Below are positions 1 through 64,000 of a stretch of 64,000 bases of DNA, in pieces (position 1 is the stretch's first letter; every line of letters begins with the position of its first letter). Origin of the DNA: Laetmonice hystrix (Eukaryota); the NCBI GenBank assembly GCA_965235115.1, contig OZ249436.1, forward strand, positions 15,130,001-15,194,000, read 5' to 3'. Position numbers and translations under genes: made by a program. The notes below the pieces were generated by a model. The model was not told the origin of the DNA. It worked only from the letters and a program-made list of their open reading frames with translations, and made no database searches.

Positions 1-40
1 TGAACGTTGTGTTGAGAGAGATGTGTTTGCCGACATACAG

Positions 41-205
41 TGGCGCCGCGCGTGCGGGTTAGTCCGTCGACCCAGTTCCACACGTCGGGTTCTTCCGTCA
101 CCCTCAAGTGTCACGCCGACGGCGTCCCAGAACCGGAAGTCATGTGGGAGATGAACGAGGCCCCGCTCACCAACGACCCCACCGAACAGCACTACGTGCG
201 CATGC
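41..205 (+). CDS. FSTL4/5-like exon: N-terminal half of Ig I-set domain
   Basis: Acceptor CAG 38-40, donor GTGAGT at 206; encodes APRVRVSPSTQFHTSGSSVTLKCHADGVPEPEVMWEMNEAPL... Confidence 0.85.
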
Positions 206-2991
206 GTGAGTATCCGGCTCCCCTCTCTCTGTCTCTCTCTGACGGCAAACGTTTTATCGGCCTACTAATGGCGTGGAAAAGGTATACCTCAAATATACTA
301 ATGTCACATTCGTAAGGTCGTACTCGAAGAATAAATCCTAGTCGTATCATTTGATATAAAGATAGAATTAATCTTCCCACAGATAACAACGCGACCCTTG
401 AGATTCGCCAGGCAGTGTACACTAAGGACACAGGAGCATACAAATGTAAAGCCCGTAACTCGGCTGGTCAGGGCCAAGATATCGCTACAGTCTTCATTGA
501 GAACTCGCACGTTCCCAAATATTACACAAGTAAGTCGCCCTGATGAACAAGTTTCTCGGTCTATATCAGAAAATATTCCATCATTAGTAAAACCAGGATC
601 AACAAATCGACGCGGATGCGGAGTTTCCGCTCAAATGACTTACTCTGTAAGTAGTATACCGAAATGTGCACCTGTAGCAGGCGCCCGGGCTATCCCATAA
701 AAAAGGGCGGATCTTTGTAAAGGTTTATATACTTTGATATTGAATTTGTTTGCAGGCGAGGATATGTATGAGGTATTCCTGGTATTCCACGACAAGGGTT
801 ACACGGCCTACGAGCCGACCCACTGTCACATTGAGCACCAGGTGTCGGGTTCATTCAGCATGTTCAAACTTCTACCCGAATACGGCGAGACGATGGCGAC
901 ACTGTGCCCGGATAGCGAACCGTGCTCATGGGGCGACGCTGTCAACGTACGAAACAAGTTCATCTACATAACACAACCCAAACTCAACCGGGTCATCGTC
1001 GTCGAGATCCAGGACCGGTCTAACCCTGTCGAGGTCAGTGTGAGGCATTTATACAGGAAAAAAAACGATCTTTCCAGGGCGATTCGTCATTGTCATGATA
1101 ACATGGTGAAATATTGCCCCATTGTAGATCGGTATGTGACTGACAGCTTGTTGTGTCTGCAGGTGATCCCAACAGACAAGGTACCCGTATCGGTGCACTA
1201 CATTGAGCACCTGGATCAGGTGTGGGTGCTGTGTTGGAACGGTGAGACTAGCGGCGGGTCAAAGACGGTGGTCGTCATCCGACAGGCGTCGGAGGAGATG
1301 CAACACCACACTGTCCACACCCAGCCTATAGCCAACAGGTTTGACCTGGTCAGTGTATGCTACACTTCATCCAGTTGGTGTGAAAGGCCATTCAAGTCAA
1401 AACTAATCAAGTGAATGAACAATTCAGTTATGGAATTGTCAGATCCCTTTCCCCGTAGGATGATTTTAGTTTAAGATATGAATATCTAACCGAATTGTCC
1501 CGAGTTATTCATCTCTCGTTTCGTTGCCAGGTGAAAGATATGTTCCTGCCGCCCAACAACGATCTACAGCACAAGTTCCCTTACGGCTACGTGGTGCACA
1601 TGGAGCAGAGTGGTCTCTACAAGCTGGACCTGGCCACCATGAAATACATCAAGAACATTGACCTTAGCAAGTACAACTGTGTGCCAAAGTCGGCCACATT
1701 CATCCCAATGGGTAAGTTTGTGGATGGTGGCAATATTTCCCGGAGGATTTCGTTCTTCGTGTTGTATTAGATTAGATGGTATTTATTTTGTCCTCGTCAT
1801 ATTTTACCTCATAATGAGAAACAAACATTTGATGACAGCATGTATCATGTGCACCCGTCCTCGGAGGACCGATCAGTCACTGTGTACGCAGTGGAAACTA
1901 CTAAGTTCTCTACACCCAGTCGGCCATGTATTATATTATTATATTATTATAGGCCTACTACATATGTATTATGTGTAGCCCTATATTCGTTGGCTGTATG
2001 AACGCTATATAAGTATGAAATAGTGTTCTTCATTGGGGGAATGTTTCAAGATGATCAATTGTGAAAAAGACAATACATTACAAGATCAGTCCTAGAGAAC
2101 CAAGCGGCATGACGTTCATGGACTTTGTTTGTCTACCGCCAGGTGGCCAGGTGTTGGTGCACTGTGTGACCGCTGCAGGAAGTGGCAGTAGCCGATCATG
2201 GCAGCTTGTGCTCGATTATATCACGGACGCTGTGCTCTCGGAGACGGAGCTGACAGGAGATGCTTACATCTCTCCCGACGGACGTTACGTCGTGGTGGTG
2301 GACGACAACGGCGACACACTCACTATCCACAAGGTGTTAGACAACGGCATCATCACCAAGGCGTTCGATGAGTACACTAACCTCCACATAGCTGGCGTCA
2401 CCTTCTTCCCATCAGAGCGAGGACGTAGCTACGATTTCTACGCCTCGTCCGTTAATAAGAACGACGTGCTTTACATGAATCTGGCCTCTGGAAAGGTAGA
2501 ACTGATTGAAGGTAGGTTGATACATTGTGGCTGTTTACGACTGCGCTTCGAAACTTTCAGTGCACGATATGGTATTTTAGAAATAATAATATATTATACA
2601 TGTAGTGATATTGTCAATAAATCAGTGGATGACTGTCGATTATACAAACTACTAGTTTTTAAGGTAGGCCTAGGCCTAATTAAGATGAATCATTACGTAT
2701 CTGACTGCTATAAAGTGGTTCGGTGGGTATAAGCCTATCACCACTCTTGATGATGCTAATGGATGTGTTGGTCAAATCGCAGGTGTTGGACAAGCCATGA
2801 AGCCTGAAGAATGGAAATGGAGTCGCCACAACAGAGTGATAGTCAGTGGTGGGGTGTTTGGGGAGTACTTGATGACCCCATCACGTGATTCTGTTGTTAT
2901 CATCGACGGCAGGCGGCGCCACGTGCAGTGTGAATGGCAGGACATTGCTCACGGCAACGTGATTGTCTGGGTCGAACCCATGCACCTATGA
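41..2991 (+). CDS. FSTL5: Follistatin-related protein 4/5-like gene, 3' part (7 coding exons: 41-205, 383-529, 756-1033, 1163-1348, 1531-1711, 2143-2511, 2783-2991); 5' exons lie upstream of the window
   Basis: All six introns are GT-AG and their phases (1,1,0,0,1,1) join into one open frame ending at TGA 2989-2991. The spliced protein has an Ig I-set domain (VTLKCHADGVPEPEVMW...DTGAYKCKARNSAG), then motifs I recognise from the FSTL4/5 C-terminus (CSWGDAVNVRNKFIYITQPKLNRVIVV, PVSVHYIEHLDQVWVLCW, YISPDGRYVV, SGGVFGEYLMTPS, GNVIVWV). FSTL4 and FSTL5 cannot be separated; in an invertebrate this is probably a co-ortholog. Confidence 0.88.
383..529 (+). CDS. FSTL4/5-like exon: C-terminal half of Ig I-set domain (not shown in the ORF track)
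   Basis: Acceptor TTCCCACAG ending at 382, donor GTAAGT at 530; hand translation HNNATLEIRQAVYTKDTGAYKCKARNSAGQGQDIATVFIENSHVPKYYT contains the Ig D-x-G-x-Y-x-C motif. Confidence 0.88.
756..1033 (+). CDS. FSTL4/5-like exon, start of C-terminal domain
   Basis: Acceptor TTTGCAG ending at 755, donor GTCAGT at 1034; encodes EDMYEVFLVFHDKG...CSWGDAVNVRNKFIYITQP...NPVE. Confidence 0.85.
1163..1348 (+). CDS. FSTL4/5-like exon
   Basis: Acceptor TCTGCAG ending at 1162, donor GTCAGT at 1349; encodes VIPTDKVPVSVHYIEHLDQVWVLCWNG...HTQPIANRFDL. Confidence 0.85.
1531..1711 (+). CDS. FSTL4/5-like exon
   Basis: Acceptor TTGCCAG ending at 1530, donor GTAAGT at 1712; encodes VKDMFLPP...YGYVVHMEQSGLYKLDL...YNCVPKSATFIPMG. 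Confidence 0.85.
2143..2511 (+). CDS. FSTL4/5-like exon
   Basis: Acceptor CCGCCAG ending at 2142, donor GTAGGT at 2512; encodes GQVLVHC...YISPDGRYVVVVD...DVLYMNLASGKVELIE. Confidence 0.85.
2783..2991 (+). CDS. FSTL4/5-like terminal coding exon
   Basis: Acceptor TCGCAG ending at 2782; encodes VGQAMKPEEWKWSRHNRVIVSGGVFGEYLMTPSRDSVVIIDG...GNVIVWVEPMHL then stop TGA 2989-2991. Confidence 0.87.
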
Positions 2992-4206
2992 AGGCTACAA
3001 AACAGCCAGGAGCAAAAATCGAAAGGAAACAAAGTTTATTTGAAGAACAAAATTCTGAGAAAAAATTGAGGTCAACTAAATTATATGAACAAAGGGCGTT
3101 CTTATGACAAGAATCTATTCGCTTTCAATTAATTTGACTAAATTCCAGCAGTTTGATCAATTTTTCAGATCAAGTTTTCCAGAAGTTCCATCTGTATCCA
3201 AGTTTAGCCTTCAGTGCATTCATAACAACGCCCTAGAAGAACTAAGAATAAACGTAACCACATTGTATTAATCAACCTCTCGGAGGCAGTGATTGGGGCC
3301 AGGCCCATTGGTAGTCGTTAGTGGACACTGCATGGATCGGCGGCCATGCTACCTACATTCCAAACGAGTGAAAATGTCATCACACGTCACGTAAATTAGC
3401 AACCAGCAAATATGTCTCTGTCTTAAAATGGATCTCTGTGAGCCCACATACAACAGAGTTAACAACTGAACTATTCTAGCCCAATGTCACAGAGTATACG
3501 GAAAGTGGGTTCAACAGTGACCATCAGACGTTACGTCGTGGTGGTGGACATCTATTGAAAATATCATGAAATCGAGTTGGAAAGATATTTCAGATTGTAT
3601 TGTTTGATTCTGATCAATATGATATATTATGCTTACGTGTGATTTAAGTTTGTTTGGTCTTTGTTGTTTGAGAATATGGCATACTGTTGGCAATTTATGG
3701 TAAACACGTGCATGTACGTGCTGATTACGTTAGGCGTTAGGTATCCTGCTCGATGCGACAGACAATGTCGCTATATGGAACCTACGAGTACCGAGATGGC
3801 AGAATTAACGCCGGGAACCAAAACTTAGATTTAGCATGCAGTGAACGAAATCGAAGGCTTAGGACGCCATGTCTGAATGTCACCGAAAAACCGGGCGGAT
3901 AATAGCTGTTTGTCACGAGTTGTGGGTATTTCAAACGGCAGAGAACCAATGCTGTGCAGAGAGGCAAACTGTGACAAGTAAGAAAATGCCGGTATAGGTC
4001 TAAATAATGACAGAGGATCGTCACTCCAAGGTTTAAACGTTCGAGCTGTTGAATGATTAGATCCACAGGACAAGGAGTCGGTGGGAAAGACGATAAAACA
4101 ACAGCGTCAAGGTAGTTGCACAATGTGAACGCTGGATATCGTTTGATCTATATGTCTTGCTTCGGAAATGAAGACATCTGTAAGAGTCACGGTGTTACTG
4201 TACGTA

Positions 4207-4275
4207 CCTCCACCTAGTGGAGGAGAATGGTACCAGATAATTCGGTTGGTTTGTTTATTGTTGGTATATCTACGC
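4207..4275. repeat. Possible degenerate end of a Helentron/HINE-like interspersed repeat
   Basis: 7-bp stem hairpin CCTCCAC-CTA-GTGGAGG (4207-4223) followed about 20 bp later by a (GTTT/GTTG)n-like tract. This hairpin-plus-microsatellite layout is typical of such elements; no other support. Confidence 0.3.
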
Positions 4276-5468
4276 TGGTAACGGACCGATACTAGTTTGG
4301 AGGGGAAGGGTTTCGACAAGTGACATGGGAGGTCATACGTCTGTAAACTGTACAGTTTGATTTATTAGGTTTAAAGAGTGTATAATGTTGATCTGTACAT
4401 CGAAATTGTATTTAGTTCTGTAGGTTCTAGCCTGTAGTTGTCCAGCACTGGTCATTTCATGTCTGACTGAAAATATAAGAATAACAATATAAGAAGAAGA
4501 AAACATCCCGTAAATATACTTTCGGTATACATCATAAAGATTTCCGGTACGTAAAGGTTGAGTACTGAAGAAGTTTATTGCAAGAATGTTTGTGGACTGT
4601 GCGGATATTTCACCTAACTTTGATGAAGAGAACCTGTTGCTTCCGTTAATATTTTACATTAAATTATCCTGTGGATCAGATATGAAACGATTAGTACATT
4701 GCCATGAAATCAGTGAAGGTAACTGGGCACAGTTCTTGTACAGTTTTTTAATAACAAAGTCATGAGGTGAGTGTACTTTTCATGGAGGAAAAACCTGCAT
4801 TGTTTGAGCAATTTGTTTCCTCTACTGCCCAACTGCTATTAGTTACTTATGTTCAGTATATACTGAGTATGACCCATCCTTGAGGACCTTGTTATTGTAC
4901 TGGTACTTTCATCTTATTGTTTTCACCCGTTACATACAAATAGTCAGCAGCATATAATGCATATTAACTAGAAGGTGTGATCGAAATGCACAGCAAGGCC
5001 AACAGAACCTTAATTTACATGCAAAGATAGGCGGGATATTATTCACTGAGGGTGTTTCCTAAATGTCATCCTTTTCTTTTTCTCCCTCACAGAAATATAA
5101 TTATATAATATATAATATGATAATAAATATATCAATGTCGCCTGGCAGTAAGAATAATAATGTAAAGAGAGTGTACTGTAGTAGCCAGTGGTGTGTAGTC
5201 CTCCCGGTTTGACATTTAACAAGTTCACGTTGTAGCTACTGCATTTGGAAATCATGTTCACGGAGACCTTTTACTATGTATGTTACACACCACCATATCT
5301 ATGTGTACAAAGCACAGTGAAGACATGTACGTATATTGAATGATTGGCATGCATTACCCGTTATCATGGCTGTAACAATTGACAGCCACATCAATACTTC
5401 AGTGTCTGTATGTAACAAATGAAACACGTGTGTGCCCTGTTGTCGCTATATAAGTGAACAATCCTAAC

Positions 5469-5474
5469 AATAAA
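5469..5474 (+). promoter_or_regulatory. Candidate polyadenylation signal (AATAAA) of the FSTL4/5-like gene; alternatives at 3247-3252 and 6311-6316
   Basis: Canonical hexamers downstream of the stop codon in AT-rich non-coding sequence. Which one is used cannot be told from sequence alone. Confidence 0.35.
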
Positions 5475-6395
5475 CAAAATATACTGCCAGTTCTACTTCG
5501 TGCAGTTCCCATCGACTTAATTTCTCGAGATACAGCGCTGTAGTAAAAAATGTATTGACACAGAGAAAGGTGATACAGAGTTTAAACGAAGGTGGCCTTT
5601 GGGCGAATGCAAACACGAAATATATGCGTTACTATTAGTCGGGATACTCACCTAACATGCTAGCTACTTGATCTCATGGGGCATCAGGAATAACAATAAT
5701 ATAGATGGTCCATAGTAAGGAACAATTCACGCCCTGGCAGTGCTGAACATTGCATGATCTTGTTCCCACTAGATATGGCATATATTCTATAGAGTGGCAC
5801 AAATGTGGACGTATGTAATGCTTGTGATCCTCCTGAACTTCTTCCGTGTACCACCCGCTGCTCCGTCTTCAATCCTGACCGTATTCAATAGCGCACTGTT
5901 GTCAGGTACTCTGGTATAGATGTTAATCTAAGAACACATGCTGTCTGTAGTACGGTCTCCTACCGTCTCCCATTAGCCGTATACCGTTCATTATAGATGA
6001 CATTTTCCACCATAGGTATGTATTCTAGTCGTAGATGGATACAGGTAATAGATTTCTGAATGAGAGTGCAGAAAATTAATGTGTCTTATAAACATTAAAA
6101 TTAAAATAATCATAGTCAAAAGGTAGAGTGTCTTCGTTTCAAAGCATATTATTTAATTTATTTGTTGGTAATGAGCCCGACTTGAGTTGATCGCGCATGG
6201 TGCTGCCATTGCTTTTTATATATGCATGGACTGGAGAGACGAACGGTTGTCAGGTGTACACATACTATGGTTTTATTCTTCACAAATTGTGAATGATCAT
6301 GTGCGACAAAAATAAAATGATGTACACTGTCGTGAAAGAATTGTTTTGTGCCGTTTTGTTAAACTTAATGGGTTTCGTTTGTAACTGTGCATTAA

Positions 6396-6921
6396 AGGGG
6401 CATATTATGAGGAAACGTTAAAAATCGGTATTTCATAGAACTTTTGCTGTTTTCATAAAGAGATCCTTCATTAAAATTGCTTAGTAAACAAATACAGACT
6501 TATCAGTTTCATTTTGAGTGAGAAATCGAAGTTTATTAAGCACCTTGCCCACTTCTCTGCCGATTTCGTAAAATATTTTTTGGGTGGCATTCTGATGCCG
6601 GGCGATCGAGTGCCACTGCTGAATTGTTTACAACTAAGCAAAGCACGTGACTAAGCACATGCAGAGCGTGCACACACAGGATGTGACACAGTATGCAATT
6701 ACACGGGTTGATGGGGGTTGTCCGCCAAATTATGGCGGGAGATGTGCTATCGGGAGAAATCTATAGGTTTGGTCGTATAGAACCGACTTGTGCTGCATAC
6801 GCAGCGAAAATACGTCGGAGGACAAAAAGCTGTGGTAGGATTATTTACTTGGATCCCTAGTACACGGTCATGTTGGATAATTGCCGGAAATCCTCAAAAA
6901 CGTGTTTCATAGCATGCCCCT
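6396..6921. mobile_element. Non-autonomous DNA transposon (MITE), Kolobok-like, 526 bp
   Basis: TTAA on both flanks (6392-6395, 6922-6925). The left end AGGGGCATATTATGA matches the reverse complement of the right end AGGGGCATGCTATGA at 13/15. No ORF. A TTAA target duplication with 5'-RR...YY-3' ends fits Kolobok rather than piggyBac (CC...GG ends). Confidence 0.75.
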
Positions 6922-7121
6922 TTAACCATTAATATGGTCATGCATCTTGAGTTGTCAAGGGGCATCGCGCATCCTGCATTCTACCCCTTGAGCTCGGCCC
7001 AGGCTAAACTGTGGGAGGCTGACCTTGAGGTCAACCTCATGAATATTAACAGGACCTGACATCGGCGTCATAAACTCGCCACTAACACCACTAAACGGTC
7101 TTGTCCGATAGCATAGATCTA

Positions 7122-10100
7122 TGCACTGCCACCTTCCGGCTACCGGTGGAATCACCACGTATACCTGGCCGGGCTGGCGGGCACCTGTGTCGCTTACCGG
7201 AGAGATAGGATTCTGCAATGATAAGCGAAAAATTGCTTCATTTTTGATACGTCAAATATAAATTACGCCCCCCAAATTATCATTTTTGGCCAGATGTATA
7301 ACTGTAAAACATTTCCCTCACGTACGTTCCCTACGTATAAATGGTTGTGAAAGGTATACTTCTCATTTGAGTATCTTCTCCAAATTTTAAGAGTAGATGC
7401 CCCTCGCCTATACCTTTCATTTCCACTACGTCACTGCACTGTTTGCTAGGGTACTAGGCCAGCCAGTAGGCTACCATGTAGGGATTCCTTACTGTACTGT
7501 TTGGCCTCGCAGTACTGTTTGGCATCCCTGTACTGTTTGGCCTCAATGTACTGGTTGCTTGGGTACTGCGACAGGCAGTACCATGTAAGGACTCCTCACT
7601 GCATATTGTTTGGCCTCCCTGTACTGTTTGGCCTCACTGTACTGTTTGCTTGGGTACTGGGGCAGGCAGTGCCGTGTAGGGACTCCTCACTGTACTGTTT
7701 GGCCTCCCTGTACTGTTTGCTTGCATACAACGTTAGCCAGTAGTGTAGAGACGCCTCATGTTTCATGTTTCCATGCCTTTATTGTCCAGGAAGCAGGCCA
7801 TACGTTTTGTCAATCTTTTACTCCCATCTAATCTGTGTCCCCTACAGACCATCTGTAAGCGTCCGACAACGTTGTCAGGTAGCCCCAGTGGCAATTTGCC
7901 GTAAAGGTTTATTTAACAATGGCAAATGACGTTGTACGCCTTTCCTATATCAGATACCCCATCCCCAAGTAAAAAACGATTACAGAGATGTTGCAGGCAA
8001 CCGCCAGGGTGCTGTGCTGAAGCAGCGGCTCCAACTGCACTGCCACCTTCCGGCTACCGGTGGAATCACCACGTATACCTGGCCGGGCTGCCAGGCACCT
8101 GTGGCGCCTAGGGGAGAGACAGGTTTATGCAATGATAAGCGAAAAATGGCCTCATTTTTGATACTTCAATTTGAAAGTACGCCCCCGAAATTATGATTGT
8201 TAGGCCCGATGTATAAATGTCAAACCTATTGGTCTCGTACGTTCGCTACAGATAAATGGTTGTGATATTATACTTCCCGTTTGAGTATCTTTTCCAAATT
8301 TTAACATTAGATGCTCCTCGCCTGTACCTTTCATTTCCACTGCGTCACTGTACTGTTTGCATGGGTAGTAGGCCAGCTTGTAAGATGTACGGACTCTTCA
8401 CTGTACTGTTTGGCCTCCCATTCTGCTTGGCCTAACGGTATAGAATCTACTGTTTGGCCTCACTGTACTGTTTGGCCTCACTGTAGTGTTTGCTTGGGTA
8501 CTAGGCCAGCCAGTAATTTGTGGGGATTCCTCACTGTACTGTTTGGCCTTCCTGTACTCTTTGGCCTCACTCTACTGCTTGCTTGTATACAACCGTAGCC
8601 AGTAGTATACGGATGCCTCATGTTTCATGTTTGCATACCTTTATTGTCCAGGAGGCAGGCCATACGTTTCGTCTATCATTTACTCCCATCTCATCTGTGT
8701 CCCCTACAGACCATCTGTAAGCGTCCGACAACGTTGTCAGGTAGTGCCAATGGCTGTTTGCCGAAAAAGTTTATTTAACAATGGCAAATGACGTTGTACG
8801 CCTTTCCTATATCAGATACCCCATCCCCGAGTAAAAAACGATTACAGAGATATTGCAGGCAACCGCCAGAGTGCTGTGCTGAAGCGGCGGCTCCAACTGC
8901 ACTGCCACCTTCCGGCTACCGGTGGAATCACCACGTAGATCCTCTATACCTGGCCGGGCTGCCAGGCACCTGTGGCGCTTAGGGGAGAGACTGGTTTATG
9001 CAATGATAAGCGAAAAATGGCTTCATTTTTGATACGTCAATTTGAAACTACGCCCCGAAATTATGATTGTTAGGCCAGATATATAAATGTCAAACGTATA
9101 CGTCTCGTACGTTCGCTACAGATAAATGGTTGTGATATGTATACTTCCCGTTTGAATATCTTCTCCAAATTTTAACATTAGATGCTCCTCGCCTGTACCT
9201 TTCATTTCCACTACGTCACTGTATGGTTTGCATGGGTAGTAGGCCAGCTGGTAAGATGTACGGACTCTTCACTGTACTGTTTGGCCTCCCATTCTGCTTG
9301 GCCTCACAGTATACTGTTTGGCCTCACTGTAGTGTTTGCTTGGGTACTAGGCCAGCCAGTACCTTGTGGGGATTCCTCACTGTACTGTTTGGCCTTCCTG
9401 TACTCTTTGGCCTCACTCTACTGCTTGCTTGTATACAACCGTAGCCAGTAGTATACGGATGCCTCTTGTTTCATGTTTGCATGCCTTTATTGTCCAGGAG
9501 GCAGGCCATACGTTTCGTCTATCATTTACTCCCATCTCATCTGTGTCCCCTACAGACCATCTGTAAGCGTCCGACAACGTTGTCAGGTAGTGCCAATGGC
9601 TGTTTGCCGAAAAAGTTTATTTAACAATGGCAAATGACGTTGTACGCCTTTCCTATATCAGATACCCCATTCCCAAGTAAAAAACGATTACACAGATATT
9701 GCAGGCAACGGACAGGGTGCTGTGCTGAAGCGGCGGCTCCAACTGCACTGCCACCTTCCGGCTACCGGTGGAATCACCATGTATACCTGGCCGGGCTGCC
9801 AGGCACCTGTGGCGCTTAGGGGAGAGACTGGTTTATGCAATGATAAGCGAAAAATGGCTTCATTTTTGATACGTCAATTTGAAACTACGCCCCGAAATTA
9901 TGATTGTTAGGCCAGATATATAAATGTCAAACGTATACGTCTCGTACGTTCGCTACAGATAAATGGTTGTGATATGTATACTTCCCGTTTGAATATCTTC
10001 TCCAAATTTTAACATTAGATGCTCCTCGCCTGTACCTTTCATTTCCACTACGTCACTGTACTGTTTGCATGGGTAGTAGGCCAGCTGGTAAGATGTACGG

Positions 10101-13100
10101 ACTCTTCACTGTACTGTTTGGCCTCCCATTCTGCTTGGCCTCACAGTATACTGTTTGGCCTCACTGTAGTGTTTGCTTGGGTACTAGGCCAGGCAGTACC
10201 TTGTGGGGATTCCTCACTGTACTGTTTGGCCTTCTTGTACTCTTTGGCCTCACTCTACTGCTTGCTTGTATACAACCGTAGCCAGTAGTATACGGATGCC
10301 TCATGTTTCATGTTTGCATGCCTTTATTGTCCAGGAGGCAGGCCATACGTCTCGTCTATCATTTACTCCCATCTCATCTGTGTCCCCTACAGACCATCTG
10401 TAAGGGTCCGACAACGTTGTCAGGTAGTGCCAATAGCTGTTTGCCGTAAAGGTTTATTTAACAATGGCAAATGACGTTGTACGCCTTTCCTATATCAGAT
10501 ATCCCATCCCCAAGTGAAAAACGATTACAGAGATGTTGCAGGCAACTGCCAGGGTGCTGTGCTGAAGCGGCGGCTCCGACTGCACTGCCACCTTCCGGCT
10601 ACCGGTGGAATCACCACGTTTACCTGGCCGGGCTGGCAGCCACCTGTGGCGCTTAGGGGAGAGACAGGTTTCTGCAATGATAAGTGAAAAACGGCCTCAT
10701 TTTTGATACGTCAATTTGAAACTACGCCCCCGAAATTATGATTGTTAGGCCAGATCTATAAATGTCAAACCTATTGGTCTCGTACGTTCGCTACAGATAA
10801 ATAGTTGTGATATGTATATTTCGCATTTGAGTATCTTCTCCACATTTTAACATTAGATGCTCCTCGCCTGTATATTTCATTTCCACTACCTCACTTTACT
10901 GTTTGCATGGGTAGTAGGCCAGCTGGTAAGATGTACGGATTCCTCACTGTACTGTTTGACCTCCTATACTGCTTTGCCTCACTGTCCTCTTTGGCCTCAC
11001 TGTAGTGTTTCCTTGGGTACTAGGCCAGGCAGTACCTTGTGGGGATTCCTCACTCTACTGTTTGGCCTTCCTGTACTCTTTGGCCTCACTCTACTGCTTG
11101 CTTGTATACAACCGTAGCCAGTAGTATACGGATGCCTCATGTTTCATGTTTGCATGCCTTTATTGTCCAGGAGGCAGGCCATACGTTTCGTCTATCATTT
11201 ACTCCCATCTCATCTGTGTCCCCTACAGACCATCTGTAAGGGTCCGACAACGTTGTCAGGTAGTGCCAATGGCTGTTTGCCGAAAAAGTTTATTTAACAA
11301 TGGCAAATGACGTTGTACGCCTTTCCTATATCAGATACCCAATCCCCAGGTAAAAAAACGATTACAGAGATGTTGCAGGCAACCGCCAGGGTGCTGTGCT
11401 GGAGCGGCGGCTCCAACTGCACTGCCACCTTCCGGCTACCGGTGGAATCACCACGTATACCTGGCCGGGCTGCCAGGCACCTGTGGCGCTTAGGGGAGAG
11501 ACAGGTTTCTGCAATGATAAGCGAAAAATGTCCTCATTTTTGATACGTCAATTTGAAACTGCGCCCCCGAAATTATGATTGTTAGGCCAGATGTATAAAT
11601 GTCAAACCTATTGGTCTCGTACGTTCGCTACAGATAAATGGTTGTGATATGTATACTTCCCGTTTGAGTATCTTGTCCAAATTTTAACATTATATGCTCC
11701 TCGCCTGTACCTTTCATTTCCACTGCGTCACTGTACTGTTTGCATGGGTAGTAGGCCAGCTTGTAAGATGTACGGACTCTTCACTGTGCTGTTTGGCCTC
11801 CCATTCTGCTTCGCCTCACAGTATACTGTTTGGCCTCACTGTACTGTTTGGCCTCACTGTAGTGTTTGCTTGGGTACTAGGCCAGGCAGTACCTTGTGGG
11901 GATTCCTCACTGTACTGTTTGGCCTTCCTGTACTCTTTGGCCTCACTCTACTGCTTGCTTGTATACAACCGTAGCCAGTAGTGTACGGATGCCTCATGTT
12001 TCATGTTTGCATGCCTTTATTGTCCAGGAGGCAGGCCATACGTTTCGTCTATCATTTACTCCCATCTCATCTGTGTCCCCTACAGACCATCTGTAAGTGT
12101 TCGACAACGTTGTCAGGTAGTGCCAATGGCTGTTTGCCGTAAAGGTTTAATTAACAATGGCAAATGACGTTCTACGCCTTTTCTATATCAGATATCCCAT
12201 CACCAAGTGAAAAACGATTACAGACATGTTGCAGACAACCGCCAGGGTGCTGTGCTGACGCGGTGACTCCGACTGCACTGCCACCTTCCGGCTACCGGTG
12301 GAATCACGACGTATACCTGGCACGGCTTCCAGGCACCTGTGGCGCTTAGGGGAGAGACAGGTTTCTGCAATGATAAGTGAAAAATGGCCTCATTTTTGAT
12401 ACGTCAATTTGAAACTACGCCCCCGAAATTATGATTGTTAGGCCAGATGTATAAATGTCAAACCTATTGGTCTCGTACGTTCGCTACAGATAAATGGTTG
12501 TGATATGTATACTTCCCGTTTGAGTATCTTGTCCAAATTTTAACATTAGATGCTCCTCGCATGTACCTTTCATTTCCACTGCGTCACTGTACTGTTTGCA
12601 TGGGTAGTAGGCCAGCTTGTAAGATGTACGGACTCTTCACTGTGCTGTTTGGCCTCCCATTCTGCTTCGCCTCACAGTATACTGCTTTGCCTCCCTGTTC
12701 CGTTTGGCCTCACTGTAGTGTTTGCTTGGGTACTAGGCCAGGCAGTACCTTGTGGGGATTCCTCACTGTACTGTTTGGCCTTCCTGTACTCTTTGGCCTC
12801 ACTACGCCTTTCCTATATCAGATACCCCATCCCCAAGTAAAAAACGATTACAGAGATATTGCAGGCAACCGCCAGGGTGCTGTGCTGAAGCGGCGGCTCC
12901 AACTGCACTGCCACCTTCCGGCTACCGGTGGAATCACCACATATACCTGGCCGGGCTGCCAGGCACCTGTGGCGCTTAGGGGAGAGACAGGTTTCTGCAA
13001 TGATAAGCGAAAAATGTCCTCATTTTTCATACGTCAATTTGAAACTGCGCCCCCGAAATTATGATTGTTAGGCCAGATCTATAAATGTCAAACCTATTGG

Positions 13101-16100
13101 TCTCGTACGTTCGCTACAGATAAATAGTTGTGATATGTATATTTCGCATTTGAGTATCTTCTCCACATTTTAACATTAGATGCTCCTCGCCTGTATATTT
13201 CATTTCCACTACCTCACTTTACTGTTTGCATGGGTAGTAGGCCAGCTGGTAAGATGTACGGATTCCTCACTGTACTGTTTGGCCTCGTATACTGCTTTGC
13301 CTCACTGTCCTCTTTGGCCTCACTGTAGTGTTTGCTTGGGTACTAGGCCAGGCAGTACCTTGTGGGGATTCCTCACTCTACTGTTTGGCCTTCCTGTACT
13401 CTTTGGCCTCACTCTACTGCTTGCTTGTATACAACCGTAGCCAGTAGTATACGGATGCCTCATGTTTCATGTTTGCATGCCTTTATTGTCCAGGAGGCAG
13501 GCCATACATTTCGTCTATCATTTACTCCCATCTCATCTGTGTCCCCTACAGACCATCTGTAAGGGTCCGACAACGTTGTCAGGTAGTGCCAATGGCTGTT
13601 TGCCGAAAAAGTTTATTTAACAATGGCAAATGACGTTGTACGCCTTTCCTATATCAGATACCCAATCCCCAAGTAAAAAAACGATTACAGAGATGTTGCA
13701 GGCAACCGCCAGGGTGCTGTGCTGGAGCGGCGGCTCCAACTGCACTGCCACCTTCCGGCTACCGGTGGAATCACCACGTATACCTGGCCGGGCTGCCAGG
13801 CACCTGTGGCGCTTAGGGGAGAGACAGGTTTCTGCAATGATAAGCGAAAAATGTTCTCATTTTTGATACGTCAATTTGAAACTACGCCCCCGAAATTATG
13901 ATTGTTAGGCCAGATATATAAATGTCAAACGTATACGTCTCGTACGTTCGCTACAGATAAATGGTTGTGATATGTATACTTCCCGTTTGAGTATCTTTTC
14001 CAAATTTTAACATTAGATGCTCCTCGCCTGTACCTTTCATTTCCACTACGTCACTGTACTGTTTGGATGGGTAGTAGGCCAGCTTGTAAGATGTACGGAC
14101 TCTTCACTGTACTGTTTGGCCTCCCATTCTGCTTTGCCTAACGGTATAGAATCTACTGTTTGGCCTCCCTGTACTGTTTGGCCTCACTGTAGTGTTTGCT
14201 TGGGTACTAGGCCAGCCAGTACCTTGTGGGGATTCCTCACTGTACTGTTTGGCCTTCCTGTACTCTTTGGCCTCACTCTACTGCTTGCTTGTATACAACC
14301 GTAGCCAGTAGTATACGGATGCCTCTTGTTTCATGTTTGCATGCCTTTATTGTCCAGGAGGCAGGCCATACGTTTCGTCTATCATTTACTCCCATCTCAT
14401 CTGTGTCCCCTACAGACCATCTGTAAGCGTCCGACAACGTTGTCAGGTAGTGCCAATGGCTGTTTGCCGAAAAAGTTTATTTAACAATGGCAAATGACGT
14501 TGTACGCCTTTCCTATATCAGATACCCCATCCCCAAGTAAAAAACGATTACAGAGATATTGCAGGCAACCGCCAGGGTGCTGTGCTGAAGCGGCGGCTCC
14601 AACTGCACTGCCACCTTCCGGCTACCGGTGGAATCACCACATATACCTGGCCGGGCTGCCAGGCACCTGTGGCGCTTAGGGGAGAGACAGGTTTCTGCAA
14701 TGATAAGCGAAAAATGTCCTCATTTTTGATACGTCAATTTGAAACTGCGCCCCCGAAATTATGATTGTTAGGCCAGATGTATAAATGTCAAACCTATTGG
14801 TCTCGTACGTTCGCTACAGATAAATGGTTGTGATATGTATACTTCCCGTTTGAGTATCTTGTCCAAATTTTAACATTATATGTCCTCGCCTGTACCTTTC
14901 ATTTCCACTGCGTCACTGTACTGTTTGCATGGGTAGTAGGCCAGCTTGTAAGATGTACGGACTCTTCACTGTGCTGTTTGGCCTCCCATTCTGCTTCGCC
15001 TCACAGTATACTGTTTGGCCTCACTGTACTGTTTGGCCTCACTGTAGTGTTTGCTTGGGTACTAGGCCAGGCAGTACCTTGTGGGGATTCCTCACTGTAC
15101 TGTTTGGCCTTCCTGTACTCTTTGGCCTCACTCTACTGCTTGCTTGTATACAACCGTAGCCAGTAGTGTACGGATGCCTCATGTTTCATGTTTGCATGCC
15201 TTTATTGTCCAGGAGGCAGGCCATACGTTTCGTCTATCATTTACTCCCATCTCATCTGTGTCCCCTACAGACCATCTGTAAGTGTTCGACAACGTTGTCA
15301 GGTAGTGCCAATGGCTGTTTGCCGTAAAGGTTTAATTAACAATGGCAAATGACGTTCTACGCCTTTCCTATATCAGATATCCCATCACCAAGTGAAAAAC
15401 GATTACAGAGATGTTGCAGGCAACCGCCAGGGTGCTGTGCTGAAGCGGTGGCTCCGACTGCACTGCCACCTTCCGGCTACCGGTGGAATCACCACGTATA
15501 CCTGGCCCGGCTTCCAGGCACCTGTGGCGCTTAGGGGAGAGACAGGTTTCTGCAATGATAAGCGAAAAATGGCCGCATTTTTGATACGTCAATTTGAAAC
15601 TACGCCCCCGAAATTATGATTGTTAGGCCAGATGTATAAATGTCAAACCTATTGGTCTCGTACGTTCGCTACAGATAAATGGTTGTGATATGTATACTTC
15701 CCGTTTGAGTATCTTGTACAAATTTTAACATTAGATGCTCCTCGCATGTACCTTTCATTTCCACTGCGTCACTGTACTGTTTGCATGGGTAGTAGGCCAG
15801 CTTGTAAGATGTACGGACTCTTCACTGTGCTGTTTGGCCTCCCATTCTGCTTCGCCTCACAGTATACTGCTTTGCCTCCCTGTTCCGTTTGGCCTCACTG
15901 TAGTGTTTGCTTGGGTACTAGGCCAGGCAGTACCTTGTGGGGATTCCTCACTCTACTGTTTGGCCTTCCTGTACTCTTTGGCCTCACTCTACTGCTTGCT
16001 TGTATACAACCGTAGCCAGTAGTGTACGGATGCCTCATGTTTCATGTTTGCATGCCTTTGTTGTCCAGGAGGCAGGCCATACGTTTCGTCTATCATTTAC

Positions 16101-19100
16101 TCCCATCTCATCTGTGTCCCCTACAGACCATCTGTAAGGGTCCGACAACGTTGTCAGGTAGTGCCAATGGCTGTTTGCCGTAAAGGTTTAATTAACAATG
16201 GCAAATGACGTTCTACGCCTTTCCTATATCAGATATCCCATCACCAAGTGAAAAACGATTACAGAGATGTTGCAGACAACCGCCAGGGTGCTGTGCTGAC
16301 GCGGTGACTCCGACTGCACTGCCACCTTCCGGCTACCGGTGGAATCACGACGTATACCTGGCACGGCTTCCAGGCACCTGTGGCGCTTAGGGGAGAGACA
16401 GGTTTCTGCAATGATAAGTGAAAAACGGCCTCATTTTTGATACGTCAATTTGAAACTACGCCCCCGAAATTATGATTGTTAGGCCAGATCTATAAATGTC
16501 AAACCTATTGGTCTCGTACGTTCGCTACAGATAAATAGTTGTGATATGTATATTTCGCATTTGAGTATCTTCTCCACATTTTAACATTAGATGCTCCTCG
16601 CCTGTATATTTCATTTCCACTACCTCACTTTACTGTTTGCATGGGTAGTAGGCCAGCTGGTAAGATGTACGGATTCCTCACTGTACTGTTTGACCTCCTA
16701 TACTGCTTTGCCTCACTGTCCTCTTTGGCCTCACTGTAGTGTTTCCTTGGGTACTAGGCCAGGCAGTACCTTGTGGGGATTCCTCACTCTACTGTTTGGC
16801 CTTCCTGTACTCTTTGGCCTCACTCTACTGCTTGCTTGTATACAACCGTAGCCAGTAGTATACGGATGCCTCATGTTTCATGTTTGCATGCCTTTATTGT
16901 CCAGGAGGCAGGCCATACGTTTCGTCTATCATTTACTCCCATCTCATCTGTGTCCCCTACAGACCATCTGTAAGGGTCCGACAACGTTGTCAGGTAGTGC
17001 CAATGGCTGTTTGCCGAAAAAGTTTATTTAACAATGGCAAATGACGTTGTACGCCTTTCCTATATCAGATACCCAATCCCCAAGTAAAAAAACGATTACA
17101 GAGATGTTGCAGGCAACCGCCAGGGTGCTGTGCTGGAGCGGCGGCTCCAACTGCACTGCCACCTTCCGGCTACCGGTGGAATCACCACGTATACCTGGCC
17201 GGGCTGCCAGGCACCTGTGGCGCTTAGGGAAGAGACAGGTTTCTGCAATGATAAGCGAAAAATGTTCTCATTTTTGATACGTCAATTTGAAACTACGCCC
17301 CCGAAATTATGATTGTTAGGCCAGATATATAAATGTCAAACGTATACGTCTCGTACGTTCGCTACAGATAAATGGTTGTGATATGTATACTTCCCGTTTG
17401 AGTATCTTTTCCAAATTTTAACATTAGATGCTCCTCGCCTGTACCTTTCATTTCCACTACGTCACTGTACTGTTTGGATGGGTAGTAGGCCAGCTTGTAA
17501 GATGTACGGACTCTTCACTGTACTGTTTGGCCTCCCATTCTGCTTTGCCTAACGGTATAGAATCTACTGTTTGGCCTCCCTGTACTGTTTGGCCTCACTG
17601 TAGTGTTTGCTTGGGTACTAGGCCAGCCAGTACCTTGTGGGGATTCCTCACTGTACTGTTTGGCCTTCCTGTACTCTTTGGCCTCACTCTACTGCTTGCT
17701 TGTATACAACCGTAGCCAGTAGTATACGGATGCCTCTTGTTTCATGTTTGCATGCCTTTATTGTCCAGGAGGCAGGCCATACGTTTCGTCTATCATTTAC
17801 TCCCATCTCATCTGTGTCCCCTACAGACCATCTGTAAGCGTCCGACAACGTTGTCAGGTAGTGCCAATGGCTGTTTGCCGAAAAAGTTTATTTAACAATG
17901 GCAAATGACGTTGTACGCCTTTCCTATATCAGATACCCCATCCCCAAGTAAAAAACGATTACAGAGATATTGCAGGCAACCGCCAGGGTGCTGTGCTGAA
18001 GCGGCGGCTCCAACTGCACTGCCACCTTCCGGCTACCGGTGGAATCACCACATATACCTGGCCGGGCTGCCAGGCACCTGTGGCGCTTAGGGGAGAGACA
18101 GGTTTCTGCAATGATAAGCGAAAAATGTCCTCATTTTTGATACGTCAATTTGAAACTGCGCCCCCGAAATTATGATTGTTAGGCCAGATGTATAAATGTC
18201 AAACCTATTGGTCTCGTACGTTCGCTACAGATAAATGGTTGTGATATGTATACTTCCCGTTTGAGTATCTTGTCCAAATTTTAACATTATATGTCCTCGC
18301 CTGTACCTTTCATTTCCACTGCGTCACTGTACTGTTTGCATGGGTAGTAGGCCAGCTTGTAAGATGTACGGACTCTTCACTGTGCTGTTTGGCCTCCCAT
18401 TCTGCTTCGCCTCACAGTATACTGTTTGGCCTCACTGTACTGTTTGGCCTCACTGTAGTGTTTGCTTGGGTACTAGGCCAGGCAGTACCTTGTGGGGATT
18501 CCTCACTGTACTGTTTGGCCTTCCTGTACTCTTTGGCCTCACTCTACTGCTTGCTTGTATACAACCGTAGCCAGTAGTGTACGGATGCCTCATGTTTCAT
18601 GTTTGCATGCCTTTATTGTCCAGGAGGCAGGCCATACGTTTCGTCTATCATTTACTCCCATCTCATCTGTGTCCCCTACAGACCATCTGTAAGTGTTCGA
18701 CAACGTTGTCAGGTAGTGCCAATGGCTGTTTGCCGTAAAGGTTTAATTAACAATGGCAAATGACGTTCTACGCCTTTCCTATATCAGATATCCCATCACC
18801 AAGTGAAAAACGATTACAGAGATGTTGCAGGCAACCGCCAGGGTGCTGTGCTGAAGCGGTGGCTCCGACTGCACTGCCACCTTCCGGCTACCGGTGGAAT
18901 CACCACGTATACCTGGCCCGGCTTCCAGGCACCTGTGGCGCTTAGGGGAGAGACAGGTTTCTGCAATGATAAGCGAAAAATGGCCGCATTTTTGATACGT
19001 CAATTTGAAACTACGCCCCCGAAATTATGATTGTTAGGCCAGATGTATAAATGTCAAACCTATTGGTCTCGTACGTTCGCTACAGATAAATGGTTGTGAT

Positions 19101-22100
19101 ATGTATACTTCCCGTTTGAGTATCTTGTACAAATTTTAACATTAGATGCTCCTCGCATGTACCTTTCATTTCCACTGCGTCACTGTACTGTTTGCATGGG
19201 TAGTAGGCCAGCTTGTAAGATGTACGGACTCTTCACTGTGCTGTTTGGCCTCCCATTCTGCTTCGCCTCACAGTATACTGCTTTGCCTCCCTGTTCCGTT
19301 TGGCCTCACTGTAGTGTTTGCTTGGGTACTAGGCCAGGCAGTACCTTGTGGGGATTCCTCACTCTACTGTTTGGCCTTCCTGTACTCTTTGGCCTCACTC
19401 TACTGCTTGCTTGTATACAACCGTAGCCAGTAGTGTACGGATGCCTCATGTTTCATGTTTGCATGCCTTTGTTGTCCAGGAGGCAGGCCATACGTTTCGT
19501 CTATCATTTACTCCCATCTCATCTGTGTCCCCTACAGACCATCTGTAAGGGTCCGACAACGTTGTCAGGTAGTGCCAATGGCTGTTTGCCGTAAAGGTTT
19601 AATTAACAATGGCAAATGACGTTCTACGCCTTTCCTATATCAGATATCCCATCACCAAGTGAAAAACGATTACAGAGATGTTGCAGACAACCGCCAGGGT
19701 GCTGTGCTGACGCGGTGACTCCGACTGCACTGCCACCTTCCGGCTACCGGTGGAATCACGACGTATACCTGGCACGGCTTCCAGGCACCTGTGGCGCTTA
19801 GGGGAGAGACAGGTTTCTGCAATGATAAGTGAAAAACGGCCTCATTTTTGATACGTCAATTTGAAACTACGCCCCCGAAATTATGATTGTTAGGCCAGAT
19901 CTATAAATGTCAAACCTATTGGTCTCGTACGTTCGCTACAGATAAATAGTTGTGATATGTATATTTCGCATTTGAGTATCTTCTCCACATTTTAACATTA
20001 GATGCTCCTCGCCTGTATATTTCATTTCCACTACCTCACTTTACTGTTTGCATGGGTAGTAGGCCAGCTGGTAAGATGTACGGATTCCTCACTGTACTGT
20101 TTGACCTCCTATACTGCTTTGCCTCACTGTCCTCTTTGGCCTCACTGTAGTGTTTCCTTGGGTACTAGGCCAGGCAGTACCTTGTGGGGATTCCTCACTC
20201 TACTGTTTGGCCTTCCTGTACTCTTTGGCCTCACTCTACTGCTTGCTTGTATACAACCGTAGCCAGTAGTATACGGATGCCTCATGTTTCATGTTTGCAT
20301 GCCTTTATTGTCCAGGAGGCAGGCCATACGTTTCGTCTATCATTTACTCCCATCTCATCTGTGTCCCCTACAGACCATCTGTAAGGGTCCGACAACGTTG
20401 TCAGGTAGTGCCAATGGCTGTTTGCCGAAAAAGTTTATTTAACAATGGCAAATGACGTTGTACGCCTTTCCTATATCAGATACCCAATCCCCAAGTAAAA
20501 AAACGATTACAGAGATGTTGCAGGCAACCGCCAGGGTGCTGTGCTGGAGCGGCGGCTCCAACTGCACTGCCACCTTCCGGCTACCGGTGGAATCACCACG
20601 TATACCTGGCCGGGCTGCCAGGCACCTGTGGCGCTTAGGGAAGAGACAGGTTTCTGCAATGATAAGCGAAAAATGTTCTCATTTTTGATACGTCAATTTG
20701 AAACTACGCCCCCGAAATTATGATTGTTAGGCCAGATATATAAATGTCAAACGTATACGTCTCGTACGTTCGCTACAGATAAATGGTTGTGATATGTATA
20801 CTTCCCGTTTGAATATCTTCTCCAAATTTTAACATTAGATGCTCCTCGCCTGTACCTTTCATTTCCACTACGTCACTGTATGGTTTGCATGGGTAGTAGG
20901 CCAGCTGGTAAGATGTACGGACTCTTCACTGTACTGTTTGGCCTCCCATTCTGCTTGGCCTCACAGTATACTGTTTGGCCTCACTGTAGTGTTTGCTTGG
21001 GTACTAGGCCAGGCAGTACCTTGTGGGGATTCCTCACTGTACTGTTTGGCCTTCTTGTACTCTTTGGCCTCACTCTACTGCTTGCTTGTATACAACCATA
21101 GCCAGTAGTATACGGATGCCTCATGTTTCATGTTTGCATGCCTTTATTGTCCAGGAGGCAGGCCATACGTCTCGTCAATCATTTACTCCCATCTCATCTG
21201 TGTCCCCTACAGACCATCTGTAAGGGTCCGACAACGTTGTCAGGTAGTGCCAATGGCTGTTTGCCGAAAAAGTTTATTTAACAATGGCAAATGACGTTGT
21301 ACGCCTTTCCTATATCAGATACCCAATCCCCAAGTAAAAAAACGATTACAGAGATGTTGCAGGCAACCGCCAGGGTGCTGTGCTGGAGCGGCGGCTCCAA
21401 CTGCACTGCCACCTTCCGGCTACCGGTGGAATCACCACGTATACCTGGCCGGGCTGCCAGGCACCTGTGGCGCTTAGGGGAGAGACAGGTTTCTGCAATG
21501 ATAAGCGAAAAATGTTCTCATTTTTGATACGTCAATTTGAAACTACGCCCCCGAAATTATGATTGTTAGGCCAGATATATAAATGTCAAACGTATACGTC
21601 TCGTACGTTCGCTACAGATAAATGGTTGTGATATGTATACTTCCCGTTTGAATATCTTCTCCAAATTTTAACATTAGATGCTCCTCGCCTGTACCTTTCA
21701 TTTCCACTACGTCACTGTATGGTTTGCATGGGTAGTAGGCCAGCTGGTAAGATGTACGGACTCTTCACTGTACTGTTTGGCCTCCCATTCTGCTTGGCCT
21801 CACAGTATACTGTTTGGCCTCACTGTAGTGTTTGCTTGGGTACTAGGCCAGGCAGTACCTTGTGGGGATTCCTCACTGTACTGTTTGGCCTTCTTGTACT
21901 CTTTGGCCTCACTCTACTGCTTGCTTGTATACAACCATAGCCAGTAGTATACGGATGCCTCATGTTTCATGTTTGCATGCCTTTATTGTCCAGGAGGCAG
22001 GCCATACGTTTCGTCAATCATTTACTCCCATCTCATCTGTGTCCCCTACAGACCATCTGTAAGGGTCCGACAACGTTGTCAGGTAGTGCCAATGGCTGTT

Positions 22101-25100
22101 TGCCGTAAAGGTTTAATTATCAATGGCAAATGACGTTCTACGCCTTTCCTATATCAGATACCCAATCCCCAAGTAAAAAAACGATTACAGAGATGTTGCA
22201 GGCAACCGCCAGGGTGCTGTGCTGGAGCGGCGGCTCCAACTGCACTGCCACCTTCCGGCTACCGGTGGAATCACCACGTATACCTGGCCGGGCTGCCAGG
22301 CACCTGTGGCGCTTAGGGGAGAGACAGGTTTCTGCAATGATAAGCGAAAAATGTCCTCATTTTTGATACGTCAATTTGAAACTACGCCCCCGAAATTATG
22401 ATTGTTAGGCCAGATCTATAAATGTCAAACCTATTGGTCTCGTACGTTCGCTACAGATAAATGGTTGTGATATGTATACTTCCCGTTTGAGTATCTTTTC
22501 CAAATTTTAACATTAGATGCTCCTCGCCTGTACCTTTCATTTCCACTACGTCACTGTACTGTTTGCATGGGTAGTAGGCCAGCTTGTAAGATGTACGGAC
22601 TCTTCACTGTACTGTTTGGCCTCCCATTCTGCTTTGCCTAACGGTATAGAATCTACTGTTTGGCCTCCCTGTACTGTTTGGCCTCACTGTAGTGTTTGCT
22701 TGGGTACTAGACCAGCCAGTACCTTGTGGGGATTCCTCACTGTACTGTTTGGCCTTCCTGTACTCTTTGGCCTCACTCTACTGCTTGCTTGTATACAACC
22801 GTAGCCAGTAGTATACGGATGCCTCTTGTTTCATGTTTGCATGCCTTTATTGTCCAGGAGGCAGGCCATACGTTTCGTCTATCATTTACTCCCATCTCAT
22901 CTGTGTCCCCTACAGACCATCTGTAAGCGTCCGACAACGTTGTCAGGTAGTGCCAATGGCTGTTTGCCGAAAAAGTTTATTTAACAATGGCAAATGACGT
23001 TGTACGCCTTTCCTATATCAGATACCCAATCCCCAAGTAAAAAAACGATTACAGAGATGTTGCAGGCAACCGCCAGGGTGCTGTGCTGGAGCGGCGGCTC
23101 CAACTGCACTGCCACCTTCCGGCTACCGGTGGAATCACCACGTATACCTGGCCGGGCTGCCAGGCACCTGTGGCGCTTAGGGGAGAGACAGGTTTCTGCA
23201 ATGATAAGCGAAAAATGTTCTCATTTTTGATACGTCAATTTGAAACTACGCCCCCGAAATTATGATTGTTAGGCCAGATATATAAATGTCAAACGTATAC
23301 GTCTCGTACGTTCGCTACAGATAAATGGTTGTGATATGTATACTTCCCGTTTGAATATCTTCTCCAAATTTTAACATTAGATGCTCCTCGCCTGTACCTT
23401 TCATTTCCACTACGTCACTGTATGGTTTGCATGGGTAGTAGGCCAGCTGGTAAGATGTACGGACTCTTCACTGTACTGTTTGGCCTCCCATTCTGCTTGG
23501 CCTCACAGTATACTGTTTGGCCTCACTGTAGTGTTTGCTTGGGTACTAGGCCAGGCAGTACCTTGTGGGGATTCCTCACTGTACTGTTTGGCCTTCTTGT
23601 ACTCTTTGGCCTCACTCTACTGCTTGCTTGTATACAACCATAGCCAGTAGTATACGGATGCCTCATGTTTCATGTTTGCATGCCTTTATTGTCCAGGAGG
23701 CAGGCCATACGTCTCGTCAATCATTTACTCCCATCTCATCTGTGTCCCCTACAGACCATCTGTAAGGGTCCGACAACGTTGTCAGGTAGTGCCAATGGCT
23801 GTTTGCCGAAAAAGTTTATTTAACAATGGCAAATGACGTTGTACGCCTTTCCTATATCAGATACCCAATCCCCAAGTAAAAAAACGATTACAGAGATGTT
23901 GCAGCCAACCGCCAGGGTGCTGTGCTGGAGCGGCGGCTCCAACTGCACTGCCACCTTCCGGCTACCGGTGGAATCACCACGTATACCTGGCCGGGCTGCC
24001 AGGCACCTGTGGCGCTTAGGGGAGAGACAGGTTTCTGCAATGATAAGCGAAAAATGTTCTCATTTTTGATACGTCAATTTGAAACTACGCCCCCGAAATT
24101 ATGATTGTTAGGCCAGATATATAAATGTCAAACGTATACGTCTCGTACGTTCGCTACAGATAAATGGTTGTGATATGTATACTTCCCGTTTGAATATCTT
24201 CTCCAAATTTTAACATTAGATGCTCCTCGCCTGTACCTTTCATTTCCACTACGTCACTGTATGGTTTGCATGGGTAGTAGGCCAGCTGGTAAGATGTACG
24301 GACTCTTCACTGTACTGTTTGGCCTCCCATTCTGCTTGGCCTCACAGTATACTGTTTGGCCTCACTGTAGTGTTTGCTTGGGTACTAGGCCAGGCAGTAC
24401 CTTGTGGGGATTCCTCACTGTACTGTTTGGCCTTCTTGTACTCTTTGGCCTCACTCTACTGCTTGCTTGTATACAACCATAGCCAGTAGTATACGGATGC
24501 CTCATGTTTCATGTTTGCATGCCTTTATTGTCCAGGAGGCAGGCCATACGTTTCGTCAATCATTTACTCCCATCTCATCTGTGTCCCCTACAGACCATCT
24601 GTAAGGGTCCGACAACGTTGTCAGGTAGTGCCAATGGCTGTTTGCCGTAAAGGTTTAATTATCAATGGCAAATGACGTTCTACGCCTTTCCTATATCAGA
24701 TACCCAATCCCCAAGTAAAAAAACGATTACAGAGATGTTGCAGGCAACCGCCAGGGTGCTGTGCTGGAGCGGCGGCTCCAACTGCACTGCCACCTTCCGG
24801 CTACCGGTGGAATCACCACGTATACCTGGCCGGGCTGCCAGGCACCTGTGGCGCTTAGGGGAGAGACAGGTTTCTGCAATGATAAGCGAAAAATGTCCTC
24901 ATTTTTGATACGTCAATTTGAAACTACGCCCCCGAAATTATGATTGTTAGGCCAGATCTATAAATGTCAAACCTATTGGTCTCGTACGTTCGCTACAGAT
25001 AAATGGTTGTGATATGTATACTTCCCGTTTGAGTATCTTTTCCAAATTTTAACATTAGATGCTCCTCGCCTGTACCTTTCATTTCCACTACGTCACTGTA

Positions 25101-28100
25101 CTGTTTGCATGGGTAGTAGGCCAGCTTGTAAGATGTACGGACTCTTCACTGTACTGTTTGGCCTCCCATTCTGCTTTGCCTAACGGTATAGAATCTACTG
25201 TTTGGCCTCCCTGTACTGTTTGGCCTCACTGTAGTGTTTGCTTGGGTACTAGACCAGCCAGTACCTTGTGGGGATTCCTCACTGTACTGTTTGGCCTTCC
25301 TGTACTCTTTGGCCTCACTCTACTGCTTGCTTGTATACAACCGTAGCCAGTAGTATACGGATGCCTCTTGTTTCATGTTTGCATGCCTTTATTGTCCAGG
25401 AGGCAGGCCATACGTTTCGTCTATCATTTACTCCCATCTCATCTGTGTCCCCTACAGACCATCTGTAAGCGTCCGACAACGTTGTCAGGTAGTGCCAATG
25501 GCTGTTTGCCGAAAAAGTTTATTTAACAATGGCAAATGACGTTGTACGCCTTTCCTATATCAGATACCCCATACCCAAGTAAAAAACGATTACAGAGATA
25601 TTGCAGGCAACCGCCAGGGTGCTGTGCTGAAGCGGCGGCTCCAACTGCACTGCCACCTTCCGGCTACCGGTGGAATCACCACGTATACCTGGCCGGGCTG
25701 CCAGGCACCTGTGGCGCTTAGGGGAGAGACAGGTTTCTGCAATGATAAGCGAAAAATGTCCTCATTTTTGACACGTCAATTTGAAACTGCGCCCCCGAAA
25801 TTATGATTGTTAGGCCAGATGTATAAATGTCAAACCTATTGGTCTCGTACGTTCGCTACAGATAAATGGTTGTGATATGTATACTTCCCGTTTGAGTATC
25901 TTGTCCAAATTTTAACATTATATGCTCCTCGCCTGTACCTTTCATTTACACTGCGTCACTGTACTGTTTGCATGGGTAGTAGGCCAGCTTGTAAGATGTA
26001 CGGACTCTTCACTGTGCTGTTTGGCCTCCCATTCTGCTTCGCCTCACAGTATACTGTTTGGCCTCACTGTACTGTTTGGCCTCACTGTAGTGTTTGCTTG
26101 GGTACTAGGCCAGGCAGTACCTTGTGGGGATTCCTCACTGTACTGTTTGGCCTTCCTGTACTCTTTGGCCTCACTCTACTGCTTGCTTGTATACAACCGT
26201 AGCCAGTAGTGTACGGATGCCTCATGTTTCATGTTTGCATGCCTTTATTGTCCAGGAGGCAGGCCATACGTTTCGTCTATCATTTACTCCCATATCATCT
26301 GTGTCCCCTACAGACCATCTGTAAGTGTTCGACAACGTTGTCAGGTAGTGCCAATGGCTGTTTGCCGTAAAGGTTTAATTAACAATGGCAAATGACGTTC
26401 TACGCCTTTCCTATATCAGATATCCCATCACCAAGTGAAAAACGATTACAGAGATGTTGCAGGCAACCGCCAGGGTGCTGTGCTGAAGCGGTGGCTCCGA
26501 CTGCACTGCCACCTTCCGGCTACCGGTGGAATCACCACGTATACCTGGCCCGGCTTCCAGGCACCTGTGGCGCTTAGGGGAGAGACAGGTTTCTGCAATG
26601 ATAAGCGAAAAATGTCCTCATTTTTGATACGTCAATTTGAAACTGCGCCCCCGAAATTATGATTGTTAGGCCAGATGTATAAATGTCAAACCTATTGGTC
26701 TCGTACGTTCGCTACAGATAAATGGTTGTGATATGTATACTTCCCGTTTGAGTATCTTGTCCAAATTTTAACATTATATGTCCTCGCCTGTACCTTTCAT
26801 TTCCACTGCGTCACTGTACTGTTTGCATGGGTAGTAGGCCAGCTTGTAAGATGTACGGACTCTTCACTGTGCTGTTTGGCCTCCCATTCTGCTTCGCCTC
26901 ACAGTATACTGTTTGGCCTCACTGTACTGTTTGGCCTCACTGTAGTGTTTGCTTGGGTACTAGGCCAGGCAGTACCTTGTGGGGATTCCTCACTGTACTG
27001 TTTGGCCTTCCTGTACTCTTTGGCCTCACTCTACTGCTTGCTTGTATACAACCGTAGCCAGTAGTGTACGGATGCCTCATGTTTCATGTTTGCATGCCTT
27101 TATTGTCCAGGAGGCAGGCCATACGTTTCGTCTATCATTTACTCCCATCTCATCTGTGTCCCCTACAGACCATCTGTAAGTGTTCGACAACGTTGTCAGG
27201 TAGTGCCAATGGCTGTTTGCCGTAAAGGTTTAATTAACAATGGCAAATGACGTTCTACGCCTTTCCTATATCAGATATCCCATCACCAAGTGAAAAACGA
27301 TTACAGAGATGTTGCAGGCAACCGCCAGGGTGCTGTGCTGAAGCGGTGGCTCCGACTGCACTGCCACCTTCCGGCTACCGGTGGAATCACCACGTATACC
27401 TGGCCCGGCTTCCAGGCACCTGTGGCGCTTAGGGGAGAGACAGGTTTCTGCAATGATAAGCGAAAAATGGCCGCATTTTTGATACGTCAATTTGAAACTA
27501 CGCCCCCGAAATTATGATTGTTAGGCCAGATGTATAAATGTCAAACCTATTGGTCTCGTACGTTCGCTACAGATAAATGGTTGTGATATGTATACTTCCC
27601 GTTTGAGTATCTTGTACAAATTTTAACATTAGATGCTCCTCGCATGTACCTTTCATTTCCACTGCGTCACTGTACTGTTTGCATGGGTAGTAGGCCAGCT
27701 TGTAAGATGTACGGACTCTTCACTGTGCTGTTTGGCCTCCCATTCTGCTTCGCCTCACAGTATACTGCTTTGCCTCCCTGTTCCGTTTGGCCTCACTGTA
27801 GTGTTTGCTTGGGTACTAGGCCAGGCAGTACCTTGTGGGGATTCCTCACTCTACTGTTTGGCCTTCCTGTACTCTTTGGCCTCACTCTACTGCTTGCTTG
27901 TATACAACCGTAGCCAGTAGTGTACGGATGCCTCATGTTTCATGTTTGCATGCCTTTGTTGTCCAGGAGGCAGGCCATACGTTTCGTCTATCATTTACTC
28001 CCATCTCATCTGTGTCCCCTACAGACCATCTGTAAGGGTCCGACAACGTTGTCAGGTAGTGCCAATGGCTGTTTGCCGTAAAGGTTTAATTAACAATGGC

Positions 28101-31100
28101 AAATGACGTTCTACGCCTTTCCTATATCAGATATCCCATCACCAAGTGAAAAACGATTACAGAGATGTTGCAGACAACCGCCAGGGTGCTGTGCTGACGC
28201 GGTGACTCCGACTGCACTGCCACCTTCCGGCTACCGGTGGAATCACGACGTATACCTGGCACGGCTTCCAGGCACCTGTGGCGCTTAGGGGAGAGACAGG
28301 TTTCTGCAATGATAAGTGAAAAACGGCCTCATTTTTGATACGTCAATTTGAAACTACGCCCCCGAAATTATGATTGTTAGGCCAGATCTATAAATGTCAA
28401 ACCTATTGGTCTCGTACGTTCGCTACAGATAAATAGTTGTGATATGTATATTTCGCATTTGAGTATCTTCTCCACATTTTAACATTAGATGCTCCTCGCC
28501 TGTATATTTCATTTCCACTACCTCACTTTACTGTTTGCATGGGTAGTAGGCCAGCTGGTAAGATGTACGGATTCCTCACTGTACTGTTTGACCTCCTATA
28601 CTGCTTTGCCTCACTGTCCTCTTTGGCCTCACTGTAGTGTTTCCTTGGGTACTAGGCCAGGCAGTACCTTGTGGGGATTCCTCACTCTACTGTTTGGCCT
28701 TCCTGTACTCTTTGGCCTCACTCTACTGCTTGCTTGTATACAACCGTAGCCAGTAGTATACGGATGCCTCATGTTTCATGTTTGCATGCCTTTATTGTCC
28801 AGGAGGCAGGCCATACGTTTCGTCTATCATTTACTCCCATCTCATCTGTGTCCCCTACAGACCATCTGTAAGGGTCCGACAACGTTGTCAGGTAGTGCCA
28901 ATGGCTGTTTGCCGAAAAAGTTTATTTAACAATGGCAAATGACGTTGTACGCCTTTCCTATATCAGATACCCAATCCCCAAGTAAAAAAACGATTACAGA
29001 GATGTTGCAGGCAACCGCCAGGGTGCTGTGCTGGAGCGGCGGCTCCAACTGCACTGCCACCTTCCGGCTACCGGTGGAATCACCACGTATACCTGGCCGG
29101 GCTGCCAGGCACCTGTGGCGCTTAGGGAAGAGACAGGTTTCTGCAATGATAAGCGAAAAATGTTCTCATTTTTGATACGTCAATTTGAAACTACGCCCCC
29201 GAAATTATGATTGTTAGGCCAGATATATAAATGTCAAACGTATACGTCTCGTACGTTCGCTACAGATAAATGGTTGTGATATGTATACTTCCCGTTTGAA
29301 TATCTTCTCCAAATTTTAACATTAGATGCTCCTCGCCTGTACCTTTCATTTCCACTACGTCACTGTATGGTTTGCATGGGTAGTAGGCCAGCTGGTAAGA
29401 TGTACGGACTCTTCACTGTACTGTTTGGCCTCCCATTCTGCTTGGCCTCACAGTATACTGTTTGGCCTCACTGTAGTGTTTGCTTGGGTACTAGGCCAGG
29501 CAGTACCTTGTGGGGATTCCTCACTGTACTGTTTGGCCTTCTTGTACTCTTTGGCCTCACTCTACTGCTTGCTTGTATACAACCATAGCCAGTAGTATAC
29601 GGATGCCTCATGTTTCATGTTTGCATGCCTTTATTGTCCAGGAGGCAGGCCATACGTCTCGTCAATCATTTACTCCCATCTCATCTGTGTCCCCTACAGA
29701 CCATCTGTAAGGGTCCGACAACGTTGTCAGGTAGTGCCAATGGCTGTTTGCCGAAAAAGTTTATTTAACAATGGCAAATGACGTTGTACGCCTTTCCTAT
29801 ATCAGATACCCAATCCCCAAGTAAAAAAACGATTACAGAGATGTTGCAGGCAACCGCCAGGGTGCTGTGCTGGAGCGGCGGCTCCAACTGCACTGCCACC
29901 TTCCGGCTACCGGTGGAATCACCACGTATACCTGGCCGGGCTGCCAGGCACCTGTGGCGCTTAGGGGAGAGACAGGTTTCTGCAATGATAAGCGAAAAAT
30001 GTTCTCATTTTTGATACGTCAATTTGAAACTACGCCCCCGAAATTATGATTGTTAGGCCAGATATATAAATGTCAAACGTATACGTCTCGTACGTTCGCT
30101 ACAGATAAATGGTTGTGATATGTATACTTCCCGTTTGAATATCTTCTCCAAATTTTAACATTAGATGCTCCTCGCCTGTACCTTTCATTTCCACTACGTC
30201 ACTGTATGGTTTGCATGGGTAGTAGGCCAGCTGGTAAGATGTACGGACTCTTCACTGTACTGTTTGGCCTCCCATTCTGCTTGGCCTCACAGTATACTGT
30301 TTGGCCTCACTGTAGTGTTTGCTTGGGTACTAGGCCAGGCAGTACCTTGTGGGGATTCCTCACTGTACTGTTTGGCCTTCTTGTACTCTTTGGCCTCACT
30401 CTACTGCTTGCTTGTATACAACCATAGCCAGTAGTATACGGATGCCTCATGTTTCATGTTTGCATGCCTTTATTGTCCAGGAGGCAGGCCATACGTTTCG
30501 TCAATCATTTACTCCCATCTCATCTGTGTCCCCTACAGACCATCTGTAAGGGTCCGACAACGTTGTCAGGTAGTGCCAATGGCTGTTTGCCGTAAAGGTT
30601 TAATTATCAATGGCAAATGACGTTCTACGCCTTTCCTATATCAGATACCCAATCCCCAAGTAAAAAAACGATTACAGAGATGTTGCAGGCAACCGCCAGG
30701 GTGCTGTGCTGGAGCGGCGGCTCCAACTGCACTGCCACCTTCCGGCTACCGGTGGAATCACCACGTATACCTGGCCGGGCTGCCAGGCACCTGTGGCGCT
30801 TAGGGGAGAGACAGGTTTCTGCAATGATAAGCGAAAAATGTCCTCATTTTTGATACGTCAATTTGAAACTACGCCCCCGAAATTATGATTGTTAGGCCAG
30901 ATCTATAAATGTCAAACCTATTGGTCTCGTACGTTCGCTACAGATAAATGGTTGTGATATGTATACTTCCCGTTTGAGTATCTTTTCCAAATTTTAACAT
31001 TAGATGCTCCTCGCCTGTACCTTTCATTTCCACTACGTCACTGTACTGTTTGCATGGGTAGTAGGCCAGCTTGTAAGATGTACGGACTCTTCACTGTACT

Positions 31101-34100
31101 GTTTGGCCTCCCATTCTGCTTTGCCTAACGGTATAGAATCTACTGTTTGGCCTCCCTGTACTGTTTGGCCTCACTGTAGTGTTTGCTTGGGTACTAGACC
31201 AGCCAGTACCTTGTGGGGATTCCTCACTGTACTGTTTGGCCTTCCTGTACTCTTTGGCCTCACTCTACTGCTTGCTTGTATACAACCGTAGCCAGTAGTA
31301 TACGGATGCCTCTTGTTTCATGTTTGCATGCCTTTATTGTCCAGGAGGCAGGCCATACGTTTCGTCTATCATTTACTCCCATCTCATCTGTGTCCCCTAC
31401 AGACCATCTGTAAGCGTCCGACAACGTTGTCAGGTAGTGCCAATGGCTGTTTGCCGAAAAAGTTTATTTAACAATGGCAAATGACGTTGTACGCCTTTCC
31501 TATATCAGATACCCAATCCCCAAGTAAAAAAACGATTACAGAGATGTTGCAGGCAACCGCCAGGGTGCTGTGCTGGAGCGGCGGCTCCAACTGCACTGCC
31601 ACCTTCCGGCTACCGGTGGAATCACCACGTATACCTGGCCGGGCTGCCAGGCACCTGTGGCGCTTAGGGGAGAGACAGGTTTCTGCAATGATAAGCGAAA
31701 AATGTTCTCATTTTTGATACGTCAATTTGAAACTACGCCCCCGAAATTATGATTGTTAGGCCAGATATATAAATGTCAAACGTATACGTCTCGTACGTTC
31801 GCTACAGATAAATGGTTGTGATATGTATACTTCCCGTTTGAATATCTTCTCCAAATTTTAACATTAGATGCTCCTCGCCTGTACCTTTCATTTCCACTAC
31901 GTCACTGTATGGTTTGCATGGGTAGTAGGCCAGCTGGTAAGATGTACGGACTCTTCACTGTACTGTTTGGCCTCCCATTCTGCTTGGCCTCACAGTATAC
32001 TGTTTGGCCTCACTGTAGTGTTTGCTTGGGTACTAGGCCAGGCAGTACCTTGTGGGGATTCCTCACTGTACTGTTTGGCCTTCTTGTACTCTTTGGCCTC
32101 ACTCTACTGCTTGCTTGTATACAACCATAGCCAGTAGTATACGGATGCCTCATGTTTCATGTTTGCATGCCTTTATTGTCCAGGAGGCAGGCCATACGTC
32201 TCGTCAATCATTTACTCCCATCTCATCTGTGTCCCCTACAGACCATCTGTAAGGGTCCGACAACGTTGTCAGGTAGTGCCAATGGCTGTTTGCCGAAAAA
32301 GTTTATTTAACAATGGCAAATGACGTTGTACGCCTTTCCTATATCAGATACCCAATCCCCAAGTAAAAAAACGATTACAGAGATGTTGCAGCCAACCGCC
32401 AGGGTGCTGTGCTGGAGCGGCGGCTCCAACTGCACTGCCACCTTCCGGCTACCGGTGGAATCACCACGTATACCTGGCCGGGCTGCCAGGCACCTGTGGC
32501 GCTTAGGGGAGAGACAGGTTTCTGCAATGATAAGCGAAAAATGTTCTCATTTTTGATACGTCAATTTGAAACTACGCCCCCGAAATTATGATTGTTAGGC
32601 CAGATATATAAATGTCAAACGTATACGTCTCGTACGTTCGCTACAGATAAATGGTTGTGATATGTATACTTCCCGTTTGAATATCTTCTCCAAATTTTAA
32701 CATTAGATGCTCCTCGCCTGTACCTTTCATTTCCACTACGTCACTGTATGGTTTGCATGGGTAGTAGGCCAGCTGGTAAGATGTACGGACTCTTCACTGT
32801 ACTGTTTGGCCTCCCATTCTGCTTGGCCTCACAGTATACTGTTTGGCCTCACTGTAGTGTTTGCTTGGGTACTAGGCCAGGCAGTACCTTGTGGGGATTC
32901 CTCACTGTACTGTTTGGCCTTCTTGTACTCTTTGGCCTCACTCTACTGCTTGCTTGTATACAACCATAGCCAGTAGTATACGGATGCCTCATGTTTCATG
33001 TTTGCATGCCTTTATTGTCCAGGAGGCAGGCCATACGTTTCGTCAATCATTTACTCCCATCTCATCTGTGTCCCCTACAGACCATCTGTAAGGGTCCGAC
33101 AACGTTGTCAGGTAGTGCCAATGGCTGTTTGCCGTAAAGGTTTAATTATCAATGGCAAATGACGTTCTACGCCTTTCCTATATCAGATACCCAATCCCCA
33201 AGTAAAAAAACGATTACAGAGATGTTGCAGGCAACCGCCAGGGTGCTGTGCTGGAGCGGCGGCTCCAACTGCACTGCCACCTTCCGGCTACCGGTGGAAT
33301 CACCACGTATACCTGGCCGGGCTGCCAGGCACCTGTGGCGCTTAGGGGAGAGACAGGTTTCTGCAATGATAAGCGAAAAATGTCCTCATTTTTGATACGT
33401 CAATTTGAAACTACGCCCCCGAAATTATGATTGTTAGGCCAGATCTATAAATGTCAAACCTATTGGTCTCGTACGTTCGCTACAGATAAATGGTTGTGAT
33501 ATGTATACTTCCCGTTTGAGTATCTTTTCCAAATTTTAACATTAGATGCTCCTCGCCTGTACCTTTCATTTCCACTACGTCACTGTACTGTTTGCATGGG
33601 TAGTAGGCCAGCTTGTAAGATGTACGGACTCTTCACTGTACTGTTTGGCCTCCCATTCTGCTTTGCCTAACGGTATAGAATCTACTGTTTGGCCTCCCTG
33701 TACTGTTTGGCCTCACTGTAGTGTTTGCTTGGGTACTAGACCAGCCAGTACCTTGTGGGGATTCCTCACTGTACTGTTTGGCCTTCCTGTACTCTTTGGC
33801 CTCACTCTACTGCTTGCTTGTATACAACCGTAGCCAGTAGTATACGGATGCCTCTTGTTTCATGTTTGCATGCCTTTATTGTCCAGGAGGCAGGCCATAC
33901 GTTTCGTCTATCATTTACTCCCATCTCATCTGTGTCCCCTACAGACCATCTGTAAGCGTCCGACAACGTTGTCAGGTAGTGCCAATGGCTGTTTGCCGAA
34001 AAAGTTTATTTAACAATGGCAAATGACGTTGTACGCCTTTCCTATATCAGATACCCCATACCCAAGTAAAAAACGATTACAGAGATATTGCAGGCAACCG

Positions 34101-37100
34101 CCAGGGTGCTGTGCTGAAGCGGCGGCTCCAACTGCACTGCCACCTTCCGGCTACCGGTGGAATCACCACGTATACCTGGCCGGGCTGCCAGGCACCTGTG
34201 GCGCTTAGGGGAGAGACAGGTTTCTGCAATGATAAGCGAAAAATGTCCTCATTTTTGACACGTCAATTTGAAACTGCGCCCCCGAAATTATGATTGTTAG
34301 GCCAGATGTATAAATGTCAAACCTATTGGTCTCGTACGTTCGCTACAGATAAATGGTTGTGATATGTATACTTCCCGTTTGAGTATCTTGTCCAAATTTT
34401 AACATTATATGCTCCTCGCCTGTACCTTTCATTTACACTGCGTCACTGTACTGTTTGCATGGGTAGTAGGCCAGCTTGTAAGATGTACGGACTCTTCACT
34501 GTGCTGTTTGGCCTCCCATTCTGCTTCGCCTCACAGTATACTGTTTGGCCTCACTGTACTGTTTGGCCTCACTGTAGTGTTTGCTTGGGTACTAGGCCAG
34601 GCAGTACCTTGTGGGGATTCCTCACTGTACTGTTTGGCCTTCCTGTACTCTTTGGCCTCACTCTACTGCTTGCTTGTATACAACCGTAGCCAGTAGTGTA
34701 CGGATGCCTCATGTTTCATGTTTGCATGCCTTTATTGTCCAGGAGGCAGGCCATACGTTTCGTCTATCATTTACTCCCATATCATCTGTGTCCCCTACAG
34801 ACCATCTGTAAGTGTTCGACAACGTTGTCAGGTAGTGCCAATGGCTGTTTGCCGTAAAGGTTTAATTAACAATGGCAAATGACGTTCTACGCCTTTCCTA
34901 TATCAGATATCCCATCACCAAGTGAAAAACGATTACAGAGATGTTGCAGGCAACCGCCAGGGTGCTGTGCTGAAGCGGTGGCTCCGACTGCACTGCCACC
35001 TTCCGGCTACCGGTGGAATCACCACGTATACCTGGCCCGGCTTCCAGGCACCTGTGGCGCTTAGGGGAGAGACAGGTTTCTGCAATGATAAGCGAAAAAT
35101 GGCCGCATTTTTGATACGTCAATTTGAAACTACGCCCCCGAAATTATGATTGTTAGGCCAGATGTATAAATGTCAAACCTATTGGTCTCGTACGTTCGCT
35201 ACAGATAAATGGTTGTGATATGTATACTTCCCGTTTGAGTATCTTGTTCAAATTTTAACATTAGATGCTCCTCGCATGTACCTTTCATTTCCACTGCGTC
35301 ACTGTACTGTTTGCATGGGTAGTAGGCCAGCTTGTAAGATGTACGGACTCTTCACTGTGCTGTTTGGCCTCCCATTTTGCTTCGCCTCACAGTATACTGC
35401 TTTGCCTCACTGTTCTGTTTGGCCTCACTGTAGTGTTTGCTTGGGTACTAGGCCAGGCAGTACCTTGTGGGGATTCCTCACTCTACTGTTTGGCCTTCCT
35501 GTACTCTTTGGCCTCACTCTACTGCTTGCTTGTATACAACCGTAGCCAGTAGTATACGGATGCCTCATGTTTCATGTTTGCATGCCTTTATTGTCCAGGA
35601 GGCAGGCCATACGTTTCGTCTATCATTTACTCCCATCTCATCTGTGTCCCCTACAGACCATCTGTAAGGGTCCGACAACGTTGTCAGGTAGTGCCAATGG
35701 CTGTTTGCCGAAAAAGTTTATTTAACAATGGCAAATGACGTTGTACGCCTTTCCTATATCAGATACCCAATCCCCAAGTAAAAAAACGATTACAGAGATG
35801 TTGCAGGCAACCGCCAGGGTGCTGTGCTGGAGCGGCGGCTCCAACTGCACTGCCACCTTCCGGCTACCGGTGGAATCACCACGTATACCTGGCCGGGCTG
35901 CCAGGCACCTGTGGCGCTTAGGGGAGAGACAGGTTTCTGCAATGATAAGCGAAAAATGTTCTCATTTTTGATACGTCAATTTGAAACTACGCCCCCGAAA
36001 TTATGATTGTTAGGCCAGATATATAAATGTCAAACGTATACGTCTCGTACGTTCGCTACAGATAAATGGTTGTGATATGTATACTTCCCGTTTGAATATC
36101 TTCTCCAAATTTTAACATTAGATGCTCCTCGCCTGTACCTTTCATTTCCACTACGTCACTGTATGGTTTGCATGGGTAGTAGGCCAGCTGGTAAGATGTA
36201 CGGACTCTTCACTGTACTGTTTGGCCTCCCATTCTGCTTGGCCTCACAGTATACTGTTTGGCCTCACTGTAGTGTTTGCTTGGGGACTAGGCCAGGCAGT
36301 ACCTTGTGGGGATTCCTCACTGTACTGTTTGGCCTTCTTGTACTCTTTGGCCTCACTCTACTGCTTGCTTGTATACAACCATAGCCAGTAGTATACGGAT
36401 GCCTCATGTTTCATGTTTGCATGCCTTTATTGTCCAGGAGGCAGGCCATACGTTTCGTCAATCATTTACTCCCATCTCATCTGTGTCCCCTACAGACCAT
36501 CTGTAAGGGTCCGACAACGTTGTCAGGTAGTGCCAATGGCTGTTTGCCGTAAAGGTTTAATTATCAATGGCAAATGACGTTCTACGCCTTTCCTATATCA
36601 GATACCCAATCCCCAAGTAAAAAAACGATTACAGAGATGTTGCAGGCAACCGCCAGGGTGCTGTGCTGGAGCGGCGGCTCCAACTGCACTGCCACCTTCC
36701 GGCTACCGGTGGAATCACCACGTATACCTGGCCGGGCTGCCAGGCACCTGTGGCGCTTAGGGGAGAGACAGGTTTCTGCAATGATAAGCGAAAAATGTTC
36801 TCATTTTTGATACGTCAATTTGAAACTACGCCCCCGAAATTATGATTGTTAGGCCAGATATATAAATGTCAAACGTATACGTCTCGTACGTTCGCTACAG
36901 ATAAATGGTTGTGATATGTATACTTCCCGTTTGAATATCTTCTCCAAATTTTAACATTAGATGCTCCTCGCCTGTACCTTTCATTTCCACTACGTCACTG
37001 TATGGTTTGCATGGGTAGTAGGCCAGCTGGTAAGATGTACGGACTCTTCACTGTACTGTTTGGCCTCCCATTCTGCTTGGCCTCACAGTATACTGTTTGG

Positions 37101-40100
37101 CCTCACTGTAGTGTTTGCTTGGGTACTAGGCCAGGCAGTACCTTGTGGGGATTCCTCACTGTACTGTTTGGCCTTCTTGTACTCTTTGGCCTCACTCTAC
37201 TGCTTGCTTGTATACAACCATAGCCAGTAGTATACGGATGCCTCATGTTTCATGTTTGCATGCCTTTATTGTCCAGGAGGCAGGCCATACGTTTCGTCAA
37301 TCATTTACTCCCATCTCATCTGTGTCCCCTACAGACCATCTGTAAGGGTCCGACAACGTTGTCAGGTAGTGCCAATGGCTGTTTGCCGTAAAGGTTTAAT
37401 TATCAATGGCAAATGACGTTCTACGCCTTTCCTATATCAGATACCCAATCCCCAAGTAAAAAAACGATTACAGAGATGTTGCAGGCAACCGCCAGGGTGC
37501 TGTGCTGGAGCGGCGGCTCCAACTGCACTGCCACCTTCCGGCTACCGGTGGAATCACCACGTATACCTGGCCGGGCTGCCAGGCACCTGTGGCGCTTAGG
37601 GGAGAGACAGGTTTCTGCAATGATAAGCGAAAAATGTCCTCATTTTTGATACGTCAATTTGAAACTACGCCCCCGAAATTATGATTGTTAGGCCAGATCT
37701 ATAAATGTCAAACCTATTGGTCTCGTACGTTCGCTACAGATAAATGGTTGTGATATGTATACTTTCCGTTTGAGTATCTTTTCCAAATTTTAACATTAGA
37801 TGCTCCTCGCCTGTACCTTTCATTTCCACTACGTCACTGTACTGTTTGCATGGGTAGTAGGCCAGCTTGTAAGATGTACGGACTCTTCACTGTACTGTTT
37901 GGCCTCCCATTCTGCTTTGCCTAACGGTATAGAATCTACTGTTTGGCCTCCCTGTACTGTTTGGCCTCACTGTAGTGTTTGCTTGGGTACTAGACCAGCC
38001 AGTACCTTGTGGGGATTCCTCACTGTACTGTTTGGCCTTCCTGTACTCTTTGGCCTCACTCTACTGCTTGCTTGTATACAACCGTAGCCAGTAGTATACG
38101 GATGCCTCTTGTTTCATGTTTGCATGCCTTTATTGTCCAGGAGGCAGGCCATACGTTTCGTCTATCATTTACTCCCATCTCATCTGTGTCCCCTACAGAC
38201 CATCTGTAAGCGTCCGACAACGTTGTCAGGTAGTGCCAATGGCTGTTTGCCGAAAAAGTTTATTTAACAATGGCAAATGACGTTGTACGCCTTTCCTATA
38301 TCAGATACCCCATCCCCAAGTAAAAAACGATTACAGAGATATTGCAGGCAACCGCCAGGGTGCTGTGCTGAAGCGGCGGCTCCAACTGCACTGCCACCTT
38401 CCGGCTACCGGTGGAATCACCACGTATACCTGGCCGGGCTGCCAGGCACCTGTGGCGCTTAGGGGAGAGACAGGTTTCTGCAATGATAAGCGAAAAATGT
38501 CCTCATTTTTGACACGTCAATTTGAAACTGCGCCTCCGAAATTATGATTGTTAGGCCAGATGTATAAATGTCAAACCTATTGGTCTCGTACGTTCGCTAC
38601 AGATAAATGGTTGTGATATGTATACTTCCCGTTTGAGTATCTTGTCCAAATTTTAACATTATATGCTCCTCGCCTGTACCTTTCATTTACACTGCGTCAC
38701 TGTACTGTTTGCATGGGTAGTAGGCCAGCTTGTAAGATGTACGGACTCTTCACTGTGCTGTTTGGCCTCCCATTCTGCTTCGCCTCACAGTATACTGTTT
38801 GGCCTCACTGTACTGTTTGGCCTCACTGTAGTGTTTGCTTGGGTACTAGGCCAGGCAGTACCTTGTGGGGATTCCTCACTGTACTGTTTGGCCTTCATGT
38901 ACTCTTTGGCCTCACTCTACTGCTTGCTTGTATACAACCGTAGCCAGTAGTGTACGGATGCCTCATGTTTCATGTTTGCATGCCTTTATTGTCCAGGAGG
39001 CAGGCCATACGTTTCGTCTATCATTTACTCCCATATCATCTGTGTCCCCTACAGACCATCTGTAAGTGTTCGACAACGTTGTCAGGTAGTGCCAATGGCT
39101 GTTTGCCGTAAAGGTTTAATTAACAATGGCAAATGACGTTCTACGCCTTTCCTATATCAGATATCCCATCACCAAGTGAAAAACGATTACAGAGATGTTG
39201 CAGGCAACCGCCAGGGTGCTGTGCTGAAGCGGTGGCTCCGACTGCACTGCCACCTTCCGGCTACCGGTGGAATCACCACGTATACCTGGCCCGGCTTCCA
39301 GGCACCTGTGGCGCTTAGGGGAGAGACAGGTTTCTGCAATGATAAGCGAAAAATGGCCGCATTTTTGATACGTCAATTTGAAACTACGCCCCCGAAATTA
39401 TGATTGTTAGGCCAGATGTATAAATGTCAAACCTATTGGTCTCGTACGTTCGCTACAGATAAATGGTTGTGATATGTATACTTCCCGTTTGAGTATCTTG
39501 TTCAAATTTTAACATTAGATGCTCCTCGCATGTACCTTTCATTTCCACTGCGTCACTGTACTGTTTGCATGGGTAGTAGGCCAGCTTGTAAGATGTACGG
39601 ACTCTTCACTGTGCTGTTTGGCCTCCCATTCTGCTTCGCCTCACAGTATACTGCTTTGCCTCACTGTTCTGTTTGGCCTCACTGTAGTGTTTGCTTGGGT
39701 ACTAGGCCAGGCAGTACCTTGTGGGGATTCCTCACTCTACTGTTTGGCCTTCCTGTACTCTTTGGCCTCACTCTACTGCTTGCTTGTATAGAACCGTAGC
39801 CAGTAGTGTACGGATGCCTCATGTTTCATGTTTGCATGCCTTTGTTGTCCAGGAGGCAGGCCATACGTTTCGTCTATCATTTACTCCCATCTCATCTGTG
39901 TCCCCTACGGACCATCTGTAAGGGTCCGACAACGTTGTCAGGTAGTGCCAATGGCTGTTTGCCGTAAAGGTTTAATTAACAATGGCAAATGACGTTCTAC
40001 GCCTTTCCTATATCAGATATCCCATCACCAAGTGAAAAACGATTACAGAGATGTTGCAGACAACCGCCAGGGTGCTGTGCTGACGCGGTGACTCCGACTG

Positions 40101-43100
40101 CACTGCCACCTTCCGGCTACCGGTGGAATCACGACGTATACCTGGCACGGCTTCCAGGCACCTGTGGCGCTTAGGGGAGAGACAGGTTTCTGCAATGATA
40201 AGTGAAAAATGGCCTCATTTTTGATACGTCAATTTGAAACTACGCCCCCGAAATTATGATTGTTAGGCCAAATCTATAAATGTCAAACCTATTGGTCTCG
40301 TACGTTCGCTACAGATAAATAGTTGTGATATGTATATTTCGCATTTGAGTATCTTCTCCACATTTTAACATTAGATGCTCCTCGCCTGTATATTTTATTT
40401 CCACTACCTCACTTTACTGTTTGCATGGGTAGTAGGCCAGCTGGTAAGATGTACGGATTCCTCACTGTACTGTTTGGCCTCCTATACTGCTTTGCCTCAC
40501 TGTCCTCTTTGGCCTCACTGTAGTGTTTGCTTGGGTACTAGGCCAGGCAGTACCTTGTGGGGATTCCTCACTCTACTGTTTGGCCTTCCTGTACTCTTTG
40601 GCCTCACTCTACTGCTTGCTTGTATACAACCGTAGCCAGTAGTATACGGATGCCTCATGTTTCATGTTTGCATGCCTTTATTGTCCAGGAGGCAGGCCAT
40701 ACGTTTCGTCTATCATTTACTCCCATCTCATCTGTGTCCCCTACAGACCATCTGTAAGGGTCCGACAACGTTGTCAGGTAGTGCCAATGGCTGTTTGCCG
40801 AAAAAGTTTATTTAACAATGGCAAATGACGTTGTACGCCTTTCCTATATCAGATACCCAATCCCCAAGTAAAAAAACGATTACAGAGATGTTGCAGGCAA
40901 CCGCCAGGGTGCTGTGCTGGAGCGGCGGCTCCAACTGCACTGCCACCTTCCGGCTACCGGTGGAATCACCACGTATACCTGGCCGGGCTGCCAGGCACCT
41001 GTGGCGCTTAGGGGAGAGACAGGTTTCTGCAATGATAAGCGAAAAATGTTCTCATTTTTGATACGTCAATTTGAAACTACGCCCCCGAAATTATGATTGT
41101 TAGGCCAGATATATAAATGTCAAACGTATACGTCTCGTACGTTCGCTACAGATAAATGGTTGTGATATGTATACTTCCCGTTTGAATATCTTCTCCAAAT
41201 TTTAACATTAGATGCTCCTCGCCTGTACCTTTCATTTCCACTACGTCACTGTATGGTTTGCATGGGTAGTAGGCCAGCTGGTAAGATGTACGGACTCTTC
41301 ACTGTACTGTTTGGCCTCCCATTCTGCTTGGCCTCACAGTATACTGTTTGGCCTCACTGTAGTGTTTGCTTGGGGACTAGGCCAGGCAGTACCTTGTGGG
41401 GATTCCTCACTGTACTGTTTGGCCTTCTTGTACTCTTTGGCCTCACTCTACTGCTTGCTTGTATACAACCATAGCCAGTAGTATACGGATGCCTCATGTT
41501 TCATGTTTGCATGCCTTTATTGTCCAGGAGGCAGGCCATACGTTTCGTCAATCATTTACTCCCATCTCATCTGTGTCCCCTACAGACCATCTGTAAGGGT
41601 CCGACAACGTTGTCAGGTAGTGCCAATGGCTGTTTGCCGTAAAGGTTTAATTATCAATGGCAAATGACGTTCTACGCCTTTCCTATATCAGATACCCAAT
41701 CCCCAAGTAAAAAAACGATTACAGAGATGTTGCAGGCAACCGCCAGGGTGCTGTGCTGGAGCGGCGGCTCCAACTGCACTGCCACCTTCCGGCTACCGGT
41801 GGAATCACCACGTATACCTGGCCGGGCTGCCAGGCACCTGTGGCGCTTAGGGGAGAGACAGGTTTCTGCAATGATAAGCGAAAAATGTCCTCATTTTTGA
41901 TACGTCAATTTGAAACTACGCCCCCGAAATTATTATTGTTAGGCCAGATGTATAAATGTCAAACCTATTGGTCTCGTACGTTCGCTACAGATAAATGGTT
42001 GTGATATGTATACTTCCCGTTTGAGTATCTTTTCCAAATTTTAACATTAGATGCTCCTCGCCTGTACCTTTCATTTCCACTACGTCACTGTACTGTTTGC
42101 ATGGGTAGTAGGCCAGCTTGTAAGATGTACGGACTCTTCACTGTACTGTTTGGCCTCCCATTCTGCTTGGCCTAACGGTATAGAATCTACTGTTTGGCCT
42201 CCCTGTACTGTTTGGCCTCACTGTAGTGTTTGCTTGGGTACTAGGCCAGCCAGTACCTTGTGGGGATTCCTCACTGTACTGTTTGGCCTTCCTGTACTCT
42301 TTGGCCTCACTCTACTGCTTGCTTGTATACAACCGTAGCCAGTAGTATACGGATGCCTCTTGTTTCATGTTTGCATGCCTTTATTGTCCAGGAGGCAGGC
42401 CATACGTTTCGTCTATCATTTACTCCCATCTCATCTGTGTCCCCTACAGACCATCTGTAAGTGTTCGACAACGTTGTCAGGTAGTGCCAATGGCTGTTTG
42501 CCGTAAAGGTTTAATTAACAATGGCAAATGACGTTCTACGCCTTTCCTATATCAGATATCCCATCACCAAGTGAAAAACGATTACAGAGATGTTGCAGGC
42601 AACCGCCAGGGTGCTGTGCTGAAGCGGTGGCTCCGACTGCACTGCCACCTTCCGGCTACCGGTGGAATCACCACGTATACCTGGCCCGGCTTCCAGGCAC
42701 CTGTGGCGCTTAGGGGAGAGACAGGTTTCTGCAATGATAAGCGAAAAATGGCCGCATTTTTGATACGTCAATTTGAAACTACGCCCCCGAAATTATGATT
42801 GTTAGGCCAGATGTATAAATGTCAAACCTATTGGTCTCGTACGTTCGCTACAGATAAATGGTTGTGATATGTATACTTCCCGTTTGAGTATCTTGTTCAA
42901 ATTTTAACATTAGATGCTCCTCGCATGTACCTTTCATTTCCACTGCGTCACTGTACTGTTTGCATGGGTAGTAGGCCAGCTTGTAAGATGTACGGACTCT
43001 TCACTGTGCTGTTTGGCCTCCCATTCTGCTTCGCCTCACAGTATACTGCTTTGCCTCACTGTTCCGTTTGGCCTCACTGTAGTGTTTGCTTGGGTACTAG

Positions 43101-46100
43101 GCCAGGCAGTACCTTGTGGGGATTCCTCACTCTACTGTTTGGCCTTCCTGTACTCTTTGGCCTCACTCTACTGCTTGCTTGTATACAACCGTAGCCAGTA
43201 GTGTACGGATGCCTCATGTTTCATGTTTGCATGCCTTTGTTGTCCAGGAGGCAGGCCATACGTTTCGTCTATCATTTACTCCCATCTCATCTGTGTCCCC
43301 TACAGACCATCTGTAAGGGTCCGACAACGTTGTCAGGTAGTGCCAATGGCTGTTTGCCGTAAAGGTTTAATTAACAATGGCAAATGACGTTCTACGCCTT
43401 TCCTATATCAGATATCCCATCACCAAGTGAAAAACGATTACAGAGATGTTGCAGACAACCGCCAGGGTGCTGTGCTGACGCGGTGACTCCGACTGCACTG
43501 CCACCTTCCGGCTGCCGGTGGAATCACGACGTATACCTGGCACGGCTTCCAGGCACCTGTGGCGCTTAGGGGAGAGACAGGTTTCTGCAATGATAAGTGA
43601 AAAATGGCCTCATTTTTGATACGTCAATTTGAAACTACGCCCCCGAAATTATGATTGTTAGGCCAGATCTATAAATGTCAAACCTATTGGTCTCGTACGT
43701 TCGCTACAGATAAATAGTTGTGATATGTATATTTCGCATTTGAGTATCTTCTCCACATTTTAACATTAGATGCTCCTCGCCTGTATATTTCATTTCCACT
43801 ACCTCACTTTACTGTTTGCATGGGTAGTAGGCCAGCTGCTAAGATGTACGGATTCCTCACTGTACTGTTTGGCCTCCTATACTGCTTTGCCTCACTGTCC
43901 TCTTTGGCCTCACTGTAGTGTTTGCTTGGGTACTAGGCCAGGCAGTACCTTGTGGGGATTCCTCACTCTACTGTTTGGCCTTCCTGTACTCTTTGGCCTC
44001 ACTCTACTGCTTGCTTGTATACAACCGTAGCCAGTAGTATACGGATGCCTCATGTTTCATGTTTGCATGCCTTTATTGTCCAGGAGGCAGGCCATACGTT
44101 TCGTCTATCATTTACTCCCATCTCATCTGTGTCCCCTACAGACCATCTGTAAGGGTCCGACAACGTTGTCAGGTAGTGCCAATGGCTGTTTGCCGAAAAA
44201 GTTTATTTAACAATGGCAAATGACGTTGTACGCCTTTCCTATATCAGATACCCAATCCCCAAGTAAAAAAACGATTACAGAGATGTTGCAGGCAACCGCC
44301 AGGGTGCTGTGCTGGAGCGGCGGCTCCAACTGCACTGCCACCTTCCGGCTACCGGTGGAATCACCACGTATACCTGGCCGGGCTGCCAGGCACCTGTGGC
44401 GCTTAGGGGAGAGACAGGTTTCTGCAATGATAAGCGAAAAATGTTCTCATTTTTGATACGTCAATTTGAAACTACGCCCCCGAAATTATGATTGTTAGGC
44501 CAGATATATAAATGTCAAACGTATACGTCTCGTACGTTCGCTACAGATAAATGGTTGTGATATGTATACTTCCCGGTTGAATATCTTCTCCAAATTTTAA
44601 CATTAGATGCTCCTCGCCTGTACCTTTCATTTCCACTACGTCACTGTATGGTTTGCATGGGTAGTAGGCCAGCTGGTAAGATGTACGGACTCTTCACTGT
44701 ACTGTTTGGCCTCCCATTCTGCTTGGCCTCACAGTATACTGTTTGGCCTCACTGTAGTGTTTGCTTGGGTACTAGGCCAGGCAGTACCTTGTGGGGATTC
44801 CTCACTGTACTGTTTGGCCTTCTTGTACTCTTTGGCCTCACTCTACTGCTTGCTTGTATACAACCATAGCCAGTAGTATACGGATGCCTCATGTTTCATG
44901 TTTGCATGCCTTTATTGTCCAGGAGGCAGGCCATACGTTTCGTCAATCATTTACTCCCATCTCATCTGTGTCCCCTACAGACCATCTGTAAGGGTCCGAC
45001 AACGTTGTCAGGTAGTGCCAATGGCTGTTTGCCGTAAAGGTTTAATTATCAATGGCAAATGACGTTCTACGCCTTTCCTATATCAGATACCCAATCCCCA
45101 AGTAAAAAAACGATTACAGAGATGTTGCAGGCAACCGCCAGGGTGCTGTGCTGGAGCGGCGGCTCCAACTGCACTGCCACCTTCCGGCTACCGGTGGAAT
45201 CACCACGTATACCTGGCCGGGCTGCCAGGCACCTGTGGCGCTTAGGGGAGAGACAGGTTTCTGCAATGATAAGCGAAAAATGTCCTCATTTTTGATACGT
45301 CAATTTGAAACTACGCCCCCGAAATTATGATTGTTAGGCCAGATGTATAAATGTCAAACCTATTGGTCTCGTACGTTCGCTACAGATAAATGGTTGTGAT
45401 ATGTATACTTCCCGTTTGAGTATCTTTTCCAAATTTTAACATTAGATGCTCCTCGCCTGTACCTTTCATTTCCACTACGTCACTGTACTGTTTGCATGGG
45501 TAGTAGGCCAGCTTGTAAGATCTACGGACTCTTCACTGTACTGTTTGGCCTCCCATTCTGCTTGGCCTAACGGTATAGAATCTACTGTTTGGCCTCCCTG
45601 TACTGTTTGGCCTCACTGTAGTGTTTGCTTGGGTACTAGGCCAGCCAGTACCTTGTGGGGATTCCTCACTGTACTGTTTGGCCTTCCTGTACTCTTTGGC
45701 CTCACTCTACTGCTTGCTTGTATACAACCGTAGCCAGTAGTATACGGATGCCTCTTGTTTCATGTTTGCATGCCTTTATTGTCCAGGAGGCAGGCCATAC
45801 GTTTCGTCTATCATTTACTCCCATCTCATCTGTGTCCCCTACAGACCATCTGTAAGCGTCCGACAACGTTGTCAGGTAGTGCCAATGGCTGTTTGCCGAA
45901 AAAGTTTATTTAACAATGGCAAATGACGTTGTACGCCTTTCCTATATCAGATACCCCATCCCCAAGTAAAAAACGATTACAGAGATATTGCAGGCAACCG
46001 CCAGGGTGCTGTGCTGAAGCGGCGGCTCCAACTGCACTGCCACCTTCCGGCTACCGGTGGAATCACCACGTATACCTGGCCGGGCTGCCAGGCACCTGTG

Positions 46101-49100
46101 GCGCTTAGGGGAGAGACAGGTTTCTGCAATGATAAGCGAAAAATGTCCTCATTTTTGATACGTCAATTTGAAACTGCGCCCCCGAAATTATGATTGTTAG
46201 GCCAGATGTATAAATGTCAAACCTATTGGTCTCGTACGTTCGCTACAGATAAATGGTTGTGATATGTATACTTCCCGTTTGAGTATCTTGTCCAAATTTT
46301 AACATTATATGCTCCTCGCCTGTACCTTTCATTTCCACTGCGTCACTGTACTGTTTGCATGGGTAGTAGGCCAGCTTGTAAGATGTAGGGACTCTTCACT
46401 GTGCTGTTTGGCCTCCCATTCTGCTTCGCCTCACAGTATACTGTTTGGCCTCACTGTACTGTTTGGCCTCACTGTAGTGTTTGCTTGGGTACTAGGCCAG
46501 GCAGTACCTTGTGGGGATTCCTCACTGTACTGTTTGGCCTTCCTGTACTCTTTGGCCTCACTCTACTGCTTGCTTGTATACAACCGTAGCCAGTAGTGTA
46601 CGGATGCCTCATGTTTCATGTTTGCATGCCTTTATTGTCCAGGAGGCAGGCCATACGTTTCGTCTATCATTTACTCCCATCTCATCTGTGTCCCCTACAG
46701 ACCATCTGTAAGTGTTCGACAACGTTGTCAGGTAGTGCCAATGGCTGTTTGCCGTAAAGGTTTAATTAACAATGGCAAATGACGTTCTACGCCTTTCCTA
46801 TATCAGATAACGAAAAACGATTACAGAGATGTTGCAGACAACCGCCAGGGTGCTGTGCTGACGCGGTGACTCCGACTGCACTGCCACCTTCCGGCTACCG
46901 GTGGAATCACCACGTATACCTGGCACGGCTTCCAGGCACCTGTGGCGCTTAGGTGAGAGACAGGTTTCTGCAATGATAAGTGAAAAATGGCCTCATTTTT
47001 GATACGTCAATTTGAAACTACGCCCCCGAAATTATGATTGTTAGGCCAGATCTATAAATGTCAAACCTATTGGTCTCGTACGTTCGCTACAGATAAATAG
47101 TTGTGATATGTATATTTCGCATTTGAGTATCTTCTCCACATTTTAACATTAGATGCTCCTCGCCTGTACCTTTCATTTCCACTACGTCACTGTACTGTTT
47201 GCATGGGTAGTAGGCCAGCTTGTAAGATCTACGGACTCTTCACTGTACTGTTTGGCCTCCCATTCTGCTTGGCCTAACGGTATAGAATCTACTGTTTGGC
47301 CTCCCTGTACTGTTTGGCCTCACTGTAGTGTTTGCTTGGGTACTAGGCCAGCCAGTACCTTGTGGGGATTCCTCACTGTACTGTTTGGCCTTCCTGTACT
47401 CTTTGGCCTCACTCTACTGCTTGCTTGTATACAACCGTAGCCAGTAGTATACGGATGCCTCTTGTTTCATGTTTGCATGCCTTTATTGTCCAGGAGGCAG
47501 GCCATACGTTTCGTCTATCATTTACTCCCATCTCATCTGTGTCCCCTACAGACCATCTGTAAGCGTCCGACAACGTTGTCAGGTAGTGCCAATGGCTGTT
47601 TGCCGAAAAAGTTTATTTAACAATGGCAAATGACGTTGTACGCCTTTCCTATATCAGATACCCCATCCCCAAGTAAAAAACGATTACAGAGATATTGCAG
47701 GCAACCGCCAGGGTGCTGTGCTGAAGCGGCGGCTCCAACTGCACTGCCACCTTCCGGCTACCGGTGGAATCACCACGTATACCTGGCCGGGCTGCCAGGC
47801 ACCTGTGGCGCTTAGGGGAGAGACAGGTTTCTGCAATGATAAGCGAAAAATGTCCTCATTTTTGATACGTCAATTTGAAACTGCGCCCCCGAAATTATGA
47901 TTGTTAGGCCAGATGTATAAATGTCAAACCTATTGGTCTCGTACGTTCGCTACAGATAAATGGTTGTGATATGTATACTTCCCGTTTGAGTATCTTGTCC
48001 AAATTTTAACATTATATGCTCCTCGCCTGTACCTTTCATTTCCACTGCGTCACTGTACTGTTTGCATGGGTAGTAGGCCAGCTTGTAAGATGTAGGGACT
48101 CTTCACTGTGCTGTTTGGCCTCCCATTCTGCTTCGCCTCACAGTATACTGTTTGGCCTCACTGTACTGTTTGGCCTCACTGTAGTGTTTGCTTGGGTACT
48201 AGGCCAGGCAGTACCTTGTGGGGATTCCTCACTGTACTGTTTGGCCTTCCTGTACTCTTTGGCCTCACTCTACTGCTTGCTTGTATACAACCGTAGCCAG
48301 TAGTGTACGGATGCCTCATGTTTCATGTTTGCATGCCTTTATTGTCCAGGAGGCAGGCCATACGTTTCGTCTATCATTTACTCCCATCTCATCTGTGTCC
48401 TCTACAGACCATCTGTAAGTGTTCGACAACGTTGTCAGGTAGTGCCAATGGCTGTTTGCCGTAAAGGTTTAATTAACAATGGCAAATGACGTTCTACGCC
48501 TTTCCTATATCAGATAACGAAAAACGATTACAGAGATGTTGCAGACAACCGCCAGGGTGCTGTGCTGACGCGGTGACTCCGACTGCACTGCCACCTTCCG
48601 GCTACCGGTGGAATCACCACGTATACCTGGCACGGCTTCCAGGCACCTGTGGCGCTTAGGTGAGAGACAGGTTTCTGCAATGATAAGTGAAAAATGGCCT
48701 CATTTTTGATACGTCAATTTGAAACTACGCCCCCGAAATTATGATTGTTAGGCCAGATCTATAAATGTCAAACCTATTGGTCTCGTACGTTCGCTACAGA
48801 TAAATAGTTGTGATATGTATATTTCGCATTTGAGTATCTTCTCCACATTTTAACATTAGATGCTCCTCGCCTGTATATTTCATTTCCACTACCTCACTTT
48901 ACTGTTTGCATGGGTAGTAGGCCAGCTGGTAAGATGTACGGATTCCTCACTGTACTGTTTGGCCCCCTATACTGCTTTGCCTCACTGTCCTCTTTGGCCT
49001 CACTGTAGTGTTTGCTTGGGTACTAGGCCAGGCAGTACCTTGTGGGGATTCCTCACTGTACTGTTTGGCCTTCTTGTACTCTTTGGCCTCACTCTACTGC

Positions 49101-52100
49101 TTGCTTGTATACAACCATAGCCAGTAGTATACGGATGCCTCATGTTTCATGTTTGCATGCCTTTATTGTCCAGGAGGCAGGCCATACGTTTCGTCAATCA
49201 TTTACTCCCATCTCATCTGTGTCCCCTACAGACCATCTGTAAGGGTCCGACAACGTTGTCAGGTAGTGCCAATGGCTGTTTGCCGTAAAGGTTTAATTAT
49301 CAATGGCAAATGACGTTCTACGCCTTTCCTATATCAGATACCCAATCCCCAAGTAAAAAAACGATTACAGAGATGTTGCAGGCAACCGCCAGGGTGCTGT
49401 GCTGGAGCGGCGGCTCCAACTGCACTGCCACCTTCCGGCTACCGGTGGAATCACCACGTATACCTGGCCGGGCTGCCAGGCACCTGTGGCGCTTAGGGGA
49501 GAGACAGGTTTCTGCAATGATAAGCGAAAAATGTCCTCATTTTTGATACGTCAATTTGAAACTACGCCCCCGAAATTATGATTGTTAGGCCAGATCTATA
49601 AATGTCAAACCTATTGGTCTCGTACGTTCGCTACAGATAAATGGTTGTGATATGTATACTTCCCGTTTGAGTATCTTTTCCAAATTTTAACATTAGATGC
49701 TCCTCGCCTGTACCTTTCATTTCCACTACGTCACTGTACTGTTTGCATGGGTAGTAGGCCAGCTTGTAAGATGTACGGACTCTTCACTGTACTGTTTGGC
49801 CTCCCATTCTGCTTTGCCTAACGGTATAGAATCTACTGTTTGGCCTCCCTGTACTGTTTGGCCTCACTGTAGTGTTTGCTTGGGTACTAGACCAGCCAGT
49901 ACCTTGTGGGGATTCCTCACTGTACTGTTTGGCCTTCCTGTACTCTTTGGCCTCACTCTACTGCTTGCTTGTATACAACCGTAGCCAGTAGTATACGGAT
50001 GCCTCTTGTTTCATGTTTGCATGCCTTTATTGTCCAGGAGGCAGGCCATACGTTTCGTCTATCATTTACTCCCATCTCATCTGTGTCCCCTACAGACCAT
50101 CTGTAAGCGTCCGACAACGTTGTCAGGTAGTGCCAATGGCTGTTTGCCGAAAAAGTTTATTTAACAATGGCAAATGACGTTGTACGCCTTTCCTATATCA
50201 GATACCCCATCCCCAAGTAAAAAACGATTACAGAGATATTGCAGGCAACCGCCAGGGTGCTGTGCTGAAGCGGCGGCTCCAACTGCACTGCCACCTTCCG
50301 GCTACCGGTGGAATCACCACGTATACCTGGCCGGGCTGCCAGGCACCTGTGGCGCTTAGGGGAGAGACAGGTTTCTGCAATGATAAGCGAAAAATGTCCT
50401 CATTTTTGACACGTCAATTTGAAACTGCGCCTCCGAAATTATGATTGTTAGGCCAGATGTATAAATGTCAAACCTATTGGTCTCGTACGTTCGCTACAGA
50501 TAAATGGTTGTGATATGTATACTTCCCGTTTGAGTATCTTGTCCAAATTTTAACATTATATGCTCCTCGCCTGTACCTTTCATTTACACTGCGTCACTGT
50601 ACTGTTTGCATGGGTAGTAGGCCAGCTTGTAAGATGTACGGACTCTTCACTGTGCTGTTTGGCCTCCCATTCTGCTTCGCCTCACAGTATACTGTTTGGC
50701 CTCACTGTACTGTTTGGCCTCACTGTAGTGTTTGCTTGGGTACTAGGCCAGGCAGTACCTTGTGGGGATTCCTCACTGTACTGTTTGGCCTTCATGTACT
50801 CTTTGGCCTCACTCTACTGCTTGCTTGTATACAACCGTAGCCAGTAGTGTACGGATGCCTCATGTTTCATGTTTGCATGCCTTTATTGTCCAGGAGGCAG
50901 GCCATACGTTTCGTCTATCATTTACTCCCATATCATCTGTGTCCCCTACAGACCATCTGTAAGTGTTCGACAACGTTGTCAGGTAGTGCCAATGGCTGTT
51001 TGCCGTAAAGGTTTAATTAACAATGGCAAATGACGTTCTACGCCTTTCCTATATCAGATATCCCATCACCAAGTGAAAAACGATTACAGAGATGTTGCAG
51101 GCAACCGCCAGGGTGCTGTGCTGAAGCGGTGGCTCCGACTGCACTGCCACCTTCCGGCTACCGGTGGAATCACCACGTATACCTGGCCCGGCTTCCAGGC
51201 ACCTGTGGCGCTTAGGGGAGAGACAGGTTTCTGCAATGATAAGCGAAAAATGGCCGCATTTTTGATACGTCAATTTGAAACTACGCCCCCGAAATTATGA
51301 TTGTTAGGCCAGATGTATAAATGTCAAACCTATTGGTCTCGTACGTTCGCTACAGATAAATGGTTGTGATATGTATACTTCCCGTTTGAGTATCTTGTTC
51401 AAATTTTAACATTAGATGCTCCTCGCATGTACCTTTCATTTCCACTGCGTCACTGTACTGTTTGCATGGGTAGTAGGCCAGCTTGTAAGATGTACGGACT
51501 CTTCACTGTGCTGTTTGGCCTCCCATTCTGCTTCGCCTCACAGTATACTGCTTTGCCTCACTGTTCTGTTTGGCCTCACTGTAGTGTTTGCTTGGGTACT
51601 AGGCCAGGCAGTACCTTGTGGGGATTCCTCACTCTACTGTTTGGCCTTCCTGTACTCTTTGGCCTCACTCTACTGCTTGCTTGTATAGAACCGTAGCCAG
51701 TAGTGTACGGATGCCTCATGTTTCATGTTTGCATGCCTTTGTTGTCCAGGAGGCAGGCCATACGTTTCGTCTATCATTTACTCCCATCTCATCTGTGTCC
51801 CCTACGGACCATCTGTAAGGGTCCGACAACGTTGTCAGGTAGTGCCAATGGCTGTTTGCCGTAAAGGTTTAATTAACAATGGCAAATGACGTTCTACGCC
51901 TTTCCTATATCAGATATCCCATCACCAAGTGAAAAACGATTACAGAGATGTTGCAGACAACCGCCAGGGTGCTGTGCTGACGCGGTGACTCCGACTGCAC
52001 TGCCACCTTCCGGCTACCGGTGGAATCACGACGTATACCTGGCACGGCTTCCAGGCACCTGTGGCGCTTAGGGGAGAGACAGGTTTCTGCAATGATAAGT

Positions 52101-55100
52101 GAAAAATGGCCTCATTTTTGATACGTCAATTTGAAACTACGCCCCCGAAATTATGATTGTTAGGCCAAATCTATAAATGTCAAACCTATTGGTCTCGTAC
52201 GTTCGCTACAGATAAATAGTTGTGATATGTATATTTCGCATTTGAGTATCTTCTCCACATTTTAACATTAGATGCTCCTCGCCTGTATATTTTATTTCCA
52301 CTACCTCACTTTACTGTTTGCATGGGTAGTAGGCCAGCTGGTAAGATGTACGGATTCCTCACTGTACTGTTTGGCCTCCTATACTGCTTTGCCTCACTGT
52401 CCTCTTTGGCCTCACTGTAGTGTTTGCTTGGGTACTAGGCCAGGCAGTACCTTGTGGGGATTCCTCACTCTACTGTTTGGCCTTCCTGTACTCTTTGGCC
52501 TCACTCTACTGCTTGCTTGTATACAACCGTAGCCAGTAGTATACGGATGCCTCATGTTTCATGTTTGCATGCCTTTATTGTCCAGGAGGCAGGCCATACG
52601 TTTCGTCTATCATTTACTCCCATCTCATCTGTGTCCCCTACAGACCATCTGTAAGGGTCCGACAACGTTGTCAGGTAGTGCCAATGGCTGTTTGCCGAAA
52701 AAGTTTATTTAACAATGGCAAATGACGTTGTACGCCTTTCCTATATCAGATACCCAATCCCCAAGTAAAAAAACGATTACAGAGATGTTGCAGGCAACCG
52801 CCAGGGTGCTGTGCTGGAGCGGCGGCTCCAACTGCACTGCCACCTTCCGGCTACCGGTGGAATCACCACGTATACCTGGCCGGGCTGCCAGGCACCTGTG
52901 GCGCTTAGGGGAGAGACAGGTTTCTGCAATGATAAGCGAAAAATGTTCTCATTTTTGATACGTCAATTTGAAACTACGCCCCCGAAATTATGATTGTTAG
53001 GCCAGATATATAAATGTCAAACGTATACGTCTCGTACGTTCGCTACAGATAAATGGTTGTGATATGTATACTTCCCGTTTGAATATCTTCTCCAAATTTT
53101 AACATTAGATGCTCCTCGCCTGTACCTTTCATTTCCACTACGTCACTGTATGGTTTGCATGGGTAGTAGGCCAGCTGGTAAGATGTACGGACTCTTCACT
53201 GTACTGTTTGGCCTCCCATTCTGCTTGGCCTCACAGTATACTGTTTGGCCTCACTGTAGTGTTTGCTTGGGGACTAGGCCAGGCAGTACCTTGTGGGGAT
53301 TCCTCACTGTACTGTTTGGCCTTCTTGTACTCTTTGGCCTCACTCTACTGCTTGCTTGTATACAACCATAGCCAGTAGTATACGGATGCCTCATGTTTCA
53401 TGTTTGCATGCCTTTATTGTCCAGGAGGCAGGCCATACGTTTCGTCAATCATTTACTCCCATCTCATCTGTGTCCCCTACAGACCATCTGTAAGGGTCCG
53501 ACAACGTTGTCAGGTAGTGCCAATGGCTGTTTGCCGTAAAGGTTTAATTATCAATGGCAAATGACGTTCTACGCCTTTCCTATATCAGATACCCAATCCC
53601 CAAGTAAAAAAACGATTACAGAGATGTTGCAGGCAACCGCCAGGGTGCTGTGCTGGAGCGGCGGCTCCAACTGCACTGCCACCTTCCGGCTACCGGTGGA
53701 ATCACCACGTATACCTGGCCGGGCTGCCAGGCACCTGTGGCGCTTAGGGGAGAGACAGGTTTCTGCAATGATAAGCGAAAAATGTCCTCATTTTTGATAC
53801 GTCAATTTGAAACTACGCCCCCGAAATTATTATTGTTAGGCCAGATGTATAAATGTCAAACCTATTGGTCTCGTACGTTCGCTACAGATAAATGGTTGTG
53901 ATATGTATACTTCCCGTTTGAGTATCTTTTCCAAATTTTAACATTAGATGCTCCTCGCCTGTACCTTTCATTTCCACTACGTCACTGTACTGTTTGCATG
54001 GGTAGTAGGCCAGCTTGTAAGATGTACGGACTCTTCACTGTACTGTTTGGCCTCCCATTCTGCTTGGCCTAACGGTATAGAATCTACTGTTTGGCCTCCC
54101 TGTACTGTTTGGCCTCACTGTAGTGTTTGCTTGGGTACTAGGCCAGCCAGTACCTTGTGGGGATTCCTCACTGTACTGTTTGGCCTTCCTGTACTCTTTG
54201 GCCTCACTCTACTGCTTGCTTGTATACAACCGTAGCCAGTAGTATACGGATGCCTCTTGTTTCATGTTTGCATGCCTTTATTGTCCAGGAGGCAGGCCAT
54301 ACGTTTCGTCTATCATTTACTCCCATCTCATCTGTGTCCCCTACAGACCATCTGTAAGTGTTCGACAACGTTGTCAGGTAGTGCCAATGGCTGTTTGCCG
54401 TAAAGGTTTAATTAACAATGGCAAATGACGTTCTACGCCTTTCCTATATCAGATATCCCATCACCAAGTGAAAAACGATTACAGAGATGTTGCAGGCAAC
54501 CGCCAGGGTGCTGTGCTGAAGCGGTGGCTCCGACTGCACTGCCACCTTCCGGCTACCGGTGGAATCACCACGTATACCTGGCCCGGCTTCCAGGCACCTG
54601 TGGCGCTTAGGGGAGAGACAGGTTTCTGCAATGATAAGCGAAAAATGGCCGCATTTTTGATACGTCAATTTGAAACTACGCCCCCGAAATTATGATTGTT
54701 AGGCCAGATGTATAAATGTCAAACCTATTGGTCTCGTACGTTCGCTACAGATAAATGGTTGTGATATGTATACTTCCCGTTTGAGTATCTTGTTCAAATT
54801 TTAACATTAGATGCTCCTCGCATGTACCTTTCATTTCCACTGCGTCACTGTACTGTTTGCATGGGTAGTAGGCCAGCTTGTAAGATGTACGGACTCTTCA
54901 CTGTGCTGTTTGGCCTCCCATTCTGCTTCGCCTCACAGTATACTGCTTTGCCTCACTGTTCCGTTTGGCCTCACTGTAGTGTTTGCTTGGGTACTAGGCC
55001 AGGCAGTACCTTGTGGGGATTCCTCACTCTACTGTTTGGCCTTCCTGTACTCTTTGGCCTCACTCTACTGCTTGCTTGTATACAACCGTAGCCAGTAGTG

Positions 55101-58100
55101 TACGGATGCCTCATGTTTCATGTTTGCATGCCTTTGTTGTCCAGGAGGCAGGCCATACGTTTCGTCTATCATTTACTCCCATCTCATCTGTGTCCCCTAC
55201 AGACCATCTGTAAGGGTCCGACAACGTTGTCAGGTAGTGCCAATGGCTGTTTGCCGTAAAGGTTTAATTAACAATGGCAAATGACGTTCTACGCCTTTCC
55301 TATATCAGATATCCCATCACCAAGTGAAAAACGATTACAGAGATGTTGCAGACAACCGCCAGGGTGCTGTGCTGACGCGGTGACTCCGACTGCACTGCCA
55401 CCTTCCGGCTGCCGGTGGAATCACGACGTATACCTGGCACGGCTTCCAGGCACCTGTGGCGCTTAGGGGAGAGACAGGTTTCTGCAATGATAAGTGAAAA
55501 ATGGCCTCATTTTTGATACGTCAATTTGAAACTACGCCCCCGAAATTATGATTGTTAGGCCAGATCTATAAATGTCAAACCTATTGGTCTCGTACGTTCG
55601 CTACAGATAAATAGTTGTGATATGTATATTTCGCATTTGAGTATCTTCTCCACATTTTAACATTAGATGCTCCTCGCCTGTATATTTCATTTCCACTACC
55701 TCACTTTACTGTTTGCATGGGTAGTAGGCCAGCTGCTAAGATGTACGGATTCCTCACTGTACTGTTTGGCCTCCTATACTGCTTTGCCTCACTGTCCTCT
55801 TTGGCCTCACTGTAGTGTTTGCTTGGGTACTAGGCCAGGCAGTACCTTGTGGGGATTCCTCACTCTACTGTTTGGCCTTCCTGTACTCTTTGGCCTCACT
55901 CTACTGCTTGCTTGTATACAACCGTAGCCAGTAGTATACGGATGCCTCATGTTTCATGTTTGCATGCCTTTATTGTCCAGGAGGCAGGCCATACGTTTCG
56001 TCTATCATTTACTCCCATCTCATCTGTGTCCCCTACAGACCATCTGTAAGGGTCCGACAACGTTGTCAGGTAGTGCCAATGGCTGTTTGCCGAAAAAGTT
56101 TATTTAACAATGGCAAATGACGTTGTACGCCTTTCCTATATCAGATACCCAATCCCCAAGTAAAAAAACGATTACAGAGATGTTGCAGGCAACCGCCAGG
56201 GTGCTGTGCTGGAGCGGCGGCTCCAACTGCACTGCCACCTTCCGGCTACCGGTGGAATCACCACGTATACCTGGCCGGGCTGCCAGGCACCTGTGGCGCT
56301 TAGGGGAGAGACAGGTTTCTGCAATGATAAGCGAAAAATGTTCTCATTTTTGATACGTCAATTTGAAACTACGCCCCCGAAATTATGATTGTTAGGCCAG
56401 ATATATAAATGTCAAACGTATACGTCTCGTACGTTCGCTACAGATAAATGGTTGTGATATGTATACTTCCCGGTTGAATATCTTCTCCAAATTTTAACAT
56501 TAGATGCTCCTCGCCTGTACCTTTCATTTCCACTACGTCACTGTATGGTTTGCATGGGTAGTAGGCCAGCTGGTAAGATGTACGGACTCTTCACTGTACT
56601 GTTTGGCCTCCCATTCTGCTTGGCCTCACAGTATACTGTTTGGCCTCACTGTAGTGTTTGCTTGGGTACTAGGCCAGGCAGTACCTTGTGGGGATTCCTC
56701 ACTGTACTGTTTGGCCTTCTTGTACTCTTTGGCCTCACTCTACTGCTTGCTTGTATACAACCATAGCCAGTAGTATACGGATGCCTCATGTTTCATGTTT
56801 GCATGCCTTTATTGTCCAGGAGGCAGGCCATACGTTTCGTCAATCATTTACTCCCATCTCATCTGTGTCCCCTACAGACCATCTGTAAGGGTCCGACAAC
56901 GTTGTCAGGTAGTGCCAATGGCTGTTTGCCGTAAAGGTTTAATTATCAATGGCAAATGACGTTCTACGCCTTTCCTATATCAGATACCCAATCCCCAAGT
57001 AAAAAAACGATTACAGAGATGTTGCAGGCAACCGCCAGGGTGCTGTGCTGGAGCGGCGGCTCCAACTGCACTGCCACCTTCCGGCTACCGGTGGAATCAC
57101 CACGTATACCTGGCCGGGCTGCCAGGCACCTGTGGCGCTTAGGGGAGAGACAGGTTTCTGCAATGATAAGCGAAAAATGTCCTCATTTTTGATACGTCAA
57201 TTTGAAACTACGCCCCCGAAATTATGATTGTTAGGCCAGATGTATAAATGTCAAACCTATTGGTCTCGTACGTTCGCTACAGATAAATGGTTGTGATATG
57301 TATACTTCCCGTTTGAGTATCTTTTCCAAATTTTAACATTAGATGCTCCTCGCCTGTACCTTTCATTTCCACTACGTCACTGTACTGTTTGCATGGGTAG
57401 TAGGCCAGCTTGTAAGATCTACGGACTCTTCACTGTACTGTTTGGCCTCCCATTCTGCTTGGCCTAACGGTATAGAATCTACTGTTTGGCCTCCCTGTAC
57501 TGTTTGGCCTCACTGTAGTGTTTGCTTGGGTACTAGGCCAGCCAGTACCTTGTGGGGATTCCTCACTGTACTGTTTGGCCTTCCTGTACTCTTTGGCCTC
57601 ACTCTACTGCTTGCTTGTATACAACCGTAGCCAGTAGTATACGGATGCCTCTTGTTTCATGTTTGCATGCCTTTATTGTCCAGGAGGCAGGCCATACGTT
57701 TCGTCTATCATTTACTCCCATCTCATCTGTGTCCCCTACAGACCATCTGTAAGCGTCCGACAACGTTGTCAGGTAGTGCCAATGGCTGTTTGCCGAAAAA
57801 GTTTATTTAACAATGGCAAATGACGTTGTACGCCTTTCCTATATCAGATACCCCATCCCCAAGTAAAAAACGATTACAGAGATATTGCAGGCAACCGCCA
57901 GGGTGCTGTGCTGAAGCGGCGGCTCCAACTGCACTGCCACCTTCCGGCTACCGGTGGAATCACCACGTATACCTGGCCGGGCTGCCAGGCACCTGTGGCG
58001 CTTAGGGGAGAGACAGGTTTCTGCAATGATAAGCGAAAAATGTCCTCATTTTTGATACGTCAATTTGAAACTGCGCCCCCGAAATTATGATTGTTAGGCC

Positions 58101-61100
58101 AGATGTATAAATGTCAAACCTATTGGTCTCGTACGTTCGCTACAGATAAATGGTTGTGATATGTATACTTCCCGTTTGAGTATCTTGTCCAAATTTTAAC
58201 ATTATATGCTCCTCGCCTGTACCTTTCATTTCCACTGCGTCACTGTACTGTTTGCATGGGTAGTAGGCCAGCTTGTAAGATGTAGGGACTCTTCACTGTG
58301 CTGTTTGGCCTCCCATTCTGCTTCGCCTCACAGTATACTGTTTGGCCTCACTGTACTGTTTGGCCTCACTGTAGTGTTTGCTTGGGTACTAGGCCAGGCA
58401 GTACCTTGTGGGGATTCCTCACTGTACTGTTTGGCCTTCCTGTACTCTTTGGCCTCACTCTACTGCTTGCTTGTATACAACCGTAGCCAGTAGTGTACGG
58501 ATGCCTCATGTTTCATGTTTGCATGCCTTTATTGTCCAGGAGGCAGGCCATACGTTTCGTCTATCATTTACTCCCATCTCATCTGTGTCCCCTACAGACC
58601 ATCTGTAAGTGTTCGACAACGTTGTCAGGTAGTGCCAATGGCTGTTTGCCGTAAAGGTTTAATTAACAATGGCAAATGACGTTCTACGCCTTTCCTATAT
58701 CAGATAACGAAAAACGATTACAGAGATGTTGCAGACAACCGCCAGGGTGCTGTGCTGACGCGGTGACTCCGACTGCACTGCCACCTTCCGGCTACCGGTG
58801 GAATCACCACGTATACCTGGCACGGCTTCCAGGCACCTGTGGCGCTTAGGTGAGAGACAGGTTTCTGCAATGATAAGTGAAAAATGGCCTCATTTTTGAT
58901 ACGTCAATTTGAAACTACGCCCCCGAAATTATGATTGTTAGGCCAGATCTATAAATGTCAAACCTATTGGTCTCGTACGTTCGCTACAGATAAATAGTTG
59001 TGATATGTATATTTCGCATTTGAGTATCTTCTCCACATTTTAACATTAGATGCTCCTCGCCTGTACCTTTCATTTCCACTACGTCACTGTACTGTTTGCA
59101 TGGGTAGTAGGCCAGCTTGTAAGATCTACGGACTCTTCACTGTACTGTTTGGCCTCCCATTCTGCTTGGCCTAACGGTATAGAATCTACTGTTTGGCCTC
59201 CCTGTACTGTTTGGCCTCACTGTAGTGTTTGCTTGGGTACTAGGCCAGCCAGTACCTTGTGGGGATTCCTCACTGTACTGTTTGGCCTTCCTGTACTCTT
59301 TGGCCTCACTCTACTGCTTGCTTGTATACAACCGTAGCCAGTAGTATACGGATGCCTCTTGTTTCATGTTTGCATGCCTTTATTGTCCAGGAGGCAGGCC
59401 ATACGTTTCGTCTATCATTTACTCCCATCTCATCTGTGTCCCCTACAGACCATCTGTAAGCGTCCGACAACGTTGTCAGGTAGTGCCAATGGCTGTTTGC
59501 CGAAAAAGTTTATTTAACAATGGCAAATGACGTTGTACGCCTTTCCTATATCAGATACCCCATCCCCAAGTAAAAAACGATTACAGAGATATTGCAGGCA
59601 ACCGCCAGGGTGCTGTGCTGAAGCGGCGGCTCCAACTGCACTGCCACCTTCCGGCTACCGGTGGAATCACCACGTATACCTGGCCGGGCTGCCAGGCACC
59701 TGTGGCGCTTAGGGGAGAGACAGGTTTCTGCAATGATAAGCGAAAAATGTCCTCATTTTTGATACGTCAATTTGAAACTGCGCCCCCGAAATTATGATTG
59801 TTAGGCCAGATGTATAAATGTCAAACCTATTGGTCTCGTACGTTCGCTACAGATAAATGGTTGTGATATGTATACTTCCCGTTTGAGTATCTTGTCCAAA
59901 TTTTAACATTATATGCTCCTCGCCTGTACCTTTCATTTCCACTGCGTCACTGTACTGTTTGCATGGGTAGTAGGCCAGCTTGTAAGATGTAGGGACTCTT
60001 CACTGTGCTGTTTGGCCTCCCATTCTGCTTCGCCTCACAGTATACTGTTTGGCCTCACTGTACTGTTTGGCCTCACTGTAGTGTTTGCTTGGGTACTAGG
60101 CCAGGCAGTACCTTGTGGGGATTCCTCACTGTACTGTTTGGCCTTCCTGTACTCTTTGGCCTCACTCTACTGCTTGCTTGTATACAACCGTAGCCAGTAG
60201 TGTACGGATGCCTCATGTTTCATGTTTGCATGCCTTTATTGTCCAGGAGGCAGGCCATACGTTTCGTCTATCATTTACTCCCATCTCATCTGTGTCCTCT
60301 ACAGACCATCTGTAAGTGTTCGACAACGTTGTCAGGTAGTGCCAATGGCTGTTTGCCGTAAAGGTTTAATTAACAATGGCAAATGACGTTCTACGCCTTT
60401 CCTATATCAGATAACGAAAAACGATTACAGAGATGTTGCAGACAACCGCCAGGGTGCTGTGCTGACGCGGTGACTCCGACTGCACTGCCACCTTCCGGCT
60501 ACCGGTGGAATCACCACGTATACCTGGCACGGCTTCCAGGCACCTGTGGCGCTTAGGTGAGAGACAGGTTTCTGCAATGATAAGTGAAAAATGGCCTCAT
60601 TTTTGATACGTCAATTTGAAACTACGCCCCCGAAATTATGATTGTTAGGCCAGATCTATAAATGTCAAACCTATTGGTCTCGTACGTTCGCTACAGATAA
60701 ATAGTTGTGATATGTATATTTCGCATTTGAGTATCTTCTCCACATTTTAACATTAGATGCTCCTCGCCTGTATATTTCATTTCCACTACCTCACTTTACT
60801 GTTTGCATGGGTAGTAGGCCAGCTGGTAAGATGTACGGATTCCTCACTGTACTGTTTGGCCCCCTATACTGCTTTGCCTCACTGTCCTCTTTGGCCTCAC
60901 TGTAGTGTTTGCTTGGGTACTAGGCCAGGCAGTACCTTGTGGGGATTCCTCACTCTACTGTTTGGCCTTCCTGTACTCTTTGGCCTCACTCTACTGCTTC
61001 CTTGTATACAACCGTAGCCAGTAGTATACGGATGCCTCATGTTTCATGTTTGCATGCCTTTATTGTCCAGGAGGCAGGCCATACGTTTCGTCTATCATTT

Positions 61101-64000
61101 ACTCCCATCTCATCTGTGTCCCCTACAGACCATCTGTAAGGGTCCGACAACGTTGTCAGGTAGTGCCAATGGCTGTTTGCCGAAAAAGTTTATTTAACAA
61201 TGGCAAATGACGTTGTACGCCTTTCCTATATCAGATACCCAATCCCCAAGTAGAAAAACGATTACAGAGATGTTGCAGGCAACCGCCAGGGTGCTGTGCT
61301 GGAGCGGCGGCTCCAACTGCACTGCCACCTTCCGGCTACCGGTGGAATCACCACGTATACCTGGCCGGGCTGCCAGGCACCTGTGGCGCTTAGGGGAGAG
61401 ACAGGTTTCTGCAATGATAAGCGAAAAATGTTCTCATTTTTGATACGTCAATTTGAAACTACGCCCCCGAAATTATGATTGTTAGGCCAGATATATAAAT
61501 GTCAAACGTATACGTCTCGTACGTTCGCTACAGATAAATGGTTGTGATATGTATACTTCCCGTTTGAATATCTTCTCCAAATTTTAACATTAGATGCTCC
61601 TCGCCTGTACTTTTCATTTCCACTACGTCACTGTATGGTTTGCATGGGTAGTAGGCCAGCTGGTAAGATGTACGGACTCTTCACTGTACTGTTTGGCCTC
61701 CCATTCTGCTTGGCCTCACAGTATACTGTTTGGCCTCACTGTAGTGTTTGCTTGGGTACTAGGCCAGGCAGTACCTTGTGGGGATTCCTCACTGTACTGT
61801 TTGGCCTTCTTGTACTCTTTGGCCTCACTCTACTGCTTGCTTGTATACAACCATAGCCAGTAGTATACATATCCCTCATGTTTCATGTTTGCATGCCTTT
61901 ATTGTCCAGGAGGCAGGCCATACGTTTCGTCAATCATTTACTCCCATCTCATCTGTGTCCCCTACAGACCATCTGTAAGGGTCCGACAACGTTGTCAGGT
62001 AGTGCCAATGGCTGTTTGCCGTAAAGGTTTAATTATCAATGGCAAATGACGTTCTACGCCTTTCCTATATCAGATACCCAATCCCCAAGTAAAAAAACGA
62101 TTACAGAGATGTTGCAGGCAACCGCCAGGGTGCTGTGCTGGAGCGGCGGCTCCAACTGCACTGCCACCTTCCGGCTACCGGTGGAATCACCACGTATACC
62201 TGGCCGGGCTGCCAGGCACCTGTGGCGCTTAGGGGAGAGACAGGTTTCTGCAATGATAAGCGAAAAATGTCCTCATTTTTGATACGTCAATTTGAAACTA
62301 CGCCCCCGAAATTATGATTGTTAGGCCAGATGTATAAATGTCAAACCTATTGGTCTCGTACGTTCGCTACAGATAAATGGTTGTGATATGTATACTTCCC
62401 GTTTGAGTATCTTTTCCAAATTTTAACATTAGATGCTCCTCGCCTGTACCTTTCATTTCCACTACGTCACTGTACTGTTTGCATGGGTAGTAGGCCAGCT
62501 TGTAAGATGTACGGACTCTTCACTGTACTGTTTGGCCTCCCATTCTGCTTGGCCTAACGGTGTAGAATCTACTGTTTGGCCTCCCTGTACTGTTTGGCCT
62601 CACTGTAGTGTTTGCTTGGGTACTAGGCCAGCCAGTACCTTGTGGGGATTCCTCACTGTACTGTTTGGCCTTCCTGTACTCTTTGGCCTCACTCTACTGC
62701 TTGCTTGTATACAACCGTAGCCAGTAGTATACGGATGCCTCTTGTTTCATGTTTGCATGCCTTTATTGTCCAGGAGGCAGGCCATACGTTTCGTCTATCA
62801 TTTACTCCCATCTCATCTGTGTCCCCTACAGACCATCTGTAAGCGTCCGACAACGTTGTCAGGTAGTGCCAATGGCTGTTTGCCGAAAAAGTTTATTTAA
62901 CAATGGCAAATGACGTTGTACGCCTTTCCTATATCAGATACCCCATTCCCAAGTAAAAAACGATTACAGAGATATTGCAGGCAACCGCCAGGGTGCTGTG
63001 CTGAAGCGGCGGCTCCAACTGCACTGCCACCTTCCGGCTACCGGTGGAATCACCATGTATACCTGGCCGGGCTGCCAGGCACCTGTGGCGCTTAGGGGAG
63101 AGACTGGTTTATGCAATGATAAGCGAAAAATGGCTTCATTTTTGATACGTCAATTTGAAACTACGCCCCGAAATTATGATTGTTAGGCCAGATATATAAA
63201 TGTCAAACGTATACGTCTCGTACGTTCGCTACAGATAAATGGTTGTGATATGTATACTTCCCGTTTGAATATCTTCTCCAAATTTTAACATTATATGCTC
63301 CTCGCCTGTACCTTTCATTTCCACTACGTCACTGTACTGTTTGCATGGGTAGTAGGCCAGCTGGTAAGATGTACGGACTCTTCACTGTACTGTTTGGCCT
63401 CCCATTCTGCTTGGCCTCACAGTATACTGTTTGGCCTCACTGTAGTGTTTGCTTGGGTACTAGGCCAGGCAGTACCTTGTGGGGATTCCTCACTCTACTG
63501 TTTGGCCTTCTTGTACTCTTTGGCCTCACTCTACTGCTTGCTTGTATACAACCGTAGCCAGTAGTATACGGATGCCTCATGTCTCATGTTTGCATGCCTT
63601 TATTGTCCAGGAGGCAGGCCATACGTCTCGTCTATCATTTACTCCCATCTCATCTGTGTCCCCTACAGACCATCTGTAAGGGTCCGACAACGTTGTCAGG
63701 TAGTGCCAATAGCTGTTTGCCGTAAAGGTTTAATTAACAATGGCAAATGACGTTCTACGCCTTTCCTATATCAGATATCCCATCCCCAAGTGAAAAACGA
63801 TTACAGAGATGTTGCAGGCAACCGCCAGGGTGCTGTGCTGAAGCGGTGGCTCCGACTGCACTGCCACCTTCCGGCTACCGGTGGAATCACCACGTTTACC
63901 TGGCCGGGCTGGCAGCCACCTGTGGCGCTTAGGGGAGAGACAGGTTTCTGCAATGATAAGCGAAAAATGGCCTCATTTTTATACGTCAATTTGAAACTAC
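7122..64000 (+). repeat. Macrosatellite: ~67 head-to-tail monomers of ~835-865 bp with higher-order organisation, continuing past the window end
   Basis: The same sequence and the same short ORFs recur every 836-864 bp (e.g. the (A)GATGCTCCTCGC landmark at 8311, 9182, 10019, 10857, 11694 ... 62433, 63295). I count 67 such landmarks including the divergent one at 7397. All copies share one orientation. Confidence 0.98.
7430..7760 (+). repeat. Nested internal minisatellite of the monomer (18-bp CACTGTACTGTTTGGCCT units grouped in ~85-bp modules); best preserved in the first monomer
   Basis: Repeated ACTGTACTGTTTGGCCTC units interrupted by TTGCTTGGGTACTAGGCCAGGCAGTACC..TGTAGGGA(C/T)TCCT modules; present in every monomer with variable copy number. 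Confidence 0.9.

Follow-up and report, generated by a model that had tools for sequence, protein, structure and literature searches.

What kind of repeat fills most of this DNA, and how did its five monomer types come to follow one another in a set order? Scanning the window (the whole 64,000-nucleotide stretch analysed, from Laetmonice hystrix contig OZ249436.1), we found 67 starts of an ~850-bp monomer by anchor search (7397 to 63295) and ~57 kb of monomers lying head-to-tail in one orientation; the window and its own reverse complement share no 16-mer. The original prediction had placed a five-subtype higher-order repeat (HOR) at 8311..63564. The array is real, with its start at 7121, ~1.2 kb further left, and its end beyond 64000, so that it runs off the window, which cuts its last monomer. 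From 8311 on there are 65 whole monomers, 837-871 bp long apart from one of 630 bp, which has a 226-bp deletion at 12802. An Rfam search gave nothing near a gathering score, a tRNA search gave none, and an ORF scan of the array part 7121-10100 gave none longer than 102 codons. The array is non-coding satellite DNA, long, head-to-tail and with no gene detected in the unit. An array of rDNA, 5S, snRNA or tRNA genes is ruled out, as the unit matched no RNA family model.

Table 1. Features of the window (strand "." where none applies).
Feature	Position	Strand	Remarks
FSTL5-like (follistatin-related protein 5) gene, last seven coding exons	41..2991	+	neighbour of the array
Single-copy stretch	3147..6419	+ (presumed from gene)	spanned by a single contig from run X4
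Kolobok-type non-autonomous DNA transposon (MITE), 526 bp	6396..6921	.	TTAA on both sides, AG...CT ends
Short multi-copy segment between MITE and array	6926..7120	.	unrelated to the monomer
Partial first monomer	7121..7396	+	~87% identical to core monomers
Border monomer, 914 bp	7397..8310	+	~8% diverged, one extra ~90-bp subrepeat
Older left layer, seven monomers	8311..14016	+	heads A E E D B C D
Core, 57 monomers	14017..62432	+	one A-B-C-D-E cycle, 19 in-register jumps, 10 distinct breakpoints
Two monomers returning to left-layer lineage	62433..64000	+	1.1-1.4% divergence
3,411-bp (4-monomer, ABCD) tandem duplication	13335..20812	+	2 mismatches in 4,067 bp
8,487-bp (10-monomer) tandem duplication	18070..35101	+	18070-26614 = 26557-35101, 0 mismatches in 8,545 bp
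11,897-bp (14-monomer) tandem duplication	37096..60954	+	37096-49057 = 48993-60954
Subrepeat part of monomer (example)	37834..38140	+	18-bp units in ~90-106-bp blocks
GC-rich hairpin block of monomer (example)	41732..41851	-	

The five subtypes and their order were borne out. The diagnostic motifs proposed for A to E agreed exactly with the head types in 61 of the 66 monomers from 8311 on, the predicted order from 14017 equalled our independent head typing at 58 of 58 letters, and the two ABCDE units given as 37800-42051 and 49697-53948 are both exactly 4,251 bp long. The order is not random, since cyclic succession holds for 39 of 56 adjacent heads against a maximum of 26 in 100,000 permutations. 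As predicted, the other units are skips or repeats on the same cycle: the 57 core monomers fit it with 19 jumps, each moving one or two steps along the cycle, whereas at least 49 were needed in 200 shuffled orders. ABCDE was the best of 120 successor maps (cost 189 vs 240 for the runner-up), and the model cost for unit sizes of one to eight monomers (1397, 1024, 644, 388, 247, 214, 208 and 171) indicates that the gain flattens after n=5. Same-position copies differ by 0.39-0.73%, compared with 3.3-6.2% between subtypes. In clustering, 8 of the 57 core monomers part from the group of their head type, being head/tail hybrids, and k=10-11 gave a better silhouette (0.74-0.75) than k=5 (0.66). At 53 of the 56 junctions in the core, or 19 of 21 when each junction sequence is counted once, the tail of a monomer predicts the next head; such linkage is partly expected in any array growing by block copying. 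Breakpoints are scattered along the monomer (clustering P=0.19), and all ten in the core could be placed to within ~50 alignment columns. As a reference 5-mer we took from the array itself the intact A-B-C-D-E unit at 37800..42050 (+ strand, 4,251 bp). With its neighbours (~36600-46800) this unit makes up ~2.6 tandem cycles, interrupted by one single-monomer deletion, and successive cycle copies there show 0-5 site differences per whole or part monomer compared.

A five-monomer period is nevertheless missing. The two full ABCDE copies are identical (0/4,251 differences) because both lie inside one 11,897-bp duplication, a single event, and the array holds only one independent complete A-to-E copy; ABCDE was never seen in it as two intact tandem copies. 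Pairs less than 1% divergent make up 6/52 at lag 5, compared with 11/53 at lag 4, 17/47 at lag 10 and 22/43 at lag 14, and mean divergence at lag 5 (3.71%) is close to the overall 3.65%. Along the cycle, the array runs unbroken for at most 6.9 monomers, the next-longest stretch being 5.0. The large exact duplications all comprise whole numbers of monomers (2, 3, 4, 10 and 14) and are nested: each copy of the 8,487-bp duplication contains a 2,542-bp (3-monomer) one and each copy of the 11,897-bp duplication a 1,707-bp (2-monomer) one. The prediction of an HOR thus holds in the broad sense, with same-position copies much closer and a non-random order, and fails in the regular sense, the periods being 4, 10 and 14 monomers and not 5. 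The array is a riddled, or heterogeneous, HOR in which whole monomers are lost or repeated and blocks stand at mixed spacings. A regular HOR of the alpha-satellite type is ruled out by the missing five-monomer period together with the subtype divergence.

The near-identity of the large copies, with one mismatch (37765) in 11,962 bp for the larger and 0/8,545 for the other, raises the question whether the 11.9-kb and 8.5-kb repeats are assembly artefacts, two haplotypes or one stretch having been entered twice, so that the order would be partly false. Both lengths are near those of long reads. We consider this highly improbable: at the joint of each large duplication sits a separate hybrid monomer, where distinct variant sets overlap by just ~60 bp of identical sequence that a read would need to span, and the cycle is also seen in non-duplicate lineages 0.4-1.7% apart, so it persists once the large blocks are removed.

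Core monomers carry a mean of 1.4 alleles not present in the five references, and the border monomer carries 51. The left layer draws on the same allele pool in finer mosaics; between its BCD run and that of the core the divergence is 1.72%. The cycle describes the edge monomers poorly (11 switches in 7 monomers). At the right end, the monomers of 62433-64000 share 5 and 4 alleles with those at 9182 and 10019, alleles found in no core monomer, and this return of the left-layer lineage suggests a possible older period of ~54 kb.

We favour, with a probability of roughly three in four, the reading that the array is a young riddled HOR that arose when five monomers lying side by side recently expanded by unequal homologous exchange, and that no function need be invoked. 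That the core follows the cycle, carries hybrids, is built of nested blocks and has these levels of divergence is seen in the array itself; we infer the order of events and the repair pathway as follows. Five adjacent monomers, already 3-6% apart by drift, would have been duplicated in tandem as one block, at least twice, creating the E-to-A junction and with it the cycle. A subsequent ~tenfold growth would have proceeded by nested, homology-directed duplications and deletions of whole monomer numbers, either by unequal exchange or by template-switching repair between misaligned copies. Every event would break within a monomer and leave a head/tail hybrid, later events would duplicate earlier junctions, and the resulting HOR would probably be confined to this array. 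Remodelling by out-of-register exchange, as originally proposed, is well supported by the tail-to-next-head linkage, the best successor map and the cost plateau at n=5. The proposed ancestral 5-mer fares less clearly: the core fits a five-monomer cycle, but five may be the number of surviving lineages, given that ten founders fit about as often as six.

Recent growth and the lack of function we likewise infer. Between the window and the contigs of run X1 there are 16 substitutions in ~6,160 single-copy bases (0.26%); the same-position divergence is of the same order, indicating that the pattern is young. In simulations with simple rules devised for this analysis, in which the runs kept were limited to 2.5-5% mean divergence, neutral growth reproduced the observed 5-mer fit 18 times in 50 runs (10/25 from six monomers and 8/25 from ten), while steady-state neutral turnover gave a comparable fit in 0/28, 1/14, 1/60 and 5/60. 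Since steady-state turnover rarely fits, the reading requires a recent burst, whose cause it leaves unexplained. A centromere atlas preprint also attributes HORs to copy-number-dependent recombination (bioRxiv 10.64898/2026.09.17.752431).

Should the monomer instead hold a functional element, an unrecognised small RNA gene or a CTCF-type insulator, the array would be no inert satellite but a multicopy cluster of genes or insulators, comparable to DXZ4 or D4Z4. The subrepeat part carries the length differences among subtypes and folds as an imperfect inverted repeat (E monomer, 41292-41411: RNA z -4.5, best of 42 windows; DNA z -2.6 to -2.8). On its minus strand, the hairpin block folds as RNA with z -4.3 (second best of 42 windows) and a T6-7 run comes after it, which would suit a small RNA gene, but its z as DNA is a modest -2.45 and there is no Rfam family match. 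A 14-bp site within this block, on the minus strand (41779-41792), which we take to be CTCF-like on a consensus chosen after the sequence was seen, is unchanged in 68 of 68 copies; such a site is expected by chance ~0.03 times per monomer (1.93 per 64 kb in shuffles), and across six lineages the length of the invariant run around it does not exceed chance expectation (P=0.27). In the partial monomer the first 56 bases are clean, agreeing exactly with the border monomer and with the A, D and E references, while the remaining 220 hold ~35 changes (P=2e-4); the clean stretch could mark a functional element, but may stem from recent exchange at the border. Contigs of run X4 span all four monomer bins without a discrete transcript, although contigs cannot reveal ends or levels. 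Taken together, a functional element in the monomer appears very unlikely.

The left flank bears on another origin. The FSTL5-like gene, whose exon limits were read from splice sites, has Ig I-set Pfam matches in the first two of these seven exons and 16 homologs at E<=1e-39, the best named being Owenia fusiformis FSTL5 (47% identity); the top match in the tool Atlas was 'Follistatin-like 5' (0.94), with a recognition value under the tool's mark. Run X4 is not recorded as RNA, but one of its contigs links exon 1161-1347 with exon 1530-1710, and the single-copy stretch behind the gene is probably its long 3' UTR, contigs giving neither strand nor end. Beyond it lies the MITE, assigned by the Kolobok definition of PMC9587614, with short terminal inverted repeats (arms 6392-6410 and 6907-6925, 89% complementary). 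The array begins 200 bp from this element, and the intervening segment is itself multi-copy (summed X1 depth 74,079 at 6995, 15,032 at 7050 and 3,249 at 7084; single-copy ~57). This segment is unrelated to the monomer, for which blastn gave nothing better than E 0.27 in 1-7121. The monomer could have arisen by amplification of the interior of a transposon (Kolobok/KolobokP or Helentron), with the MITE and 6926-7120 as that element's left end; KolobokP makes tandem multimers and is present in annelids (PMC9587614). We regard this as quite improbable. The MITE has TTAA closing off either side and, in X4, mixed flanks where contigs end loosely (6392 and 6925), its length of 526 bp is neither ~450 nor ~660 bp, and the loose ends listed at 7122 continue into monomer sequence and not into flanks. 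Repeat, inverted-repeat and ORF scans showed no long terminal inverted repeat or ORF in the monomer, and no transposon ends, target-site duplication or transposase.

Expansion by unequal exchange leaves room for a role of the family as a whole. In the DNA-like run X1, summed contig depth, which is no copy number, reached 2.0-7.1 million across the monomer, whereas single-copy DNA gave 52-77, and 38,201 X1 contigs were placed on 1-8039 (MITE included); the 850-bp family looks very abundant in the genome, a major family. Contigs link 8014-8035 back to 7122, indicating that other copies of the family are also tandem. At three of the 12 sites listed in the border monomer (7714, 7731 and 7732), the majority of X1 depth has an allele found in 0 of 57 core monomers. 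The family might thus be a centromeric or pericentromeric satellite and the window the edge of an array in which kinetochore-linked breakage drives fast expansion and array-specific HORs; the original prediction had considered a possible centromeric family. The very high depth and the tandem arrangement of other copies agree with this, the border-monomer alleles fit array-specific variants, and steady-state turnover rarely produced the pattern. Against it, the array starts only ~0.7 kb from probably transcribed sequence behind the FSTL5-like gene, where a contig of run X4, which shows splicing, comes to its end, and the most abundant repeat is in some cases not centromeric (PMC4053949). The neighbouring gene argues mildly against a centromere, and the abundance fits a centromeric role and no function equally well. 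On sequence and depth, we judge a centromeric role possible but unlikely. It would add a function to exchange-driven growth, the copying mechanism being identical. A fuller version, an annelid centromeric satellite with a young HOR per array, a conserved CTCF-type site per unit and an expressed gene less than 1 kb away, seems distinctly doubtful; if true, the window would record the birth and scrambling of an HOR junction by junction, at about the time depth of the species' polymorphism and nested within the older ~54-kb period. In the literature searched we found no described annelid centromere repeat. A centromeric family would be a first handle on annelid centromeres and on HOR formation in long-monomer arrays; otherwise, it would be one more satellite in which HOR-like order follows from block copying alone. 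The array is a clean teaching and test case, in which the sizes of events (1 to 14 monomers) and the scatter of breakpoints can be set against satellite turnover models.

The original prediction had likened the array to primate alpha satellite. The likeness is loose. It holds in that same-position monomers are much closer than monomers within a unit and variant units arise by whole-monomer loss; it ends at the 171-bp monomers of alpha satellite, 20-35% apart in regular tandem units, compared with 850 bp, 3-6% and no intact tandem units or five-monomer period here (PMC5737470). The surprise expressed at an HOR on so long an invertebrate monomer was overstated, HORs being common in invertebrate satellites. 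Tcast-360 of Tribolium castaneum is, as here, a riddled 5-mer HOR, with five types in fixed cyclic order, copies lacking whole monomers and same-type copies less than 2% apart; in contrast, its monomers measure 331-369 bp, most of them differ by 18-26%, and of its 9 HOR copies 6 are complete (PMC5737470). The same source also reports 'weak' 6-mer HORs, including one whose monomers are ~3% apart and another built of ~720-bp monomers, as well as a human NBPF 3-mer HOR of ~1.6-kb monomers, which is kilobase-scale and outside centromeres but, unlike this array, lies in a gene family and has monomers ~20% apart (PMC5737470). The macrosatellites DXZ4 and D4Z4 have ~3-kb units and shown CTCF binding, whereas the CTCF motif here is a guess. 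The heterogeneous (Arabidopsis-type) HORs of the Darwin Tree of Life atlas, which occur in invertebrates, resemble this array in their duplicated neighbour blocks, mixed spacings and lack of a long-range period; those families are centromere candidates by whole-chromosome evidence, compared with one window here, and 103 of 263 candidate centromeric families there have monomers of 201 bp to 5 kb, with annelids not mentioned in the main text of the preprint (bioRxiv 10.64898/2026.09.17.752431). Riddled 5-mer HORs and candidate centromeric monomers of up to 5 kb have thus already been published, and the pattern of this array is one known from many satellites of animals and plants.

An anchor search of the window located 67 monomer starts, the first at 7397 and the last at 63295, with every copy in a single orientation and the array extending beyond the right end of the window. 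The whole monomers from 8311 on (n=65) are 837-871 bp long, with one exception of 630 bp, and comprise 38 distinct sequences. Exact matches to the five diagnostic motifs by which monomers had been sorted into subtypes A-E are present in 61 of 66 monomers, and typing by the head of the monomer reproduced the subtype order of the original prediction letter for letter (58/58); both claimed ABCDE spans are exactly 4,251 bp. This order is not random, as 39 of the 56 adjacent heads in the core of the array follow A-B-C-D-E compared to a maximum of 26 in 100,000 permutations. Clustering of whole core monomers at k=5 places 8/57 off their head label, and the clustering score is higher at k=10-11 than at k=5. 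Many monomers are hybrids whose head and tail belong to different types. Four hybrids (46309, 48016, 58206 and 59913) have a 12-bp deletion in common; this deletion and that of the 630-bp monomer break the monomer register, while block events do not. At the left limit of the array, the outermost 56 bases (7121-7176) match core monomers exactly and the adjoining 220 bases are ~15% diverged; the border falls at the position of the hairpin block within the monomer.

Features of the satellite array and its left flank, in window coordinates
Feature	Position	Details
FSTL5-like gene, last exons	41-2991	left flank of array
Kolobok-type MITE	6396-6921	526 bp; TTAA on both sides (definition from the accessible part of PMC9587614)
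Multi-copy segment	6926-7120	195 bp, between MITE and array
Partial monomer	start 7121	left limit of array
Border monomer	7397-8310	914 bp, ~8% diverged
Left layer	8311-14016	
Deletion	at 12802	226 bp, in a single monomer (the 630-bp one)
Core	14017-62432	57 monomers
GC-rich hairpin block (example)	41732-41851, minus	
CTCF-like 14-bp site	41779-41792, minus	within the hairpin block

To characterize the order of types, the 57 core monomers were painted on a circular five-monomer reference (37800-42050) with a penalty for each jump. The resulting path has 19 jumps with 10 distinct breakpoints by our count, the remaining jumps being copies, whereas each of 200 shuffled orders required at least 49 jumps. 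ABCDE was the best among 120 successor maps, with a cost of 189 compared to 240 for the runner-up. When every run of n neighbours was tried as reference, the costs for n=1-8 were 1397, 1024, 644, 388, 247, 214, 208 and 171, indicating that the gain levels off beyond five monomers. Furthermore, the tail preceding a junction correctly predicts the head that follows it at 53 of 56 core junctions, in 19 of the 21 distinct junction sequences and at 61 of 65 junctions overall. Alleles missing from the five references average 1.4 per core monomer, and clustering of breakpoints at a hotspot along the monomer was unsupported (P=0.19). The proposed mechanism, a five-monomer cycle remodelled by out-of-register exchange, is thus well supported by the painting and shuffles, the successor maps, the levelling of cost at five and the junction prediction.

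The array does not form a regular five-monomer higher-order repeat (HOR), since it has no five-monomer period and both ABCDE copies come from one duplication. The two copies are identical (0/4,251 differences) because both sit inside an 11,897-bp duplication whose copies differ by a single mismatch. Further near-perfect blocks of 8,487, 3,411, 2,542 and 1,707 bp correspond to 10, 4, 3 and 2 monomers, and one 3.1-kb match at the five-monomer offset (4,254 bp) has 5 mismatches. Pairs less than 1% diverged number 6/52 at lag 5, 11/53 at lag 4, 17/47 at lag 10 and 22/43 at lag 14. The longest unbroken cycle runs, of 6.9 and 5.0 monomers, are neighbours parted by one single-monomer deletion, implying ~2.6 tandem cycles at that spot. 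Divergence in the core is 3.3-6.2% between types versus 0.39-0.73% among same-position copies. As an HOR, the array is of the riddled or heterogeneous kind and departs from the regular alpha-satellite kind in two defining tests.

The left layer comprises seven monomers of finer mosaic structure, in which 11 switches were counted; where matching to the core is possible, the divergence is ~1.7%. At the right end of the window (62433-64000), the final two monomers have 5 and 4 alleles in common with the left-layer monomers at 9182 and 10019, and these alleles occur in no core monomer, which suggests an older period of ~54 kb around an expanded core. Long single-copy contigs of a DNA-like sequencing run (X1) carry 16 differences from the window in ~6,160 bases (0.26%); X1 and a spliced-looking run, X4, are one sample, possibly the assembly source, and support from them is not independent. 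Since cycle copies have diverged by an amount comparable in order of magnitude to this single-copy difference, we take the pattern to be young and probably to vary among individuals.

Arrays were simulated under simple rules of our own, with blocks of whole monomers duplicated or deleted at random; runs were retained when their mean divergence was 2.5-5%, and success was a five-monomer fit as good as that of the real array (cost ratio 0.192). Under steady-state turnover, 0/28 runs fit with a mean block of 2 or 4 and 1/14 with a block of 6; in a second set, 1/60 fit with a block of 6 (70 tried) and 5/60 with a block of 10 (306 tried). Growth from 6 founder monomers gave a fit in 10 of 25 runs (36 tried) and growth from 10 founders in 8 of 25 (31 tried). 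In these models, recent expansion of a small block would be enough to produce the pattern and no function is required. Two modelled outcomes speak against a simple story, however: steady turnover alone fits poorly, and ten founders can give the appearance of five. The array is a riddled five-monomer HOR of an abundant 850-bp satellite from a probable annelid. Its best explanation, which we hold to be likely at roughly three in four, is that the young HOR was generated by in-register unequal exchange during a recent expansion.

Each monomer consists of a subrepeat part, with 18-bp units in ~90-106-bp blocks, and a non-repetitive remainder. The monomer matched no Rfam family and no tRNA, and the scanned part of the array (7121-10100) holds no ORF longer than 102 codons. 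GcvB, mir-2003, V_AS7 and HepC_CRE scored far under the Rfam gathering scores and were taken as chance, and inspection by eye for a spliced-leader RNA gene gave no convincing pair of splice donor and Sm site. As RNA, the subrepeats (z -4.5) and the minus-strand GC-rich block (z -4.3) fold more stably than shuffles and rank as the top two among 42 windows, whereas their DNA folds score only -2.5 to -2.8. The 14-mer in the GC-rich block, which resembles a CTCF site by a consensus chosen after inspecting the sequence, is unchanged in 68/68 copies, with a chance expectation of ~0.03 matches per monomer; the invariant stretch that contains it is no longer than chance predicts among six lineages (P=0.27), and a conserved block in the monomer was thus unsupported. 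The CpG observed/expected ratio, 0.65 for the array and 0.82-0.91 for the flank, and the share of distinct transitions located at CpG (15 of 67) are hints of modest methylation.

Summed depth in X1, which is inflated by overlapping contigs and does not equal copy number, was 52-77 for single-copy DNA, 0.8-0.9 million for MITE bins and 2.0-7.1 million for monomer bins; we read from it solely that the 850-bp family is very abundant in the genome. Contigs link the unit end back to 7122, indicating that further copies are tandem as well. Of 12 sites listed within the border monomer, 9 have the core majority allele as the majority in X1 and 3 have an X1 majority allele missing from all 57 core monomers, indicating that the family is more varied than the array in the window; types A-E are probably local to this array. 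X4 contigs also cover the monomer, giving no level, strand or ends. Runs of two further organisms, B (X6) and C (X7), reach only a low depth over the repeats (≤219) and scarcely cover the single-copy flank; trace DNA and a related species look alike in such coverage, and no sharing between species is claimed from it. Pattern scans of metagenome contigs matched nothing. The family may have a centromeric role, as suggested in the original prediction, or a pericentromeric one; the probability that we give this is low. According to the accessible part of a review, abundant satellites occur in euchromatin near genes too (PMC10048060).

The FSTL5-like gene in the left flank has its best named homolog in the annelid Owenia fusiformis, with molluscs and a nemertean next in line; a single-exon homolog query matched nothing while a longer one did, and a solved-structure search matched nothing. 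The intron at 1034-1162 contains no stop codon and keeps the frame of the two adjoining exons (one open frame, 701-1411). One X4 contig joins two exons of this gene and X4, though unrecorded as RNA, was therefore taken as RNA. Another spans 3147-6419, a stretch of 3.3 kb that lies behind the stop codon and reaches the MITE; the 3' UTR may be long, ending ≤0.7 kb from the array. A single CTCF-like match in this presumed 3' UTR (4207-4220, minus strand) is within chance (1.9 per window). The MITE has mixed flanks in X4 and very high summed depth in X1, and its length misfits the solo terminal repeats of KolobokP (~450 or ~660 bp). Depth over the multi-copy segment falls from ~74,000 to 3,000 towards the array; the segment has a small hairpin near 7010-7033, and a low-depth X7 contig covers 7050-7086.

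No paper on annelid satellites or centromeres was found in the accessible literature, and the main text of a 325-genome centromere atlas, in its accessible part, does not mention annelids (10.64898/2026.09.17.752431). Tribolium castaneum has a riddled 5-mer HOR on ~360-bp monomers as well as "weak" HORs, whose monomers are ~3% apart or ~720 bp long, and a human HOR has monomers of 1.6 kb (PMC5737470). Clear HORs were present in 76 of the 171 species for which Melters et al. had Sanger data, and monomer lengths reached 1,419 bp (PMC4053949). In the atlas, HORs are reported to be prevalent among invertebrates, chordates and plants and to take regimented and heterogeneous forms; monomers measure 201 bp to 5 kb in 103 of 263 families (10.64898/2026.09.17.752431). 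The array in the window works like the HORs described in these sources.
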